From Acidobacteriota bacterium (lineage in GTDB: Bacteria > Acidobacteriota > UBA6911 > RPQK01 > JAJDTT01), in the NCBI GenBank assembly GCA_965217775.1, contig CBDCJH010000002.1, positions 4,416,001 through 4,480,000 of the forward strand: 64,000 nucleotides of DNA, written 5' to 3'. The notes below the pieces were generated by a model. It saw only the letters and a list, made by a program, of their open reading frames with translations, was not told the DNA's origin and made no database searches. Below, piece after piece: positions 1-64,000 of this stretch (position 1 is its first letter; each line of letters begins with the position of its first letter). The position numbers and the translations under genes are program-made.

Positions 1-738
1 GGAATACCTGAAACTACAGAAATAGACTCCCAGGTCGCCGAGTTCTGGATCCAGCTGGCGGCCGATCCTGTTGGCTGCATTTCGAACGCCCTTGCTCACT
101 TGCTTACCAGAGATGGCGACAAGCGCCGCGATCGCCGCAATTCTGGGCAAAGGAGCCAAATCGATACCAGAAACGACTTTGGATTCGAGCCACTCAGCCG
201 CTTTTTCGAGACGTTCACGAGCTTCCCTATTAGCTATTGAAAAATCGAGAAGTGAAAGGATCACGACCGCCGTCGTTAGCACTTGCGGTGTCTGATCATG
301 TTCTGCGCTTGATTCCCAGTAGTGGCCCCATTGCCCGCCAGGGAGTTGAGTGTTCCATAGCCTCTGGGCGACCTCTCGTCGTAGCGACTTCGCCGACTCG
401 TCCTTGATCCCGCCCAATGCTATGTGTAGATACGCGACCCGGAGTGTCTGCAGAAACCACTGTGCCGGCTGCCGCGCAGAGTCTTGCCTTTGATTCCACC
501 AGAACTGAAGTGTCTCCTGAGCTTGTCTCACTGCTGCGGAGTTTTTGCGGTTAGCCGACTGCAGAACAATGAGGCCCGAAGCTGTTCCATACAAACCAAT
601 CTGGTGGTGACTTCGCTCCATTTCGAGGAACTGTCCCCACGCTTTACACTCGGAGCAGTTTGGGCCATCTTCGATCTGGGCCTCAAACCGACCGGCTAGC
701 CGATCAAGAACGACATCAATTTTTTTGGATTGCAGCAT
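1..738 (-). CDS. Hypothetical alpha-helical protein, possibly prenyltransferase/squalene-cyclase-like alpha/alpha toroid (partial, runs off the window edge)
   Basis: Not in the ORF track. The frame is open from ATG at 738 (MLQSKKIDVVLDRLAGRFEAQ...) to base 1. The ATG overlaps the upstream stop (TGATG). It contains LWNTQLPGGQWG, resembling the QxxDGxW repeat, and LEKAAEWLES. Confidence 0.55.
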   Translation of the reverse strand, partial: MLQSKKIDVVLDRLAGRFEAQIEDGPNCSECKAWGQFLEMERSHHQIGLYGTASGLIVLQSANRKNSAAVRQAQETLQFWWNQRQDSARQPAQWFLQTLRVAYLHIALGGIKDESAKSLRREVAQRLWNTQLPGGQWGHYWESSAEHDQTPQVLTTAVVILSLLDFSIANREARERLEKAAEWLESKVVSGIDLAPLPRIAAIAALVAISGKQVSKGVRNAANRIGRQLDPELGDLGVYFCSFRYS

Positions 739-1385
739 CAACGATGAGATTCCCAATAGCTCTCACGGAGCAATGCGGCGGCCCGTTTCGCGTTCGAGTA
801 GCTAGCATGCAACCGCCAGTCTGCAAGCTCAGGAAACCCAAGGTTCGACGCGACCATGTACCGCGCGAACTGTCGTGGTAGTCGCCCCAGACTGCGAAAC
901 AAACGATAGTCATGTGGATCGGGTGATATCAAAAAGTAGTCCGGAAGGTCGTCAGCTAAGACTACCGCATCAGAAAGGCTGTTCGCTGTGGAGAACAGTT
1001 GACACTGTTTCGCAACATCATCCATCACTTCAGGTCCGCGCGGAAAAAACAGGAAGTGGGCGTGAAAGCAGTGCGATTCATGTGCTCCTGGTAAGCCCGC
1101 ACAAAGTGGTACTCGCCCGTGCTCGGTCAACAAACACGAGCCGTGCCGAGCGATCAAGAATGTCCGAATCTCCTCGGCGAAGCTAAGAAACTCGTCGATG
1201 CCGGACTTGAGCGCATCTGCTGCCGACCGAACATGAAGTGGGGCGCCGACAACTGAGTAATCCTTCACGATTGGCCCAAGACCGCAGAGAGCGATTCCAG
1301 CCTCGGTCCGAGAATAGACTAGAGCTTGGTCTGGCGAACAGAGGAAGCAATCACTTACTCGCCGTGGTTGGGTGAGATTATTCAT
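738..1385 (-). CDS. HIT-like / CwfJ-like nucleotide-binding hydrolase
   Basis: Probable start MNNLTQ at 1385. Has N-terminal CFLC, GPIVKDYSVVGAPLH, EHG and HAHF (degenerate HxHxH). Confidence 0.55.
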   Translation of the reverse strand: MNNLTQPRRVSDCFLCSPDQALVYSRTEAGIALCGLGPIVKDYSVVGAPLHVRSAADALKSGIDEFLSFAEEIRTFLIARHGSCLLTEHGRVPLCAGLPGAHESHCFHAHFLFFPRGPEVMDDVAKQCQLFSTANSLSDAVVLADDLPDYFLISPDPHDYRLFRSLGRLPRQFARYMVASNLGFPELADWRLHASYSNAKRAAALLRESYWESHR

Positions 1386-1494
1386 AGAGTGACTACCAAC
1401 GCCAGGAGAACGCGGCTTTGTGGAAACTACCGAATCTTCGATCGGGTCAGACGTTCGGATCCTGATTGATAACCGCCTTTTGAGGGATCTGATA

Positions 1495-1623
1495 ATGAGG
1501 GTCGAAGACCGGACCATCATCAGGTGTTTGATCGAAGCCGGCATGCTGCTCGGAATATCGGTGCTCGACCACATAATCCTTGGTGACCGGTAAGCCCAAC
1601 TCAGCTTCCAGTAGAAGGGATGA
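1495..1623 (+). pseudogene. radC: RadC/JAB C-terminal remnant
   Basis: Translates EDRTIIRCLIEAGMLLGISVLDHIILGDR*AQLSFQ*KG*, matching the RadC C-terminus (GIxVLDHIIIG...SFxExG) with in-frame stops. Confidence 0.7.
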
Positions 1624-1701
1624 AACTAGTCCGTTGATTCCACGGCTCCTATCATCTTCAAAAGACCAAGCGTCACAGAGGATCGGCAACACACACCTGG
1701 C

Positions 1702-1728
1702 GGGGACAGAAATGGTGACTGTCCCCTT
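1702..1728 (+). repeat. GTGACTGTCCCC boundary motif within an inverted repeat (GGGGACAG-N9-CTGTCCCC)
   Basis: ggggacagaaatggtgactgtcccctt. Confidence 0.8.
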
Positions 1729-1749
1729 CTTGCTTCCGTTGTCCCCCTC

Positions 1750-2520
1750 ATGAGCTCCTTTGCTTTCACCAAAACGAGCCACATCCAACCAGTGCCGTCC
1801 CCACCGTTCCCCGTAGTGCGGGTTGGCGAGCAGCCGGTCAACGAGTTCGCGACAGGGATCCGCAGAGGAATCTCGAACGAACGCCTGGACTTCTTCGGGG
1901 GCGGGCGCGAGACCGATCAGGTCGAAGTAGGCGCGGCGAATCAGGGTGGGCCGATCGGCCTCCTGCGCCGGGCGAAACTGCATCTCGTGCAGCTTGGCGA
2001 GGAGGAAACGATCGATGGGCGAGTCTGTCCACGCGGCCTCGTCCGAACTTGCCGCCGAGATCTGAGGCGGGTCGACAGCACGCAGGGGGTGGAAGGCCCA
2101 GTGCCGGCGTCCTGACTCGAGATCCGTTTTCCCGGGTTCAGCGGCCTGCGCATCCCTCGGATACGGCGCGCCGAGGGTCACCCATTGGACGAAATCAGCG
2201 ATGACCGAGTCAGACAGTTTGCCGCCGGGCGGCATTGCCAAGCTGCGATCGGTGTGCTTGAGGGCCTCGATCAGAATGGACTGGTCGGGTCGGCCCGGCA
2301 CGACGGCGGGGCCCCGCGACCCGCCTTGCTCGACACCCTCCCGCGTGTCGAGCTGCAGTTTCCCAAACAGCATTCCCGCGCGGTCGGCCTCCGCCGAATG
2401 ACACTGATAGCAGCGCTCCGACAGAACCGGACGGATCTTCTTTTCGAAGAAGTTGATACGGTTCTGCCTGGGTTCCTCGGGGGCTCCGAGCAGGCTGAGG
2501 GAAATTACGAAAAGGATCAC
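1750..2520 (-). pseudogene. Truncated DUF1549 / planctomycete-type cytochrome c domain protein
   Basis: FFEKKIRPVLSERCYQCH heme motif, HWAF, TLIRRAYFDLIGLAP, YGERWGRHWLDVARF. Homology stops just before the motif hairpin at 1702-1728, and the usual long C-terminal part (DUF1553) is missing. Confidence 0.75.
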
Positions 2521-2605
2521 GCGACTACCTTACGCTTGTAATCGGAATTCTACGTTGGGTTGTAGAAGCAAATCCACCAGGCGAACGGACGCGCGCCCTG
2601 GAACC

Positions 2606-3478
2606 TCAGTACGTCCCGATCCCCAGCACATCCTTCTCCCAGGGCGTCAGTCGTTTGATCTGTTCGGGAGAAAGGGCGCGAACCTCCGTGTACTCGGGGA
2701 TGGTCTCCTCGAGGCCGAGCAGCTTCCGCATTTCCGGGAGGAGGCGATCCTGCACACCCTGTGGAATGACGCGGGCGTTGTCGATCATCCCCTTGACCCA
2801 CCATCGCTGGAAAAAGGCCAGTAAGGAATGCCGGACGTGGTCGCTGCGGTTGATGCCGCTGGCGTGCCAAAGCGCCGCATCCCAAACGATGGCCGTACCC
2901 GCGGGAACGACCGCTTGGTGGGATCCCGGGGAGTCGGCATCCGGGTCGGGGATCTCACAGGACTTGTGAGTGCCGGGCCAAACCAGGGTAGCTCCGTTCT
3001 CGGCGGTGAAATCCACAACCGCCCAGGCGACGTTGATCGCCATCGGGTAGTGCTTGCCGCCCTCGAAAGGCACGATGCTGAATGGAGACCGGTCGGCGTG
3101 AATCTGAAACCCGCGCCCGGGTTCCCTGCCCTCGCTGGGTCGAATCGAACGCGCCGTTGCGTCGTATAGAACCATGTCTTCGCCCAGGTACTCACGGCAC
3201 ACGGAGAGAACCGGCGGGTTCAGGTAGAAGGTTTCGAAGCAAGGATGCTTGCCCACGATGCAGTGGGCGGACCAGCAGTGCTCGGACGAAGTTCCCAGGC
3301 GCAGAGCGATCTCGCTCTCCCGCTGGTAGACGTCTTCGGCCGCCTCAATGGCTGGAGCCAGATACTCGGCGTCGAGAGCGTCCGGGATGATGGTGTAACC
3401 CTGATCCCCAAGCTCTCCAACGTGGAAATCCAGTTCCGAAGGCGTCAGCTCTCTTCCGCTCGCGAAGCCGGTCTTCAT
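2606..3478 (-). CDS. Phytanoyl-CoA dioxygenase (PhyH) family Fe(II)/2OG oxygenase
   Basis: HAD and later WH iron ligands; DFTAENGATLVWPGTH motif. Confidence 0.85.
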   Translation of the reverse strand: MKTGFASGRELTPSELDFHVGELGDQGYTIIPDALDAEYLAPAIEAAEDVYQRESEIALRLGTSSEHCWSAHCIVGKHPCFETFYLNPPVLSVCREYLGEDMVLYDATARSIRPSEGREPGRGFQIHADRSPFSIVPFEGGKHYPMAINVAWAVVDFTAENGATLVWPGTHKSCEIPDPDADSPGSHQAVVPAGTAIVWDAALWHASGINRSDHVRHSLLAFFQRWWVKGMIDNARVIPQGVQDRLLPEMRKLLGLEETIPEYTEVRALSPEQIKRLTPWEKDVLGIGTY

Positions 3479-3506
3479 GAGTCATGCCCCAAATATCGTT
3501 GCCGAA

Positions 3507-3577
3507 ATTGCCATTGCTTGGCAGCCTTTACAATTGTCAACCAGCGTACTACACGATTTCTTTCGCGAAAACACTCA
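3507..3577. repeat. 71-bp duplication X, copy 1
   Basis: Matches 4464-4534 with 8 mismatches counted by eye; immediately followed by the boundary motif at 3583. Confidence 0.9.
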
Positions 3578-3582
3578 AAGGA

Positions 3583-3677
3583 GGTGACTGCCCCCTTCCC
3601 GGTTCGCGCCCCTGTGGAGATGGTGCCTGCTCCCTCGCGCGCGCGCGCCCGCACACAAAAAATCAGGGACAGTCAAC
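3583..3677. repeat. Boundary motif cluster (3583-3597 +, variant near 3622, 3666-3677 -)
   Basis: ggtgactgccccctt; ggtgcctgctccc; gggacagtcaac. Confidence 0.75.
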
Positions 3678-3728
3678 TTCTCGCTTGACCACTTGACAAC
3701 TTCCGCGTCGTGGATTCACATTATACAC

Positions 3729-3974
3729 ATGAAGCGCACAAATCTTGTGCTTGATGAGCGAATTCTGGAAGAAACCTTACGTCTCAGCGGCGAGCGTACT
3801 TACTCGAAAGCAGTGACACGAGCGATGACAGAATTCGTTCGTAGGGTAAAGGCAGGTCGCATTTTGCAACTGGCCGGTTCGGGCCTTTGGGAGGGGGACT
3901 TGGCCGAGATGCGCAACGACCGACTGTGCAGCCAACCCGAGCCTGAGCACGGGACCGGCCGTGTACCTCGTTGA
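3729..3974 (+). CDS. vapB: VapB-type antitoxin (DUF2191-like)
   Basis: MKRTNLVLDERILEE...WEGDLAEMR; overlaps the PIN toxin gene. Confidence 0.85.
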   Translation: MKRTNLVLDERILEETLRLSGERTYSKAVTRAMTEFVRRVKAGRILQLAGSGLWEGDLAEMRNDRLCSQPEPEHGTGRVPR

Positions 3975-4359
3975 CACCTCGGTCTGGATCGAGGTGTTTG
4001 CACGGCCCGCCCGAGTCCACCTCGAATCGGTAGCCCACCTGGACGAAGTCGTCACCTGTCTTCCGGTCATGCAGGAGGTGCTCCAAGGCTTCCGCGACGA
4101 GAGCGCGTTCCGGATTGCACGAGAGGCAATGCACGCGTTTCCGCTCGTCGAGGCACCGTTGGAGACGGCAGTGTTCGACGAGGCGGTCGACCTGTACCGC
4201 TTGGCGCGTCGTATCGGTATCACAGTGCGTTCAAGTGTCGACTGCCTGATCGCGGTCTGCGCGATCAGGAACGACTTGACTCTGTTACACCACGACCGCG
4301 ACTTCGACCGGATCGCCCGAATTTCACCGTTACGTTCACGGAGTCTGGGAAGACGTTGA
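3961..4359 (+). CDS. vapC: VapC PIN-domain toxin
   Basis: LVDTSVWI, EVLQG, VDCLIA, HHDRDF. Confidence 0.9.
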   Translation: MYLVDTSVWIEVFARPARVHLESVAHLDEVVTCLPVMQEVLQGFRDESAFRIAREAMHAFPLVEAPLETAVFDEAVDLYRLARRIGITVRSSVDCLIAVCAIRNDLTLLHHDRDFDRIARISPLRSRSLGRR

Positions 4360-4463
4360 TGTCGACGTGCTACGACTGATGCTGAGCAGCAGCGTGACTC
4401 CGAGTCCCGGTGTCGATTCCATGAGGCCGGCCAGCGTTGGGAACGCGCTCGGACGATCGTGAG

Positions 4464-4534
4464 ATTGCCATTGCTTGGCAGCGTTTACAGTTGCCGACTA
4501 GCCTACTACACGACTTCCTTCGCGAAAACACTCA
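4464..4534. repeat. 71-bp duplication X, copy 2
   Basis: Diverged copy of 3507-3577. Confidence 0.9.
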
Positions 4535-4776
4535 GAAAAGCTCCTCCACCGGCCCGATCCGGCATACGCCTAGTAGAAACACGCAGGAGTGACAGGAGGG
4601 GGGACATTCCTGTCCCCCATTGGAGGGGCGTCTTTCAGGCGCCCTCTTTCGGACCAACCATGACTCATGGCCAGGGACTGCAGGTTGCGAAAGCGGGGGT
4701 AGGAAAACCCCCGCTCCTGGACCACCCCTGTTTCTCCCAGGATCTCGCCGGCGGGTGGCCGGTGGGGGAGCTTTCC
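4535..4776. mobile_element. Non-autonomous REP-containing element with terminal inverted repeats
   Basis: AAAGCTCCTCCACCGGCC ... GGCCGGTGGGGGAGCTTT (17/18 inverted repeat) with internal hairpins; the left end recurs at 37334. Confidence 0.55.
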
Positions 4777-4797
4777 TCTTTCTTCGTTTTCTTAGAA

Positions 4798-4812
4798 GGT
4801 GACTGTCCCCTC
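4798..4812 (+). repeat. GTGACTGTCCCC boundary motif
   Basis: ggtgactgtcccctc. Confidence 0.8.
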
Positions 4813-4877
4813 TCGAGCGGGTGACCCACCAGATCCGCGCTCATGTCCGGTGACGTCCGCCAGCACGGTCGGCCTTT

Positions 4878-5753
4878 TCACGGACCGGTCCGCCGCGATC
4901 GCGGGAGCGCCAGCGCCACGCCGCCAAGAATCAGCACGGAGGAGAGCACGAGCCGAAAGGTGACGGACTCTCCCATGACGAGCACGCCGCCCGCCGCGGC
5001 GATCACGGGTACGGACAGCTGCACTGTGGCCGCGAAGGTCGCGGTGAGGCCGCCCAGCGCCGTGTACCAGATCACATAGCCGGCCCCCGACGCCAGCGCG
5101 CCGGAGGTGACGGCGAGTAGCGCGCCGGCAGGCGTCATCTCGAAGTTTCCCACGCTCAGCAGGCTGACCACCGCGACCATCGGCACGCTACGAACGAAGT
5201 TATCGCGGGTTTCTCCCAGCGGGTCCACGGCACCTCGGCCGTGAAGCGAGTACAGCCCCCAGGCGATTCCGGCCACCGCCATGAGCACGCTGCCTGTGGG
5301 AGACGGCGCCGTCACGCCCGGCAGCACCAGATACGTCATGCCGCCGAGCGCGGCGGCCAGGCCGATCCACTGCAGCAGGCGAGGTCGCTCACCGGCGGCC
5401 AGGCCCGCGACGAGCATCGTCGCCTGCACCGCGGCGAAGAGGATCAGCGCGCCTGTTCCGGTCGTGAGCGTGTTGTAAGCGAAGGAGAACGGGACCGCGT
5501 AAAGGAAAAGGAGCGCCGCGGAGGACCAGCCCGCCCTGCGCGGCGTGCGCGCTCCCCGACGCACGGCGTGGATGGACGAGAGGGCCAGCGCTCCCGACAA
5601 CAGACGAATCGCGGAGAAGCTGGCCGCGTCGATCTCCCCGCCCCCGAGCGCCGCGCGGCACAGGACCGAGTTGGCGGCGAAGGCGACCATCGCCGCCGCC
5701 GTCAGGAGGCCGACGCACCTCAACCGCGCCATGGCGTCAGACGTGGCCACCAT
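4878..5753 (-). CDS. DMT/EamA family transporter
   Basis: About 10 hydrophobic segments; AFAANSVLCRAAL, GYVIWYTAL, QLSVPVIAA. Confidence 0.85.
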   Translation of the reverse strand: MVATSDAMARLRCVGLLTAAAMVAFAANSVLCRAALGGGEIDAASFSAIRLLSGALALSSIHAVRRGARTPRRAGWSSAALLFLYAVPFSFAYNTLTTGTGALILFAAVQATMLVAGLAAGERPRLLQWIGLAAALGGMTYLVLPGVTAPSPTGSVLMAVAGIAWGLYSLHGRGAVDPLGETRDNFVRSVPMVAVVSLLSVGNFEMTPAGALLAVTSGALASGAGYVIWYTALGGLTATFAATVQLSVPVIAAAGGVLVMGESVTFRLVLSSVLILGGVALALPRSRRTGP

Positions 5754-6238
5754 CGACCCACGTGCAGCAAATAGGTCTCGTATGACCGCCCGAATCTTCG
5801 GCGGAGTGTCGGCTCCTCATAGAACAGCACGTTCAGGTGGAACGCGACCAGCACCACCCCTGCGTACGCGAACAGCAGGGCGTGGCCAAAGAGTAGCGCC
5901 TGCCCTGCGATGATGATCAGAACGGAGACGTACATCGAGTTTCGCACGAACCGATAGAGGCCGGACGCCACCAGTACTTCGGTCTGCGCCACCGGTGCCG
6001 GTGTGCCACGCCCTTCAAGGGCGAAGCGGGCGAAGCAGTCCAGCAGGCAGGCCAAGCCCGCCGCGACTGCCGCGACACCCAATACCCGCTCGCGCTCGCC
6101 CGGAAGCCCGAGCAGCGGTGGCTGCATCGTCCAACCGAACAGCGCGAATGGGCCGACGCCGGCAACGACCGCGGGAGCGACCCAGAAGAAGACAAACGAC
6201 CCCAAGATCGCACACGTGCGTGTGCCCTTCATAAACAC
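5720..6238 (-). CDS. Isoprenylcysteine carboxyl methyltransferase / PEMT family membrane protein
   Basis: GRGTPAP, GLYRFVRNSMY, YEEPTLRRRFG..Y..Y...V.RW. Confidence 0.85.
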   Translation of the reverse strand: MFMKGTRTCAILGSFVFFWVAPAVVAGVGPFALFGWTMQPPLLGLPGERERVLGVAAVAAGLACLLDCFARFALEGRGTPAPVAQTEVLVASGLYRFVRNSMYVSVLIIIAGQALLFGHALLFAYAGVVLVAFHLNVLFYEEPTLRRRFGRSYETYLLHVGRWWPRLTPWRG

Positions 6239-6423
6239 GTCATGAGACCGTGGGAGCCTGGCAGGTGAGGTCCAAGCGGCTCCGCGACTGTTGTCGTGCG
6301 CCGTCTGCGTGACTTTGCATGTGGTCTCATCCCCCGTTCAGCATACTGGAACTCCGCGCCGATTCTTATAATTTATGGCTTGGTCGTAGTGTTCTCAACG
6401 GGAGAGACGGTGGCTGTCCCCTT
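6238..6423. repeat. ~186-bp duplication Y, copy 1, ending in the boundary motif (6409-6423)
   Basis: Colinear with 7437-7625; contains a minus-strand TTGAGA-N17-TAAATT promoter-like sequence. Confidence 0.9.
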
Positions 6424-6519
6424 CTCGCTTGGATGATTGTGACGGCAAGAGTCGCATGACCGAACGACGCTCCACTCGCAATACACAGAATGCTGGTCAA
6501 CTGGCTAGTCCCCTTACCC

Positions 6520-7227
6520 TTAGGCAGCCTCCCTGGTTCCCACGATCAACAGAGTCCGTATAGGCAACAGGAAGTCTTCCCCCTTCCTCCTGATGTTCAA
6601 GGCCTCCAGGAATGATCCCGGGGCCTTCTGCAGACGAGCTCGGATCTCCGCTTCCGCCTCAGATCCAGAGGATCCGATCTCGCACCACCGGCGTACAGTC
6701 GTCCCCTGAGGTCGCTCCGATAGTCCATCCTTCAACGCTTCCACCTTCAGCCCGCTGCTCTCGAATATGGATCTCCACCTCGCGGCCGTGTAGCTCCGAA
6801 CGTGGGTTGGATCGTGAAGCAGCTCCAGCTTGTGGTTGAACTCGTCTATGTCAGCGTTTTCGTGTCCTTCGAGATCGATAATCGCTACCCGCCCGCCGAT
6901 CTTCGTGAGCCGAGCCATTTCCGCCACCGCGCGGTCCACATCATCGAAATGGTGGGGGGCCAGCCGCGATACGACCAAATCGAACTGGTGTCCCCGCAGG
7001 GGAATCGATTCCGCGTACGCCTCGACCGTCTCCACCTCTCTCCCCTGCTCCGCTGCCAATCGCCGAAACGCGTCCAACATGCTGGGTGCAGGGTCGACTC
7101 CTACGAGTCTCCCGGCACCAGGGGCAAAGGACAGCGCCAAGTGGCCGGCGCCACACGCGACATCACATACGGATGCCCCAGCCGCTAGATTCAAGAGCTG
7201 ATGAAGAAGCCTGATCGTTGGGCTCAT
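6520..7227 (-). CDS. Class I SAM-dependent methyltransferase
   Basis: VCDVACGAGH motif I; FDLVVSRLAPHHF, DPTHVR. The homologous frame extends upstream to 7299 without a start codon. Confidence 0.85.
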   Translation of the reverse strand: MSPTIRLLHQLLNLAAGASVCDVACGAGHLALSFAPGAGRLVGVDPAPSMLDAFRRLAAEQGREVETVEAYAESIPLRGHQFDLVVSRLAPHHFDDVDRAVAEMARLTKIGGRVAIIDLEGHENADIDEFNHKLELLHDPTHVRSYTAARWRSIFESSGLKVEALKDGLSERPQGTTVRRWCEIGSSGSEAEAEIRARLQKAPGSFLEALNIRRKGEDFLLPIRTLLIVGTREAA

Positions 7228-7393
7228 GGAGTGAACTTCGCTCGTGGCATAGTTCTCAGCAATTCTCTCGAAGCGGTCACGCGATTCGTCAGTCGATTCT
7301 CACCCTCCTTCTGGAACCTCCGATCTCGACCTGGCGGTCCATCAGGGCTGAGGCCACTCGTCTTGAGAAGACTCCTATGTTCTCTCAAGTGAC

Positions 7394-7436
7394 GGTGACT
7401 GTCCCCTTCTAGATTTCCGTCCCCTTCTAGATTTCC
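7394..7436 (+). repeat. Boundary motif plus perfect 18-bp tandem duplication
   Basis: ggtgact followed by gtccccttctagatttcc twice (7401-7418, 7419-7436). Confidence 0.9.
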
Positions 7437-7625
7437 CGTCATGAGATCCTGGGAGTCCGGCAAGTGATGTCCAAGCGGCATCGCGCCTGTTGTCGTGCGC
7501 CGTCTGCGTGACTTTGCATGTGGTCTCGTCTCCCGTTCAGCATACTGGAACTCGCGCTGATTCTTGTAATCTATGGCTTAGTGATCGTGTGTTCTCAACG
7601 CGAGAGAGACGGTGACTGTCCCGTT
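7437..7625. repeat. ~189-bp duplication Y, copy 2, ending in the boundary motif (7611-7625)
   Basis: Diverged copy of 6238-6423. Confidence 0.9.
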
Positions 7626-7690
7626 CCCGATTCCGATTCCAAATTGACTCGCAATCTCGAAGGGTGTAGGGCTATTCATTAACTTCAGAT

Positions 7691-8674
7691 ATGAAAAACA
7701 TCATTTTTCTGCTGATTTCTGCATTGACTATATTTTTGGCTCGGACGGCCTGGAGTGAGGGGGCCGGGTTCGGGAAGCCTGACCGGGAAGGTATCGGGCG
7801 CTTCCTCCTGGTCGCGTCGGAAGGGCTCTACATCGTCGAATCCGATGGCCACTGTTCCTGGTCGTACACCGTCCCTCCGCTCGACGGACAATCCCCCGGA
7901 GAGTTCGACGACCTGATTTATGACGGCTGGGCACTCGCTAACGGAAACGTTCTCTTTGGGACGCATCGCTATGTACGAGAGATAGACCGCCAAAAGCAGC
8001 CGGTGTGGGAGTACCGTGTCCAAGGAAAGAACAAGGTCAAAACCTGCCTGCCCCTACCGAACGGTCGTGTGGCGGTACTCAATAGCCAGGAGCAGGCCAT
8101 TCTCGAATTGGAATCGGGGACCGGACAGGTCCTGCACAGGATCCCCGTTCCCGCTGGCGGAACACTCCATACCCGCTACAACCTCCTTCGCCGAACGCCG
8201 GAGGGAAACTACCTGGTTGCGCTACGTGCCGAGGAGAGATTCGTGGAAGTGGATTCCACCGGTCAGATCCTCCGCTCCCTGCGTGTCCCGAGTCTGCCCG
8301 CCCTGGCCCAGACGCTGAGCGACGGCACGACGCTATGCAGCGGCCGCTTCGGCCTGATCCGGTTTGATGCGAATGGAAAGAAAGTGTGGAGCTTCAGCCC
8401 TGAGAATGCTGCTCCCCACTTCCCACTGTTGATCGCAGTCGGGACGGTGGAGCTTTCCGACGGACGATTGCTGGTCGTGAACTCCGACTGGCACTACCGG
8501 GAACCGGGCGAAAATCGCGTGCAGCTCTTCATCACGGATTCCTCGAAGAACATTTCGTGGACGCTTCCGGTGACCGCCTTCGAAGGCTGGAAGCGGGGAG
8601 AGATCGAGCCCGAGACGGGTCTGCTGGAACATCGAGGCGGAGTGGTTCAACTGCTGGGCCCTGAGATTCCGTAA
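7691..8674 (+). CDS. Secreted beta-propeller repeat protein
   Basis: N-terminal signal peptide; repeated LxNGNxL / VWxY / EVDxxG beta-strand motifs. Confidence 0.7.
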   Translation: MKNIIFLLISALTIFLARTAWSEGAGFGKPDREGIGRFLLVASEGLYIVESDGHCSWSYTVPPLDGQSPGEFDDLIYDGWALANGNVLFGTHRYVREIDRQKQPVWEYRVQGKNKVKTCLPLPNGRVAVLNSQEQAILELESGTGQVLHRIPVPAGGTLHTRYNLLRRTPEGNYLVALRAEERFVEVDSTGQILRSLRVPSLPALAQTLSDGTTLCSGRFGLIRFDANGKKVWSFSPENAAPHFPLLIAVGTVELSDGRLLVVNSDWHYREPGENRVQLFITDSSKNISWTLPVTAFEGWKRGEIEPETGLLEHRGGVVQLLGPEIP

Positions 8675-8698
8675 TCGTAATTGCGGGTCTTCGTACTG

Positions 8699-8740
8699 TG
8701 GAACGGACCGCGGGAGAAGATGACTGTTCCCTTTTCGACT
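8699..8740 (+). repeat. ~41-bp site, copy 1 (TGGAACGGACC...TGACTG..CCCTTTTCGA)
   Basis: Also at 9773-9813 and 10082-10123. Confidence 0.9.
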
Positions 8741-8786
8741 TTCTGCGAATTGTTCCAGTTGTTCCCTGATAAACTGACTAAGTTTT

Positions 8787-9176
8787 ATGTCGGTAGAGAT
8801 ACAGATTCCTGAAGATAGCCTAACTGGCTTTAGCGTACAGGCCCGGAAGCTCTTGAAGGAAGCGACGGCCGAGTACGCCACTGATCTAATCGACGAGACC
8901 AATAGAATCGAAGCAGGTCGCAACTCAACGAGTGGACCGCCAGAGGTCACGCGCGGAATGGTTGATGATGCAAGAGTCCTGTTGCGCCGGGGACTAGGTG
9001 CACCAAGGAGAGGCTGGAGATCTAAGGTGCTGCGCGTAGTAGCAGCAGTGCTATCACTGAGCGTCGGGGTCTTGTATCCCAAGGATGAATTGCAGGATAG
9101 TGCGTATCTTCTGGTTTTCATCCTTCTAGTAGCAGCTGCGATATTGGCTGTAACTATATCGACACTCAGGGAGTAG
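8787..9176 (+). CDS. Histone-fold-like protein with two C-terminal TM helices
   Basis: FSVQARKLLKEATAEYATDLIDETNRIE...EVTRGMVDDA resembles histone alpha2-L2-alpha3; two hydrophobic C-terminal segments. Confidence 0.55.
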   Translation: MSVEIQIPEDSLTGFSVQARKLLKEATAEYATDLIDETNRIEAGRNSTSGPPEVTRGMVDDARVLLRRGLGAPRRGWRSKVLRVVAAVLSLSVGVLYPKDELQDSAYLLVFILLVAAAILAVTISTLRE

Positions 9177-9181
9177 AAGGA

Positions 9182-9754
9182 ATGGACCGTCGAGAATATT
9201 CGGATACGCTCTACGAGCTAGGGAAACGACGACGCTCTCGCCGTAGAATCAACCTTATCTTAAGGACATATACATCGTTCGGACTATTATTGTCTATTGT
9301 CGCTGGTGGCTTTTTCTTGTTGACACTGTTGCCTTTCGACCTTTCCAATCAACAGCAGTGGTCTCTGATGGCAGCAGGAGTTGGGGTGCTACTTTCGTTG
9401 ATGTCAAGATTCCTCATTACCTTCTACAAGGAACGAGAGGCAGAAACGCTAGAGCGTATAACAGAATATGAGAGACTTGGCCACTTTCTGTCCGCATGGG
9501 CGGAATTCGAACGTGTTAGCAGGAAGATGCTGGCTGACCAAGGCGTCGATCGCAAGGTGCACTCTCTTCGTTCTATTATCTCGTTTCTATATAGGATGGA
9601 GAAGATTGATCGAGAAGATGTTTTTGTTCTTGAAGAAGGGTTAAAGATCCGCAATTCGATTGTCCACGGTGAGCGTCTGACATCGGCAAGAGTCACGGAA
9701 CGGCTGACGAACTTTCTGGGCGAGGTCATAAGGAAAATCGAGGTAGTAGCATAG
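9182..9754 (+). CDS. 2TM + HEPN-like protein
   Basis: Two N-terminal TM segments, an FLSAWAEFE helix and RNSIVH (RxxxxH); starts 5 nt after the previous stop. Confidence 0.65.
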   Translation: MDRREYSDTLYELGKRRRSRRRINLILRTYTSFGLLLSIVAGGFFLLTLLPFDLSNQQQWSLMAAGVGVLLSLMSRFLITFYKEREAETLERITEYERLGHFLSAWAEFERVSRKMLADQGVDRKVHSLRSIISFLYRMEKIDREDVFVLEEGLKIRNSIVHGERLTSARVTERLTNFLGEVIRKIEVVA

Positions 9755-9772
9755 TAGCGAATCTCCTTCCAA

Positions 9773-9813
9773 TGGAACGGACCTCGCGAAAACGTGACTG
9801 TCCCCTTTTCGAT
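9773..9813 (+). repeat. ~41-bp site, copy 2
   Basis: tggaacggacctcgcgaaaacgtgactgtccccttttcgat. Confidence 0.9.
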
Positions 9814-9821
9814 CGTTCGTG

Positions 9822-10057
9822 CGGGAATCGTGGAGCTGTCCGGCGGCCGATTGCTGGTCGTGAACTCCGACTGGCACTACCAAGAACCGGGCGAGAATCG
9901 TGTGCAGCTCTTCATCACGGATGCCTCGAAGAACATTTCGTGGACTCTTCCGGTGACCGCCTTCGACGGCTGGAAGCGGGGAGAGATCGAGCCCAAGACG
10001 GGGCTGCTGGAACATCGAGCCGGAGTGGTCCAGTTGCTGGACCCAGACATTCCCTGA
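9822..10057 (+). pseudogene. Orphan 3' fragment of a beta-propeller gene homologous to 8440-8674
   Basis: VELSGGRLLVVNSDWHYQEPGENRVQLFIT... is near-identical in protein to the end of 7691-8674, with many synonymous changes. Confidence 0.85.
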
Positions 10058-10081
10058 CCGTATTCACGGGGCTTAGTACAC

Positions 10082-10123
10082 TGGAACGGACCTCGCGAGA
10101 ACGTGACTGCCCCCTTTTCGACT
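10082..10123 (+). repeat. ~41-bp site, copy 3
   Basis: tggaacggacctcgcgagaacgtgactgcccccttttcgact. Confidence 0.9.
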
Positions 10124-10180
10124 GCCCGGACGAAAGGGCCTGTGGCTTGTGATTTCTGGTTGAAGTTTCAGATCACAGCT

Positions 10181-11302
10181 TTACCGCGGCTGCAGTTCCA
10201 CGCGCCAGAGTTCGAGACACTCACCCGACTGGTAGAGAATCACGTTGGGCTCGACTTCGAATATCGTGGGATACGCCATTCTCGGAGCATAGTCGGCAAC
10301 CGTGGTGGCGAGCCAGCCCTTTCCGGTTCCATCGGCATTGATTGCCAGTTGGCATTTCCTTCTCTGATCTTCGTGTCTCCAGTCCGACTTTTTCTCCCTG
10401 CTGCGCTGAACCAACTGGCCATAGGCTAACGCCAATCGCCCGTCCCTCAGTCTCAGCAGATAGGGGTCCACCCCGGGGCCCAGGACCATGTCGGCGGGTG
10501 GGCTCCAGGTTCTTCCGCCGTCGCCGCTCCAGCTCGCCACCATGGGCGAGTAGTGTCCGGTCCGCATTACGGCCAACATCCGGCCATCGTCCAGCGGAAG
10601 CAACGCCCACTCGTTGAATCCTTCCGAATCAACCATCACCCCGGCCTGCGGGGCGGCTACGGTGGAATAGTATCGCCAGGTGTCTCCCTGATCGTCGGAG
10701 CTCACCAGGAAAGACCTCATCTTGAAGGGGGTCTCCATCTTGCTGCGAGGGTCGGTTGTCGGCAGATTGTCTTCCTCGAAGCTGCCAATCATGCAAGCCA
10801 GCAGGGTCCCATCGAGCATCTCTCGAATGCCCCGATGGAAAAAGATGGTCGAGCTGTTCTGGTCCCGGACTTCGGAGAAGTTATCGATGGGAACGGATCC
10901 CGCCTCCGGAATGATGAGGACGGTTTCTTTCTTCTCAACGGTCTTGAACCCGTCGCGGGAACGCCACATTCTCCCCACGCAGCGGCCCGCCTCGCGGCAG
11001 GTCACGTTCCAATAGAAGCCGACGAACAGTCCCTTTCTCCAGTAGAGGGAGGTCAGCTTCTCGGCGAACAGGTAAGAACCAAACGGCGGATCGGACTCAT
11101 CCACCGGCCAAAAATACCTGCCCCCATCGTTACTCTTGAGCGCCCCATAGACATAGATGGTTCCATCCGGAGCCTCGACCGCCCTGGGATGACGGCATCT
11201 TGCTGCCGTCACCTGAACGTCCAACTCTGCCGCCGCCTGAGTCATGGCCGAGGCCATGGTGACGAATGCCAACAAATGGAATCCTCTATGAACATGCATC
11301 AC
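10181..11302 (-). CDS. Secreted sialidase-like / BNR (Asp-box) repeat protein
   Basis: Signal peptide; Asp boxes SRDGFKT, SDDQGDTW, SGDGGRTW. Confidence 0.8.
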   Translation of the reverse strand: MMHVHRGFHLLAFVTMASAMTQAAAELDVQVTAARCRHPRAVEAPDGTIYVYGALKSNDGGRYFWPVDESDPPFGSYLFAEKLTSLYWRKGLFVGFYWNVTCREAGRCVGRMWRSRDGFKTVEKKETVLIIPEAGSVPIDNFSEVRDQNSSTIFFHRGIREMLDGTLLACMIGSFEEDNLPTTDPRSKMETPFKMRSFLVSSDDQGDTWRYYSTVAAPQAGVMVDSEGFNEWALLPLDDGRMLAVMRTGHYSPMVASWSGDGGRTWSPPADMVLGPGVDPYLLRLRDGRLALAYGQLVQRSREKKSDWRHEDQRRKCQLAINADGTGKGWLATTVADYAPRMAYPTIFEVEPNVILYQSGECLELWRVELQPR

Positions 11303-11349
11303 TTCAATTACCTCCTAACCGGGAAAAACTGGAAAAACACTCCTTCGCC

Positions 11350-11440
11350 GGAGCGGCGGTTTTTCAGTCGCCGACTTTCCTTCTGGCTCCGTCGTGCTCC
11401 GGTTTGGACCGAAGAGGGCACCCACAAGGGGTGCCCCTAC
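11350..11440. repeat. REP-like palindromes (family B 11350-11374; GTAG family A 11414-11440)
   Basis: ggagcggcggtttttcagtcgccga; gagggcacccacaaggggtgcccctac. Confidence 0.8.
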
Positions 11441-11516
11441 CGACTGTTCTCTATCAATGTGCACAAGAATTCGAGATTAACCCGGATTATCCATAAGCGC
11501 CCGGGGGGCGAGAGAA

Positions 11517-11531
11517 GGTGGCTGTCCTCTT
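11517..11531 (+). repeat. Boundary motif variant
   Basis: ggtggctgtcctctt. Confidence 0.65.
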
Positions 11532-11638
11532 CTCATCAGAACGATTGCCAGTCACCTGCCGGTCATGCTCGAAAAGCCCGTTGGAGTTCAGTATTTTGGC
11601 ATTCGTCAGCGGCTCAGTCATTTTTGCGGGAGGTTAGG

Positions 11639-11839
11639 ATGAAGAAGTGGGAGTACAAAGTTCTTGACTCGAAGGATGTCCCTCGTGCGGGAATCCTCAA
11701 GGGCAGGGACCGATCAGGCGTCGAAAAGTATCTCAACAGCCTTGGCAGAAAAGGCTGGGACCTGGTCAATATTGACTTCCGGGAATTGGAGGGCCGCTTC
11801 GAGTTCACGGCCGTGGCCAAGCGAGAGAAAACCTGGTAA
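11639..11839 (+). CDS. DUF4177 domain protein
   Basis: MKKWEYKVL...LNSLGRKGWDLV; GGAGG ribosome-binding site upstream. Confidence 0.8.
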   Translation: MKKWEYKVLDSKDVPRAGILKGRDRSGVEKYLNSLGRKGWDLVNIDFRELEGRFEFTAVAKREKTW

Positions 11840-11893
11840 CCATGGACTAAGCCTGAATGAGCTTGCGCGGGTGAGAACGAGGGCGGGTGAAAA

Positions 11894-11908
11894 CGTGAGT
11901 GTCCCCTT
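11894..11908 (+). repeat. Boundary motif variant
   Basis: cgtgagtgtcccctt. Confidence 0.7.
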
Positions 11909-12046
11909 CCAGGCCGTCTTCCCGTCGCTCACTGCATCGCTTGGCGTACTTGCGTTCCCGTCGTGATGCGGCACATCGGCTGTGGAACGACCTGCCTCTC
12001 CAGCAGTGCAGGCGGCCATAATCTCCGGAACTGCCACTGCGGCGCG

Positions 12047-14427
12047 ATGTGGCACAGGAGGATCATCCTGTTACGACCGAAGTTCCTGGTGGTGGGATCG
12101 GTTTTCCTGTTGTCGAGTTTTGTGCGGCAGGCGCCTGCCGGCCAGACGGACGTCACCGGTGTGGTCGATCCGGCTCTCATCGATGGTCCGGCTGCTCCCG
12201 TTCCGCCGGCGGTGATGACCCGCAACGGGCAGGGTCAGGCGACGGTTCGGGCGGTGAGGCTGGATGAGAGTATCGACTTCGACGGAGTGCTGGACGAGGC
12301 CATCTACGGGACTGTTCCCGCCATCAGCGGTTTCATTCAACTGACGCCGGATGTGGGAGCGGCGGCGACCGAGCGGACTGAGGCGTGGATCCTGTTCGAC
12401 GAGACGAACGTCTACGTCTCGGCGCGGCTCTGGGACTCGGCGCCCGAGAGCCAGTGGGTGGCCAACGAGATGCGCCGCGACACCACCCAGCTCCGTCAGA
12501 ACGACACGTTCGCCGTGCTGTTCGATACGTTTTACGACCGCCGCAACGGAGTCCTCTTCTACACGAATCCACTCGGAGCCCGCGCAGACGCGCAGTTCAC
12601 GAACGAGGGCAATCCGAACTCGGACTGGAACCCGGTCTGGGACGTGCGTACCGGCCGTTTCGACGGCGGCTGGACGGTGGAGATGGAGATCCCGTTCAAG
12701 ACCCTGCGCTACCGCTCGGAGCCGCCTCATATCTGGGGCATTCAGCTCCGCCGCGCCATCCGGCGCAAGAACGAATGGGCCTATCTGACGCGGTTGCCCG
12801 TCGCGTCCGGATCGGCGGCGGTGCTCGCGGGATCTTCCGCGTCTCGCAAGCCGGCTCGCTGGTTGGCATTGAGCCTCCATCGGCGGGCCGCAACCTCGAG
12901 CTCAAGCCATATGCCATCGGCGGCTTGACCACGGACATGGCGGCGACCCCGGTGAAGATCAACGAGGGTAGCGCCGACGGCGGCATCGACATCAAGTACG
13001 GCATCACGCAGAACCTGACCGCGGACTTCACCTGGAACACCGACTTCGCCCAGGTCGAGGTGGACGAGCGGCAGGTGAACCTGACCCGCTTCCCGCTGTT
13101 CTTTCCGGAGAAGCGGGAGTTCTTTCTCGAAGGGCGGGGCATCTTCGGCTTCGCCACCGGCGGCTTCACGCGCGCCGCCAGTGTGGCCCGTAATCCGGTC
13201 GCCGGGTTCTTCGGCGACGTGAACGTGCCGCAGCTCTTCTACAGCCGGAAGATCGGGCTGGAGGAGGGCCGCGTGGTGCCGATCGTCGGCGGAGCGCGGG
13301 TCACCGGCAAGGTTGGAAGGTTCGATGTCGGGCTGCTGAACATCCATGCCGGCGAGGAGACGGTCTCGGACTCCAAGCCGACCAATTTCTCGGTCGTCCG
13401 CCTCCGGCGCGACATCCTGAGGCGCAGCTCCGTCGGCGCCATGTTCACCAACCGCTCGGTCTCCCGCGTGGCCCCGGGCTCGAGCCAGGCCTACGGCATC
13501 GACGGCACCTTCGCCTTCTTCGAAAACCTCAACCTGACGACCTACATTGCCCGGACCCAGCTTCCCGGTCCCGAGCACCAGGGCAAGGACCTGAGCTACC
13601 AGGGCAAATTCGAGTACGCGGCGGACCGCTACGGATTCCAGGCGGATCACCTCGTGGTGGAAGACAACTTCCTGCCGGAGGTGGGCTTCCTGCGGCGCGA
13701 CAACTTCAGGCGCACCTTCACGTCGGCACGATTCAGCCCCCGGCCGCAGTCGATCAAGAGCGTCCGGCAGTTCACCCTGGAGGGCAGCATCGATTACATC
13801 CAGACGGCCGACGAGAATCACCTGGAGACGCGCCAGAACATCGTGGCGTTCGAGACCGAGTTCGAGTCCAGCGACCGGCTGACTCTGACGGCGACCGACA
13901 GCTACGAGTTGCTGATCCAGCCGTTCGTTCCTCCCGGTTCCGAATTCTCGATCCCGGCGGGAGGCTACAGCTTCGCCGACGTTCACGTCGCGTACTCCAT
14001 GGCACAGCAACGCCGCATCAACGGGACGATGGCGGTGAGACGGGGCGCCTACTTCGGCGGGGACCTGACGACGTTGGAACTCACGCAGGGCCGCATCGCG
14101 GTGCTGCCGCAGATGTCGGTGGAGCCGACGGTCTCGTTCAACTGGATCGACACGCCATACGGGGCGTTCCAGACGAACCTGGCGGTGGCGCGGGTCAACT
14201 ACGCGTTCAACCCCCGCATGTTCTTCAGTGGGCTCATCCAGTACAACTCAGCCAGCAGCTCTTTCAGCAGCAACCTGCGCCTGCGGTGGGAGTACAGCCC
14301 GGGCAGCGAGCTTTTCGTGGTCTACACCGACGACCGCGACGTCACCGGCGGCTTGCGGCCCGACCGGGGCTGGGATCTGCGGAACCGCGGCTTTGTCGTC
14401 AAGTTCAACAAGTTGTTACGGTTCTGA
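12047..14427 (+). pseudogene. CBM9-like + DUF5916 outer-membrane protein, frameshifted near 12800-12815
   Basis: N-terminal half in ORF 11963-12928 (WTVEMEIPFKTLRY); C-terminal half in ORF 12385-14427 (NTDFAQVEVD, FPEKREFFLEG, C-terminal F). Confidence 0.75.
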
Positions 14428-14526
14428 CGTCGACAGCGCCCTGGCTTGACCAGAGTCTCCCCGGAGGAAGGAAAAAAAGAGTGCTGAATCTTCAACGCGC
14501 CAAGAATATAAACTGAGGTTGTCATC

Positions 14527-14607
14527 ATGAAGATCACTCGAATTCGCGCAACTGATTTCATCCAGCAAAGAATGGCCGGCTCGTTCCATCAACCGAGTCC
14601 GTCATGA
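14527..14607 (+). pseudogene. 5' remnant of a mandelate racemase/muconate lactonizing enzyme gene (26-codon ORF)
   Basis: GAGG RBS followed by MKITRIRAT, a typical enolase-superfamily N-terminus; its stop overlaps the Nramp ATG. Confidence 0.5.
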
Positions 14608-16271
14608 ACGCCAAACCATCGTCGCGCAAACAGCACGAAACGAATGACCCGGTCGATCTGTACGCGCGCGATGCGCATACGTTTCGTGAACCACCGCAAG
14701 GCATCCGGATGACGCTACGGCACTTGGGACCCGGACTGATCCTGGTCGGCTCAATCGTCGGTTCCGGCGAGTTGATCATGACGACCAAGCTCGGCGCACA
14801 AGGTGGTTTTGCACTCTTGTGGTTTGTGTTGCTCTCATGCGTCATCAAGACCGTTGTCCAAGCCGAACTGGGACGCCATGTGATTTCCAGCGGCGAGACG
14901 ATTTTGGTGATGTTCAACAAGCTGCCCGGACCACGCGGACGGCGGCCGAGTTGGCTTTGTCTGGAGTGGTTACTGATTGTCGTGGTCAGCACATACCTCG
15001 GCCTGGGCCTCTGGTCGTGGAATCTGGCTGCGGGTATCGGTGCGGGCGGATTGGCCGCGAGCGTGCTGTCCATTTGGATTGTGGCTGCGTTGTTGCTCGC
15101 GATGCGAAGTCGGCAACGCGAGATGGTGCAAGCGTCAGATGCTCAAAGCCGACCGATGTTGGGGTGGTTCCTGTGGCTGTACCTTGCTTGCCAATTGGTC
15201 ATGTTTATCAGCGTCGGCGCGGTGATGGGCGGGGCAGGCCAGGCACTGGCACTGGGCTTTGAAAACGTCCTGGGAACAACCGACGCCAAGCTGTGGACTG
15301 CCGGCATCGCCGTTGTTTGCGGGGCACTGTTGCTCGTGGGTCGTTACAAGATGCTTGAACGAGTATCGCTGGTAATGGTTCTTGTTTTCACATTGATCAC
15401 GATTCTCTGCACGGCGCTGCTTTACTGGACGGACAACGCCATTACGTTCGAGCAAATTCGCCACGGATTACAGTTTTCGTTTCCCGAGTTTCTGGCAATA
15501 GACGTGACGCTGACGATGATCGTGTTAACCGCACTGGGCATGTACGCGGCGACGGGGATCGGCACTTGGGAGATGATGCACTACACGTACTGGTGCGTCG
15601 AGAAAGGCTACGCGCGACACACCGGCGCGAATCAACCTGGCGATCAGTGGACGCAGCGGGCTCGCGGGTGGATACGCGTCATGTATACCGACGTGCTGCT
15701 GACCATGGCCGTGTTCACGATCAGCACCGTTTGTTTTTACTTACTCGGTGCAGCGATTTTGTATCCTGAGCGCGACCCGGCGGGTAAAGAAACACTCGGT
15801 GTACTGCAAAACATTTTCACGGAGTCGCTGGGCCCGTGGGCGGCCACGCTCTTCGTGGTCGGTGGGTTCGTGGTGCTGTTCTCGACGACCTATTCCGGCA
15901 CGGCTGGGAGTTCACGATTGGTGGCCGATGCCCTGTGCGTGATGGGAGTGATTGACGCGCGCGATTACGGAGCACGTCTGCGCTTCACGCGCTTCTACAT
16001 CGTTTTCGGCCTCACGATGGGAACGGTGACGTATTGCTTGCTGCAAAACCCTCCGCTGATGTTGATCATTTCGGGATTTGTGGCAGTCGTGCTATATCCC
16101 GTGTTTGGTCTGGGAACGGTTTATTTGAGGTACCGTGGCGTGGACGAGCGAATCCGTCCCGGATCATTCACCACCTCGTGGCTGTGGATTTGCGGATTGG
16201 CCTTGGCCGTCATCTCACCGGCAGCAGGGTTACTTGTGCTGGCGTTGAATCAAGGCTGGTTTGAGTTTTGA
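14604..16271 (+). CDS. Nramp-family (YcsG-like) transporter
   Basis: LGPGLILVGSIVGSGELI; multiple TM segments. Confidence 0.8.
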   Translation: MNAKPSSRKQHETNDPVDLYARDAHTFREPPQGIRMTLRHLGPGLILVGSIVGSGELIMTTKLGAQGGFALLWFVLLSCVIKTVVQAELGRHVISSGETILVMFNKLPGPRGRRPSWLCLEWLLIVVVSTYLGLGLWSWNLAAGIGAGGLAASVLSIWIVAALLLAMRSRQREMVQASDAQSRPMLGWFLWLYLACQLVMFISVGAVMGGAGQALALGFENVLGTTDAKLWTAGIAVVCGALLLVGRYKMLERVSLVMVLVFTLITILCTALLYWTDNAITFEQIRHGLQFSFPEFLAIDVTLTMIVLTALGMYAATGIGTWEMMHYTYWCVEKGYARHTGANQPGDQWTQRARGWIRVMYTDVLLTMAVFTISTVCFYLLGAAILYPERDPAGKETLGVLQNIFTESLGPWAATLFVVGGFVVLFSTTYSGTAGSSRLVADALCVMGVIDARDYGARLRFTRFYIVFGLTMGTVTYCLLQNPPLMLIISGFVAVVLYPVFGLGTVYLRYRGVDERIRPGSFTTSWLWICGLALAVISPAAGLLVLALNQGWFEF

Positions 16272-16418
16272 TCGGCAGCATGCCGGAGCTCGGAATCGGC
16301 ACCGTAGCGCAAATACACCTGGGGGTCGCCATGCCGAATCTCGATTTCGACAGCGACACGTGCGGGCTCGCTCTACCACCAGAGTGAGGTGATCGCCGCT
16401 CTGCTGCACATTGAGAAG
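16271..16418 (+). pseudogene. 3' remnant of a muconate cycloisomerase-like gene
   Basis: IGSMPELGIGTVAQIHLGVAMPNLDFDSDTCG, then after a frameshift YHQSEVIAALLHIEK; ends at the boundary motif. Confidence 0.65.
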
Positions 16419-16422
16419 AAAA

Positions 16423-16437
16423 ACCGACTGTCCCCTA
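16423..16437 (+). repeat. Boundary motif variant
   Basis: accgactgtccccta. Confidence 0.7.
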
Positions 16438-16472
16438 CTCCGGCAGTCCAGCCGCCCGCACCGCGTTGGCGA

Positions 16473-16583
16473 GCTATCCCTGACCGCGGAATCTTCAGGG
16501 GCAAGGACCGATCAGACGTCGAAGAGTATCTCAACAGCCTTGGCCAAAATGGCTGGGAAATTGTCAACGTTGACTTCCGGTGA
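16473..16583 (+). pseudogene. Internal fragment of a DUF4177 gene homologous to 11675-11785
   Basis: GIFRGKDRSDVEEYLNSLGQNGWEIVNVDFR*. Confidence 0.8.
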
Positions 16584-16613
16584 TCGATCACAGACGGATG
16601 GATCGCGGCTGAC

Positions 16614-16877
16614 CTAGGCTTCGACCTTCTCGGACAACCAGACTTTCATCAGCGACTGGTAGGGAACATCTCGTTTATGGGCCGCGATCTTGATCTGTTC
16701 AAGTAGAGCGACCGGCAACCTGAGGGAAATTGTCTGCGTAGACGGTTTGAGATTAGCCAAACGAATACGTTCAGCCTGGCTCCAATCGACATAGCCGCTG
16801 GAGTCGTGACTCTCCCAGAAGGCCCGCTCCTGCGCTTCGTTTTTGAACGCGGGAATGGGCCTACGTTTCTTTTTCAT
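16614..16877 (-). CDS. brnA: BrnA-family / CopG-like antitoxin
   Basis: IPAFKNEAQERAFWESHDS; ISLRLP...VPYQSLMK. Confidence 0.85.
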   Translation of the reverse strand: MKKKRRPIPAFKNEAQERAFWESHDSSGYVDWSQAERIRLANLKPSTQTISLRLPVALLEQIKIAAHKRDVPYQSLMKVWLSEKVEA

Positions 16878-17163
16878 AACGGGATCGCTCCTTGCTATGC
16901 ATGCCCCGTGCGGAGATCACGCGGATCTTGGTGCTTTCCCCGCGGAGTGTGAACGTTACATGTAGTTGGCGCCCCGAGTTGGTGACGCCGAGCGCATGAA
17001 ACCGAGGCTCGAGTCGGCTGTGCTTGACATCCTCGACAACTAGAAGCGGTTCGTTGAAAAATACTTGCTCCGCTTCGGCTTGGCTGACACTGTGCTTGTC
17101 GAAGCTTTTCCGTGCGTTGCCCTCGTCCCACTGAAAGCCAACAACCCGTGTGAAGTCAGCCAC
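16861..17163 (-). CDS. brnT: BrnT family toxin
   Basis: GTG start at 17163; FQWDEGNARKS..KHSVS..EAEQVF, IRVISAR...KER..Y. Confidence 0.85.
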   Translation of the reverse strand: MADFTRVVGFQWDEGNARKSFDKHSVSQAEAEQVFFNEPLLVVEDVKHSRLEPRFHALGVTNSGRQLHVTFTLRGESTKIRVISARGMHSKERSRYEKET

Positions 17164-17167
17164 GCTT

Positions 17168-17188
17168 TGTATATTACCAAAATATACA
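17168..17188. promoter_or_regulatory. Putative brnTA autoregulatory operator
   Basis: Perfect inverted repeat TGTATATT-N5-AATATACA just upstream of brnT. Confidence 0.6.
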
Positions 17189-17193
17189 CACAC

Positions 17194-17727
17194 GCGGCGC
17201 ACGGTGAGCGCCTTGTAGTAGCCGCGGAACTGGCAGTGGTGGGTTCTGGCGGCGGCGTGGGCGCATTCGATGAGGACTTCACGCAGGGTGAGGTTGCCCC
17301 GGCGGGTGCGGCCGTGACGGCGTTTGCCGGCGCTCTGGTTGTTACCCGGACACAGGCCGGCCCAGGCGGCACAATGGCGACGGGAAGCGAACACGCCGAT
17401 GTCGGGGTCGAGTTCGACGAGGATAGCGCTGGCACGGTCGATTCCGGGGATGGTCATCCGCAGATGGATCCGGTCGCGGAACTCAGCAAGTCCGTCCGCG
17501 AGACGCCGGTCGTAGTGGGCGAGGCGCGCGTTGGCGTCGTGGAACGCCCGTAATTGGTCGCGCAGGAGGAAGCGACCGTTCGCATCCAAGTCCGTGGACA
17601 GGGCGTCGCACAGGGATTCCAGATGGCCGCGGACATGGTGCGAGAGGGACGCGAGCAGGTCCACCTTGGATTTGCCTGCGAGCAGACCGTCGAGTAGGCG
17701 CAGGCCGTTGACACCGAACAGGTCCGA
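17194..17727 (-). mobile_element. IS110-family transposase remnant
   Basis: SDLFGVNG...TIPGID...AAWAGLCPGNNQSAGK...RRGN; the N-terminal DEDD domain and the C-terminus are missing. Confidence 0.85.
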
Positions 17728-17814
17728 AGTGAAGCGGAAGCGGCGACCTTCGGACAGCTGCTACCCATCCCGGGGGGATGCCGTACGTTTTGCTGTGCGT
17801 CCACGGTCGAAACG

Positions 17815-17871
17815 GGAACAAGGCGGGGCGCAGGGACGGTCGAATGCCGTGATGACTTTTGCCACGGGCTG
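17815..17871. mobile_element. Partial copy of MITE-1 (one end)
   Basis: gcagggacggtcgaatgccgtgatgacttttgccacgggctg matches the end of the 158-bp element. Confidence 0.8.
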
Positions 17872-18022
17872 TTAAAGCGTCCACTTGGCCGCTTCCGATA
17901 TTCCCCCAACCGGCAACCAGGAGCAACCGTGGCGCCCGGACGCGCTCCTCGTCATTTACATGTTGGACGGGGAGTGCGTGCCGCGCCGATCATGCGCGTT
18001 TTAGACATCTTTGGAGGAAGAA

Positions 18023-18378
18023 TGGTGGAGGCGGTGGGAATCGAACCCACGTCCGGAAGCCTTCGGCCGCAAACTCTACATGCTTATCCAGTTTCCCGAT
18101 TCAACCCAACTGGCATGGAAACTGGAAAAGCCGCCAGCCGGATCGTCCCTCATCAGTGTCTCGGTTCCCCGCCGAGGGAGGGGCGAGGCCCCGACAAGCC
18201 CGCTGAAATGACGCCCCGAACCTCCCTGCGGGCCTGAAGGCCGGAACGACCGCGTTAATTACGCGGCGAGTGCGAACTCATCGTTGGCACTTGTTGTTTT
18301 TGCCACGGATTTACGAGGTGGTGGCACCTCGACATGCATCTACGACCTCAACTACTCCCGTCGAATCCAGTCGCCCCC
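18023..18378 (-). ncRNA. ssrA: tmRNA (transfer-messenger RNA), tag peptide (A)ANDEFALAA at 18259-18288
   Basis: 5' GGGGGCG pairs with 3' CGCCTCC-ACCA (G3.U); T-arm GGTTCGATTCC; tag ORF GCC AAC GAT GAG TTC GCA CTC GCC GCG TAA; 356 nt. Confidence 0.97.
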
Positions 18379-18568
18379 TTTCCTTGTTCTTATCCTATCA
18401 AGACGGCGGTTTACCGTGTCCGGTTGCAAAAAAGAATGACTGTCCCGGCGCATTGCGTATTTCACTCGGGTCTTCGTACGCCGGAATCCGCGGGTGAATG
18501 CTCGCTATGGATCGGGTCGGGATTTCGTAGCGGACCGGCGGCGGCCTCCAGGCTGCTATCATCGTCCC

Positions 18569-19180
18569 GTGCTCAAGATCGGACTCACCGGAGGGATCGC
18601 CTGCGGCAAGAGCTTTGTCCTGAACGAGTTCCGCCAGTTCGGAGTCCACTGCATCGACGCCGACGAGGTGGCCCATCAGGTCATCCTTCCCGGCAAATCC
18701 GCCTACCGGGACATTGTCGAACAGTTCGGCATCCGGATCCTGGGAGATGACGACACCATCGACCGCCGGAAGCTAGGCGCCGCCGTTTTCGGGGACGAGC
18801 GGCAGCGGCAGCGGCTGAACGGCATCGTGCACCCGCGAATCCATCAGGAACTGGACCGGAGGTTGGCCCGGTTGCAGGAGGAGGCAGGGTCGGAGCCGGT
18901 TCTGGCGGTGGTGGACGCGGCTCTCATGGTGGAGACGGGGTCATACCGGAAATATGACTACGTGGTGGTGGTCTCGTGCCGGCCGCGACAGCAGTTGGAG
19001 CGACTTCTGGGGCGCGGGGGTCTGACGAGACAGGAAGCTCAGGTGAGAATCGACTCTCAGATGCCGATTGGGGAGAAGGTCCGGTTCGCCGATTTCGTTA
19101 TTGACAACAGTGGGGATCGGGACCGGACGCGGGATCGGACCCGGGAGGTGTATCGGCAACTGCTGAAACTTGCCCGGTGA
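18569..19180 (+). CDS. coaE: Dephospho-CoA kinase
   Basis: IGLTGGIACGKS, IDAD, LNGIVHP, SQMP, ADFVIDNSG. Confidence 0.95.
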   Translation: MLKIGLTGGIACGKSFVLNEFRQFGVHCIDADEVAHQVILPGKSAYRDIVEQFGIRILGDDDTIDRRKLGAAVFGDERQRQRLNGIVHPRIHQELDRRLARLQEEAGSEPVLAVVDAALMVETGSYRKYDYVVVVSCRPRQQLERLLGRGGLTRQEAQVRIDSQMPIGEKVRFADFVIDNSGDRDRTRDRTREVYRQLLKLAR

Positions 19181-19190
19181 GGAGCTTCTC

Positions 19191-19308
19191 GGAGCGGCGA
19201 CTTTCTTGTCGCCGACCAGGGGGGTCTAGGGGGGACGGAGTCCCCACTCCGCGTAGGGTCTTCCAACCGGGCGAATTGAAGAGTGGGCGACTAGAAATCG
19301 CCCCTCCG
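19191..19308. repeat. REP-like family B cluster between convergent genes
   Basis: ggagcggcgactttcttgtcgcc...gggcgactagaaatcgcccctcc; similar to 43261 and 57792. Confidence 0.8.
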
Positions 19309-20736
19309 GCGGGACTGTAGCCAGGTGAATCCCAGGGTGCCCCAGATCAGACCGTGTTCGGCCAGCCGGGTCCAGGTCCACCAGGCTTCCGGAAGGCTCT
19401 GGTACTCATAGTAGAAGCTGAGGTAATAGAGGCCGGCCGCGCCCGAGAGGAGGACGACGGCGGGCGTTGTCAACGCGAACCGCGGCGTCATCGGTAACAG
19501 TGCCGTCAGCACCACCGCGTACCAGGGAAAGGGCGCGGGCAGGAGGAGGAACCAGAGCAGCAGGATCCACTGGCAGACCTGGATCAGCTCGATCGTTGAC
19601 CCGCGGGACCGAAGGCGGACCCAGGGTACGGCCACGGCGACGACCAGGATCAGGATGCCGCAGGCGATCCGGGGCTGGGGGAGCAGATGTTCCAATAGGT
19701 CGAAGGCGCCTTGATTCATCCTCCAGCTTTCCGCGTAGGTTCTGAGGCCTTTGGTCAGCCGGTCCAGGCCCAGCGGGGAGAAGGGCAGGTACCCCAGCAC
19801 GATCCCTGCGAGCGACGCAGTCGCGAAGGTGAGAGCCTTCTTCCCGCCCGAGACACGCGAGACGAACCTGAAGGCGGCCGGCAACAGGAGGATGGGATAC
19901 AGTTTGGAGAGCACTCCCCCGGCCATGGCCCCGGCGGCCAACAGCCAGCGCCACCCTCCACGAAACTGAACCCGTTCCAGGCTCACTATCAGTAGCACCA
20001 CAAAAAACGCCGGCAAGATGTCTACGTGGACCGAATTGGTGACCTCTTTCAGGACCAGTGGGTTCCAGGCGTACAGGAGCACCCGGGATGGGGATGAGCC
20101 CAGCCGGGTGAGCAGCAGAATTATCAATCCGATGAGGGCCAGATCGGTCAGGGTGAAAAGGACCCGGAGACCGATCCAGTTCCATCCGCTGATCAAGCCT
20201 CCGACGGCGAACGCCGCCTGAGCCGCCGGAGGGTAGAGGGTTGGGACCTCCGCGTATCCGACGCGGGAAATCGTCTCCTGCGCCGTCGGGTCCGACACGG
20301 CCCGTTCCAGAGACTCGGGTGGCAGGAGCGGCAGCTCCAGAGCCGATTGCCGGTATGGATTCTCTCCCGCCAGCAGGACCTGCCCGTCCAACACGTACCG
20401 ATAGACGTCGTTTTCCTGAATCAATCCGGAGGGGAGCAGGAGGAAGCGGGCTACCAGGGCAGTCGCCAGAATCAGGAGAAGCGGCGCATTCCGTTCTCCT
20501 CGGCGAAGCTGAAGGTAACCCAGGAAGAATCCGGCCCAAGCGCAAGCATAGAGCAGGACGAAGGTCAGGATGGGCCGGTCGGCGTGGCCCTCGCCGTAGC
20601 GGAATTGGAAGCTGATCCAGGTCCAGGCGGCGCAAGAGAGAACAACCAGAAGGGAGGCCGCAAGCCAACCCCTCCGGCTCCAGATCGCCCTGATGACCGC
20701 TCCGGTCTCGGACGGAACGGGCCGTGGCCCCGTCAT
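19291..20736 (-). CDS. GT-C fold membrane glycosyltransferase (GT87/DUF2029-like)
   Basis: [29 protein letters not shown]; many TM segments. Confidence 0.75.
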
Positions 20737-23534
20737 CCAGCCAGAACCTGGCGCAGGGCCTCACCGGTATAGGATCCGGTAAACCCGGCCACGGTTTCCG
20801 GCGGACCGGTGCAGACCACGGTGCCGCCGGCTCTCCCTCCGCCGGGTCCCAGGTCGATGATCCAATCGGCGCTCTTGACCACTTCCAGGTTGTGCTCGAT
20901 GACGATCACCGTGTTCCCCACCTCCACCAGGCGGTGGAGAATTTCCAGAAGCCGCCTCACGTCCTCGAAGTGAAGGCCCGTCGTGGGCTCGTCCAGGATG
21001 TAGACGGTGTTCCCGGTTGCCCTCCGATTGAGCTCGCTGGCCAGTTTCACCCGTTGGGCCTCTCCTCCCGAAAGGGTCGTGGCCGGCTGGCCCAGCCGGA
21101 TGTATCCGAGCCCCACCTCCAACAGGGTGGTCAGACGGGACTTGATGGTGGGGATGTTCTCCAGGAGTTCGCAGGCTTCCTCCACCGTCATGCCCAGCAC
21201 GTCCGAGATGGAGAAGCCGCGGTAGCGAATCGCCCGGGTCTCCCGGTTGTACCGGGTGCCGTTGCAGCTCTCGCACACCACGTGGACGTCGGGCAGGAAG
21301 TTCATCTCGATCTTGCTCAATCCGTTGCCCCGACAGGCTTCACACCGTCCGCCCGCCACGTTGAAGCTGAAACGGCCGGGTTTGTAACCTCGGGAACGGG
21401 ACTCGGGCAGGAGGGAAAAGAGTTGCCGAATGGGAGTGAAGACGCCGGTGTAGGTGGCCGGGTTCGACCGCGGGGTGCGGCCGATGGGCGACTGGTCGAT
21501 CTCGATGACCTTGTCCACGTGCTCCAGGCCCCGGATCTCCCGATGGGGACCCGGCTCCGCAAACGAACCGTAGAGCTTCCGGCTCAGGGCCCGGTGCAGC
21601 ACTTCGCTCACCAGGGACGACTTGCCCGAGCCCGAGACGCCCGTCACCAGGACCAACCGTCCCAGCGGGAAGCTGACATCAATGTCCCGGAGGTTGTTGT
21701 GGGTCGCGCCCAGGACTTCGATGGACCGGGGCTCTCCGGTGTGGCTCCTCTGGGGAGGTTCGATCCGGCGGGTTCCCCGAAGGTACGACGCGGTCAGGGA
21801 GTCGGGGTGGCGGAGAATCTCCTGGAGGCTGCCGGCGGCCACCACCTGACCGCCGTGGCCGGCGGCGCCCGGTCCCAGGTCGACCACGAAGTCGCCGTTG
21901 CGGATGGTCTCCTCGTCGTGCTCCACGATGAGGATCGTGTTTCCCAGGTCCCGGAGTTGGCGCAGGCTGGACAACAGACTCGCCACGTCCCGCGGGTGGA
22001 GGCCCACGGAGGGTTCGTCCAGGACGTAGAGGACGCCGCGGAGCCGGGAGCCCACCTGGGTGGCCAGTCTCACCCGTTGCGCTTCCCCGCCCGAGAGCGA
22101 AGCCGCCTTCCGGTCCAGAGTCAGGTAGGAGAGGCCCACTTGCAGCAGAAACCGGACCCGGTGTTGGATCTCTTCCAGGACCGGTCCGGCGATGGACTCC
22201 TGGCGGGGGTTGAGCCGAATGGCCTCCAGAGCCGGCAGGCACTCGTCCAGCGGCAGCCGGCAGTATTCCGATATGGAGCGCCCCTGAATGCGCACCGCCC
22301 GGCTCTCGGGACGCAGCCGGCTTCCGTCGCAGGCCGGACAATCCCCCTCGACCATGAAGCTCAGGTACCGCTGTTTCCTCTTATCGCTTCCCGTGGCCCG
22401 GAGCTTTTTCTGAAACCAACGCTCCAACCCCGGGAAGCGCGCCGGATAGGTCAGTTCCCCGTAGCGGAAGAGAATCGGTTTGTCGAGACCCGAGCGCAGG
22501 GCCTTCCAGACTCGGTCGGGAACCTGCCGGAGAGGGACTTCAGGATCCAGGGAGAAGTGCTCCAGGAGGGCTCGGAGAGATTGCCGCAAGAACCGTTTGA
22601 GGTCGCGGTCGGGCAGTTCCACCGAGAGGGTATCCACGGTGGCGTCGCGGTCCGGGATCAAGCGCCTCAAATTGACTCGGAGCTGAATTCCCAACCCCTC
22701 GCATTCGGAGCAGGCGCCGAAACGGCTGTTGAAGGAGAAGCTGCGAGGCTCCAACTCCGGCATGCTGATTCCACAACGGACACACGCGGCCCGCTCCGAG
22801 AATAGGAGATCGGGTCCGCCCCAGGGAGAGAAGGCCACCAACCCGTCGGCCATCTCGACCGCGTGTTGAACCGAATTCCGGATTCGGACCCGGGATTGCT
22901 CCAGAACCTGAAGCCGGTCCACGACGACCTCGACCGTGTGGTTCTTCCTCTTGTCCAACTCGGGAGGTTCCTCCAGGTACTCCATGAACCCGTCCACCCG
23001 CGCCCGCAGGTATCCCTCCCTCCGGTACCGTTCGAACAACTTCTTGAATTCGCCCTTCCGGTCCCGGACCAACGGAGCCAGGATCATGCCCCGTTTCCTG
23101 GGCGCGTCCGCCAGGATCTGCGAGACGATCTGATCCACCGACTGCCGGGTGATGGGGCGGTCGCACCGAGGGCAACTGGGCGTGCCGATGCTGGAGAAGA
23201 GGAGCCGCAGGTAGTCGTAGACTTCGGTGATGGTTCCCACGGTGGAGCGGGGGCTCCGGGTGGTGGTCTTCTGCTCGATGGAGATGGCAGGCGACAGCCC
23301 TTCGATGGAGTCAACGTCCGGCTTCTCCATCTTCTCCAGGAACTGGCGGGCGTAGGTGGAGAGAGATTCGATGTAGCGCCGCTGTCCCTCGGCATAGAGG
23401 GTGTCGAAGGCCAAGCTCGACTTTCCCGAGCCGCTGAGGCCGGTGATGACGGTGATCCGGTTTCTGGGCAGATCCAGATCGACGTTCTTCAGGTTATGCT
23501 GCCGGGCGCCGCGAACGGAGACGTAGTCGGTCAC
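20733..23534 (-). CDS. uvrA: Excinuclease ABC subunit A
   Basis: [10 protein letters not shown], two GxSGSGKS motifs, two LSGGEAQR motifs, zinc fingers. Confidence 0.97.
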
Positions 23535-23541
23535 GGTTTAT

Positions 23542-23669
23542 GTAGGGGCGCCCCTTGTGGGCGCCCTCCTTCGTCCATTGAAGAGCGGTGGCTATCCGGT
23601 CGTCCCTTCGCCCATGTTCGCCTGTTCGATTGGCGCCTGGGGAGGTCGGCGGCTGGAAACCGCCGCTCC
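23542..23669. repeat. REP-like palindromes (family A 23542-23568; family B 23646-23669)
   Basis: gtaggggcgccccttgtgggcgccctc; tcggcggctggaaaccgccgctcc. Confidence 0.8.
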
Positions 23670-23672
23670 TGG

Positions 23673-25076
23673 TCACGGCAGCCGCAGGCGATAGGTCCGG
23701 AGCTGGCCTCCCCGAAGATAATGCAGAATCAGAAATCCATCCACCCCCGTCTGGGAGGTCCTGTGCAGATCGACCGCAGATGCTACGGGCTGGCCATTGA
23801 CCCGGATCAGGATATCTCCGCTACGGAGACCTGCCCGGTACCCGATGCCTTCGATCCCCACCGATTTTACCCGGAGTCCTCTCTCGATCGGTCCCGAGGC
23901 CCCAACCATTCCCTCCGGCACCCAGGGATCGACGGCCAGTCCCAGACCGCGTGGAATCGGCACCAGCACCCGCTGTAGAAACAACTCCTCGATCAGACGG
24001 CCGCCGGCGACGGCGGGCAACTCCAATCGCCAAGCGAGATGCGAATGCAGAGGGGGTCTCGGAGCCAAGGTGGCCTCGACTTGCCGGGTGACGCCTCCCC
24101 GCCGGACCACCAGATCCAGCCGCGATCCGGGCTCCCTTCGGCGGATGGCCTCCAGAAGACCCTCCAGCGACGGAGCTTGCCGCTCCGCTACTTTCAACAC
24201 CACGTCCCCCGACTGGAGTCCGGCCTGCGCCGCCGGGCTCCCGGGCTCGATGCCGTCGATCTGCGGCCCGCCTCCGCCCGCTCTCACGTAGACTCCCAAC
24301 CAACCCGAACGGACGTGACCGTTTCGGGACACCACCTGCCGCGTGGACTGTTGCACCATCGACCAGGGGAGAACCCGGCAGCTCAGGCTCCGCCCCAGCG
24401 GATGCCGGCTCACGCGAGTCACCAGCCCCAGGACCCGTTGGTCGAGATCCAGCAGGAATCCACCCTCCCAGAGGTCCGCCTCGTGGGGCACTTCCCGAGG
24501 CCTCAACAGGACCGTCCTCTCGGGGACCGCCTGCCCCGTTTCCCAGCGGAGAATCTTGCAGGAGAGGACGTTCCAACCAGACTCTCCAACGTAGGCCATG
24601 CGCACCTGGTTCGGGTTGGCTGCTGTCGGCGCGGGCTGAACCGGCCGAAATGGACCGGCGTGTTCCAGAACCGCCAGACTCATCCGTTCGTTCACTCCCA
24701 CCAGCCGAAGTGGAGTTGGGTCCGCCTCTCCCGGTCTCAGAACGATCTCCACGGCAGGATGGTCGAGATCGATGCCGTGGCTGCCCAGATAGGAAACGAT
24801 GTGTCCGGAGTCGAGATAGGCACCTTCCAGGAGGACCGTCTCGTGCACCTGCACCTGGGGCAGCATTCCGTCCTGGAAGACGACGCCGTGGAATCGACGT
24901 CCCATGGAGAGCCGGACCATGGAATCCTGGACCGATTCGGATGGTGCGGCCTCGGCAGCGGCAGAACTGGCCAACGCCAGCACTACCAGCACCGTTGCCA
25001 TCACGGCAGCCGGAGAAAGGGTCAGGCGTTTCAAGAGATTCAGGAGTCTGGTGTCGCCGAATAAGTTGGAGGCCAT
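23673..25076 (-). CDS. HtrA-like two-PDZ protein with degenerate protease domain
   Basis: Signal/TM segment; GWLGV, PGSPAAQAGLQSGDVV, AGLRSGDILIRVNG; no GNSGG motif. Confidence 0.75.
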   Translation of the reverse strand: MASNLFGDTRLLNLLKRLTLSPAAVMATVLVVLALASSAAAEAAPSESVQDSMVRLSMGRRFHGVVFQDGMLPQVQVHETVLLEGAYLDSGHIVSYLGSHGIDLDHPAVEIVLRPGEADPTPLRLVGVNERMSLAVLEHAGPFRPVQPAPTAANPNQVRMAYVGESGWNVLSCKILRWETGQAVPERTVLLRPREVPHEADLWEGGFLLDLDQRVLGLVTRVSRHPLGRSLSCRVLPWSMVQQSTRQVVSRNGHVRSGWLGVYVRAGGGGPQIDGIEPGSPAAQAGLQSGDVVLKVAERQAPSLEGLLEAIRRREPGSRLDLVVRRGGVTRQVEATLAPRPPLHSHLAWRLELPAVAGGRLIEELFLQRVLVPIPRGLGLAVDPWVPEGMVGASGPIERGLRVKSVGIEGIGYRAGLRSGDILIRVNGQPVASAVDLHRTSQTGVDGFLILHYLRGGQLRTYRLRLP

Positions 25077-25153
25077 GAGATCGAAGCGAACCACAAGCAT
25101 CCACGAACACCAATTCCTCACCGGGGGAACGATGAGGAACTCGGGTCGGACTC

Positions 25154-25708
25154 CTAGTGGCTGACCCGTTGCCAGTAGAGCCCGTGATGCAGATCGCTGG
25201 TGCGTACCTCGACGGTGCGGGGCACCCGCACCAGAACCGGTGTTCCGGAAGAGTCTTCCACGCGGAGCTCGATATAGGAGGAGGACACCGGCTGGTCTTC
25301 CTTGACCCAACGATGAAGGTCTTCTCGCTGGAAACGGTTCCGGACCCGATCCCGGGATCTCTCCGACCGCCGCGACTCCACGACCTCGCCTTCACCGGCG
25401 CTGGAAAGCTCCGCCGTTTCGGTCGGAACCAAGGCTCCGCTGGTCATGAACAGCATCACCGAAGCCAGCCCCCCCAGCAGGAGGCGTGCCAAATCACCGC
25501 TGGACATGGAGCTTCCCGCGATCTTGCGGTAGAAGTCCGGCGGCGCTTTCACCCCCTGTCTGAGTGAGCGATTCATTTTCTCCAGGACCGCAAGATCCTC
25601 ATACAGTCCGCGGCAACCGGAGCACTCATGAAGGTGAGCCAAGACCCTGGCTTCCTGGACGTTCGTCCCCTCGTCCAGCAGCTTTTCCTCGATCTCCCGG
25701 CAGTTCAT
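25154..25708 (-). CDS. Zinc-binding (zf-HC2) anti-sigma factor
   Basis: MNC...HLHECSGC, one TM segment; coupled to the sigma gene. Confidence 0.8.
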   Translation of the reverse strand: MNCREIEEKLLDEGTNVQEARVLAHLHECSGCRGLYEDLAVLEKMNRSLRQGVKAPPDFYRKIAGSSMSSGDLARLLLGGLASVMLFMTSGALVPTETAELSSAGEGEVVESRRSERSRDRVRNRFQREDLHRWVKEDQPVSSSYIELRVEDSSGTPVLVRVPRTVEVRTSDLHHGLYWQRVSH

Positions 25709-26289
25709 AGAAACCTGGAAAGCTTGTCTCGAAGCAGCCGCTTGGCCCGGTGGAGCCTCGACTTGACGGTCCCCACCGAAAGGTTCAACACGGTCCCCGT
25801 TTCCTGCAGCGACAGCTCCTGGACCTCCTTGAGAACGAAGACCAGGCGATAGCGCGGGGGCAACGAGTCGATGGCGGTACGCAGCAACCGAGCCTTCTCC
25901 TTGCTGCCCAGATTGGCTTCGGGTGAAGGCCGGCCGTCGCTGACCTGGAGTTCCATTTCTCCCTGTTCGGAGTTACCGAAGAGCCGCTGGGTCAGAAAGA
26001 AACCCCGGCGCTTTCTCCGCCGCATCTCGTCCAGGGTGAGGTTGGTGGCAATCTTGTAGATCCAGGTCGAGAACCGGTATTTGCCCTTGTACCGGTGAGC
26101 ATGGCGGAAGACCCGGATGAAAGTTTCCTGCGAGATGTCCACCGCCTGATCGTAGTCGCGGATGAGATTGTAGATGTAATTGACTAGCCGGTCCTGGTAG
26201 CGGTCTACCAGGATCTGAAAAGCGTATTCATCGCCCTTCAGATAGGCGACGATGAGGGCGTTATCGGCAAATGTCAGAGTGGTGGTCAA
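25705..26289 (-). CDS. ECF RNA polymerase sigma factor
   Basis: QETFIRVF, FSTWIYKIATN, GTVKSRLHRAK. Confidence 0.93.
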   Translation of the reverse strand: MTTTLTFADNALIVAYLKGDEYAFQILVDRYQDRLVNYIYNLIRDYDQAVDISQETFIRVFRHAHRYKGKYRFSTWIYKIATNLTLDEMRRRKRRGFFLTQRLFGNSEQGEMELQVSDGRPSPEANLGSKEKARLLRTAIDSLPPRYRLVFVLKEVQELSLQETGTVLNLSVGTVKSRLHRAKRLLRDKLSRFL

Positions 26290-26312
26290 TTTTTCAACCT
26301 CCCTTTCTAACT

Positions 26313-26340
26313 AAGACGGCAAAATAGGCCGATTTGTTCC
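26313..26340 (-). promoter_or_regulatory. Putative autoregulatory ECF promoter
   Basis: Minus strand GGAAC-N17-CGTCT upstream of the GGAGG RBS of the sigma gene. Confidence 0.6.
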
Positions 26341-26389
26341 AACTAAATTCGTTTCGAGTTGAATTCTTGCTTTTTAGGGGTTCCCCCAA

Positions 26390-26531
26390 TAGGAGGGGCG
26401 ACTTGGAAGGGCGACTTGCCAACCGCGCCTGTGGCGATGCGTCCGCTCGCTGGTCGGTGGATTGGTACACTGGAGTTCGGCGGCAAGAAAGCCGCCGGTC
26501 CCAGTGGGCGACAAGAATGTCGCCCCTCCTG
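26390..26531. repeat. REP-like family B cluster
   Basis: cggcggcaagaaagccgccg; gggcgacaagaatgtcgcccctcc. Confidence 0.75.
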
Positions 26532-29126
26532 TCACTTGGCCTCGTACCAGGATCGCCCCGTGGCCATGTCCACCTTCAGCGGGACCTGCAGGGAAGCCAC
26601 CCCTTCCATGTTTTCCCGGACCAGTTCCCGAACTTCGTCCATCTCCGCTTCCAGCACCTCCACCACCAGTTCGTCGTGCACCTGCAGGATGAGCCGGCTG
26701 GAGAGCCCTCTTCGGGAAAAGGACCGGTGGGTGGAGACCATGGCCATCTTGATCAGATCCGCGGCCGTGCCCTGGATGGGGGCGTTGATGGCGGTCCGCT
26801 CGCCGAAGCTCCTGAGGTTCCAGTTCTTGCTCTTCAGTTCCGGAATCTGGCGGATACGACCGAAAAGGGTTCGTACGTAGCCCGTCTCGTAGGCCTCGGC
26901 GAGCGTCGCTTCCGACCAGAGCTTGACGCCCTGGTAACGCTGGAAGTACTCGTCGATGAGACGCTTGGCCTCCCACCGTCCGATCTCCAGATTCCGGGCC
27001 AGGCCGAAGGGGCTGACCCCGTAGAGGATCCCGAAATTGATGATCTTGGCGTAGCGGCGACGTTCCCGGGGACTCAGATCGGTGCGCTCCCCCAGGACTT
27101 CGGCGGCCGTCCGATCGTGGATGTCCTCTCCCTGGCGGAAAGCCTCAACCAGGACGGGATCCTCGGACAGGTGGGCCATGACTCGAAGCTCGATCTGGGA
27201 GTAGTCGGCCGCCAGCAGCCGATACCCCTCTTCGGCCACGAAGGCTCGCCGGATCTGCCGGCCCAGGTCGGTCTTGATGGGGATGTTCTGGAGGTTGGGG
27301 TCGCTGGAAGAGAGGCGCCCCGTCGCCGCCACCATCTGGTTGTAGGAGGTATGGATCCTGCTCGAATCGGAATCGACCAGCCCGGGCAGCGCGTCCAGGT
27401 AGGTATTCTTCAGCTTCGTCTGTTCCCGGTACTCGAGGATGCGTCCGGCGATCTCGTGCTCGCTGGCCAGCCGCTGCAGCACCTCGACTCCAGTGGAGTA
27501 GTGCTTCGCCTTGGGCGTCTTCTTGGGTGGAGGGAGTCCCAGCTTCTCGAACAGAATCGTCCCCAACTGCTTGGGCGAGTTGAGGTTGAACTTCTCGCCG
27601 GCCAGTTCGGTGATGCGGTCCGCCAGGACCTGGATCTCCCGGCCCATCTGGCGGGACATGTCCTGGAGCATTTCGCGGTTCACTTTCACGCCGGCCGCCT
27701 CCATGTCGGCCAGCACCCGCACCAGGGGAATCTCCACGTCGACGAGCAGATCCTCCAACCCGTGGGTCCTCACCTCCGCCTCCAGCACGCGGAAGAGCCG
27801 AAGGGTCAGGTCGGCCGACCGGGCCAGCAGCTCCTCCTCGTCCGGGAAGAGGCCCGCTTCGGACTCGCTCAGCCGGGTCTGGAGACGCTGGGTCGCCAGA
27901 CGCTTCAAAGAGAAGTCGTTCTGGTTGGGAGTCAACAGATAGGCCATGAGCCGGGTATCGGCGAACTCGGACGTCAACTGCCATCCCCGGGTCCGAGCCA
28001 GCATGAGCAAGGGCTTCAAATCGTGAATGATCCACCGTTTGGGCCGATTCAGGAGGGAGAGGAGGCGGTTGGAGCCTCCCTCCAGCAGATCCCCAACCAG
28101 GTGGATCCCATGACCCTGGCCCGTCGAGACACCGACGCCCCGGACCGGCGCCGTCCCTTTGTTGCCGGGAAGCAGCGCCAGGGCGGCCTCGGCGCCCTCC
28201 AGCCGCGTCAGAAGGTTGTCGAACTGCGAGACGCTCTCGAACCGCTCGTATTCGCCGCCGGCCGTCTCCGGTTCCGGCAGGAACTCCTCCAGCAAGCGGG
28301 TAAAGTTCAGCTCCAGAAAGAGCTTCCGGGCCTCGACCGGATCCGGGTCCGCGATCCTGAGGGTCTCCAGGTCCAGATCCAGGGGAATCCGGTCGTACAT
28401 GGTCACGAGCTCGCGGCTCTGCCGGACCACGGCTTCGTTCTGCTGGAGACTCTCCCGATAGGTCTTGCGCCGGACCTCGTCCCTGTGGACCAGCAGATTG
28501 TCCAGATCCCCGTAGTTCCGGAGCAGGAGCACGGCGCCTTTCTGGCCGATTCCCTTGGCCCCCGGGATGTTGTCGGAGGTGTCGCCGACCAGGCTCAGGA
28601 AGTCGCCCAACTGGTGGGGTCCGACTCCGAACTTCTTCTCCACCTTGGCCGCGTCGAATCGGGTCATGGTCCGGGTATCGAGAATGGTCACGCCCGAATC
28701 CACGATCTGGAACAGGTCCTTGTCGACGGTGACGATGACCACCTCCAGCCCGGTTTCGCCCGCCTGCCGGGTGACGGTAGCGATGATGTCGTCCGCCTCG
28801 TATCCCGGGTGGGAGAGCATGGGCACTCGAAAGACCCGGCACACCCGATGGAGATAGGGGATCTGCCGTGACAGGTCTTCCGGCATGGGGGGCCGGGTCG
28901 CCTTGTAGTCGGGAAACTGCTCGTGCCGAACCGTGGGACCGGGAAGATCCATGGCCACGGCCAGATAGTCCGGCCTCTCTTCCTCGACCAGCTTGCGCAG
29001 CATGCTGGTGAACCCGAAGACGGCGCCGGTGGGAAGCCCCTCCCGGTTGGTCAACCTCCGAATGGCGTAGTAGGCCCGGTAGAACTGGGACATGCCGTCG
29101 ATGAGGTAAAGGCGAGGAGCCGGCAC
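26532..29126 (-). CDS. polA: DNA polymerase I
   Basis: 5'-3' exonuclease (LIDG, EADD, VGDTSDNIPG); ADYSQIELR, INFGILYG, QVHDELV. The 3'-5' exonuclease domain looks degenerate. Confidence 0.97.
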   Translation of the reverse strand: MPAPRLYLIDGMSQFYRAYYAIRRLTNREGLPTGAVFGFTSMLRKLVEEERPDYLAVAMDLPGPTVRHEQFPDYKATRPPMPEDLSRQIPYLHRVCRVFRVPMLSHPGYEADDIIATVTRQAGETGLEVVIVTVDKDLFQIVDSGVTILDTRTMTRFDAAKVEKKFGVGPHQLGDFLSLVGDTSDNIPGAKGIGQKGAVLLLRNYGDLDNLLVHRDEVRRKTYRESLQQNEAVVRQSRELVTMYDRIPLDLDLETLRIADPDPVEARKLFLELNFTRLLEEFLPEPETAGGEYERFESVSQFDNLLTRLEGAEAALALLPGNKGTAPVRGVGVSTGQGHGIHLVGDLLEGGSNRLLSLLNRPKRWIIHDLKPLLMLARTRGWQLTSEFADTRLMAYLLTPNQNDFSLKRLATQRLQTRLSESEAGLFPDEEELLARSADLTLRLFRVLEAEVRTHGLEDLLVDVEIPLVRVLADMEAAGVKVNREMLQDMSRQMGREIQVLADRITELAGEKFNLNSPKQLGTILFEKLGLPPPKKTPKAKHYSTGVEVLQRLASEHEIAGRILEYREQTKLKNTYLDALPGLVDSDSSRIHTSYNQMVAATGRLSSSDPNLQNIPIKTDLGRQIRRAFVAEEGYRLLAADYSQIELRVMAHLSEDPVLVEAFRQGEDIHDRTAAEVLGERTDLSPRERRRYAKIINFGILYGVSPFGLARNLEIGRWEAKRLIDEYFQRYQGVKLWSEATLAEAYETGYVRTLFGRIRQIPELKSKNWNLRSFGERTAINAPIQGTAADLIKMAMVSTHRSFSRRGLSSRLILQVHDELVVEVLEAEMDEVRELVRENMEGVASLQVPLKVDMATGRSWYEAK

Positions 29127-29266
29127 AATCTCTTGATCTTATCAGTCCAGGGTAAGGGTGGTCGCGTCACCCCGCGCGGCATCCCGGTAGTCCGTAGCGA
29201 AGGCCGGCCACGAGGGCCGCCCCTACGATGCAACGATTGTTGCTAGGCAACGGTTCGTCGCATACG

Positions 29267-29998
29267 ATGGATTCCATGTCCGCGCTGGCTTGCGTCAATG
29301 CGATCTGGCGGGTCCCACTCATTTTGTCTCTCACCGCCATCATGGCGTCGCTGAGCCTGATTCTGTCAGTGGCCGACGAAGGGGGGAAACGGCAGAGTTG
29401 GTGTGCGCGATCCTGGAGTCGGATGATCCTGGGAATCGCACGGGTTCAGGTGCAGGTTCGAGGGTTGGAAAACCTGGACCCCGGGGACGCTTACGTCTTC
29501 GCCGCCAACCATCTGAGCATGTTCGACATCTTTGCTTTTCTGGGCCGCATCCCCTTCGACTTCAGGTTCGTGGCCAAGGCTTCCCTGTTCCATTGGCCGT
29601 TTGTGGGCTGGCATCTGAAGCGGGCCGGTTACATCCGTGTGGATCTGCGGCGCCCCCGGGCGACGTTGCGGGCTTTCCGGGCCGCGGGCAGCCAGATCCG
29701 TTCCGGCGTCTCCATGGTCATCTTTCCCGAGGGGACGCGGACCTGGGGCAAAAGGGTCGCTCCCTTCAAACGGGGAAGCTTCCTGCTGGCGCGCCAGACG
29801 GGTGCCTCCATCGTCCCCGTGACCATCGTGGGATCCCACCGCCGTCTGCCCCGGGGATCGGTGTTGATCCAACCGGGGAAGATGGAGATCATCATCCACG
29901 AGCCGATCCCAAGAGACAGTTACCGCAAACTGAAGCTCGACGTCCTGGCCGGACAGGTCCGGCGGACCATCGTCGAGAGCTACCGGCAGGTCGGGTGA
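29267..29998 (+). CDS. plsC: 1-acyl-sn-glycerol-3-phosphate acyltransferase
   Basis: NHLSMFD, FPEGTR, PFKRG. Confidence 0.88.
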   Translation: MDSMSALACVNAIWRVPLILSLTAIMASLSLILSVADEGGKRQSWCARSWSRMILGIARVQVQVRGLENLDPGDAYVFAANHLSMFDIFAFLGRIPFDFRFVAKASLFHWPFVGWHLKRAGYIRVDLRRPRATLRAFRAAGSQIRSGVSMVIFPEGTRTWGKRVAPFKRGSFLLARQTGASIVPVTIVGSHRRLPRGSVLIQPGKMEIIIHEPIPRDSYRKLKLDVLAGQVRRTIVESYRQVG

Positions 29999-31194
29999 GA
30001 AGAGTGAAAAACGATCCTCTGGTCGGGCGAATTCAGGAGTCCCTCAACCGGCTCGGTGTCCCGGCCTGGCTCTTCTACGACTTCCGCTTCACGGACCCGC
30101 TCGCCAACCGGATCCTGGGAATCCACGAGTCGCAACATCCCACCAGGCGCTGGTTCTACCTGGTCCCCGCGCAAGGGACCCCGACCAAGCTGGTGCACCG
30201 GATCGAGTCTTCCATGTTGGATCACCTTCCTGGCGAGAAGCTCGTCTATCTGCGCTGGCAGGATTTGAGGTCGGGACTCGAGGAGATGCTGAGGGAGTTC
30301 TCCAGCCTGGCCATGCAGTACTCTCCCGAGGGGGCGATACCCTACGTCTCCAAGGTGGACGCCGGCACCGTCGAACTGGTCCGTAGCCTGGGCAAGACGG
30401 TGACCTCGTCGGCCGACCTGGTCCAATCCTTCGAGGCCGTCCTGACGCCGAAGCAACTTCGGGAACACCAGCGGGCATCCCGGGCCATCTCCGCCATCGT
30501 GCTGGACGCCTTCCGCTTCGCCTCGTCCGCGATCCGGCGGCACGAGGCCTCCAGCGAAGCGGAGGTCCGCGACTACATCCTGGGACGATTCCAAGACCGG
30601 AACCTGGTGACCGATTCGGGCCCCATCGTGGCGGTCAACCAACACAGCGGCGACCCCCACTACGAGACCGCGTCCGGGAAGATCACACGGATCGGACCGG
30701 GCGACCTGCTTCTCATCGATCTCTGGGCCAAGACGAACCAACCCCGGTCCGTCTTCGCCGACATCACCTGGACCGCCTTTTTCGGCGGGACGCCGGACGA
30801 GCGGATGAGACGGGTGTTCGAGGTGGTCCGCCGGGGACGGGACGCGGGAGTCGAGTTCCTGCGCCGGCGCCGGGCAACCGGCGATCTGCCGGAGGGCTGG
30901 GAGGTCGACGACGTAGTGAGACGGACCATCGCCGATCTGGGATTCGGAGAGGCCTTCGTCCACCGCACCGGTCACAGTTTGGGAGAGGAGATCCACGGCA
31001 ACGGAGTCAACTTCGACAACTTGGAGACCCACGACACACGGCGGCTGATCCCCGGGGTCCTCTGCACCATCGAGCCGGGAGTCTACCTGGACGACTTCGG
31101 CATCCGGAGCGAGATCAACGTCTACATGGGGGAAGAAGGACCCGAGGTCACCACGCCGTTGCAGGATGGGATCGTCTGTCCGGACGAGGAGTGA
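29995..31194 (+). CDS. M24 family (Xaa-Pro) aminopeptidase
   Basis: LIDLW, ADITW, HRTGHSLG, TIEPGVY, GIRSE. Confidence 0.88.
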   Translation: MRRVKNDPLVGRIQESLNRLGVPAWLFYDFRFTDPLANRILGIHESQHPTRRWFYLVPAQGTPTKLVHRIESSMLDHLPGEKLVYLRWQDLRSGLEEMLREFSSLAMQYSPEGAIPYVSKVDAGTVELVRSLGKTVTSSADLVQSFEAVLTPKQLREHQRASRAISAIVLDAFRFASSAIRRHEASSEAEVRDYILGRFQDRNLVTDSGPIVAVNQHSGDPHYETASGKITRIGPGDLLLIDLWAKTNQPRSVFADITWTAFFGGTPDERMRRVFEVVRRGRDAGVEFLRRRRATGDLPEGWEVDDVVRRTIADLGFGEAFVHRTGHSLGEEIHGNGVNFDNLETHDTRRLIPGVLCTIEPGVYLDDFGIRSEINVYMGEEGPEVTTPLQDGIVCPDEE

Positions 31195-31237
31195 GGAACT
31201 CCCGCACTGGACGGGATCCGGCGCCGTCAGAGAGAAC

Positions 31238-31645
31238 TCACCACGCCGGGACCGACCAGTCTTCGCAACGCAGGCCTTCGACTCGGTAGAACTCGCGGGT
31301 ATTGGCCGTCACCAGGGTCAGATTGCGAGCCAGAGCCTGACCGGCGATCAGAGTGTCGATGGGTCCGATGGGGCAGCCGACCGCTTCCAGTCCAGCCCGT
31401 ACCGACCCCGCCATGCGGGCATCGCTGGCATCGAACGGCACGATTTCCAAGAGGAGGCGATCCAGCAGATCGATATTCCGGTCCCTCTGCAGGCTCTTGA
31501 ACGCCCCAAAGTAAAGCTCATAGACCACCATGGCCGGCAAGGCGATCTCCGATGGACGGTGGCGCCGCACGCGGGCCGCCAGCGGCGATGATGTGCCGTT
31601 GAGCAGGGCAATGCAGGCATTTGTATCGAACAGATAGCGGATCAA
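31238..31645 (-). CDS. vapC: VapC PIN-domain toxin
   Basis: YLFDTNACI, DTLIAGQA, TANTREF. Confidence 0.92.
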   Translation of the reverse strand: MIRYLFDTNACIALLNGTSSPLAARVRRHRPSEIALPAMVVYELYFGAFKSLQRDRNIDLLDRLLLEIVPFDASDARMAGSVRAGLEAVGCPIGPIDTLIAGQALARNLTLVTANTREFYRVEGLRCEDWSVPAW

Positions 31646-31890
31646 TCGAACGCCCTGTCGAGTTCGGATCTGGATTGATGCTCCGGCTGCTCGCGGCCGT
31701 CGGCGAAGAAATCATCGGAAAACTGCCCTTCGATGGCGTCGAGCCATACCCAATCGGACGCGATGGGTTCCAACACCACTGCGGCACCCTGCTTCCGGAT
31801 TCGCACCATCTCACCATCCATGCGAAATTCCTTCGGCAAGCGCACTGCTTGAGACCGTCCGGACCAGAAGAGTCTCGCTGTTTTCGACAT
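31642..31890 (-). CDS. vapB: VapB antitoxin (AbrB/SpoVT-type)
   Basis: TARLFWSGRSQAVRLPKEFR. Confidence 0.92.
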   Translation of the reverse strand: MSKTARLFWSGRSQAVRLPKEFRMDGEMVRIRKQGAAVVLEPIASDWVWLDAIEGQFSDDFFADGREQPEHQSRSELDRAFD

Positions 31891-31910
31891 TCGGCTCCTC
31901 CGCTCAGATT

Positions 31911-31932
31911 GATATATATCATTAGTATATAC
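31911..31932. promoter_or_regulatory. Putative vapBC operator pair
   Basis: Palindromes GATATATATC and GTATATAC upstream of vapB. Confidence 0.55.
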
Positions 31933-32010
31933 CATTATCGAAAAGCCGTTTCGTCTTCCAACAGGAAAAGCGTGGAACTCGGGAGATGGCGCCGGTTCGA
32001 GGCCGCTCGA

Positions 32011-33063
32011 TCAGACCACCTTGGCGCCGAGGGGGATGTCGAAGAACTTGGCGCGGGGGCTGGACTTGAGGCTGTCGTGGATGAAGCAGACGTGGGTGCA
32101 CCAGCAGGCGTCCTTGACGATCTGTTCCGTCTCTTCCCGCACCGCCCGTGAAGAGTACGCTCCGCGGAAATCGAAATTCACGTCCCTCAGATTCAGGATC
32201 TTCTCCCGCAGCTCGCAGGCCCGCAGGTCGCCGTTGTAGTCCACCACCAGGATGGTCTTGCCCGCCGTGCAGGGCATGGGCCAGGAATCGGAAGTCTCGA
32301 AGTTTCGCTCCTGGAGCGTGTAGTGAAAGTAGATGGTCTGGGTGTAGTAGAGCTGCTTGAGCCAACCCCGGAGGCTTCCCCCCTTGCGGCGGGCCAGCTT
32401 GCGGCCGTAGTGCTCGTGAATCGGCTTGACACTCCGGTAGAAATCGCCCAGGCCCCGGCGCGTGATCCGCTTCAGACCCGGGTCCTTGGCCTCGCCCCGG
32501 ATCACCTGGAAGTAGTGTCCGTTCAGATCCAGGTTCCGGGCCAGCCACCACCCCAGGTCCTCCAACTCGTCGATGTTGTCGGCGGTGACCACCGAGTTCA
32601 CGTGGACCCTGACTCCGGGAAGGGGAGACTCCCGGTCCGTGAGCAGCCGGATGGTCTCCAACGCTTGCTCGAAGTTCCCCGGAACGCCCCGGATCCGGTC
32701 ATGGGTCGAAGCGAACCCGTCCAGCGCCAGGTTCAGATTCACCTCCATCCCGGGCAGTTCCCGGGAGGTGTACTCCATCAACTCCAAGGTCCTCTCGGCG
32801 AAGAGTCCGTTGGTGGGAAGGTTCAGGGTGCGCACCCCGTTGCGGTGGTAGAACATCCCCAGGATTTCCGCCAGGCGGGGACGCATCATCGGCTCGCCGC
32901 CCGAGAGCCAGAGCTCGTGGAATCGGGGCATGCCGGCCGAAAGCGCCTCGATCTCTTGGAAGGTCAGGTCCCCGGGACGATTGAGGTCCTCCCAGTAGAA
33001 GCAGGTCTCGCAGCGGGAGTTGCAACGGCTGGTGACGAACAGGATCAGGGTGTTCAGATCCAC
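32011..33063 (-). CDS. Radical SAM protein (SPASM/twitch-like C-terminus)
   Basis: CNSRCETC, SGGEP, CTAG...GDLRAC, CWCTHVC. Confidence 0.9.
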   Translation of the reverse strand: MDLNTLILFVTSRCNSRCETCFYWEDLNRPGDLTFQEIEALSAGMPRFHELWLSGGEPMMRPRLAEILGMFYHRNGVRTLNLPTNGLFAERTLELMEYTSRELPGMEVNLNLALDGFASTHDRIRGVPGNFEQALETIRLLTDRESPLPGVRVHVNSVVTADNIDELEDLGWWLARNLDLNGHYFQVIRGEAKDPGLKRITRRGLGDFYRSVKPIHEHYGRKLARRKGGSLRGWLKQLYYTQTIYFHYTLQERNFETSDSWPMPCTAGKTILVVDYNGDLRACELREKILNLRDVNFDFRGAYSSRAVREETEQIVKDACWCTHVCFIHDSLKSSPRAKFFDIPLGAKVV

Positions 33064-33097
33064 GGTGTTTCCGTTGTACAGGAAGCCGGGGTCCCGT

Positions 33098-34306
33098 TCA
33101 ATCCAACACCTGCGTCTCGGTGGGAGAGACCATGCGATAGGTGATTCCCCGCCAGCGCAGGTTCCGGGTGGAGAGCGACCCCACCATTCCCGCCACCGTG
33201 ACCAGGTTGGCCAGCGGACCCCAGCAGGTGTAAGGGATGAGAATCCAACCCCTTGGGAGCCCCGCCTCGGGAAACAGCACCGACACGGCCCGAATCCGAA
33301 GCCAGGCCTTGACGGCGCCGGCTATCAGAATTGCGGCCACCAGGACCGCCAGCGCCACCGACCGGGGGTCCGGACCGTAGAGGTTCAGGCTGGTCCGGGC
33401 CCAGGCGCCTCCCCCCCACACGACCACCAGATAGACCAACTGGGTGGCAAATGCGGCCCTCCAGAGGTTCGGATGGTAGACCCGGGTGATGGCCAGTTGA
33501 CGGCGGCTCCAGCCCAGCAGTTCCATGAGGCTGGCGTCCTCGTGGGAAAAGCTCAGGCACCGGGGTTGGAAACGGATGGATCGGCCGCTGGCTTTCACCG
33601 CGCGGCTCAACGAGAGATCGTCGCTCAGGGTATGCCGCCAGTGGTCCGCGACGGAGCAGGAGTCGAAGACCTCCCGGCGGATCGCCATGGCCCCTCCCCA
33701 CGCGAAGTAGCAGTTCCCTTCGCTCATCAGGGAGGCGATGCCGGCGTTCCAGACCGAGCGGAGGACCGATCCGAAACCTCCCTTCTGGGGGATGTACCAG
33801 CGATATCCGGTGCTGGCGCCGACCTCCGGATCCTCCAGGGGAGCCACCAGATGGCGGAGCCACAGGGAGTCGGGCCGGATGTCCGAGTCGCCGAAGACCA
33901 GGATCCGGTCCCGGCGCCGGAGGTGGTCCAGCGCATGGAGCAGGTTGTGGACCTTCTGGCTCCTTCCCCGGGCTTTCCCCGAAAACAGAAGCCGAACATC
34001 GGGGTGAGAGCGGCGGTCCGGCAGGGACCTGATCACCGGCACGGAAGCGTCGGCTTCGTCATCGGTCACCAGGAGCAACTGCCAATCCGGGTATTCCAGA
34101 TCCAGGAAGGCGGCCAGGTTCCGTTCCAGACCCGGGTCCAACCCCCGGCAGGGAACGATCAGGGTCAACGGGGGCGCATAGGACCCCGGAACCGCCTCCG
34201 AGGCCCTTCGGTACATCCGCAGAAACCGGAAGCCTCCCCGCAGCGAGTGGAGCCCCTCGAGCAGGGAGAGCAGAGCCAGGAAGATGAGCCAGTCCGGCGG
34301 TTGCAC
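33098..34306 (-). CDS. Family 2/21 glycosyltransferase (ceramide glucosyltransferase/HpnI-like)
   Basis: IVPCRG, KVHNL, GDSD, WGGAM, SDD, RRQ. Confidence 0.82.
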   Translation of the reverse strand: MQPPDWLIFLALLSLLEGLHSLRGGFRFLRMYRRASEAVPGSYAPPLTLIVPCRGLDPGLERNLAAFLDLEYPDWQLLLVTDDEADASVPVIRSLPDRRSHPDVRLLFSGKARGRSQKVHNLLHALDHLRRRDRILVFGDSDIRPDSLWLRHLVAPLEDPEVGASTGYRWYIPQKGGFGSVLRSVWNAGIASLMSEGNCYFAWGGAMAIRREVFDSCSVADHWRHTLSDDLSLSRAVKASGRSIRFQPRCLSFSHEDASLMELLGWSRRQLAITRVYHPNLWRAAFATQLVYLVVVWGGGAWARTSLNLYGPDPRSVALAVLVAAILIAGAVKAWLRIRAVSVLFPEAGLPRGWILIPYTCWGPLANLVTVAGMVGSLSTRNLRWRGITYRMVSPTETQVLD

Positions 34307-34331
34307 GTCCAGATATCCGGTAAGGAGTCAA

Positions 34332-34489
34332 CAGCCCGTGGCAAAAGTCATCACGGCATTCGACCGTCCCTGCATCCCGGCGGACGGCGTTGCGATTCGG
34401 GCACATACTCCCGGTATGCACCCGAATCGCGCCTTGTCCGGCGGGCGCAGGAACGGTCTCGGTGCTCGCGGGACTTTCACCACGGACTG
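34332..34489. mobile_element. MITE-1 (158 bp)
   Basis: TIR CAGCCCGTGGCAAAAGTC / GACTTTCACCACGGACTG; flanks TCAA/CCAA. Confidence 0.85.
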
Positions 34490-34499
34490 CCAAGCGAGT

Positions 34500-34910
34500 T
34501 TACGACCCGGACATCTCCAACAACTGCTGCCACTCGGTATCGGACACGGGCATGACCGAGAGCCGGGGAAGCCGGGCCAGGATGAAACCGGAGAAACGAG
34601 GGTCCGCCTTGACCTCCTTCAGAGTGATCCGCCGGGCCAATCGCTGCCGCGCTTCCACGTCCACCACCGTCAAGATGGGATCGTCCTTTTCAGGGTCGGG
34701 ATAGGGGGCCGAGACCACATTGGCGATTCCGATGATGGCCCGGACGCGGCCCGTGTGGTAGATAAAGGCCTGATCCCCGGGACCCATCTGGTTCAGATAT
34801 TTCAACGCCAGCCGGTTGGAGACGCCGTCCCAGACCGTACGCTGGTCCCTTTCCAGATCCTCGTAGGAATAGTCTCGGGGCTCCGACTTGAGCAACCAGT
34901 TCTGAGCCAT
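34500..34910 (-). CDS. EVE domain protein
   Basis: WLLKSEP, WDGV.N, FIYHTG, RLSVMPV. Confidence 0.9.
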   Translation of the reverse strand: MAQNWLLKSEPRDYSYEDLERDQRTVWDGVSNRLALKYLNQMGPGDQAFIYHTGRVRAIIGIANVVSAPYPDPEKDDPILTVVDVEARQRLARRITLKEVKADPRFSGFILARLPRLSVMPVSDTEWQQLLEMSGS

Positions 34911-34952
34911 GCTTCTCCTCTCGAAACCGCGAATCCCGTTCGATGCCGGAAT

Positions 34953-35411
34953 TCATTTTATGGGCGGCCCCGCGACCCAATCGTAGCCGATCTCGGGGTC
35001 GTCGTGCGGGATCCGTCCCTCGTCTCCGGGGTCGTAGACGCGGGATGTCACATACAGAAGGTGGGCCGGGCCGGCCAGACACTTGCAACCATGCGCCACG
35101 CCGGGCGGAATTCCCAGGAGGATCGGAGAATATCCGTCGCCCATGAACAACTCCATGGATTCTCCCCGGGTGGGAGAATCGCTCCGCCGGTCGTACAGAG
35201 CCACTTTGAGGACGCCGCCCGCCACGTACCACCAGTCGGTCTGCTTGGTGTGGACGTGCCAAGCCTTGGCCACTCCGGTGTACATGAGACTGTGGCTCCA
35301 CTGCCCGAATCCCTCCCGGAAGTGATCGTCCGTCACCCGGAGGATCTCCCGGAAGAAGCCCCGGCTGTCGGTGTGAGTCACCAGCTCCGTGACTGAAACG
35401 CCTTCGATCAA
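34953..35411 (-). CDS. dTDP-4-dehydrorhamnose 3,5-epimerase (RmlC-like cupin)
   Basis: DSRGFFRE, AWHVH, IPPGVAHG. Confidence 0.85.
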   Translation of the reverse strand: MIEGVSVTELVTHTDSRGFFREILRVTDDHFREGFGQWSHSLMYTGVAKAWHVHTKQTDWWYVAGGVLKVALYDRRSDSPTRGESMELFMGDGYSPILLGIPPGVAHGCKCLAGPAHLLYVTSRVYDPGDEGRIPHDDPEIGYDWVAGPPIK

Positions 35412-35445
35412 AGGACGCGCATCCTTTCTCCGGCGAACCGGAGGT

Positions 35446-36174
35446 TCACCGCTTACCCAGCACCCTCAAGGTGCCGCCCCGGCTGAGCGTGTATCCCGGT
35501 GGAAGGGACTCCTCCACCTTGGCTCGAAATCCCGTCACCTTCCAGCCCTGCTCCGCGAGACGTTCCAGGATCTGGCCGCGCACCCGGGGACGATCCTCCG
35601 CGTCCAGGTAGCACTTCAACACCGAATCGCGGCCCTCCTCCTGTGGACGCCCGAAGAGATAGTCCGCCGCCGACAGACAGACGTCATCGTCTTCGTCTTC
35701 CAGAAACAGCCGCACCGTCTCCAGCAACCCGGGCGAATGAATCTGTTCCAGAGATCGGATCAGCTGGGTCTTGGGCTCGGAGCTGGCCGGAGGGTATTCC
35801 CAATGGAAGCGGAGGATCTCGTCGATTCGAGTCGCCAATTCCTCGCTGGGGAGGATCTCCTGAAGCGCCCGCAGGGGCCAGTAGACCTGCCGCTCCCGCT
35901 TCAAGAAGGTGAGAAGTGGGGGGAGAGCCTTCCGGTCCAAGCGGACGATCCAGGAGAGCAACTCCTCCTTTTCGTCCTGGTCCCGGATCAAGGGGGACGT
36001 ACTGATGGTAAACCGGTCCAGGAGCGCCAGTATGGCTTCGGGCGTGCCCATCTCGTACAGGCGCCGGGCGGCATTGACCCGGACGGCGGGATCCCCGTGA
36101 GGCTCCTTCACCTTCTTGCGCGCCCGTCTGATCTGTCTCTCCGGCGACCCGCGGAGAAAGGAAAACAAGTCCAC
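35446..36174 (-). CDS. HEAT-repeat protein
   Basis: Helical repeats DPAVRVNAARRL, DEDDDVCLSAADYL. Confidence 0.7.
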   Translation of the reverse strand: MDLFSFLRGSPERQIRRARKKVKEPHGDPAVRVNAARRLYEMGTPEAILALLDRFTISTSPLIRDQDEKEELLSWIVRLDRKALPPLLTFLKRERQVYWPLRALQEILPSEELATRIDEILRFHWEYPPASSEPKTQLIRSLEQIHSPGLLETVRLFLEDEDDDVCLSAADYLFGRPQEEGRDSVLKCYLDAEDRPRVRGQILERLAEQGWKVTGFRAKVEESLPPGYTLSRGGTLRVLGKR

Positions 36175-36345
36175 GTTGCTAGTCTACCAATTGACGCGGC
36201 GTCCGGCTCCAAGACTTGGCGGGGCCGGCACAACTTGAAAGATTTCGAATACAAGACCTAACATAGCTCTCTGGTTACCTTCAACCGGAGCCATTCCGCG
36301 TGGCGGGAACAGGGATGCGCCGGTCTTGGCCAATCCGGGAGAGGC

Positions 36346-37326
36346 ATGAGAGCGGTCCTGATCCAAGAACCCGGCGGTCCGGAGGTCCTTCGCTTGGCCG
36401 AGGTCTCCGACCCGGCGCCGTCGCCCGGGGAAATCCTGGTCCGGGTCCGCGCCACCGCCCTGAATCGGGCCGACCTGCTCCAACGGCAGGGCCTCTATCC
36501 TCCCCCTCCCGGCACCCATCCCCAGATACCCGGTCTCGAATTCGCAGGGTGCGTGGAAACGGCCGGCGCCGCGGTCACCGAATTCCAGCCGGGACAACGA
36601 GTCATGGGCCTGTTGCCGGGTGCGGGCTATGCGGAGAAGGTGGTCACTCCGGAGCGCTTGGCGCTGCCCATACCGGACCGTCTGGGCTTTCAAGAGGCGG
36701 CGGCCATTCCCGAGGTCTTCCTGACCGCCTTCGACGCCCTCCAGTTGCAGGGCAGCCTGGGACCGGGACAGACCCTGCTGCTCCATGGGGCCGGAAGCGG
36801 CGTCGGAACCGCGGCTCTTCAGTTGTGCCGCCTGACCGGAGCCACGAGCATCGGCACCTCGCGTTCCCGTGAGAAACTGGACCGCTGCCTGGAGTTGGGG
36901 CTGGATCACGCCGTTCTCACCCAGCGGGAGGACTTCCGGGAAGCCGTACTGGAGTTGACGGCAGGACGTGGGGTCGATCTGATCCTGGACATGGTCGGCG
37001 GGGCCTATCTCGAGCAGAATCTCTCCTGTCTGGCTCCCCGGGGGTTGTTGATACTGATCGGGTTGCTGGGTGGACCCTCGGCCCCTGTCGACCTGTCCCG
37101 GATCCTCAAGCAGAGCCTCCGGATCCGAGGCACGGTCCTGCGTCCCCGTCCGGTGGAAGAGAAGATCCGTCTGAACCAGGAATTCCGGCGCCGAATCCTG
37201 CCCTGCTTCGAGAACGGTGTCCTCACGCCGATCATCGACCGGGCGTTTCCCCTGGAAGAGGCGTCGGAGGCTCATTCCTTCATGGAGAGCAACCGGAACT
37301 TCGGCAAGATCGTGCTGACCGTTTGA
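36346..37326 (+). CDS. NAD(P)H-quinone oxidoreductase (zeta-crystallin/PIG3 type)
   Basis: LNRADLLQRQG, PGLEFAG, HGAGSGVG, GKIVL. Confidence 0.92.
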   Translation: MRAVLIQEPGGPEVLRLAEVSDPAPSPGEILVRVRATALNRADLLQRQGLYPPPPGTHPQIPGLEFAGCVETAGAAVTEFQPGQRVMGLLPGAGYAEKVVTPERLALPIPDRLGFQEAAAIPEVFLTAFDALQLQGSLGPGQTLLLHGAGSGVGTAALQLCRLTGATSIGTSRSREKLDRCLELGLDHAVLTQREDFREAVLELTAGRGVDLILDMVGGAYLEQNLSCLAPRGLLILIGLLGGPSAPVDLSRILKQSLRIRGTVLRPRPVEEKIRLNQEFRRRILPCFENGVLTPIIDRAFPLEEASEAHSFMESNRNFGKIVLTV

Positions 37327-37333
37327 GTCAAGA

Positions 37334-37571
37334 GAAAAGCTCCCCCACCGGCCCGGTCCGGCGGACGCCCGGTAAAAAAAGGGTAGGAGCGGCGGTTTCC
37401 AGCCGCCGAACTGGAGTAACCGCGGCCCGACGATGCAACGGGCGCGCGGCGGAATGAGCACGTGAGGGGAGGGCGACTGGAAATCGCTCCTTGTTCCTAG
37501 TGGAAGAATGGGCGACTGGAAATCGCCCCTTGTTCCTAGTGGAAGAATGGGCGACTGGAAATCGCCCCTCC
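37334..37571. repeat. REP-like family B cluster with 39-bp tandem repeat (37471-37571)
   Basis: gggcgactggaaatcgc[ct]ccttgttcctagtggaagaat repeated about 2.6 times. Confidence 0.85.
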
Positions 37572-37577
37572 TCGCCG

Positions 37578-38978
37578 TCAAATCCGGACCAGGCAGGCCA
37601 CGTTCTCGATGTGGTAGGTCTGGGGAAACATGTCCACCGGGCGCACGCTCACCACTCGGTAGCGCTGGGCCAGGATTTTGAGGTCGCGAGCCTGGGTGGC
37701 GGGATTGCAACTGACGTACACGATCCGTTCCGGGGCCAAGTCGAGAATGGACCGGCAGGTGTTCTTGTGCATGCCGGCGCGGGGCGGGTCCACGACCAGG
37801 ACCTCGGGTCTTCCCTGGCGGAGGATCAGGTTTCGGTTCAGCGCCTTGGCGGCATCCATGAGCACGAAGGTGCAATTCCGGATCCCGTTGGAGACGACAT
37901 TGGCTCGGGCGGCGGCGATGGCCGTCCCGTGATTGTCGATGCCCACCACCTTCTGGCAATCCCGGGCCAGGATCATCGCGATGGTCCCGATTCCACAGTA
38001 CAAATCGTAGACGATTTCATGTCCGGTAAGGCCGGAATACCGTCGCACCACGTCGAACAGATTGCGTGCCTGGGAAGTGTTGGGTTGGAAGAAGGTCGTG
38101 GGGGCGATCCGGAACTCCAGGTCGCCGATGCGCTCCCGGATGACACCGGCGCCGTGGTAGACCACTTCCTCCTGGCCCGAGGCCACAGGCGAAAGGGTCT
38201 CGTTGATGCTGTTGACGATGGTGGTGATCTGGGGAAACTCACGCAACAACTCGGCGCACAGCAGCTTCATGCGGTCGGGTCGCCGCTGGCGGGTCACCAG
38301 ATTGACCATGAAATCGCCCGTGTTGGAGCCGGTCCGGATCACCAGGTTCCGAAGATATCCTTCACCCGAATAAGAGCTGTAGGCTTTCCAGCCCTGCTCC
38401 TCGGCGAGTCTCCGGACCCGATTGACCACCTGGACGCTGACCGGGCTCTGGAGAAAACAGACCTCCAGATCCAGGATCTTGTCATGACGCTTGGGAATGT
38501 GAAGGCCCAGTGCGAATCCCTTCCTGAGCGGAACTCCGCTCCGGATCTCCTCCGGCATCAACCAGCGGTTGGGGCCGAAGGTGAACTCCATCTTGTTGCG
38601 GTAGTAGAAGACGTTGGGAGAGGGTAACGTGGATTTCACCTCCACGCCGGTGATCCCGCCCAGGTGCTGCAGCGTCTCCTCCACCTGGGCCCGCTTGAAG
38701 GAGAGCTGGCGCTGGTAGTCCACGTTCTGGCAACTGCACCCTCCACAGGTGCCGAAGTAGCGGCAGGCCGGTGCGACCCGGCAGGGAGACAGCTCCAACA
38801 CCTCCTCCACCACGGCTTCCGCGTGCTGGCGTTTCTTCTTGACGACCCGCGCCCGGACCCGGTCTCCGGGGACCCCGTTCCGGACCAGGATGACCAGCCC
38901 GTTCCGGCGCGCCACCGAGACCCCCTTGTAGGCGGCCGACTCGACGTCCAGTTCCACAATATCGCCGCGGCTCAACAT
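37578..38978 (-). CDS. rlmD: 23S rRNA (uracil-C5)-methyltransferase RlmD
   Basis: TRAM domain, CRYFGTCGGC, YRNK, FFQPN, DLYCGIG, DPPRAG, YVSCNP. Confidence 0.93.
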   Translation of the reverse strand: MLSRGDIVELDVESAAYKGVSVARRNGLVILVRNGVPGDRVRARVVKKKRQHAEAVVEEVLELSPCRVAPACRYFGTCGGCSCQNVDYQRQLSFKRAQVEETLQHLGGITGVEVKSTLPSPNVFYYRNKMEFTFGPNRWLMPEEIRSGVPLRKGFALGLHIPKRHDKILDLEVCFLQSPVSVQVVNRVRRLAEEQGWKAYSSYSGEGYLRNLVIRTGSNTGDFMVNLVTRQRRPDRMKLLCAELLREFPQITTIVNSINETLSPVASGQEEVVYHGAGVIRERIGDLEFRIAPTTFFQPNTSQARNLFDVVRRYSGLTGHEIVYDLYCGIGTIAMILARDCQKVVGIDNHGTAIAAARANVVSNGIRNCTFVLMDAAKALNRNLILRQGRPEVLVVDPPRAGMHKNTCRSILDLAPERIVYVSCNPATQARDLKILAQRYRVVSVRPVDMFPQTYHIENVACLVRI

Positions 38979-39145
38979 GACACTTCACCCGATTCCGGGA
39001 GGTGATCATAGCAGATGGACCTCAGACCAAGGCATGATGCCTCTGGGGCCGACCGTTGCCGGACACCACTCCTTCCGGCGACCTCCATCCCGCATCGGCC
39101 GGCGCCCGTGGCGACTTTCAAATCAGAGTGCTAAGGTGTAAAGCC

Positions 39146-40228
39146 ATGATTTCTCAACCCTTCGCGACACCTTACGGCAGATTCTCCCGGATTCCTTCCG
39201 GGCGCTGGTCCACGGGCTTGATGCTGATCTGGCTCCTTCTACTGCCCAGCCGAACCCTGCTTGGCCGAACCTTGGATATCTACTTCATCGACGCCGAAGG
39301 GGGTGCGGCGACTTTCATCGTCACCCCCCTGAAAGAATCGATTCTCATCGACACGGGATGGAGAAGAGAGGATGGCCGGGACGCCAAGAGAATCGAGGCG
39401 GTGGCCCGTGCGGCCGGTCTCGAACGCATCGACTATGTGGTCACGACCCACTTTCACGCGGACCATTACGGGGGAATCGGACGCTTGGCGCAGTTGATCC
39501 CCATCGCCAACTTCCTCGACCACGGGCCCATGGACGAGCTCAAGGAGGACCCCCGGTTCCCCCTCTTCTACACGGAGTACATCCGGGCCACCCGGGGCAA
39601 CCGGCAGCGGATCCGGCCTGGAGAAACGATCCCCCTCCGGAGTCTGCAGGTGCCTCTCAAACTCCTCTGCGTGTCTGCCGCCGGGGAGACTCTCAAGGGC
39701 GAAGGTCCCTCCAATCCGGCCTGCCGGAAGCTCACCCGGAAGAAGAAAGACACGACTGACAATGCCAGAAGCGTGGGCCTGCTCCTGAGCTACGGGAAGT
39801 TCGAGTTTCTGGATCTGGGCGACCTGACCTGGAACGTGGAAGCCCGCCTGGCCTGTCCCTCGAACCTGCTCGGGCAGATCGATCTCTATCAAACCACCCA
39901 CCACGGACTGCCCAACAGCAACAACCCGGTCCTGGTCTCCGCCGTCGATCCCGGCGTGGCCGTCTTCAATAACGGCTCCCGCAAAGGGGCCGCTCCCGAG
40001 GTCTTCTCGCTGCTGAAGTCGCTCCCCTCCGTCGAGGCGATCTTCCAGGTTCACAAGAACCTGGATTCCGGCCCGGACGGCAACGCCCCCGAGGATTTCA
40101 TCGCCAACCTGGGAGGCGACGAGGATTGCGCCGGGCATCTGCTGAAGGTGTCGGTGAGCGCCGACGGCTCCTCCTACACCGTCACTAACGGCCGCAACAA
40201 CCTGAGCCGGACCTTCGCGAGCCGCTGA
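39146..40228 (+). CDS. MBL-fold metallo-hydrolase (ComEC/Rec2-like), probably secreted
   Basis: IDTG, THFHADHYGG, GDL, HHG. Confidence 0.85.
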   Translation: MISQPFATPYGRFSRIPSGRWSTGLMLIWLLLLPSRTLLGRTLDIYFIDAEGGAATFIVTPLKESILIDTGWRREDGRDAKRIEAVARAAGLERIDYVVTTHFHADHYGGIGRLAQLIPIANFLDHGPMDELKEDPRFPLFYTEYIRATRGNRQRIRPGETIPLRSLQVPLKLLCVSAAGETLKGEGPSNPACRKLTRKKKDTTDNARSVGLLLSYGKFEFLDLGDLTWNVEARLACPSNLLGQIDLYQTTHHGLPNSNNPVLVSAVDPGVAVFNNGSRKGAAPEVFSLLKSLPSVEAIFQVHKNLDSGPDGNAPEDFIANLGGDEDCAGHLLKVSVSADGSSYTVTNGRNNLSRTFASR

Positions 40229-40292
40229 TACGGACAGGACCGATGTTCACGCCGATTTTCTTGACCAGGTCCAGGCTCGGCAGCGCGAGTCT

Positions 40293-40415
40293 ATGGAAAA
40301 ACGAAAGTTGGGGGGTATGGAAGGGCAGTTCCGGATGTCTCCCGACTTTGACGATGAGGACGAGGAACTCATCGAGCTGATTGAGAACTCGAAGATCTTC
40401 CCGGACGAGACGTGA
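40293..40415 (+). CDS. 40-aa ORF resembling the C-terminal part of DUF2281/Phd-type antitoxins
   Basis: MEKRKLGGMEGQFRMSPDFDDEDEELIELIENSKIFPDET. Confidence 0.4.
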   Translation: MEKRKLGGMEGQFRMSPDFDDEDEELIELIENSKIFPDET

Positions 40416-40449
40416 GAAACGAGCCCAATCGGACCCTTGCGTGAACTGC

Positions 40450-41568
40450 TCAGCCTTCCGATTCCGGCACGGCGAAAGGTTCCAGAGGCAGAGAGGTCGG
40501 GCGGTTCGTCAGCAGTTGGGACATGAGGAGACCGGAAACCGGCGCGAGCAATATTCCGCTGCGGTTGTGCGCCGTGGCGACGTAGAGGTTCTCGAAGTCC
40601 CTCAGACGACCCAGAAAGGGTCCTCCCCGGCGAGCGGCCGGCCGCAGACCGGCCCACGAGGTCACGAAGGTGGCATCCGACAGGCCCGGAGCCACGTGAA
40701 AGGCCCAGTCGAGCAGTTCGAGAACTCCGTGCACAGTGCTGGTCTTGTCGAAACCGACCGCTTCCTCGGTGGCGCCCACCAAGAGCTTTCCATCGCTTCT
40801 CGGCACCAGGTAGTGGCCGTTGTTGTTCACGATCTGACCGAGTTTTCCCGGCAGCGACTCCAGGAGCACGATCTCGCCCTTGGAGGAGTAGACGGGCAGG
40901 TTCACTCCCACCCGGTTGCCCACCAGACCGGACCAGGCTCCCGTGGCCAGGACGAAGCTCTCCCCCTGGACCCGATCCTCCGGAGTTAAAATGGCGACGA
41001 CACGCCCGGACCGGATCTCGAGGTCCACTACGGGACTATGCTCCAAGATCCGCGTTCCCAGCCGCTGGGCCGCCAGGGATAACGCCCGGACCAGCCGGGG
41101 AGGCCGGATCGAACCGTCGCCGGGGAAACGGATCGCGGCCCGGGCGGCCCGGTTGACCGCCGGCTCCAGTTCGAACAGATCGGCCGGCTCCAAGTATTCG
41201 ACCTCAAGGCCCGCCAGAATAGACCCTCGATAATAGTTCCTGGCTTTCCCGACCCCTTCCTCGTCCAGAAAGACATGGATACCGCCAATGGATCGATACT
41301 CGGGGTCCACGCCGCTCAGCTCGATGAGCTCCTCGACCAGAGGCTCGAACATGCTCCGGCTCAAAGTCGCCAAGCGCTCGTAGGGATGGTTGCTGGCGGG
41401 ACGTCCATGATTCAGGATGCCGGCGGAAGCCCAGGAGGCTTCCCGTCCGACCCGGCCCCGCTCCAAAATCAGGACCGACACTCCCTCCTTGGCCAGATGG
41501 TAAGCGACGGCGCAGCCGATGACTCCCGCGCCGACGACGATGACGTCTGCGGACTTCGTCTTCACCAT
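40450..41568 (-). CDS. thiO: Glycine oxidase ThiO-like FAD-dependent oxidoreductase
   Basis: GAGVIG, ASWASAGIL, WAGLRP, HNRSGILLAP. Confidence 0.8.
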   Translation of the reverse strand: MVKTKSADVIVVGAGVIGCAVAYHLAKEGVSVLILERGRVGREASWASAGILNHGRPASNHPYERLATLSRSMFEPLVEELIELSGVDPEYRSIGGIHVFLDEEGVGKARNYYRGSILAGLEVEYLEPADLFELEPAVNRAARAAIRFPGDGSIRPPRLVRALSLAAQRLGTRILEHSPVVDLEIRSGRVVAILTPEDRVQGESFVLATGAWSGLVGNRVGVNLPVYSSKGEIVLLESLPGKLGQIVNNNGHYLVPRSDGKLLVGATEEAVGFDKTSTVHGVLELLDWAFHVAPGLSDATFVTSWAGLRPAARRGGPFLGRLRDFENLYVATAHNRSGILLAPVSGLLMSQLLTNRPTSLPLEPFAVPESEG

Positions 41569-41702
41569 GGATTGAAGGAGTTTATTCTAAGTGCCCGCAG
41601 GAAAAGCTGCCACTGAGCGCGACCCATTTCAGCCCTTGGCAAGAGTCGTCACGGGTTGATATCGGACGCTGTCTGCGGCCGGCGCGATGGGCCCGGACGG
41701 GA

Positions 41703-43190
41703 TCAACCCCAGATCAGAGGCAACCACCAGTTGGCTGCCGCGAACAGCAGGATGGCGAAAGCCAGGTTCAGGGCCAGCCCGGCACGGATCATCTCGCCGA
41801 TCCTCAGGTACCCCGATCCGAAGACGATGGCATTGGGCGGCGTGGCCACAGGAAGCATGAAGGCGCAGGACGCCGCCGTGGTGGCGGCCAGCATCAGAGG
41901 GTAGGGCGCTTCCCCCGTGGCGGCGGCGAGGGCCGCCATGATGGGGATGAAGATGGTCGCCGTCGCCGTGTTGGAGGTGAGCTCGGTCAGGAAGATGACC
42001 ACCAGAGTCGCCGCCAATACCAGCACGGCAGGAGGATACCCGTGCAGAATCGACAACTGGTCGGCCATCCAGGCTCCGAGGCCCGATTCCTGGATCCCCT
42101 TGGCCAGGGCCAGCCCTCCGCCGAACAGAATCAGCACTCCCCAAGGAATTTCCTTGGCGTCGGACCATTCCAGGAGCTTCGGTTCCCTTGCCGAGAGCGC
42201 GAACAGCAAGAGCGCCCCCAGGATGGCGATCATGGTGTCGCTGACGTCATGGAGACCGATCCGAACGAACCCGTGGGGCCAGAGGCCACGCAAGATCCAG
42301 AGGCCGGCCACGGAGCCGGAGATCAGGAGCACCCTCCTCTCCGCGGTGCTCATCGCTCCCAGAGAGGCAAGTTGCCGCCGAATATGGCTGCTGCCGGAGT
42401 CGGAACGGGGCTCGCGTCCCAGGGGACAGGCCATCCGGGTCAGGTAGAACCAGGCCAGGGGAACTCCCACGGCCACCAGCGGAACTCCGTAGAGCATCCA
42501 GTCCAGGAAGGTCACGGTCCGGCCCATGTTGGATTCGAGATAGCCCACGAGTATTGCGTTCGGCGGACTCCCAACGATGGTTCCCAGCCCTCCGATGGAG
42601 GCCGCGTAGGCCACTCCCAACATCAGGGCCTTGCCGAACTTGGACCCGGCGGCCCCGTCCGGACCCTGCACCTGGGTCACGATACCCAGAGCAATGGGAA
42701 CCATCATGACCACGCACGCCGTGTTGGAGATCCACATGGAGAGGAGCGCGGTGGCCGCCATGACCCCCAGGACGACGCGGCGAGGGTCCAGGCCGAACAA
42801 CCCGACGGCCCTGAGGGCGACGCGCCGGGCGAGACCCGACTTCTTGAATGCCGCCGAAAGCAGGAACCCGCCCAGGAACAGGAAGATGACGGGATGGCCG
42901 TAGGAGAGGGTCACCTCTTTGGCGGGCACCACTCCGCTCGCGGGAAACAGGACGATGGGGAGCAGGGCCGTGGCCGGGAGCGGAATCGCCTCGGTCATCC
43001 ACCAGCAGGCCATCCAGAGAGCCGCGGCCCCGATGGCCAGAGCCTCGGCTTCCATAGCTCCCTGGCCCAGCAGGAGGACGGACAAGAAAAGCACGGGACC
43101 CAGGACCAGGCCGATCCATTTGACCCAGCCGGACCCGGCACCGCCCGGGGCGACGGCCGATCCCGAGTCTGTAGCCACCTTGTTCTTCAT
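41703..43190 (-). CDS. DASS/SLC13 family sodium-coupled anion symporter
   Basis: SMWISNT, IVGSPPN, TELTSNT, PVATPPN. Confidence 0.93.
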   Translation of the reverse strand: MKNKVATDSGSAVAPGGAGSGWVKWIGLVLGPVLFLSVLLLGQGAMEAEALAIGAAALWMACWWMTEAIPLPATALLPIVLFPASGVVPAKEVTLSYGHPVIFLFLGGFLLSAAFKKSGLARRVALRAVGLFGLDPRRVVLGVMAATALLSMWISNTACVVMMVPIALGIVTQVQGPDGAAGSKFGKALMLGVAYAASIGGLGTIVGSPPNAILVGYLESNMGRTVTFLDWMLYGVPLVAVGVPLAWFYLTRMACPLGREPRSDSGSSHIRRQLASLGAMSTAERRVLLISGSVAGLWILRGLWPHGFVRIGLHDVSDTMIAILGALLLFALSAREPKLLEWSDAKEIPWGVLILFGGGLALAKGIQESGLGAWMADQLSILHGYPPAVLVLAATLVVIFLTELTSNTATATIFIPIMAALAAATGEAPYPLMLAATTAASCAFMLPVATPPNAIVFGSGYLRIGEMIRAGLALNLAFAILLFAAANWWLPLIWG

Positions 43191-43260
43191 GGGGTTCGAT
43201 TCCGAATCGAAAACTTACCAGTTCCGGGCCGGGATTTCCCGCCGTTTGGAGAGACGACTG

Positions 43261-43423
43261 GGAGCGGCGGCTTTCTTGCCGCCGACCAGGGGGGTTGGGG
43301 GGACGGAGTCCCCCTCTACGCTTCCAAAAGCCAGACTTCCATACGAACATGCTGCGTGGTAACAGCGACATTCGAGTTCCACCCCTCCCGCCGGAGGCGG
43401 GGGTTAAAAACCCCCGCTCCCAC
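43261..43423. repeat. REP-like family B cluster
   Basis: ggagcggcggctttcttgccgcc...ggcgggggttaaaaacccccgctccca. Confidence 0.8.
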
Positions 43424-43490
43424 ACCGCTTGCGGGAAACGTGCTTCCGGCATACCCTTTGACCGCGAATCTCCCGAATGAGGTCTCCATC

Positions 43491-44846
43491 ATGAAAAACC
43501 AAGAAATCAGTTCGTTCCGGCTCGCATCTCGCATTCTCCGCACTCCTCCAACCTGTCTATGCCTGATCTGGGCGGTTTTGATCCCACAAGTCGCTTATGG
43601 TGAGGACTGGCCCCAATGGAGGGGTCCGAACCGGGATGGAGTCTGGCGGGAGACCGGGATCGTCTCAGAGCTCCCTGCGGAGCTGAACTTCAAATGGAGG
43701 ATGGAAATCGGTCAAGGGTACGCGGGGCCGGCGGTGGTGGGTAACCGGCTCTACATTACCGACCTGGTGCCGGGGACAGATGCCCAGGCGTCCGCCGGCA
43801 ACCGGGAGCGGGTACTCTGCATGGACGCCGGAACCGGCGCCACTCTCTGGAAGCACGAATACGCCTGCGACTACGCGATCTCCTACCCGCAAGGACCTCG
43901 CGCCACTCCCACCGTCCACCAGGGCAAAGTCTACACCCTGGGGGCCATGGGGGACCTGCTCTGTCTGGACGCCGCCACCGGAAAGGTCCTGTGGTCCCGG
44001 AACTACATCCGGGATTTCGGCGCCCAGGCGCCCATCTGGGGGTTCTCCGCCGCGCCACTGGTGGACGGCAAGAAGCTCATCGTGATCGCCGGAGGAACCG
44101 AGAACCGTTGCGTCCTGGCCCTGGACAAGGAGACCGGACGCGAGATCTGGTGGTCCTTGGAGGCCGACGAACCGGGCTACTCGGCGCCGGTCATCTTTAA
44201 GTTCGGCGGCGCCCGCCAGCTCGTCATCTGGAATCCGAAGGGGCTCTACGGCCTCGATCCGGAGACCGGCCAAGCCTACTGGAGCCGGGAGTTCCCCGTC
44301 CGGAACGGACTCACCCTGGCCACGCCCGTCTTCGACCCCGACCGCAATCTCCTCTTCGTGAGCGCCTTCTACGACGGTCCTCTCATGCTGCGGACCGGTT
44401 CCGACAGACCGTCGGCGGCGCTCCTCTGGAAAGGCAGGAGCACCAGCGAGATCGAGACCGACGGCCTGCACTCCCTCATGTGCACGCCGGTCCTGGACCG
44501 GGGACATCTCTACGGGGTGGACAGTTACGGCCAGCTTCGCTGTCTGGACGCGCTGACCGGACAGCGGGTCTGGGAGACGTTGAAAGCCACGGGCAAGGGA
44601 CGCTGGTGGAACGCCTTCCTGGTCCGGCACCAGAATCGGTTCATCATCCTCAACGAGCAGGGAGAGATGATCTTCGCCAGGCTCTCTCCCGACGGCTACC
44701 AGGAGACGAGCCGGACCACCCTGATCGAACCGGTGGTTCCCATCCAGAGACGCCTCACCGTCTGGTCCCACCCTGCGTTCGCCAACCGGTCCATCTACGC
44801 CCGGAACAACCGGTCGATCGTCTGCGCGGATCTGTCCGCCCGTTGA
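43491..44846 (+). CDS. PQQ-binding-like beta-propeller repeat protein
   Basis: DWPQWRGPNRDG, CLDAATGKVLW repeats. Confidence 0.9.
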   Translation: MKNQEISSFRLASRILRTPPTCLCLIWAVLIPQVAYGEDWPQWRGPNRDGVWRETGIVSELPAELNFKWRMEIGQGYAGPAVVGNRLYITDLVPGTDAQASAGNRERVLCMDAGTGATLWKHEYACDYAISYPQGPRATPTVHQGKVYTLGAMGDLLCLDAATGKVLWSRNYIRDFGAQAPIWGFSAAPLVDGKKLIVIAGGTENRCVLALDKETGREIWWSLEADEPGYSAPVIFKFGGARQLVIWNPKGLYGLDPETGQAYWSREFPVRNGLTLATPVFDPDRNLLFVSAFYDGPLMLRTGSDRPSAALLWKGRSTSEIETDGLHSLMCTPVLDRGHLYGVDSYGQLRCLDALTGQRVWETLKATGKGRWWNAFLVRHQNRFIILNEQGEMIFARLSPDGYQETSRTTLIEPVVPIQRRLTVWSHPAFANRSIYARNNRSIVCADLSAR

Positions 44847-44855
44847 GGCGGCGGG

Positions 44856-46163
44856 CTATGTCACCAACCGGGTCGACCAGTGGTCCCGGTACTCCCGGGT
44901 CAGCAGGGCGTTGGCTTCCGGGTCGTCCGTGATGGTCTCGGTGGCGGGATCGAACGTGTAGCTGCCCCGGGTTCGGCCCGCGATGTTCCCCAAGTGGCAG
45001 AGCGCGGTCGACAGGTGGCCCTCCTCCGCGTCGCAATTGGGCGTTTCACGAGTCCGGATACAGTCGATGAAGTTGGCGTAGTGTTCCCGGCCGCGCCTGA
45101 CCTCGGCCAATTCCTGTCGAACCAGCCGGTTCCGGGAATCGTAGATGCGGAAGCCGTACGTGCGGTGTCCGTCGAAGTAGCCGGAGACCGCCTTGCCTTC
45201 GGTGCCGTAGACTTCCACGCCGTTCTGGCCATTGTTCATCTTGTAGCTGTTCCAGAGCCGCATTTCGTACTGGATGACCGTGTTGTCGTAATCGAAGACG
45301 ACGGTCTGGGTGTCGGGCGTCTGCTGGTCGTCGTCAAAGTAGAGCTTCCGCCCGGCGCCGGTGACGTGTTTCGGCAGACCCGCCTTCATCAGCCAGCGCG
45401 CCACGTCGATCCAATGGACACCGTCGTTGCCTATGTCTCCGGCCCCGTAGTGCCAGTGCCAGTTGACGGTGCCGCTGTAGTGGTTGCGGTTGAAGGGGAG
45501 CACCGGGATGGGACCGTTCCAGAGATCGTAGTTGATCCCGGCCGGGACCGGCTCGTCTTCCTTGTGGCCGATGTTCCGGCGCTTCTGGGTGTTCCAGACC
45601 TTGGCCATGAGCAGGTCGCCGATCTTGCCCGACTGGCAGTACTCGATGAATCGGTGGGTGTTGGGACGGCTCCGGGACTGGGTCCCCACCTGCACCACCC
45701 GATCGTACCTGCGTGCTGCCTCCACCATGAGGCGGCCCTCACGGACGTTGTGGGAGACGGGCTTTTCCACGTAGACATCCTTGCCGGCTTCACAGCAGAG
45801 AATGGTTCCGGGAGCATGCCAATGGAGGGGGGTGGCGATGACGACCGCGTCCACCGACTTGTCGTCCAGAACCCGCCGGATGTCCTCCTCCATCTTGGGG
45901 CGTTTCCCCTGGGTTTCCTCCGCGATCTTGAAAGCGGGCCCCACCACGTTCTGGTCCACGTCGCAGATGTAGGCCAGATCCACGTCGGGCATCTCGCCGA
46001 AATACCGGGTCAATACCGGGCCGCGGCCCCGGACGCCCATCATGGCCACAGTCACCTTGTCGTTGGCCGAGACCCGCTTGCGGCCGCCCAAACCGGCTGC
46101 AGCGGCCGATCCAATCGCCGCCCCGCCGGCCAAACTCGCACCGAGAAAACTTCGCCTGTTCAC
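44856..46163 (-). CDS. Tat-exported Gfo/Idh/MocA oxidoreductase
   Basis: NRRSFL Tat motif; ATPLHWH, VYVEKP, DGVHWID. Confidence 0.92.
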   Translation of the reverse strand: MNRRSFLGASLAGGAAIGSAAAAGLGGRKRVSANDKVTVAMMGVRGRGPVLTRYFGEMPDVDLAYICDVDQNVVGPAFKIAEETQGKRPKMEEDIRRVLDDKSVDAVVIATPLHWHAPGTILCCEAGKDVYVEKPVSHNVREGRLMVEAARRYDRVVQVGTQSRSRPNTHRFIEYCQSGKIGDLLMAKVWNTQKRRNIGHKEDEPVPAGINYDLWNGPIPVLPFNRNHYSGTVNWHWHYGAGDIGNDGVHWIDVARWLMKAGLPKHVTGAGRKLYFDDDQQTPDTQTVVFDYDNTVIQYEMRLWNSYKMNNGQNGVEVYGTEGKAVSGYFDGHRTYGFRIYDSRNRLVRQELAEVRRGREHYANFIDCIRTRETPNCDAEEGHLSTALCHLGNIAGRTRGSYTFDPATETITDDPEANALLTREYRDHWSTRLVT

Positions 46164-46270
46164 GGCATTACCTCCTGGTCAGGATGGATGAAATACTAGG
46201 TTTTGGATATCATCCTTTGCTCTGAGAAGCAAGGCGACGGACCCATCCAGGGGCAACGATTGGGACGTAA

Positions 46271-46413
46271 GAGAGCACCCACAAGGGGTGCCCCTACGGT
46301 GACGCCGCCGGGCTCGAAGATGCGTAGGGGCGCACCTTTGTGGTCGTCCTCGGGCGGCGGACGCGTCGATGGAGCCAAGGTTGAGATGTAGGAGGGCACC
46401 CACATGGGGTGTC
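46271..46413. repeat. GTAG REP family A cluster (three copies)
   Basis: Copies at 46271-46297, 46324-46351 and 46392-46413. Confidence 0.8.
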
Positions 46414-46444
46414 GCCGCGGGAGCCGGGTTGGCGTCTGCAGGTC

Positions 46445-47029
46445 ATGATGCATGATATCCCTGAAGGAGCCATAGTCCGATGTGAGTGGGCGGTGGGGCA
46501 TCGGCTTCTCGCCGAGTATCACGACCGGGAATGGGGGGTTCCGGTGCACGACGACCGGAAGCTGTTCGAGTTTCTGGTTCTGGACGCCTTTCAGGCCGGG
46601 TTGAGCTGGCTGACCATTCTCAAGAAAAGAGAGAACTTTCGGGCAAATTTCGACGGGTTCGATCCGGAGCGGATCTGCCGATACGGCGAGGACACGATCG
46701 CCCGGCTGCTCCAGGACCCGGGGATCATCCGGAACCGGCTCAAGGTGAAAGCTACGGTGAGTAACGCCCGCTACTTTCTGAGGGTCCAGGAGGAGTTCGG
46801 GTCCTTCGACCGGTACATCTGGCAGTTCACCGGCGGCCGGACGCGCGTCAACTCCTTTCACAGTCAGAGCCGGATTCCAGCCAAGACCCGTCAATCCGAA
46901 GCCATGAGCCGATCCCTCAGGAAGCGGGGGTTCCGCTTCGTGGGGCCCACCATCTGCTACGCTTTCATGCAGGCCGCGGGCATGGTGAACGACCACGTCA
47001 CCGGCTGTTTCCGCTACGGACAACTCTGA
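46445..47029 (+). CDS. tag: DNA-3-methyladenine glycosylase I
   Basis: YHDREWG, QAGLSW, IIRNRLK, FRFVGPTICYAFMQA, NDH. Confidence 0.95.
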   Translation: MMHDIPEGAIVRCEWAVGHRLLAEYHDREWGVPVHDDRKLFEFLVLDAFQAGLSWLTILKKRENFRANFDGFDPERICRYGEDTIARLLQDPGIIRNRLKVKATVSNARYFLRVQEEFGSFDRYIWQFTGGRTRVNSFHSQSRIPAKTRQSEAMSRSLRKRGFRFVGPTICYAFMQAAGMVNDHVTGCFRYGQL

Positions 47030-47049
47030 GCCGGAAGCGGCCCCGACGG

Positions 47050-48108
47050 CTATTCGACCAGCGTTCCCAGCGAGATCTGCAGCACCAGATAGACCACGTA
47101 AATGAGCAGCAGCGGGGCGCCATACCATCTCTGGAAGTAGCCCCTGGAGGAGGCCCGGAAGATGAAGATCCGGAACAGGACCAGAATCCCCAGCATGAAG
47201 GGGAGGTGGACGTAGAGGAGGATCTGGGGCAGCGAGGCTCCCGCCTCCACCACCGGCAAGGGGGCAGCAACGGCCGAAAAACCGACCACGAAGAGGACGT
47301 TGAGCACATCGGCGCCGATGATGTTGCCCACCAGCAACTCATTGTGCCCCCGGCGGATGCTGGTCATGCCGATCACCAGCTCCGGAAGCGAGGTCCCGAA
47401 GGCGACCAGCGTCGCGGCGATCACGACCTTGGGGATGAACCAGTGGTTCTCCGCCAACTCGATCACGCTGCAGATGAGGACCCGGCTGGAGAGCAGGACC
47501 AGGACCAGGCCGCCCAACACTCCGATCCAGAGCCGGAGCGTACCCTGGCTCACGTCACCCGCTTCGCTGCCCATCTGAGCCGCCAGCTCGGGATGGCCCC
47601 GGCTCCAGCGAACCGAATAAAAGAGATAGGCTCCCAGCAGCAACACGAAGACGAGGCCCATCGATCGGCCGATGACGGCCTCGTTTCCCGCGATCCTGTA
47701 GACGCCCCAGCAAACGAGCACCAGAAACAGACCGGAGCCGAACTGTACCCAACCCTGGCGGTTGAGGATGAACCGGTCTGCCGGCAGCCGGGACAGAAGG
47801 CACCCGAGGCCGAAGATCAGGCCCGAGTCGACGATGATGGAGCCGACGGCGTTTCCCAGGGCCAAACCGGGCTCGCCGGACCAGGCCGCCACCACCGAGA
47901 CCGCGCACTCGGGACTGGTGGTCCCGAGAGAAACGATGGTCGCTCCCACCACGATCTTGGGGACACCCAGCCCTTGGGCGATCCCCGAGGCGCCCTCCAC
48001 CACCAGGTCGGCCGCCTTGACCACCACGGCTACGGCCGCAGCCAAGAGCAGCAGCAGCGCCCACTGGGGCAGACCGGAGAACCACGCTTCGGGAATCAGG
48101 TATTCCAA
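47050..48108 (-). CDS. Calcium/sodium antiporter (CaCA, YrbG-like)
   Basis: GTTSPE / GTSLPE alpha repeats, GNAVGS, GNIIG. Confidence 0.9.
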   Translation of the reverse strand: MEYLIPEAWFSGLPQWALLLLLAAAVAVVVKAADLVVEGASGIAQGLGVPKIVVGATIVSLGTTSPECAVSVVAAWSGEPGLALGNAVGSIIVDSGLIFGLGCLLSRLPADRFILNRQGWVQFGSGLFLVLVCWGVYRIAGNEAVIGRSMGLVFVLLLGAYLFYSVRWSRGHPELAAQMGSEAGDVSQGTLRLWIGVLGGLVLVLLSSRVLICSVIELAENHWFIPKVVIAATLVAFGTSLPELVIGMTSIRRGHNELLVGNIIGADVLNVLFVVGFSAVAAPLPVVEAGASLPQILLYVHLPFMLGILVLFRIFIFRASSRGYFQRWYGAPLLLIYVVYLVLQISLGTLVE

Positions 48109-48121
48109 ATTGCCGCTCCTA

Positions 48122-48281
48122 GGAGTCTGCGCCGTAGAAATGATCGTAGCGAGAAAGTGGGGAATCGAGGCCAGATTTTCTCGATTTGGAGGTGCATAGT
48201 CGTTCTATTCGCCGAGAAATTGAGGAAATATGGACCGATTCACCGCTTTCGCAGTAGATCAATTTCTGCGGCGCAGGCTCC
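48122..48281. mobile_element. MITE-2 (160 bp)
   Basis: TIR GGAGTCTGCGCCGTAGAAAT / ATTTCTGCGGCGCAGGCTCC with TA flanks; near-identical to 59654-59813. Confidence 0.88.
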
Positions 48282-48495
48282 TAAGTCACAGTCTGCCTCT
48301 GTAAACCGCCCTATGTTCCAGTTCCGGGGCCCGAAACTCAAGCGGAAGTTCCCGGACGTTCCCGGCGTCATCTGCTTGCCGATGACGGCCAGCCGTGACC
48401 CGCGGGTCCGGAACGGTCTCCCGGCGAGTGAGAGGGCATCGTAGTAGACTGAACAGAGACATCGCCGCACCGTTCGAGGGAGGAGAAAACGGGCC

Positions 48496-49815
48496 ATGAA
48501 GGAGCAATCGAATCGACGGGCATTCCTGAAGCGCCTGGGAATGGGAAGCCTGGCCGCAGCCGCGGCTCCGGCGATCATCCGGGCGAGGTCTTCCCACGCA
48601 CGGCTCCGCCTGGCCGGCGTCGGCGTGGGCGGAAAAGGTTGGACCGACCTGGGCGAGTCTGCCCTGGGCCACGACGTGGTCGCCATCTGCGACGTCGACG
48701 AGCATCGGCTGGAACGGGCCGCGCAGCGTTATCCCGGCGCCAGAAAATACACGGACTGGCGCAAGCTCCTGGAGCAGAAGGACATCGACGCCCTGACCAT
48801 CTCCACCCCCGACCACATGCACGCACCGATCTCGCTTCAAGCGATGTCCCTGGGCAAGCATGTGTACACGCAGAAGCCCCTGACCCACTCCATCTACGAG
48901 GCGCGCGCCCTCACCCGTTTAGCCAAGGAGAAGGGCGTCGTGACCCAGATGGGCATCCAGCATCACTCCCTGGCCCCCTTGAGGACGGGCGTCCAGGCGA
49001 TCCGGGACGGGGTCATCGGAAAGGTCCGGGAAGCGCACGTCTGGACCAACCGTCCCGGGACCTACTGGAGACAGGAAATGCCACGGCCCTCCCGGACCGA
49101 TCCGGTGCCCGATCACGTCCACTGGGATCTGTGGCTGGGCGTGGCTCCCGAAAGGCCGTATGTGGACGGAGACGTCTACCATCCCTTTCACTGGCGGGGC
49201 TGGTGGGATTTCGGCACCGGCGCTCTGGGAGACATGGGCTGCCACCTGATCGACCCTGCCATCAACGCCCTGGAGTTGGGGCCACCGATCACCATCTGGG
49301 CGGAGGGCACCGATCCGCTGCCCGAGAGCGCTCCCCGCTGGTCCATCGTCCACTACGAGTTTCCGGGCACCCGGCACACGACGCCGACCCTGCCCCTGAC
49401 CTGGTACGAAGCGGGGATGCGGCCGCCTCGCCAGCTCTACGGCGCCCCCGATGACTGGCCCGGTTGGACCAACGGGAATCTGCTGATCGGTGAGAAGGGG
49501 AACCTGCTGATGGCCGGGGGGCAACGTCCGATCTTGTTCCCCGTAGAACGTTTCGCCGACTACGTCTTCCCCACCCAGCCGGACGAGAGTCACTATTCCC
49601 AGTGGACCAACGCCATCCTGGGGAAGGACACGGCTTCGACCGAATTCTCGTATTCGGGACCATTGACGGAAACGGTGCTGTTGGGGAACGCGGCCTTCAG
49701 GACCGGGAAGAAATTGAAGTGGGACAGCGCCAATCTGAAGGCGACCGGAGTCCCCGAGGCCGACCAGTACCTGCGCCGTCCCTACCGCAAGGGTTGGGCA
49801 ACGGAAGGTCTCTGA
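48496..49815 (+). CDS. Tat-exported Gfo/Idh/MocA oxidoreductase
   Basis: NRRAFLK; STPDHMH, YTQKP, GDMGCH. Confidence 0.92.
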   Translation: MKEQSNRRAFLKRLGMGSLAAAAAPAIIRARSSHARLRLAGVGVGGKGWTDLGESALGHDVVAICDVDEHRLERAAQRYPGARKYTDWRKLLEQKDIDALTISTPDHMHAPISLQAMSLGKHVYTQKPLTHSIYEARALTRLAKEKGVVTQMGIQHHSLAPLRTGVQAIRDGVIGKVREAHVWTNRPGTYWRQEMPRPSRTDPVPDHVHWDLWLGVAPERPYVDGDVYHPFHWRGWWDFGTGALGDMGCHLIDPAINALELGPPITIWAEGTDPLPESAPRWSIVHYEFPGTRHTTPTLPLTWYEAGMRPPRQLYGAPDDWPGWTNGNLLIGEKGNLLMAGGQRPILFPVERFADYVFPTQPDESHYSQWTNAILGKDTASTEFSYSGPLTETVLLGNAAFRTGKKLKWDSANLKATGVPEADQYLRRPYRKGWATEGL

Positions 49816-49828
49816 TCTTCGCCCCGAC

Positions 49829-50371
49829 TCACCCGGCCGAAAACGATTCGTTCCTCTTCAGCCGTTCGACCTGGTCGTAGTGGCGGTCGGTGTGGAACCG
49901 GAGGAATTCCAGCCGCTGGCAGGCGTCCAGGGGTCCCGACAGGTAGTGCAGATCCAGGACCTGGGACGGGTCCAAGCCGGACAAGACCTGGGGGATACGC
50001 TCCAACGTGGTCTGGCAAGCTTCGTAGCGGGCGATCCAATAGGACAGGGGACCCTCCCCCACCGGGTCGGTCTCGGCCATGGCCTTCTCCTTGGGCTTCC
50101 AGGTCCTGGCGATCACGTCCTCGATGGGCAGGCCGCGGTGCACCGCCTCGCCGACCCGTAAGGGAGCGCCCCGGCGCAACGCTTCGGCTGCCAGCCAGAT
50201 CCGCTGAACTCCCCGTTGCTCCGAGAGGACCAGGTGCTCGATGTGCGCCTGGACCGACCATCCTCCCGCCGCCTTGAAGGCGGCCTGCGCCGCAGTCAAT
50301 CCCCGGTTGGCGCCGATGATCCGGCGCCGCGCGGCATCCGCCGCCTCGATTCGCTCAAGAATCCGATCCAT
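49829..50371 (-). CDS. DinB family protein
   Basis: WSVQAHIEHL, HTDRHYDQ. Confidence 0.8.
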   Translation of the reverse strand: MDRILERIEAADAARRRIIGANRGLTAAQAAFKAAGGWSVQAHIEHLVLSEQRGVQRIWLAAEALRRGAPLRVGEAVHRGLPIEDVIARTWKPKEKAMAETDPVGEGPLSYWIARYEACQTTLERIPQVLSGLDPSQVLDLHYLSGPLDACQRLEFLRFHTDRHYDQVERLKRNESFSAG

Positions 50372-50405
50372 GATTCACCTCGATCTGAACGGGAGAGAAC
50401 CGGTA

Positions 50406-51494
50406 TCAGCCGCCGGCGTTCCCCAATTCCTCCAGCAGACCCTTCATCAACAGCGGCCAGACCAGGGTCGCGTCGGCGTGGACCTCGGCGTAGCGGCCGC
50501 CCTCCTCGGGGGAGACGAATTTACCCCAGCTGACCCCTTCCGTATAGCTGCAGCCCGAGAGCCCGCCCCAATGATCCGGTTCCGGACAGATGCGGACGCC
50601 ATAGCGAAAACGGGGTGGCGGATGGCGGATCCCCAAGCGGTTCGCGGCCACCTCGAAGTAGGGACCCACCTGCTGCGCCCAGTTGCGGGGGACTCCGCCG
50701 CCGATGGTGAAGATCCCCAACCGTGGCGCGGCGGCGGCGAACCGGGCGTACTCCTGCAGGTCCAGGAACGGATTGAAGGGAGGAACCGCCCGGAAGATCT
50801 CATCCGGTTCGGCCAGTTCCCGGCCCTCCGGTGTGGCCCGCGTCTCCCTTTCCATGGCCCAGTTGGCCAGATCGAGGCCGATCTCGCTGTCGGTGAAGGC
50901 GGGAATGAACACCGGGACGCCGCGGCGGAAGGCGCTGCTGAGAATGCCCGGCCCCTGGTCGGCCCGGCTCAGTTGCCGGCCCAGAGCCCGGCAGAGGCCG
51001 GCAGACGACCAGATTCCGCCTTCCGGCTCCTCCCGGCTCAGGACCGAATGCAGCAGGTCCTCCACGTCGTCCAGGTTGCGCTCCATCTCCAGAGTGTCGT
51101 AGATCCGGTTGTAGCCCCGGCGGTAGAGGAACTCGTCGGAATGGCGACTCTCGTAGCGATAGTGGACGAGTCCCAGCGACTCGGTGAGCCCGTGGGCGAT
51201 GAGAGCTCCGGTGGCGACCACGGCGTCCACCCAACCCCGGTCCAGCATGCGGCAGATGATCTGTCCCTGCTTGGCCACGGTCATGGCCCCGGAGACGGTC
51301 AGGACAACGCGGCACGGCTCATCCCGGATCATCTCCAGGAGGACCTCGAAGGCCTCTCCCAGGTTCCGCCCACCGAAGGCCGTCCTGGACATGGCCCGAA
51401 GCAGCTCGGAAAAGGTGTCGATCTCCTCTATTGGAAGGCTTTCGATGGGGTCCAGGCCATCGGATCGGCCGTCGCTGCGCCGTCGGCTGCCCAT
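50406..51494 (-). CDS. Deoxyhypusine synthase-like protein
   Basis: SGAM, TGA, NRIYD, PAFTDS, GGGVPRN, GGLSG, SWGK, DAT. Confidence 0.88.
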   Translation of the reverse strand: MGSRRRSDGRSDGLDPIESLPIEEIDTFSELLRAMSRTAFGGRNLGEAFEVLLEMIRDEPCRVVLTVSGAMTVAKQGQIICRMLDRGWVDAVVATGALIAHGLTESLGLVHYRYESRHSDEFLYRRGYNRIYDTLEMERNLDDVEDLLHSVLSREEPEGGIWSSAGLCRALGRQLSRADQGPGILSSAFRRGVPVFIPAFTDSEIGLDLANWAMERETRATPEGRELAEPDEIFRAVPPFNPFLDLQEYARFAAAAPRLGIFTIGGGVPRNWAQQVGPYFEVAANRLGIRHPPPRFRYGVRICPEPDHWGGLSGCSYTEGVSWGKFVSPEEGGRYAEVHADATLVWPLLMKGLLEELGNAGG

Positions 51495-51526
51495 GGTTCA
51501 GGCAAGTCTACCAGGAGCGAAAAATC

Positions 51527-51551
51527 GTAGGGGCGACCCTCGTGGTCGCTC
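51527..51551. repeat. GTAG REP family A
   Basis: gtaggggcgaccctcgtggtcgctc. Confidence 0.75.
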
Positions 51552-51701
51552 GTTGCCGATGTCGTGCAATAGCCGGTGTGGGACTGGCGAATTGGGGCTC
51601 GGCCGTTGGGGAGAGACAACCATGGGTGGAGACGGTACCATGAGGCCAGTGCGGGAGACGGTTGCCGCCTTTTCTGTTTATTCCAACTGGAGGTTCCTCC
51701 C

Positions 51702-52664
51702 ATGCCCTCATTAAAAGTTCCATTCCTGCCGCTGACTCTGGTGACGGTGCTCCTCACCTCTTCCCTGCCGGCGGCTGCCGACAAGATCAAGAAACCTCTG
51801 ACCCCGCGACAGGTCATGGAGCATCTGGAGGGACCCATCTTCTCCCTGGTGCTGCCCTTCGACGCGGAGGGAAACGTGGATCACGCCGCCATTCGGAAGA
51901 TGATCTCCAACGCCATGAAATACGGCGTCCGGATCTTCAACATGACGGGCGGGAACACCAAATACGACTGGATCTCCTACGACGAGATCAAGGCCGTGAC
52001 CCGGACCTTCGTGGAAGCGGTGGGCGATCACGGCATCAGCATCGTCTGCACCAACAACTTCTGGAATTCCCGGTTGATCGACTACCTCCGCTACGCCGAA
52101 GGGTTGGGTGCCGACGCCGTCGAGGTGCTGGCGCCGAGGATGGCGGAAGAGGATATCGTCGAGTACTTCCGGACCGCTGCCGCCAACACCCGGATGGCCA
52201 TCTCGGTCAAGAACGTCGGGCTCAAGGACAAGACCTGGCGCAAGCTCCTGGAGCTCGACTCCGTGGTGGCCATGAAGGAGCACGACATCCGGGAGTACAT
52301 CTTCCTGGAAGCCAAATTCGCAGACCGGCTCCGCGTCTACAGCGGCGGCAGCATCTACCGCTTCCTGGCCGCGGCTCCCTACGGCGCCAAGACCTACTTC
52401 GACATCTACGCCATCATCGCCCCCTGGATCGCCAAGGAGTTCTGGGAGGCCTTCCAAGCCGGGAACATGGAAAAATGCTACGAGATGTCGAAGAAGTACG
52501 ACGTCCCCATCATCGAGGCCTTCAGCCTCCCCTTCTTCCACGGCGCCCTGGAGTACTTCGGGCTCGCCAAGCGGCATCTCCGGGCTCCCATGAAATCCTA
52601 CACTGATGAGCAGATGGGTGAAGTGAAGGCGTTTTTCGAGTCTCTCGGCCTGTTCCCCCGGTAG
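51702..52664 (+). CDS. Dihydrodipicolinate synthase (DapA-like) family protein with signal peptide
   Basis: LPFDAEGNVD, AEGLGADAV, VAMKE; GGAGG RBS. Confidence 0.75.
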   Translation: MPSLKVPFLPLTLVTVLLTSSLPAAADKIKKPLTPRQVMEHLEGPIFSLVLPFDAEGNVDHAAIRKMISNAMKYGVRIFNMTGGNTKYDWISYDEIKAVTRTFVEAVGDHGISIVCTNNFWNSRLIDYLRYAEGLGADAVEVLAPRMAEEDIVEYFRTAAANTRMAISVKNVGLKDKTWRKLLELDSVVAMKEHDIREYIFLEAKFADRLRVYSGGSIYRFLAAAPYGAKTYFDIYAIIAPWIAKEFWEAFQAGNMEKCYEMSKKYDVPIIEAFSLPFFHGALEYFGLAKRHLRAPMKSYTDEQMGEVKAFFESLGLFPR

Positions 52665-52670
52665 AGTCAT

Positions 52671-52697
52671 GAGGGTGCCCACAAGGGGCGCCCCTAC
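52671..52697. repeat. GTAG REP family A
   Basis: gagggtgcccacaaggggcgcccctac. Confidence 0.8.
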
Positions 52698-52787
52698 GTC
52701 TTTTTCACCGGTGATAGATAGTAGGACGCCTCGAAGGATGGGACGTAGGCAATCCCTGAATGCCGCCTTCCCGACGCTTCAGGTAGA

Positions 52788-53045
52788 TCACCAGGTTTCA
52801 TCATTCCAATTCGTTCCAGCGACATCCAATTGGGCTGCCACGCGCTTCTGGTACCGACTCAACTCGGGCTCCGAGAACAAATCATCCAGACGGCGGGTCA
52901 CTTCGGCGTCCTGCTGAGCCCGGACGGATTCCCGCAGAACCCGCGTCACGAATCGATCCCGGGACTCCCCGCGCATCCGGGCGGCGTGGTCGACTTCCAG
53001 GAGCAGGTCCCCTGGAACGGCAATCTCGATCTTCATTAGACGCAT
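52788..53045 (-). CDS. Ribbon-helix-helix (CopG-like) antitoxin, orphan
   Basis: MKIEIAVPGDLLLEVDHAARMRGESRDRFV; C-terminal DETW. Confidence 0.65.
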   Translation of the reverse strand: MRLMKIEIAVPGDLLLEVDHAARMRGESRDRFVTRVLRESVRAQQDAEVTRRLDDLFSEPELSRYQKRVAAQLDVAGTNWNDETW

Positions 53046-53065
53046 TTGGGACTCCCTTTCTATAA

Positions 53066-53223
53066 CAGCCCGTGGCAAAAGTCGTCACGGCATTCGACCG
53101 TCCCTGCATCCCGGCGGACTGCGTTGCTATCGGCTCACATACTCCCGGTATGCTCCCTCATCGCGCCTTGTCCGGCGGGCGCAGGACCGGTCTCGGTGCT
53201 CGTGAGACTTTCACCACGGACTG
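53066..53223. mobile_element. MITE-1 (158 bp)
   Basis: Same TIRs; perfect 4-bp target duplication ATAA/ATAA. Confidence 0.88.
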
Positions 53224-53357
53224 ATAACAACTTCAAATCTATCAGGGTCTCGGCGAGGTTGCCGATCCCTTCCGGATACGAACATTGCAGAGCGGCGACG
53301 ACTCTTGCTGCGGGCTGGTATTATTGCCGCTCGGACCCCAATACCGGAGTATCGACC

Positions 53358-53834
53358 ATGCCTCCTTGTTCCACTTTTCTGAAGGCTCCTCTGGTTTTCC
53401 TGCTGTCGGCGGCTGGTCTGGGTTGCGGCGGCGGGGACGCCGCGACCGAGGCGGAGCAGACGGCTCGCGAAGAGGCATTCCGGCAATCCATGTCGGGAGT
53501 CGTGCTGGAAGGATTCTTCACCGTCGGCGACGGCGCGGAACTGCGGAAGGAAAGGTACGAGATCGCCAAGGTCTCGAAGCTGGGCGGAGATATCTGGGTG
53601 TTTCAAGCCCGGATCCAGTACGGGAGCCGGGACGTCACGGTGCCGGTGCCGGTGCGAATGGAATGGGCGGGCGATACGCCGGTCCTGAGCCTGACCGAGG
53701 TCGCCATCCCCGGACTGGGCACCTTCACCGCGCGGGTCCTCTTCTACGACGACCAGTACGTGGGCGTCTGGCGCCACGGAGAGGTCGGCGGGCTGCACTT
53801 CGGGCGGATTGTTCCCGACCCGAACTCGGAATAG
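53358..53834 (+). CDS. Hypothetical exported protein/lipoprotein
   Basis: Hydrophobic N-terminus with LGC lipobox-like sequence; WAGDTPV, IPGLGTF. Confidence 0.65.
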   Translation: MPPCSTFLKAPLVFLLSAAGLGCGGGDAATEAEQTAREEAFRQSMSGVVLEGFFTVGDGAELRKERYEIAKVSKLGGDIWVFQARIQYGSRDVTVPVPVRMEWAGDTPVLSLTEVAIPGLGTFTARVLFYDDQYVGVWRHGEVGGLHFGRIVPDPNSE

Positions 53835-53843
53835 GGTCACCCC

Positions 53844-54887
53844 ATGGCGAGACGGATCCGGGTGGCGGCCGGCAGCATCCGGGACCCCAGCGACGACATT
53901 CTGACCTTTGCGGCCCAACTGGGCTGTAGCGGCATCATTCTCAACACTCCCAACCTCAGCGGACGGCCTCCCTTCGGCTCCAGCCCCATCGGGTCCACAT
54001 ACTGGACGAAGCCGGGGGACGACGACGCCCCCACCCACTGGGACTACCTGGAGCTGTTGCAGTTGCGGACCCGGATCGAGTCGTACGGCCTGCGGCTGGA
54101 GGGCATCGAGAACACTCCCCTCCATTTCTACCAGCGGTGCATTCTGGGCCTTCCGGGCCGGGACCGGGAGATCGAGAACTACCAGGAGACAATCCGCAAT
54201 CTGGGGCGGGCGGGGATCCCCATATTGGGCTATCACTGGATGGCCAACAGCGTCTGGCGCACCTCCAAGAGCGAGCCGGCCCGGGGCGGCGCCCGGACCA
54301 GCGTCTACGACCACGAGTTGGGCCGAAGCGCTCCTTTAAGCTTCGACCGGGAATATTCCGAGGAGGAGCTCTGGGACAACTACGAGTACTTCATCCGGGC
54401 GGTCCTGCCCACCGCGCAGGAGGCGGGGGTCACCCTGGCGCTCCATCCCGACGATCCGCCGGTGGACTCTCTGGGAGGTGTGGCCCGGATCTTCCGGAAC
54501 CTCAAGGGATTCCAGCGAGCCATGGAAGCGATCGCCCCCGAACCCAACCACAAGCTGGACTTCTGCATGGGGACCTGGGCGGAGATGGGAGTGGATGAGA
54601 TGTTCGCCGGTCTGCGCTATTTCGGGGAGCGGCGCCGGATCGCGTACGTCCACTTTCGAAACGTCCGGGGAGCCGTGCCGTGCATCACCGAGACCTTCAT
54701 CGACGAGGGGGACGTGGACGTGGTGGAGGTGATGAAGCTGCTGGTGGAGATGGGGTTCGACGGTTTCATCATCGACGATCACGTCCCCGAGATGCCCGGC
54801 GACACCCTCTGGTCGCACCGGGGGCGCGCCTATGCCACCGGCTACATCAAGGGGCTGCTCCGCGCCGTCGAATCATTGACGGCGTGA
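53844..54887 (+). CDS. uxuA: Mannonate dehydratase
   Basis: LALHPDDPP, FCMG, VHFRNV, DHVP, GYIKGL. Confidence 0.88.
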   Translation: MARRIRVAAGSIRDPSDDILTFAAQLGCSGIILNTPNLSGRPPFGSSPIGSTYWTKPGDDDAPTHWDYLELLQLRTRIESYGLRLEGIENTPLHFYQRCILGLPGRDREIENYQETIRNLGRAGIPILGYHWMANSVWRTSKSEPARGGARTSVYDHELGRSAPLSFDREYSEEELWDNYEYFIRAVLPTAQEAGVTLALHPDDPPVDSLGGVARIFRNLKGFQRAMEAIAPEPNHKLDFCMGTWAEMGVDEMFAGLRYFGERRRIAYVHFRNVRGAVPCITETFIDEGDVDVVEVMKLLVEMGFDGFIIDDHVPEMPGDTLWSHRGRAYATGYIKGLLRAVESLTA

Positions 54888-54920
54888 CCGTCGTCCCGCC
54901 TGAAAACTGGGGGAAAAATT

Positions 54921-54947
54921 GTAGGGGCATCCCTTGTGGGGGCCCTC
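54921..54947. repeat. GTAG REP family A
   Basis: gtaggggcatcccttgtgggggccctc. Confidence 0.8.
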
Positions 54948-54973
54948 TTCCGTCTCATACGGAGCGACGCGTT

Positions 54974-56065
54974 TCAACTCTCCACAGCCGCGACGCGGCC
55001 GGTCCGTGCCGACTCGTAGATGGCCTCGATGATGGCCACCGCCTTTCGGGACTCGGGACCGTCCAACAGGAAACTGTCGTCTCCCTCCAGCCAGTCCACG
55101 AACCCGCGGATGTTCCCGGTATGGAGGCTGTAGTCGATGGCCATGGGATCGGCGGCTCCCCCGCCGCTGTGGGTCTCCTCGGAGAAACGCCGGCGCACAC
55201 CGTCGTCCCCGGCCTGCTCCTGGTCGAAGGCCCAGGTGACGAGCTCGTCTTCCAGCACTTCCGCGGTCCCGCCTCTCCCCGCCAACTGAAGTCGCTTCAG
55301 CGAACCGGGAAACATGGAGGTGGCCCCCAGGATCTGTCCCAGGGCGCCGCCGCGCAGCCGCAAGACGGCGACCGCCGTGTCCTCCACCTCGATCAGGTCC
55401 GGATCGTGACCCCGCTTGGCCGTGAAGGCGAAGATCTCCCGAACCGGATTGCCCCCCGGCGGCAGATCCGGGATGGCGGCCGAGGCCAGCCACTGGGCTG
55501 CGTCGACCCCGTGGATGGACTGGTTCATCATGGCGCCGCCGCCGTCCAGGGCCAGCGTCCCCTGCCAGCGATCCGGCGCGTAGTAGGCGTCGTCACGCCA
55601 CCAGGGCACGTAGGCGTTGACCACCGCCAAGTCGCCGAAGCGACCCTGGGCAGCGGCTCCGTGAACCACCCGCAGCACCGGGTTGAACCTCTGGGGAAAG
55701 ATGCCTCCCAACCGGATCCCGCTCTCCCGGGCCACCTGGATCATCCGGTCCACCCGCCGGACGCTGATCTCCAGGGGCTTCTCGCAAAGGACATGAATGC
55801 CGCGCCGGGCGCACGCCTCCAGCGGCTCCAGGTGAAACCCGCTGGGGGTGGCGATGGTGACGAATTCGGGACGGGCCTCGTCCAGGAGTTCTTCGTAATC
55901 CCGGTACCAGCGGCAGCCGAATCGGTCGGCGAAGGTCCGGCCCTTGGCCTCGGTCCGGCAGGAGCCGGCCACCAGATCCACATTCTGCAGATCGCCCATG
56001 GCCAGGGCATGGATGTCGGCGATGGCTCCGACGCCGATGATCGCCGCCCGGTAGGTCTTGCCCAT
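54974..56065 (-). CDS. Gfo/Idh/MocA oxidoreductase
   Basis: GVGAIA, LCEKP, GGGAMMNQSIHGVD. Confidence 0.92.
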   Translation of the reverse strand: MGKTYRAAIIGVGAIADIHALAMGDLQNVDLVAGSCRTEAKGRTFADRFGCRWYRDYEELLDEARPEFVTIATPSGFHLEPLEACARRGIHVLCEKPLEISVRRVDRMIQVARESGIRLGGIFPQRFNPVLRVVHGAAAQGRFGDLAVVNAYVPWWRDDAYYAPDRWQGTLALDGGGAMMNQSIHGVDAAQWLASAAIPDLPPGGNPVREIFAFTAKRGHDPDLIEVEDTAVAVLRLRGGALGQILGATSMFPGSLKRLQLAGRGGTAEVLEDELVTWAFDQEQAGDDGVRRRFSEETHSGGGAADPMAIDYSLHTGNIRGFVDWLEGDDSFLLDGPESRKAVAIIEAIYESARTGRVAAVES

Positions 56066-56093
56066 GTCTCCTGGCTCCTGCGGAAAGTGATGG

Positions 56094-57749
56094 CTATGGC
56101 GCCGGGGCCTGGTCGATCCAGGGGTAGCCCAATATCAGTCCGACCAACGCCAGCAGGGGAACCAGGCAGATGGCCATCTTCAGGAGGATCTGCTGCCTGG
56201 AGTCTTCCGGATTCATGATCCTGCACGCCACGAGGCCCGCGGTCAGGTTCGCTCCCAGCGCGACCGGGGAGATCCATTGGAAGCTGATGGCGGTGGTGTC
56301 CAGGCCGGTGCCCGCGGCGAGCACTTCGTAGAAGCTCCCGGAGAATGCCACGAGGAAAGCCGTGGTGACCCCGTAGATAGTGCCCACCAGCACTCCGGCA
56401 GCCCGTGCGAAGGGCACGAACATGGCGAAGAAGAAGAGGCCGAAGATGGGAGTCACCAGCAGGTTGGTGGTGCGTTGGGTCATGGCCGTGAAGTTTCCGG
56501 GAACATGTCCGATGAAGGTGCTTCCCACGACCACGATGGCGCCCACGGTGAGGGCCAGTATCTGGGCCCAGCGGACGTGCCCCTTCTCCGACTTGGGCTT
56601 CAGGCCGAACCGGTCCAGGAAGTCGGTCATGATGACCGCGGTGATGGAGTTCACGCCCGAATCGATGCTGGACATGGCCGCGGCGAACATGGCCGACACC
56701 ACGAGACCGGTGACCCCCGGCGGCAGGTGGAAGGAGACGAAGCGGGGGAAGATCCGATCCCCGTCCGTGATCAGGCTCAGGCCGGCCGGAAGCTCGTCCG
56801 GCCGCTGCTGGAAGTACCCCAGCAACGCGAATCCAACGAGCACCAGGGTCGTGGCCACACAGGCGCCCGCGCACATCTGGGTCAGGTAGGCCTTCTTGGC
56901 GGCCTTTGCGTCTCGCGTGGCCATGAACCGCTGGACCGAAACCTGGTCTCCGCCGGCCGTGCAGATCTGCCAGAGGGTGGCGCTGAGTATGGTTCCCAAG
57001 ACGGTGACCCGCATCCTGGGGTCGAAACTGAACGCCGGCTGGGCGTCCCAGGTGGGTTGCCAACTGGTGGGAAACCAGCTGAATCCACCGAGTTCGTAGG
57101 TCACCAGCCCGATCACCAGCCAGGCCCCGCCGAACAGCAGGCTGAACTGGAGGAAATCGGTGATGACCACCGCCCCCAGGCCTCCCAGAGAGGTATAGAT
57201 CACCGAAACGAAACCGGTGACCAGAACCACCAGCGGGATCCACTCGTCTCCCACGCCCAACATGGTCGTCATGGCCTTGGCGGCGATGTAGACCAGCAGG
57301 GACATCCAGACCAGGCGCATGGCGATGAACAGGACCGATCCCAGCAGCCGGATGCCCAGACCGAGCCGCTCCTCCAGCAACTCGTAGGCGCTGGTGACCC
57401 GCTGGCGCATGTAGATGTCCAGAAAAAACTTCGAGACGACCAGAAAGGCAATCGGGTAGGCGCAGAGGTTGGCCACGGTCGCCACGGGTCCCTTGGCGAT
57501 GGTCTCCCCCGGCATGGAGAGATAGGAGATGGTGCTCAGCAGCGTGGCGAAGAGGGAAATGCCCACCAACAGCGGGTTCATGGCCCCGCTGCCCACGAAG
57601 TACTCGCTGGTGCTTCGCTGCCGGCGCGAGAAGTAATAGCCCAGGCCGATGGTCGACGAGGCGTAAACCACGACAATCAGCCAATCGATGAGGGTCAGTC
57701 CACCTTGTCCAGTGAGGTCCATGGCGTTTGCGGTCCCGAACTCTACCAT
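56094..57749 (-). CDS. Sodium:solute symporter
   Basis: SAYELLEERLG, GGLGAVVITD, DQVSVQRF, AAAMSSIDSG. Confidence 0.92.
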   Translation of the reverse strand: MVEFGTANAMDLTGQGGLTLIDWLIVVVYASSTIGLGYYFSRRQRSTSEYFVGSGAMNPLLVGISLFATLLSTISYLSMPGETIAKGPVATVANLCAYPIAFLVVSKFFLDIYMRQRVTSAYELLEERLGLGIRLLGSVLFIAMRLVWMSLLVYIAAKAMTTMLGVGDEWIPLVVLVTGFVSVIYTSLGGLGAVVITDFLQFSLLFGGAWLVIGLVTYELGGFSWFPTSWQPTWDAQPAFSFDPRMRVTVLGTILSATLWQICTAGGDQVSVQRFMATRDAKAAKKAYLTQMCAGACVATTLVLVGFALLGYFQQRPDELPAGLSLITDGDRIFPRFVSFHLPPGVTGLVVSAMFAAAMSSIDSGVNSITAVIMTDFLDRFGLKPKSEKGHVRWAQILALTVGAIVVVGSTFIGHVPGNFTAMTQRTTNLLVTPIFGLFFFAMFVPFARAAGVLVGTIYGVTTAFLVAFSGSFYEVLAAGTGLDTTAISFQWISPVALGANLTAGLVACRIMNPEDSRQQILLKMAICLVPLLALVGLILGYPWIDQAPAP

Positions 57750-57755
57750 TTTGGA

Positions 57756-57945
57756 TCGGCGGCTTTCCAGCCGCCGAATAGGAGCGGCGACAGGAGCGGC
57801 GGTTTCTAACCGCCGATCAGGGGAGGTTAGGGGGGACCATAGTCCCCCCTCTACAGTCTGGGGCAGGTAACAAGAAAGTTGCGCCTTCCAGGGGGCGACT
57901 GGAAATCGCCCCTCCTAGTGGGCGACAAGGATGTCGCCCCTCCAG
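57756..57945. repeat. REP-like family B cluster
   Basis: Several hairpins: cggcggctttccagccgccg, ggggcgactggaaatcgcccc, gggcgacaaggatgtcgcccc. Confidence 0.8.
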
Positions 57946-58017
57946 CAGGCCAAACGGGTTGCCAGTGCTGTTAGACTGTCAGTTTTCGTCCGGGGTCGGT
58001 CCCGTAGAGATTTCTTC

Positions 58018-59649
58018 ATGACGGAAACCAACCGGAAGCCTTCCTCTTCTGAGCAGCCCTGCGAAAAGCATCCCCTGGTCGAGCTCTGGACCATTGCCTG
58101 GCCTACGGTCCTGACCATGACCAGCTACACGGTGATGCAGTTCGCCGACAAGCTCATGGTGGGACAGGTGGGGCCGGTGGAGGTGGCCGCCCAAGGGAAC
58201 GGCGGCATCTGGGCGTTTACGCCCATTGCCTTCACGCTGGGTCTGCTGACGGTGGTCAACACCTTCGTGAGCCAGTCGCGGGGAGCGAAACGGGTCCTGG
58301 ACGCCCCCCGATACGGTTGGGCCTCACTCTGGCTCAGCGGCGGGATGTGGGTGGTGCTGATGCTCCCCTACGCCCTGCTGCTCAAATACATCTTCCCCCT
58401 GATCCACTCCGCTCAACGGGAACAGATTCAAAACGGATTGGAAAGGGCTTCGGGGGCCGATCTCCTCGCGGCGCAGGCTGAGCTGGAGCAGTTGGACAGA
58501 CTGATCGGCCTGGAGACCCAATACGCGCAGATTCTCCTGGCCGGATCGATCCTGCTCCTGATCAGCCGGGCGCTCCACCATTACTTCTTCGGTCTGCAGC
58601 GCCCCAAAGTGGCGACCGTCTCCGCCATCTGCGGAAACGCGACCAACGTGACGGTCAACTACGTGCTCATCTTCGGCCATCTGGGCGCGCCCGGGTGGGG
58701 GCTGCCGGGCATCCCCGGCGTGCCCGCCCTGGGCCTGACCGGAGCCGCCCTGGGAACCATCGCCGGCACGCTGGTGGAGTCTGCGATTCCCGTGATCCTG
58801 TTCCTGGGACCCTCCATGAACCGGGAGCTGCAGAGCCGGCGCCAGTGGAGACCGCAGAAGGGGCCGATCCTGGACCTGCTACGAATCGGACTCCCGGCGG
58901 GCGTCCAGGTGGGAAACGAAATGGCCTGCTGGTCCATCTTCATGACCCGGCTGGTGGGGGTCTTCGGAACCTATCACCAGACTGCGGGGTGGATCTCCAT
59001 CACCTACATCCACCTCAGCTTCATGCCGGCCCTGGGCCTGTCGGTGGCGGTGACCTCACTGGTGGGCAACTACCAGGGTGCCGGGCAGCCCGACGTGGCG
59101 GCCGCCCGGGCCCGCCTGGGAGTCCTGGTGGGCCTGATTTACATGACCTTGTTCGGAGTCTTGTTCTACCTCTTCCGGTATGAGCTGGTGTCCATCTTCG
59201 TGGGCGGACTGCATCTGGACGCCGGCGAGGCCCGGCAGATCGTGGAGATCGGCGCCACGCTCATGATCTGCGCTGCCATATTCCAGGCCTTCGACGCCTT
59301 CGGGATCATCTACACGGGCGCCCTCCGGGGAGCCGGCGATACGCTCTGGCCCAGCGCCGTCACCATCTTGTACAACTGGACCTTCATTCTGGGCGGCGGT
59401 TGGCTCATGACCCGGTACTATCCCCAGCTCGAATCGGTGGGCCCCTGGGTGGCCGCGACGGTGTACATCATCATTCTGGGAGTGACCATGGCCTACCGCT
59501 TCGAATCAGGCCGCTGGCGTACCCTGCGGATTCTGGAGCCGACGAAGCATGATGCCGCCCGGATAGCACCCCTCAGCCCCACGGCACCGGTGTCCGAGCC
59601 GGGAGCCGCCGTGGCGGACATCGCCGAGGAAGTGGGACGCGTCGACTGA
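58018..59649 (+). CDS. MATE family efflux transporter
   Basis: ADKLMVGQVG, NYVLIFG, GALRGAGDT; about 12 TM segments. Confidence 0.9.
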   Translation: MTETNRKPSSSEQPCEKHPLVELWTIAWPTVLTMTSYTVMQFADKLMVGQVGPVEVAAQGNGGIWAFTPIAFTLGLLTVVNTFVSQSRGAKRVLDAPRYGWASLWLSGGMWVVLMLPYALLLKYIFPLIHSAQREQIQNGLERASGADLLAAQAELEQLDRLIGLETQYAQILLAGSILLLISRALHHYFFGLQRPKVATVSAICGNATNVTVNYVLIFGHLGAPGWGLPGIPGVPALGLTGAALGTIAGTLVESAIPVILFLGPSMNRELQSRRQWRPQKGPILDLLRIGLPAGVQVGNEMACWSIFMTRLVGVFGTYHQTAGWISITYIHLSFMPALGLSVAVTSLVGNYQGAGQPDVAAARARLGVLVGLIYMTLFGVLFYLFRYELVSIFVGGLHLDAGEARQIVEIGATLMICAAIFQAFDAFGIIYTGALRGAGDTLWPSAVTILYNWTFILGGGWLMTRYYPQLESVGPWVAATVYIIILGVTMAYRFESGRWRTLRILEPTKHDAARIAPLSPTAPVSEPGAAVADIAEEVGRVD

Positions 59650-59653
59650 GCTA

Positions 59654-59813
59654 GGAGTCTGCGCCGTAGGAATGATCGTAGCGAGAAAGTGGGGAATCGA
59701 GGCCAGATTTTCTCGATTTGGAGGTGCATAGTCGTTCTATTCGCCGAGAAATCGAGGAAATATGGACCGATTCACCGCTTTCGCAGTAGATCGATTTCTG
59801 CGGCGCAGGCTCC
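59654..59813. mobile_element. MITE-2 (160 bp)
   Basis: Copy of 48122-48281 in a CTAG context. Confidence 0.88.
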
Positions 59814-59816
59814 TAG

Positions 59817-59974
59817 CAGTCCGTGGCGAAAGTCCCGCGAGCACCGAGACCGTTCCTGCGCCCGCCGGACAAGGCGCGATGAGGGAGCATACCGGGAGTA
59901 TGTGACCGAGTCGCAACGCAGTCCGCCGGGATGCAGGGACGGTCGAATGCCGTGACGACTTTTGCCACGGGCTG
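59817..59974. mobile_element. MITE-1 (158 bp, reverse orientation)
   Basis: CTAG/CTAG target duplication; abuts MITE-2. Confidence 0.88.
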
Positions 59975-59986
59975 CTAGGGCCGCGG

Positions 59987-61177
59987 TTACCAATCGCCTC
60001 TCTCGAGGAAGCGGCAGATCCGCTCCATCGCCGGCTCCAGTACGGAATAGCCGGGAGCCGTACAGATGCGGAAAGATCCGCCTCCGCCTCGACCGAAGGC
60101 CACTCCCGGAGCCACCGCCACCTTGCTCCGCCGGAGGAGCGCCAAGGCGAAGGCGAAGGAATCTTCCAGTCCCTGGACGGTGGGGAAGACGTAGAAGGCT
60201 CCGGCCGGCTTCAGCACCGAGACCGAATCCAGAGCAGCCAGGGCCTGGAAACAGTACTCGTTGCGCTCCTTGAGCTTTTCCACCATCTCCGGGATCCCGT
60301 CGTCCCGGTGGCGGAGCGCCAACTCGCCGGCCCGCTGGATCATGGAAGCGGCATGGGAAACGATGAATTCGTTGATCTGGGCGCCCTTGGAAATGAAGTC
60401 CCGGCGCGAGACCACCCATCCCAGGCGCCAGCCCGTCATGCAGTAGCTCTTGGAGAAGGATTGGGCTACCACCACCGCGTCGGACCGGTCGGCGATCCGC
60501 AGGATCGAAGGGGCCGCCTCGCCATGGTAGTAGATGCGCTCGTAGACCTCGTCGGCCAGCAGCCACAAACCGTTGCGGCGGCAGAAATCCAGCAGTCGCT
60601 GCTGGTCCCTCGGAGACGCCACCCAGCCCAGGGGATTGGAGGGGGAGCTGTAGATGAGCAACCGGGTCCGAGGAGTCAGGGCAGACTCCAAGGCATCGAA
60701 ATCGGGGACGTAATGTCCTTCCCGCTGTAGAAACGGAACTTCTCGGGGGCGGCCGCTGAAGAGGCTGACTATGGCCGCAGCGTTGGGCCAATTGGGAGTC
60801 AGAAGCAACGCCTCGTCCCCCGGATTCAAGAGGCACCGGATCGACAGATTGAGGGCCTGGACGCCTGAAGCCGTCACCAGAATCTCCGACGCCGGGTCGA
60901 GCCGGACCTGATGGAGCTCGAGATACTTTTCGGCCAGGGCTTCCCGCAGACCGGGCAGACCCGAGTTCTCGGTATAGAAGGTGTATCCCTCCGCCATGGC
61001 CCGGCTCGCCGCCTCCTTGATGAATGCGGGTGTGGGCATGTCCGACTCGCCGAACTGGAGCCGGAGCACCCCCTCCATGGTGAAGGCCACGTCAGCCAAC
61101 TCCCGTATCTGGGAGGGCTTTACCTGAAACACGCTGGAAGCCAATCCTATGCCGTCGCCGGATCGAGGTTTTCGCAT
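59987..61177 (-). CDS. PLP-dependent aminotransferase class I/II
   Basis: SPSNPLG, DEVY, SFSKSYCMTGWRLG. Confidence 0.93.
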   Translation of the reverse strand: MRKPRSGDGIGLASSVFQVKPSQIRELADVAFTMEGVLRLQFGESDMPTPAFIKEAASRAMAEGYTFYTENSGLPGLREALAEKYLELHQVRLDPASEILVTASGVQALNLSIRCLLNPGDEALLLTPNWPNAAAIVSLFSGRPREVPFLQREGHYVPDFDALESALTPRTRLLIYSSPSNPLGWVASPRDQQRLLDFCRRNGLWLLADEVYERIYYHGEAAPSILRIADRSDAVVVAQSFSKSYCMTGWRLGWVVSRRDFISKGAQINEFIVSHAASMIQRAGELALRHRDDGIPEMVEKLKERNEYCFQALAALDSVSVLKPAGAFYVFPTVQGLEDSFAFALALLRRSKVAVAPGVAFGRGGGGSFRICTAPGYSVLEPAMERICRFLERGDW

Positions 61178-61279
61178 ATTTCGGCGCCAGTCTACTACGG
61201 CGGCGGCGGTCTTGGGTCAAATGACTTGCAGTAGATTGACACGGCATCCCGTCTGGTCCAGGCTTCGGGTCAATCCACA

Positions 61280-61954
61280 ATGGAGCTTTTCACCGTTTCC
61301 CCATCCTGCCGGAAAATGGGCCTCCACTCTCGTGCAATTCTCTTCCGGGAGGTCTCGATCCGGCCCTCGCCACCCGACTTCCCGGAGCGGGTCCGCCGGG
61401 TCGCGGAGGATCTCCGGTCTCGTTTTCCCACCCCCCGGTCGGTCCGGGAGTCGGCCCCGATGGTGGAGCTGCATTCCATCTTCAGAAAGGTGGGAGTCAA
61501 CCCCCGCAAGCTGCAGCCCTCCTGTGAAAGGCTGGTGCAGTTGGCCCTGAAGCGGGGCGCCATTCCAGCCATCAACAACCTGGTGGACACCTACAACCTG
61601 GTGAGCCTCAGGTGGAACTGTTCCCTGGGAGCCCACGATCTGGACCGCCTGACCCCGCCGGTCCAGCTCCGAATCCTGAAAGGAGACGAAGCCTTCGTCC
61701 CCCTGGGCAGCCGGAAGCCGGAACCCTTCGGGCGCGGCGAATTCGGGTACGTGGACGCCGAGAATCGCTTGATCTGCCGTTTGGACGTCCGTCAGGCCGA
61801 CTTCAGCAAGATCACGCCCGAAACCGGTAACGTACTGCTCATCGTGGGCGCCACCCGGGCTCCGGACCCCGGTGACGTGGATCGGATCCTGGCCGAGACC
61901 GTGGACCGGGTCACGGAGGCCTGTGGAGGCCGCGGCCGGATCCTGGCGGATTGA
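61280..61954 (+). CDS. B3/B4 domain protein (PheT editing-domain-like)
   Basis: PSCERL, INNLVDTYNLVSL, GAHDLD. Confidence 0.85.
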   Translation: MELFTVSPSCRKMGLHSRAILFREVSIRPSPPDFPERVRRVAEDLRSRFPTPRSVRESAPMVELHSIFRKVGVNPRKLQPSCERLVQLALKRGAIPAINNLVDTYNLVSLRWNCSLGAHDLDRLTPPVQLRILKGDEAFVPLGSRKPEPFGRGEFGYVDAENRLICRLDVRQADFSKITPETGNVLLIVGATRAPDPGDVDRILAETVDRVTEACGGRGRILAD

Positions 61955-61960
61955 TCGGGT

Positions 61961-62794
61961 ATGACCAGCTTTCGAGATTTCGAGCACGAACGGTGGCAGG
62001 AGGCCGTCGAGACCTACGCCGGCTTCTGGGCCGGCCTGACCCGCCAGACCATCCGGCCTCTACTGGACGCCCTCGAAGTCTCCCCGGAAACCCACCTCCT
62101 CGACGTGAGCTGCGGAACCGGGCACGTCGCCGCGGCGGCGGCCTCGAAGGGAGCCTCGGTGGTCGGGATCGACTTCTCCTGCGCCATGCTGACTCGTGCC
62201 CGCAGGCTCCACCCCACTCTGGACTTCCGGCTGGGCGACGCCGAGGAACTGGAATTCCCGGATGAGAGCTTCGATGCCGTCGCCATCAACTTCGGCATGC
62301 TCCACTTCCAACATCCCGAGCGAGCCCTGGCCCAGGCTCACCGCGTGCTCCATCCGGGAGGACGAGCCGCCTATACCGTCTGGTCCCCTCCCGACCAGTC
62401 CCGGGCCTTCGAGGTCGTCTACGGCTCCATCCACGATTACGGCACCCTGGAAGTCCCGCTGCCGCCCGGGCCTCCCTTCTTCCGGTTCAGCGACCCGGAG
62501 GAGTCGCGCCGTATTTTGTTGGAAACCGGGTTCCGGGAGCCGCGAATCGAGTCACTCCGGCTGACGTGGAGAGTGCCTTCGGCGGCGGCACTCCTGCGGG
62601 CGTTCGAGGAGGGGACGGCCCGCACCGGTCCCACGCTGTTGGCGCAGAGACCGGAGGATCTGGTCCGTATCCGCAACGCCATCCTGGAGCGGGCTACGGC
62701 CTACGAAGGCGATGGTGGACTGGAAGTCCCCATGGTGGCCGTCCTCTGCCGGGGACGAAAGGAGAGTGGCCCATGTTTCGCAGACGATTCCTGA
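61961..62794 (+). CDS. Class I SAM-dependent methyltransferase
   Basis: LLDVSCGTG, GDAEELEFPDESFDAV, RVLHPGG. Confidence 0.9.
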   Translation: MTSFRDFEHERWQEAVETYAGFWAGLTRQTIRPLLDALEVSPETHLLDVSCGTGHVAAAAASKGASVVGIDFSCAMLTRARRLHPTLDFRLGDAEELEFPDESFDAVAINFGMLHFQHPERALAQAHRVLHPGGRAAYTVWSPPDQSRAFEVVYGSIHDYGTLEVPLPPGPPFFRFSDPEESRRILLETGFREPRIESLRLTWRVPSAAALLRAFEEGTARTGPTLLAQRPEDLVRIRNAILERATAYEGDGGLEVPMVAVLCRGRKESGPCFADDS

Positions 62795-64000
62795 AGAGCA
62801 CCCTGGCCGGTCTTGCCGCCGGATCGGGCGGTCTGACTCGCACTCGAGGCCAGAACCCGCCGCCGGGTTCCCGGGTTGCGACCGCCGGGGATGCCATCCA
62901 ACTCTCCCCGAGTCATTTGGCGGCGGTGAACCGGCGGAGGCGCGTGGCCAAGAACTTCGATGTCCTCTTGTTGGACCCGGACCAGTATGAGAGCGTCGAC
63001 GCCCTTCTGGAGCACCGGTTCACCTTTATCGACGATCCCGGCTCCTGCATCGACAGCGTCTGGTGGAACTGGGGCGAAGGCAACGTGGTCCCCTATCCGA
63101 GCAATTTCCTCCCCAAGTACAACCAGCCCGGCTTCCAGCGGTGGCTTCGGGAAGGGGTGGACATCGTCCGAATCTTCCAGGACGAGACCCGCAAGCGGGG
63201 TCTGGAGGTGTTCTTCAGCCACCGCATGAACGGGTCGGACAACGATCCCCAGTACATCCCCGGACGGGGCACCTTCAGCGACGACATGAGCCGGCAGAAC
63301 CCCATCCCGCTCAAGCAGCAGCATCCCGACTGGCTCCTGCCGGCGCCCTGGAACCCCAACGGGTACTGGAACTACGCCGTTCAGGGGGTCCGCGACTACG
63401 TCTTCCGAAAACTGAAGGAGGTCGCCGAGGAGTATGAGTTCGACGGGATCGAGCTGGACTTCGCCCGCATGAGCATCCTCTTTCCGGAAGGCCGGGCCTG
63501 GGAGAATCGTTCTCACCTGACCGAGCTCATCCGAAGGCTGCGCCATATGACGCTGCAGGTGGAGCGCCGCCGGGGACGCCCTTTCCTGCTGGCGGCCCGG
63601 GTGCCGGAGAATCTCATGGGATGCCATTTCGACGGACTGGACGTGGAGACCTGGATCCGGGATCAGCTCCTGGACCTGGTGGTCCTGGGCTGCAGGAACT
63701 TCCAGGTGGACGTGCCCGCCTTTCGAACGATTGTGGGAGACCGCCCCGTCAAGCTCCTCTGCGCCCTGGACGAGCACCACGCCTCCGACGGTTACGCGGC
63801 CGCGCCCATCGAGGTGCTGCGGGGGGTCTGGTCCAACTGGTACCACCAGGGCGCCGACGGGCTTCAATCCTTCAACTTCAAATACGCTCCGGACCCCGGC
63901 GAACGGCACTGGTCCAACCACCGGCAGGCCTTCCGGGAGATGGGCGAACCCGGGAGGCTCCGCTTCCTGGACAAGACCTTCGTGGTCCAGCGCCGGGGCG
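62773..64000 (+). CDS. Tat-exported GHL10/DUF187-like glycoside hydrolase (partial, runs off the window edge)
   Basis: Not in the ORF track. MFRRRFLK Tat motif, SHRMNG, HPDWL, YEFDGIELDFAR; frame open to the end of the window. Confidence 0.7.
   Translation, partial: MFRRRFLKSTLAGLAAGSGGLTRTRGQNPPPGSRVATAGDAIQLSPSHLAAVNRRRRVAKNFDVLLLDPDQYESVDALLEHRFTFIDDPGSCIDSVWWNWGEGNVVPYPSNFLPKYNQPGFQRWLREGVDIVRIFQDETRKRGLEVFFSHRMNGSDNDPQYIPGRGTFSDDMSRQNPIPLKQQHPDWLLPAPWNPNGYWNYAVQGVRDYVFRKLKEVAEEYEFDGIELDFARMSILFPEGRAWENRSHLTELIRRLRHMTLQVERRRGRPFLLAARVPENLMGCHFDGLDVETWIRDQLLDLVVLGCRNFQVDVPAFRTIVGDRPVKLLCALDEHHASDGYAAAPIEVLRGVWSNWYHQGADGLQSFNFKYAPDPGERHWSNHRQAFREMGEPGRLRFLDKTFVVQRRG

Follow-up and report, generated by a model that had tools for sequence, protein, structure and literature searches.

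Which process has set one short motif, always in the same orientation, between a series of unrelated genes? Within the window, i.e., the whole 64-kb stretch of DNA analyzed here, GTGACTGTCCCCTT has been found in 11 copies at ≤2 mismatches, all on the + strand and spanning positions 1715–11908, where 0.57 copies are expected (sd 0.76, largest 3) and none of 100 shuffles has reached 11. At this threshold, no further copy is present anywhere else in the 64 kb, as the initial annotation had stated for the remaining ~45 kb. The copies are intergenic and lie ~0.2–1.9 kb apart (Table 1), and the genes between them are found on both strands. Apart from a shift by one base, the earlier list of twelve + strand copies has been recovered, the twelfth (placed at 16423) with three mismatches and an intact core; of the inverted copies placed at 1702 and 3666, the former is exact and the latter degenerate. 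The weak copies suspected near 6501 and 18435 exist as a half-site, TAGTCCCCTT, and as ATGACTGTCCCGGC at 18436 (4 mismatches), both close to the noise level. In agreement with the reported lack of an integrase, no PF00589 tyrosine-recombinase or integrase gene has been found in the array, and tmRNA-derived direct repeats are likewise missing from it.

Table 1. Features of the array from left to right (window positions; C2, contig coordinates)
Feature	Position	Strand	Remark
G000-only 5.7-kb block	C2:4412047–4417714		AIR-synthase-like, DNA-methylase and HD-domain genes
Inverted half-copy, exact inverted CTGTCCCC	1702–1709	−	abuts first full copy
Motif copy, 0 mismatches	1715–1728	+	right boundary of G000-only block
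Duplication X (S′)	1734–3598		truncated PSCyt/DUF1549 gene and PhyH gene (2606–3478, −); = C2:4410181–4412046, 95.4% identity
Motif copy, 1 mismatch	3584–3597	+
Degenerate inverted copy TTGACTGTCCCTGA, 4 mismatches	3663–3676	−	GAGAAG in front
VapB-PIN toxin-antitoxin cassette	3693–4359	+
Motif copy, 1 mismatch	4799–4812	+
EamA transporter and PEMT-like methyltransferase cassette	4878–6238	−
Motif copy, 1 mismatch	6410–6423	+
SAM-methyltransferase cassette	6520–7227	−
Motif copy, 0 mismatches, then tandem duplicate of right half + 10 nt	7395–7436	+	GTCCCCTTCTAGATTTCC twice
Duplication Y (S′)	7437–7632		contains motif copy 7612–7625; = 6238–6430, 86.4% identity
Beta-propeller protein gene	7691–8674	+
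Motif copy, 2 mismatches	8720–8733	+
Cassette, two ORFs	8734–9793	+	ORFs 8787–9176 and 9182–9754
Motif copy, 0 mismatches	9794–9807	+
Duplication Z (S′)	9830–10123		propeller-gene 3′-end fragment, contains motif copy 10103–10116; = 8447–8740, 88.1% identity
BNR-repeat protein cassette	10181–11302	−
Motif copy, 2 mismatches	11518–11531	+
DUF4177 piece	11690–11782		= 16488–16580, 86.0% identity
Motif copy, 1 mismatch	11895–11908	+
CBM9/DUF5916 and Nramp genes	11963–16271	+	no motif between the two in G000
Degenerate motif copy CCGACTGTCCCCTA, 3 mismatches	16424–16437	+	core ACTGTCCCC intact
BrnA(CopG)/BrnT toxin-antitoxin pair and IS110-family transposase remnant	16614–17664	−
tmRNA gene	18023–18378	−	3′ end toward array; conserved right border in seven species

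Distribution of the Motif in the Genome

Genome-wide, 108 copies at ≤1 mismatch have been counted against 1 for the control. The copies are clustered and polar: they form co-oriented groups with a clearly non-uniform distribution, and the cluster of the window comprises 29 copies, 26 of them on the + strand, over 46 kb (C2:4381720–4427895), ending at the tmRNA gene. From 195 core copies (20 for controls), the consensus GAGAAR-GTGACTGTCCCC-TTCTC has been obtained, and the purine-rich 5′ and pyrimidine-rich 3′ flanks described in the initial annotation hold throughout the genome. A hairpin reading of these flanks is weak, as Watson-Crick pairing in the best register amounts to 0.46–0.67 vs 0.40–0.52 expected, and the different sequence of the left arm in G023, a member of another family, counts against it. 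The arrays of G023 are built of 30–200-nt units. Array orientation is independent of the replication arms (defined by a GC-skew minimum at 5.0 Mb and maximum at 1.68 Mb), with both orientations in each arm, unlike IS608 and ISDra2. Among the 11 arrays with at least 4 copies, 3 have a tRNA or tmRNA gene within 6.2 kb and 8 lie away from any tRNA gene. A second array (C2:2110347–2124649) shows the same block ends, and its order is scrambled in G006.

Association With a Y1/HUH Transposase

The core GACTGTCCCC flanks, in inverted and outward-facing copies, 11 full-length copies (86–100% identity) of a 316-aa ORF that carries the residues NHFHFV and YVELNAVRAGL and reaches 30.9 bits against PF01797 (Y1_Tnp, cut-off 23) and 48.1 bits, below the cut-off of 80, against the REP-associated tyrosine transposases of NF047646. 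All 11 genes lie outside the array of the window, so the enzyme would act in trans. In the genome of the window (G000), the Y1-flanking copies are TAGAC/CAGAC/GAGAC variants and those in arrays, where the arrangement is head-to-tail, the GTGAC variant. A copy of the SAM-methyltransferase cassette (90.65%) is located beside a Y1 transposase gene at C2:411342–412218, between motif copies. At least 30 motif copies have been found in 10 of 41 genomes (G000–G008 and G023), and at most 11 in each of the remaining 31; the same ten carry a Y1 homologue of at least 71% identity, the best elsewhere reaching 59%, and both Y1 genes of G023 adjoin motif arrays. The repeat is thus tied to the Y1 gene both by its location and by the genomes in which the two occur together.

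The opposite strand of the repeat, GGGGACAG, fits the published GGGGWSAS, which the available passages of two studies place in the terminal inverted repeats that flank the Y1 genes of TIRYTs or TIRtrons (PMC3733652; PMC6006769), and to which the GGGG(A/T)CAG-type motifs mentioned in the initial annotation for HUH Y1 genes correspond. Judged from its sequence, the motif can be firmly assigned to the TIRYT/TIRtron type, as the terminal repeat of a family of Y1 (HUH) tyrosine transposases.

Two readings of the motif conflict with this association. A host cis-element kept for regulation (a protein-binding site, a transcription insulator or terminator, or an RNA element) would account for the intergenic position and for a core conserved across a genus, and has nevertheless to be considered highly improbable, since all copies follow one strand regardless of the direction of neighboring genes, keep to variable regions and spare the other 45 kb of the window, are missing from the sister genus, and are tied to a multicopy transposase gene; neither a T-run 3′ of the motif nor an Rfam family match at E ≤ 1 has been found. 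The attC sites of integrons carry paired R″/R′ boxes (GTTRRRY) and are longer than 23–30 nt, which is the extent of the conserved site here, and by eye neither such boxes nor attC length can be seen in it. Given also the two directions of the cassette genes and the affiliation of the site with a Y1 transposase family, a true integron remnant, i.e., an attC cluster without integrase (CALIN), is scarcely conceivable, even though co-oriented sites at such distances, toxin-antitoxin cassettes and the missing integrase resemble one.

Joints at the Motif

The initial annotation had described genes as cut off at the motif, and for DUF1549 this is the case: the PSCyt/DUF1549 ORF (1447–2520, −) covers only positions 1–92 of the 209 of PF07583, and its homology to the full copy ends 6 nt past the motif. 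No Pfam family matching its muconate cycloisomerase has been found here; what was meant is probably the fragment 9830–10123, a 3′-terminal piece of the propeller gene 7691–8674 that is bracketed by two motif copies. The duplications X, Y and Z and the DUF4177 piece have all been recovered (Table 1). X starts 6 nt after the first full copy and ends inside the motif at 3584, and the truncated genes and duplicates in general begin 6–42 nt 3′ of a copy. X, Y and Z are each arranged as S-motif-insert-motif-S′, a pattern of which the window contains three to four instances, and the nearest relatives of S and S′ differ: Z′ shows 93–94% identity to G002, G003 and G006 and Z 86–89%, and Y′ 93.7% to G005 and Y 85.4%. 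This fits DNA uptake from related lineages, as had been proposed, and by their identities the duplicates evidently represent allelic copies from different lineages.

At the tmRNA locus, six related species carry an array of the same polarity (+/− counts of 21/0, 13/1, 16/4, 14/2, 9/0, and 16/2). Among 114 motif copies compared, a shared flank (score ≥35; largest null score 12) links 214 pairs, 41 on both sides and 173 on one side (100 left only, 73 right only), and 44 of 66 BLAST block ends lie ≤25 nt from a copy vs 19.4 expected (2.3-fold, within 8 motif-bearing intergenic intervals), the kinship of the species making pairs and ends non-independent. Both members have flush joints in 45 of 98 left-shared and 15 of 61 right-shared pairs, and many joints are not flush; homology ends at +10 to +24 in the former and starts at −12 to +3 in the latter. 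In G001, the EamA/PEMT block precedes the VapB-PIN cassette, and G005 has neither this nor the SAM-methyltransferase cassette at this position. The cassette 8734–9793, whose two ORFs belong to no Pfam family, is unmatched in the 40-kb arrays of six relatives. The alignments clearly point to a reassortment of gene blocks at the motif among seven species, and the solo co-oriented repeats mark the joints of a 30–50-kb variable region between conserved genes and the tmRNA 3′ end.

Such an island may have been built otherwise, e.g., by unrelated integrative elements at the tmRNA gene, with the motif as a small mobile unit inserted later into intergenic, purine-rich sites; block ends would then coincide with it because both prefer intergenic DNA. 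Indeed, a motif separates DUF5916 and Nramp in G002, G003, G004 and G005 and is absent in G000, and the conserved flanks of this joint in both G004 and G000 make its gain or loss on its own possible. The 5′ purine run, which differs in G023, could also be a target preference instead of a part of the site, and the 3 arrays close to tRNA or tmRNA genes would fit as well. Block ends are, however, concentrated at the copy even inside motif-bearing intergenic intervals, truncated genes and duplicates begin at a short distance after copies, the array has neither an integrase gene nor tmRNA-derived repeats, and most arrays are remote from tRNA genes, which renders a later insertion unlikely.

The copies could also be passive leftovers of the terminal repeat of the Y1 element, reassorted by the host with no dedicated enzyme through homologous or short-homology recombination or replication slippage between 23–30 bp direct repeats, plus homologous recombination with related-strain DNA. 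Repeats of this length could serve host-mediated recombination, the exchange point is not finer than the conserved core, as expected of any identical-repeat recombination, the S/S′ duplicates require homologous recombination under any model, and degenerate copies persist in place. The interspecies similarity of the blocks (79–98%) is no higher than that of neighboring core genes (82–94%), and vertical inheritance may thus account for much of the array. Against this stand the many joints of the motif 3′ edge to repeat-free sequence, which repeat-to-repeat recombination leaves unexplained; they lead into the interior of the PSCyt gene and into the Nramp block, the latter at one point in G004, a second in G005 and a third in G002/G003. 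Furthermore, a strand-specific process is suggested by the strict head-to-tail polarity, which extends over 46 kb and has been retained in seven species, and by the outward-facing copies at Y1 genes, and a repeat of 23–30 bp is barely long enough for RecA-dependent exchange. Passive leftovers are consequently a possible but rather doubtful explanation.

Proposed Mechanism

The whole is best explained, in our view with moderate confidence, by a TIRtron-type repeat and Y1-mediated shuffling of blocks at co-oriented copies. With its 11 gene copies located elsewhere, the Y1 enzyme would cut one strand at GACTGTCCCCTT(C/T)TC or in its immediate vicinity and join the resulting ends of two co-oriented copies to each other. 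The segment between them would be released as a circle able to integrate at any further copy, by which the array polarity would be kept. A second cut that missed a copy would yield a circle with an arbitrary far end and some neighboring sequence; ordinary homologous recombination may then insert this into a related array, leaving S-motif-insert-motif-S′. Against the proposal count the variants and the inverted setting of the copies at Y1 genes, which differ from those of the arrays, the lack of an orientation bias between the replication arms, the weak hairpin, the many joints that are not flush, and a block similarity close to that of core genes. Homologous recombination seems to take part as well, and we infer that the Y1 enzyme, with the role, cut sites and circles predicted above, makes the joints rather than host recombination on short repeats. 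The initial annotation had expected islands of the motif in the genome, a Y1 transposase flanked by it, and breakpoints at it among relatives; all have been observed, and its interpretation overall is partly supported.

Comparison With Known Systems

Systems that invite comparison include the "minimal mobile elements" of Neisseria. In the "peel and paste" transposition of IS200/IS605, a Y1 enzyme recognizes both element ends on one strand; the enzyme type is shared, and one-strand recognition would explain why only co-oriented copies cooperate, whereas the arrays differ in showing no replication-orientation bias, a poorly supported hairpin, and one site per joint in place of a left and a right end. 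IS91/ISCR and Helitrons are rolling-circle HUH elements that capture neighboring DNA by reading past their end. They resemble the present case in the fixed end at a short site, the variable far end, the captured adjacent genes and gene fragments, and the HUH chemistry predicted here, and the present case differs from them in its small RAYT-like Y1 protein, which is encoded elsewhere, and in its many, arrayed sites. The likeness to integrons drawn in the initial annotation, and likewise that to CALINs, stands for co-oriented sites between unrelated small blocks, including toxin-antitoxin pairs, which are present, absent or reordered among relatives; it fails for the genes in both directions, the many irregular right-hand joints, the lack of IntI, attC-type site and common promoter, and the candidate HUH transposase, so the analogy is a loose one.

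With REP/BIME and RAYT systems, the motif shares the short, partly palindromic intergenic repeat tied to a RAYT-related Y1 protein (by NF047646) and the inverted copies facing outward around the gene. Unlike these, it has no GTAG or CGTC tag, its Y1 gene is multicopy, and its copies are clustered in variable regions instead of being spread genome-wide and stand head-to-tail, an arrangement rare or absent for REP dimers in the available passages of Di Nocera et al. (2013, PMC3733652). According to the same passages, the Neisseria dRS3 repeats of intergenic mosaic elements are CGTC-1, and CGTC repeats have no dedicated transposase. Short repeats alternate with variable segments there too, and the 30–200-nt-unit arrays of G023 look alike; the repeat family differs, and whole genes stand between copies here.

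TIRtrons or TIRYTs (Di Nocera et al., 2013, PMC3733652; subclass 2.1 of Quentin et al., 2018, PMC6006769), as far as the available passages describe them, likewise combine a Y1/HUH gene between inverted repeats carrying GGGGACAG with solo repeats as a moderately abundant, partly clustered family. The hosts named there are Acidobacteria (Koribacter versatilis) and Rhodopirellula baltica, and the multi-copy holders of the motif are titled Acidobacteriota MAGs. As differences from those passages, the Y1 gene occurs here in 11 copies, and a C-terminal HTH, stated for all members of subclass 2.1 (PMC6006769), has not been found by Pfam in the Y1 protein. Dimers and clusters are described in them, and long head-to-tail arrays separating blocks or an interspecies reassortment of blocks are not. 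The repeat and the enzyme thus belong to a known family, for which an integron-like role would be new; overall, the findings point to a gene shuffling linked to a transposase.

Distribution of the Motif

The 14-mer GTGACTGTCCCCTT has been found 11 times at up to two mismatches in the 64-kb window, where 0.57 matches are expected by chance, and all 11 matches lie on the + strand and are confined to 1715-11908. The positions given in the initial annotation have thus been reproduced, each offset by one base. The copy at 16424 retains an intact core with three mismatches, and an exact inverted half-copy lies at 1702. Two degenerate copies, an inverted one near 3666 and another near 18435, can still be recognised, with four mismatches each. 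In the whole source genome (G000; 6.43 Mb in the two contigs C1 and C2), of which the window is C2:4416001-4480000, 108 copies occur at up to one mismatch (59 forward, 49 reverse; one for the reversed control), and 225 versus 31 control copies at up to two. The core ACTGTCCCC is present 195 times, against 20 times for its reversed control, and these copies yield the consensus GAGAAR-GTGACTGTCCCC-TTCTC, in which the purine-rich 5' and pyrimidine-rich 3' flanks described earlier for the window are seen genome-wide. The consensus arms GAGAAGG and CCTTCTC are mutually complementary, but in a hairpin test they pair little more than expected, and in G023, which belongs to another family, AAATGAT replaces the left arm; the hairpin model has therefore been set aside. 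An Rfam scan of window positions 1-20000 (E ≤ 1) has returned the tmRNA as the sole real match and none to the motif.

The genomic copies are not spread uniformly and form clusters of largely single orientation, the largest being that of the window, which, according to its first coordinate, starts 34 kb ahead of the window (see table). Cumulative GC skew is lowest at 5.0 Mb and highest at 1.68 Mb, and motif copies of either orientation are found in both arms so defined, with no replication-strand bias in G000. Anchoring to tRNA genes has been rejected as a general rule, as only 3 of the 11 arrays with at least four copies have a tRNA or tmRNA gene within 6.2 kb. The array on C1 (144 kb) is located 909 nt from a tRNA-Phe gene, and that at C2:5168915-5175039 is located 895 nt from another; since the flanks of both look similar, C1 may represent a second haplotype or strain variant. 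The contamination figure of the genome is 7.47%.

Three further repeats have been observed in the window. One of ~160 nt (34329-34496) is present dozens of times, at 97-100% identity, in G000 and in further species of the genus, while the core genes neighbouring it are only 82-94% identical between species; it could be a conserved small RNA or a highly active miniature element. Another of ~117 nt (19192-19308), between CoaE and the next gene, has well over 100 copies across the genus at 79-95% identity. The third, of ~170 nt (11312-11480), has about 45 copies at 71-88% identity on both G000 strands and is placed between the start of the BNR gene and motif copy 11518.

Motif clusters, gene blocks of the array and array copies at the tmRNA locus
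Feature	Position	Strand or copies	Source or remark
Window's motif cluster	C2:4381720 to C2:4427895	29 copies, 26 +	Largest cluster
Second array	C2:2110347-2124649	12 copies, all +	Motif cluster
Motif cluster	C2:4071818-4083276	7 copies, all -
Motif cluster	C1:122733-128587	7 copies, all -
PSCyt/DUF1549 gene, truncated		-	Pfam scan
PhyH		-	Pfam scan
VapB/PIN		+	Pfam scan
EamA and PEMT		-	Pfam scan
SAM methyltransferase		-	Pfam scan
Beta-propeller protein		+	Pfam scan
Two ORFs without family		+	Pfam scan
BNR protein		-	Pfam scan
DUF4177 piece		+	Pfam scan
CBM9/DUF5916 and Nramp		+	Pfam scan
BrnA/BrnT with IS110 remnant		-	Pfam scan
tmRNA gene	18023-18378	-	Rfam; CoaE next
Array, G005	tmRNA locus	21 + / 0 -
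Array, G002	tmRNA locus	13 + / 1 -
Array, G006	tmRNA locus	16 + / 4 -
Array, G003	tmRNA locus	14 + / 2 -
Array, G004	tmRNA locus	9 + / 0 -
Array, G001	tmRNA locus	16 + / 2 -

The Motif as Terminal Repeat of a Y1 Transposase Element

A second group of motif copies (TAGAC-, CAGAC- and GAGACTGTCCC- variants) forms inverted pairs ~1.4 kb apart, each surrounding a 316-aa ORF that is present in 11 full-length copies (86-100% identity) and two fragments. Inverted GACTGTCCC(C/T), with the motif pointing outward, has been found on both sides of all 11 full-length genes, and a motif-flanked Y1 transposase, proposed initially as the enzyme to look for, is thus encoded in the genome. The protein scores 30.9 bits against PF01797 (Y1_Tnp, cut-off 23) and 48.1 bits over nearly its full length against NF047646 (REP-associated tyrosine transposase), below the equivalog cut-off of 80, and it carries the HUH motif NHFHFV and the tyrosine motif YVELNAVRAGL; a PDB sequence search has given no meaningful match. 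No motif copy lies within 600 nt of two further Y1 genes (C2:5635223-5635945 and C2:4665591-4666268). At C2:1808097-1822782, a Y1 gene (+) is followed by six + motif copies over 9 kb, starting 4.6 kb downstream, so that an array begins beside the gene in the orientation of its 3' repeat.

The complement of the motif core, GGGGACAG, fits GGGGWSAS, which in the available part of PMC3733652 is shared by the terminal inverted repeats around a group of Y1 genes named TIRYT, the elements being called 'TIRtrons'; their solo repeats are described there as 'moderately abundant families', 'many ... in dimers or clusters'. According to Quentin et al., the consensus is GGGG[AT][CG]A[CG] and most TIRYT correspond to their own subclass 2.1, of which a C-terminal HTH domain (Bac_DnaA_C, HTH_23 or HTH_28) is a feature in the part of the article available (PMC6006769). 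In the literature searched, the term TIRYT occurs only in these two articles and the preprint of the second. Because of the fit to the published GGGGWSAS, the link of GGGG(A/T)CAG to Y1/REP-type genes, drawn in the initial annotation, is correct, and the motif is the terminal repeat of a TIRYT/TIRtron-type element, with which it shares the Y1 gene, the inverted terminal repeats, the GGGGWSAS sequence and a family of solo repeats (195 core copies versus 20). Unlike subclass 2.1, the G000 protein has only Y1_Tnp in Pfam at E ≤ 10 and none of the three C-terminal HTH families, and membership in that subclass is therefore unsupported; a diverged HTH beyond the reach of Pfam may be present.

Enzyme and motif co-occur. 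Among 41 genomes of the order, enrichment, taken as at least 30 copies of the 14-mer at up to one mismatch, has been observed in no genomes other than the nine of the genus (30-108 copies) and G023 (60 copies), while the remaining 31, which include the unpublished G016, have at most 11 copies (controls 0-5). A Y1 homologue of at least 71% identity is found in exactly the ten motif-rich genomes, and the best elsewhere reaches 59%. Both Y1 genes of G023 (78% identity) directly adjoin motif arrays and bear a GTGAC variant in their 3' flank; no cassette is common to G000 and G023 at the DNA level. The G023 arrays at C1:1459209-1460736 and C1:1487649-1489805 are dense and head-to-tail, with non-coding units of 15-200 nt, and form mosaics of few short modules, resembling the Neisseria intergenic mosaics in the available part of PMC3733652. 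Among the matches listed for a public genome collection, the many-copy records are titled Acidobacteriota MAGs, and one Planctomycetota MAG contig carries four motif copies within ~420 nt.

Reassortment of Gene Blocks at the tmRNA Locus

A Pfam scan of the 48 ORFs in window 1-20736 has placed the supported genes between + motif copies on both strands, and a motif copy is present in every inter-block gap from 1.7 to 12 kb. The CBM9/DUF5916 gene (11963-14427) lies in two overlapping frames, 11963-12928 and 12385-14427, which may reflect a frameshift or an assembly error. At 16861-17664 (-), a BrnT toxin domain and the C-terminal portion of an IS110-family transposase share a single open frame, and the IS110 remnant (17193-17727) is 89% identical to C2:323069-323608. 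IS110 has been rejected as the array enzyme, since only this remnant (C2:4433212-4433457), one of 17 Transposase_20 matches in the genome, is near an array. Upstream of the window, the array holds a DUF6527 / ThiF-DUF6791 gene pair (C2:4399196-4400835), adjoined by an HTH/M78-peptidase pair, which looks like a defence module. It also holds a G000-only block (C2:4412122-4415943, running on into window 1-1700) with motif copies at both ends and genes for an AIR-synthase-like protein, an N6/N4 DNA methylase, an HD-domain protein and unknown ORFs; these 5.7 kb before 1715 have no match in the arrays fetched from six relatives.

The tmRNA-CoaE flank is kept in all eight relatives of the genus (G001-G008) at 84-91% identity, and the 40 kb on the array side, fetched from six of them, contain in every case a motif array of the same polarity relative to the tmRNA gene. 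At the far border, conserved esterase-like, sulfatase and TPR/AhpC genes are collinear in G003, G005 and G006. Given conserved genes on both sides, the array is a bounded variable region of ~30-50 kb. BLAST blocks shared with the relatives begin and end at motif copies: window 1734-3604 is a single block in five relatives, starting 19-24 nt past the start of copy 1715 and ending 1-8 nt from the end of copy 3584. Over eight motif-bearing intergenic intervals, 44 of 66 block ends fall within 25 nt of a copy compared with 19.4 expected if they were spread evenly, the ends not being independent because the species are kin. The blocks are ordered EamA/PEMT, VapBC, propeller gene in G001; G005 is devoid of VapBC and the methyltransferase at this place, although an 87% copy of the methyltransferase lies at another point of its array; window 8744-9796 is matched in none of the six arrays fetched. 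Alignment of the locus across relatives has thus mapped the breakpoints between species to the motif, as had been anticipated, with the blocks reassorted. In the second array, block starts likewise lie 21-25 nt past copies and block ends fall in copies, and G006 has the blocks in another order. The methyltransferase cassette has a 90.65% copy 4 Mb away, between motif copies and beside a Y1 gene, with differing spacers. Recent horizontal transfer of cassettes is not claimed, because the identity of array blocks between species (79-98%) has no clear excess over that of core genes (82-94%).

The 150-nt flanks of 114 copies have been compared with the motif and 8 nt on each side omitted (score threshold 35, largest null 12), and 214 copy pairs have a common flank: 41 on both sides, about a dozen of which are overlapping neighbours in one genome, 100 on the left only and 73 on the right only. 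In an ungapped, motif-anchored comparison, left-shared homology ends at +10 to +24 and right-shared homology starts at -12 to +3; the test forces the switch into ~34 nt by construction, and all that follows from it is that no exchange point can be assigned beyond the conserved core. As a rival explanation of the array, we regard host recombination on the copies as passive repeats as unlikely, though a serious contender.

Joints and Duplications

The 3' side of the motif is frequently joined to sequence without a copy. The PSCyt gene is interrupted internally 6 nt after copy 1715, and its full-length form offers no more than a sequence resembling GTTGTCCCCC, placed 9 nt beyond. At the DUF5916-Nramp joint, a copy is joined to different points of the Nramp block in G004, G005 and G002/G003, while G000 retains both flanks with no copy. 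The proposal that the motif was inserted secondarily into an island built otherwise appears improbable to us. A search for empty sites has given one clean case (G004 versus G000), and most 'empty' sites are mutated copies. Joints are flush in both members in 45 of 98 left-shared pairs versus 15 of 61 right-shared pairs. An orphan right half (GTCCCC...) lies within 51 nt downstream of 23 of the 195 full sites and upstream of 8, with ~4.5 expected, and in 7 of the 23 the next ten bases repeat those after the full site (at least 8 of 10 identical), a tandem duplicate starting at G. Taken together, flush joints, orphan halves and tandem duplicates hint at one fixed break close to ACT^G and at a second immediately 3' of TTCTC. 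Several joints exhibit one fixed and one variable far end with captured neighbouring DNA, as in the one-ended capture of IS91/ISCR elements and Helitrons, a pattern with which adjacent deletions are also compatible; no product of replication was seen.

The diverged duplications X, Y and Z have the common form S-motif-insert-motif-S'-motif, to which the DUF4177 piece conforms loosely and in which S' is a copy of the end (S) of the block preceding the previous motif copy; G005 has one additional S-motif-insert-motif-S' case. Z' is 93-94% identical to G002, G003 and G006 and Z only 86-89%; Y' is 93.7% identical to G005 and Y 85.4%; X' is slightly closer to G002/G003 than X. As their nearest relatives differ, S and S' are alleles from different lineages set side by side and not recent copies of each other, a pattern that fits the accretion of DNA from related strains suggested in the initial annotation. 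A genome-wide 'leapfrog' rule for such duplicates has not been adopted, since left-flank homology in 6 of 70 copy pairs two steps apart (2/81, 1/54 and 0/38 at other separations) is too small a number. Of four public metagenome contig sets, some have low depth in bins 1-1268 and 8877-9510; metagenome contigs break at repeats, and uncovered parts therefore prove nothing. Three joints with inserted letters at motif edges (1730→16582 and 14443→1708 in one run, 4811→11552 in another) were placed at 90% likeness, possibly stem from other organisms, and have been counted neither for nor against.

Known Systems and Proposed Mechanism

Clusters of attC sites lacking integron-integrases (CALINs) require no integrase, and attC sites measure about 57-141 nt with paired R''/L'' and L'/R' boxes. 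PF00589 (IntI-type tyrosine recombinase) has 26 genomic matches, all of them outside the interval from C2:4143504 to C2:5845918, and the array is indeed free of an integrase, as first described. The conserved motif site spans 23-30 nt, a GTTRRRY box is not seen by eye, and genes lie on both strands between + copies, whereas cassette genes of integrons and CALINs are mostly co-oriented with their sites; a true integron remnant is hardly credible. In IS200/IS605 elements, orientation is tied to the lagging-strand template, whereas the motif arrays show both orientations per arm. Classical REP/RAYT systems differ by a GTAG (or CGTC) tag on a stable stem-loop, absent from the motif consensus, and by inverted doublets (REPIN/BIME) with a single-copy RAYT gene, in contrast to the head-to-tail arrays and 11 gene copies found here. 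In the literature excerpts available, REP-like repeats and their Y1 enzymes are assigned to structure or regulation (supercoiling, transcription termination, mRNA stabilisation) as proposed roles, and not to gene exchange. A host cis-element, as which the motif might alternatively be read, we consider very improbable.

We give about an even chance to a Y1 enzyme that acts in trans, cutting one strand at the site and rejoining ends between co-oriented copies. Encoded elsewhere, the enzyme would produce clean events as moves of a block plus one copy, and a missed second cut would leave one end fixed and the other variable, with gene fragments and the S/S' pattern as results. Copies would be productive partners only when head-to-tail, so that polarity would perpetuate itself. 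A putative circle [S*-motif-insert-motif], whose closing joint would connect the motif 3' side to an arbitrary upstream point, could on the simplest account enter a related array by homologous recombination in S. The ideas are borrowed from IS200/IS605 elements, which form single-strand circles, and from IS91/ISCR elements and Helitrons, which capture DNA by read-through. Against a Y1 enzyme in trans stand the motif variants at Y1 genes, which differ from the array variants in G000, the inverted arrangement of the Y1-flanking copies, the missing replication-strand bias, the weak hairpin support and the fact that no direct product was seen. The initial interpretation as capture and shuffling is partly supported and has agreed with the data in all its testable predictions, while catalysis by Y1 is what we infer.

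Tentatively, and at somewhat less than even probability, a RAYT-like Y1/HUH transposase may run a gene-capture platform of polar cassette arrays at fixed chromosomal hot spots, exchanged between species. It would cut and rejoin one strand at a 17-25-nt site, with segments excised, inserted and sometimes over-read; the hot spot here would be the tmRNA gene, and the platform would be integron-like, with HUH chemistry replacing tyrosine recombinase and attC.

Significance

The pair of repeat and enzyme is of a known kind. In the literature searched, we have not found in print long polar arrays that delimit gene cassettes, occupy one locus across species and are reassorted at the repeat, nor any literature on Y1/REP-type repeats as borders of reshuffled cassettes, although supplementary element lists could hold it. 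Figure 9 and Additional files 4-5 (PMC3733652) and Table S1 (PMC6006769) list elements, with counts of those that are single, in dimers or grouped, and may already include this family or its arrangement. Both REP-like repeats and their Y1 enzymes occur widely, the site is short and the enzyme small, and seven natural arrays supply predicted substrates and products. If true, the gene-capture reading would place a third general route for capturing cassettes next to integrons and ISCR/Helitron-type elements, would provide a clear genomic function for 'domesticated' Y1 transposases, and would explain the hot spots of accessory genes (toxin-antitoxin pairs, methyltransferases, transporters and a defence-like block) in these Acidobacteriota-labelled genomes.
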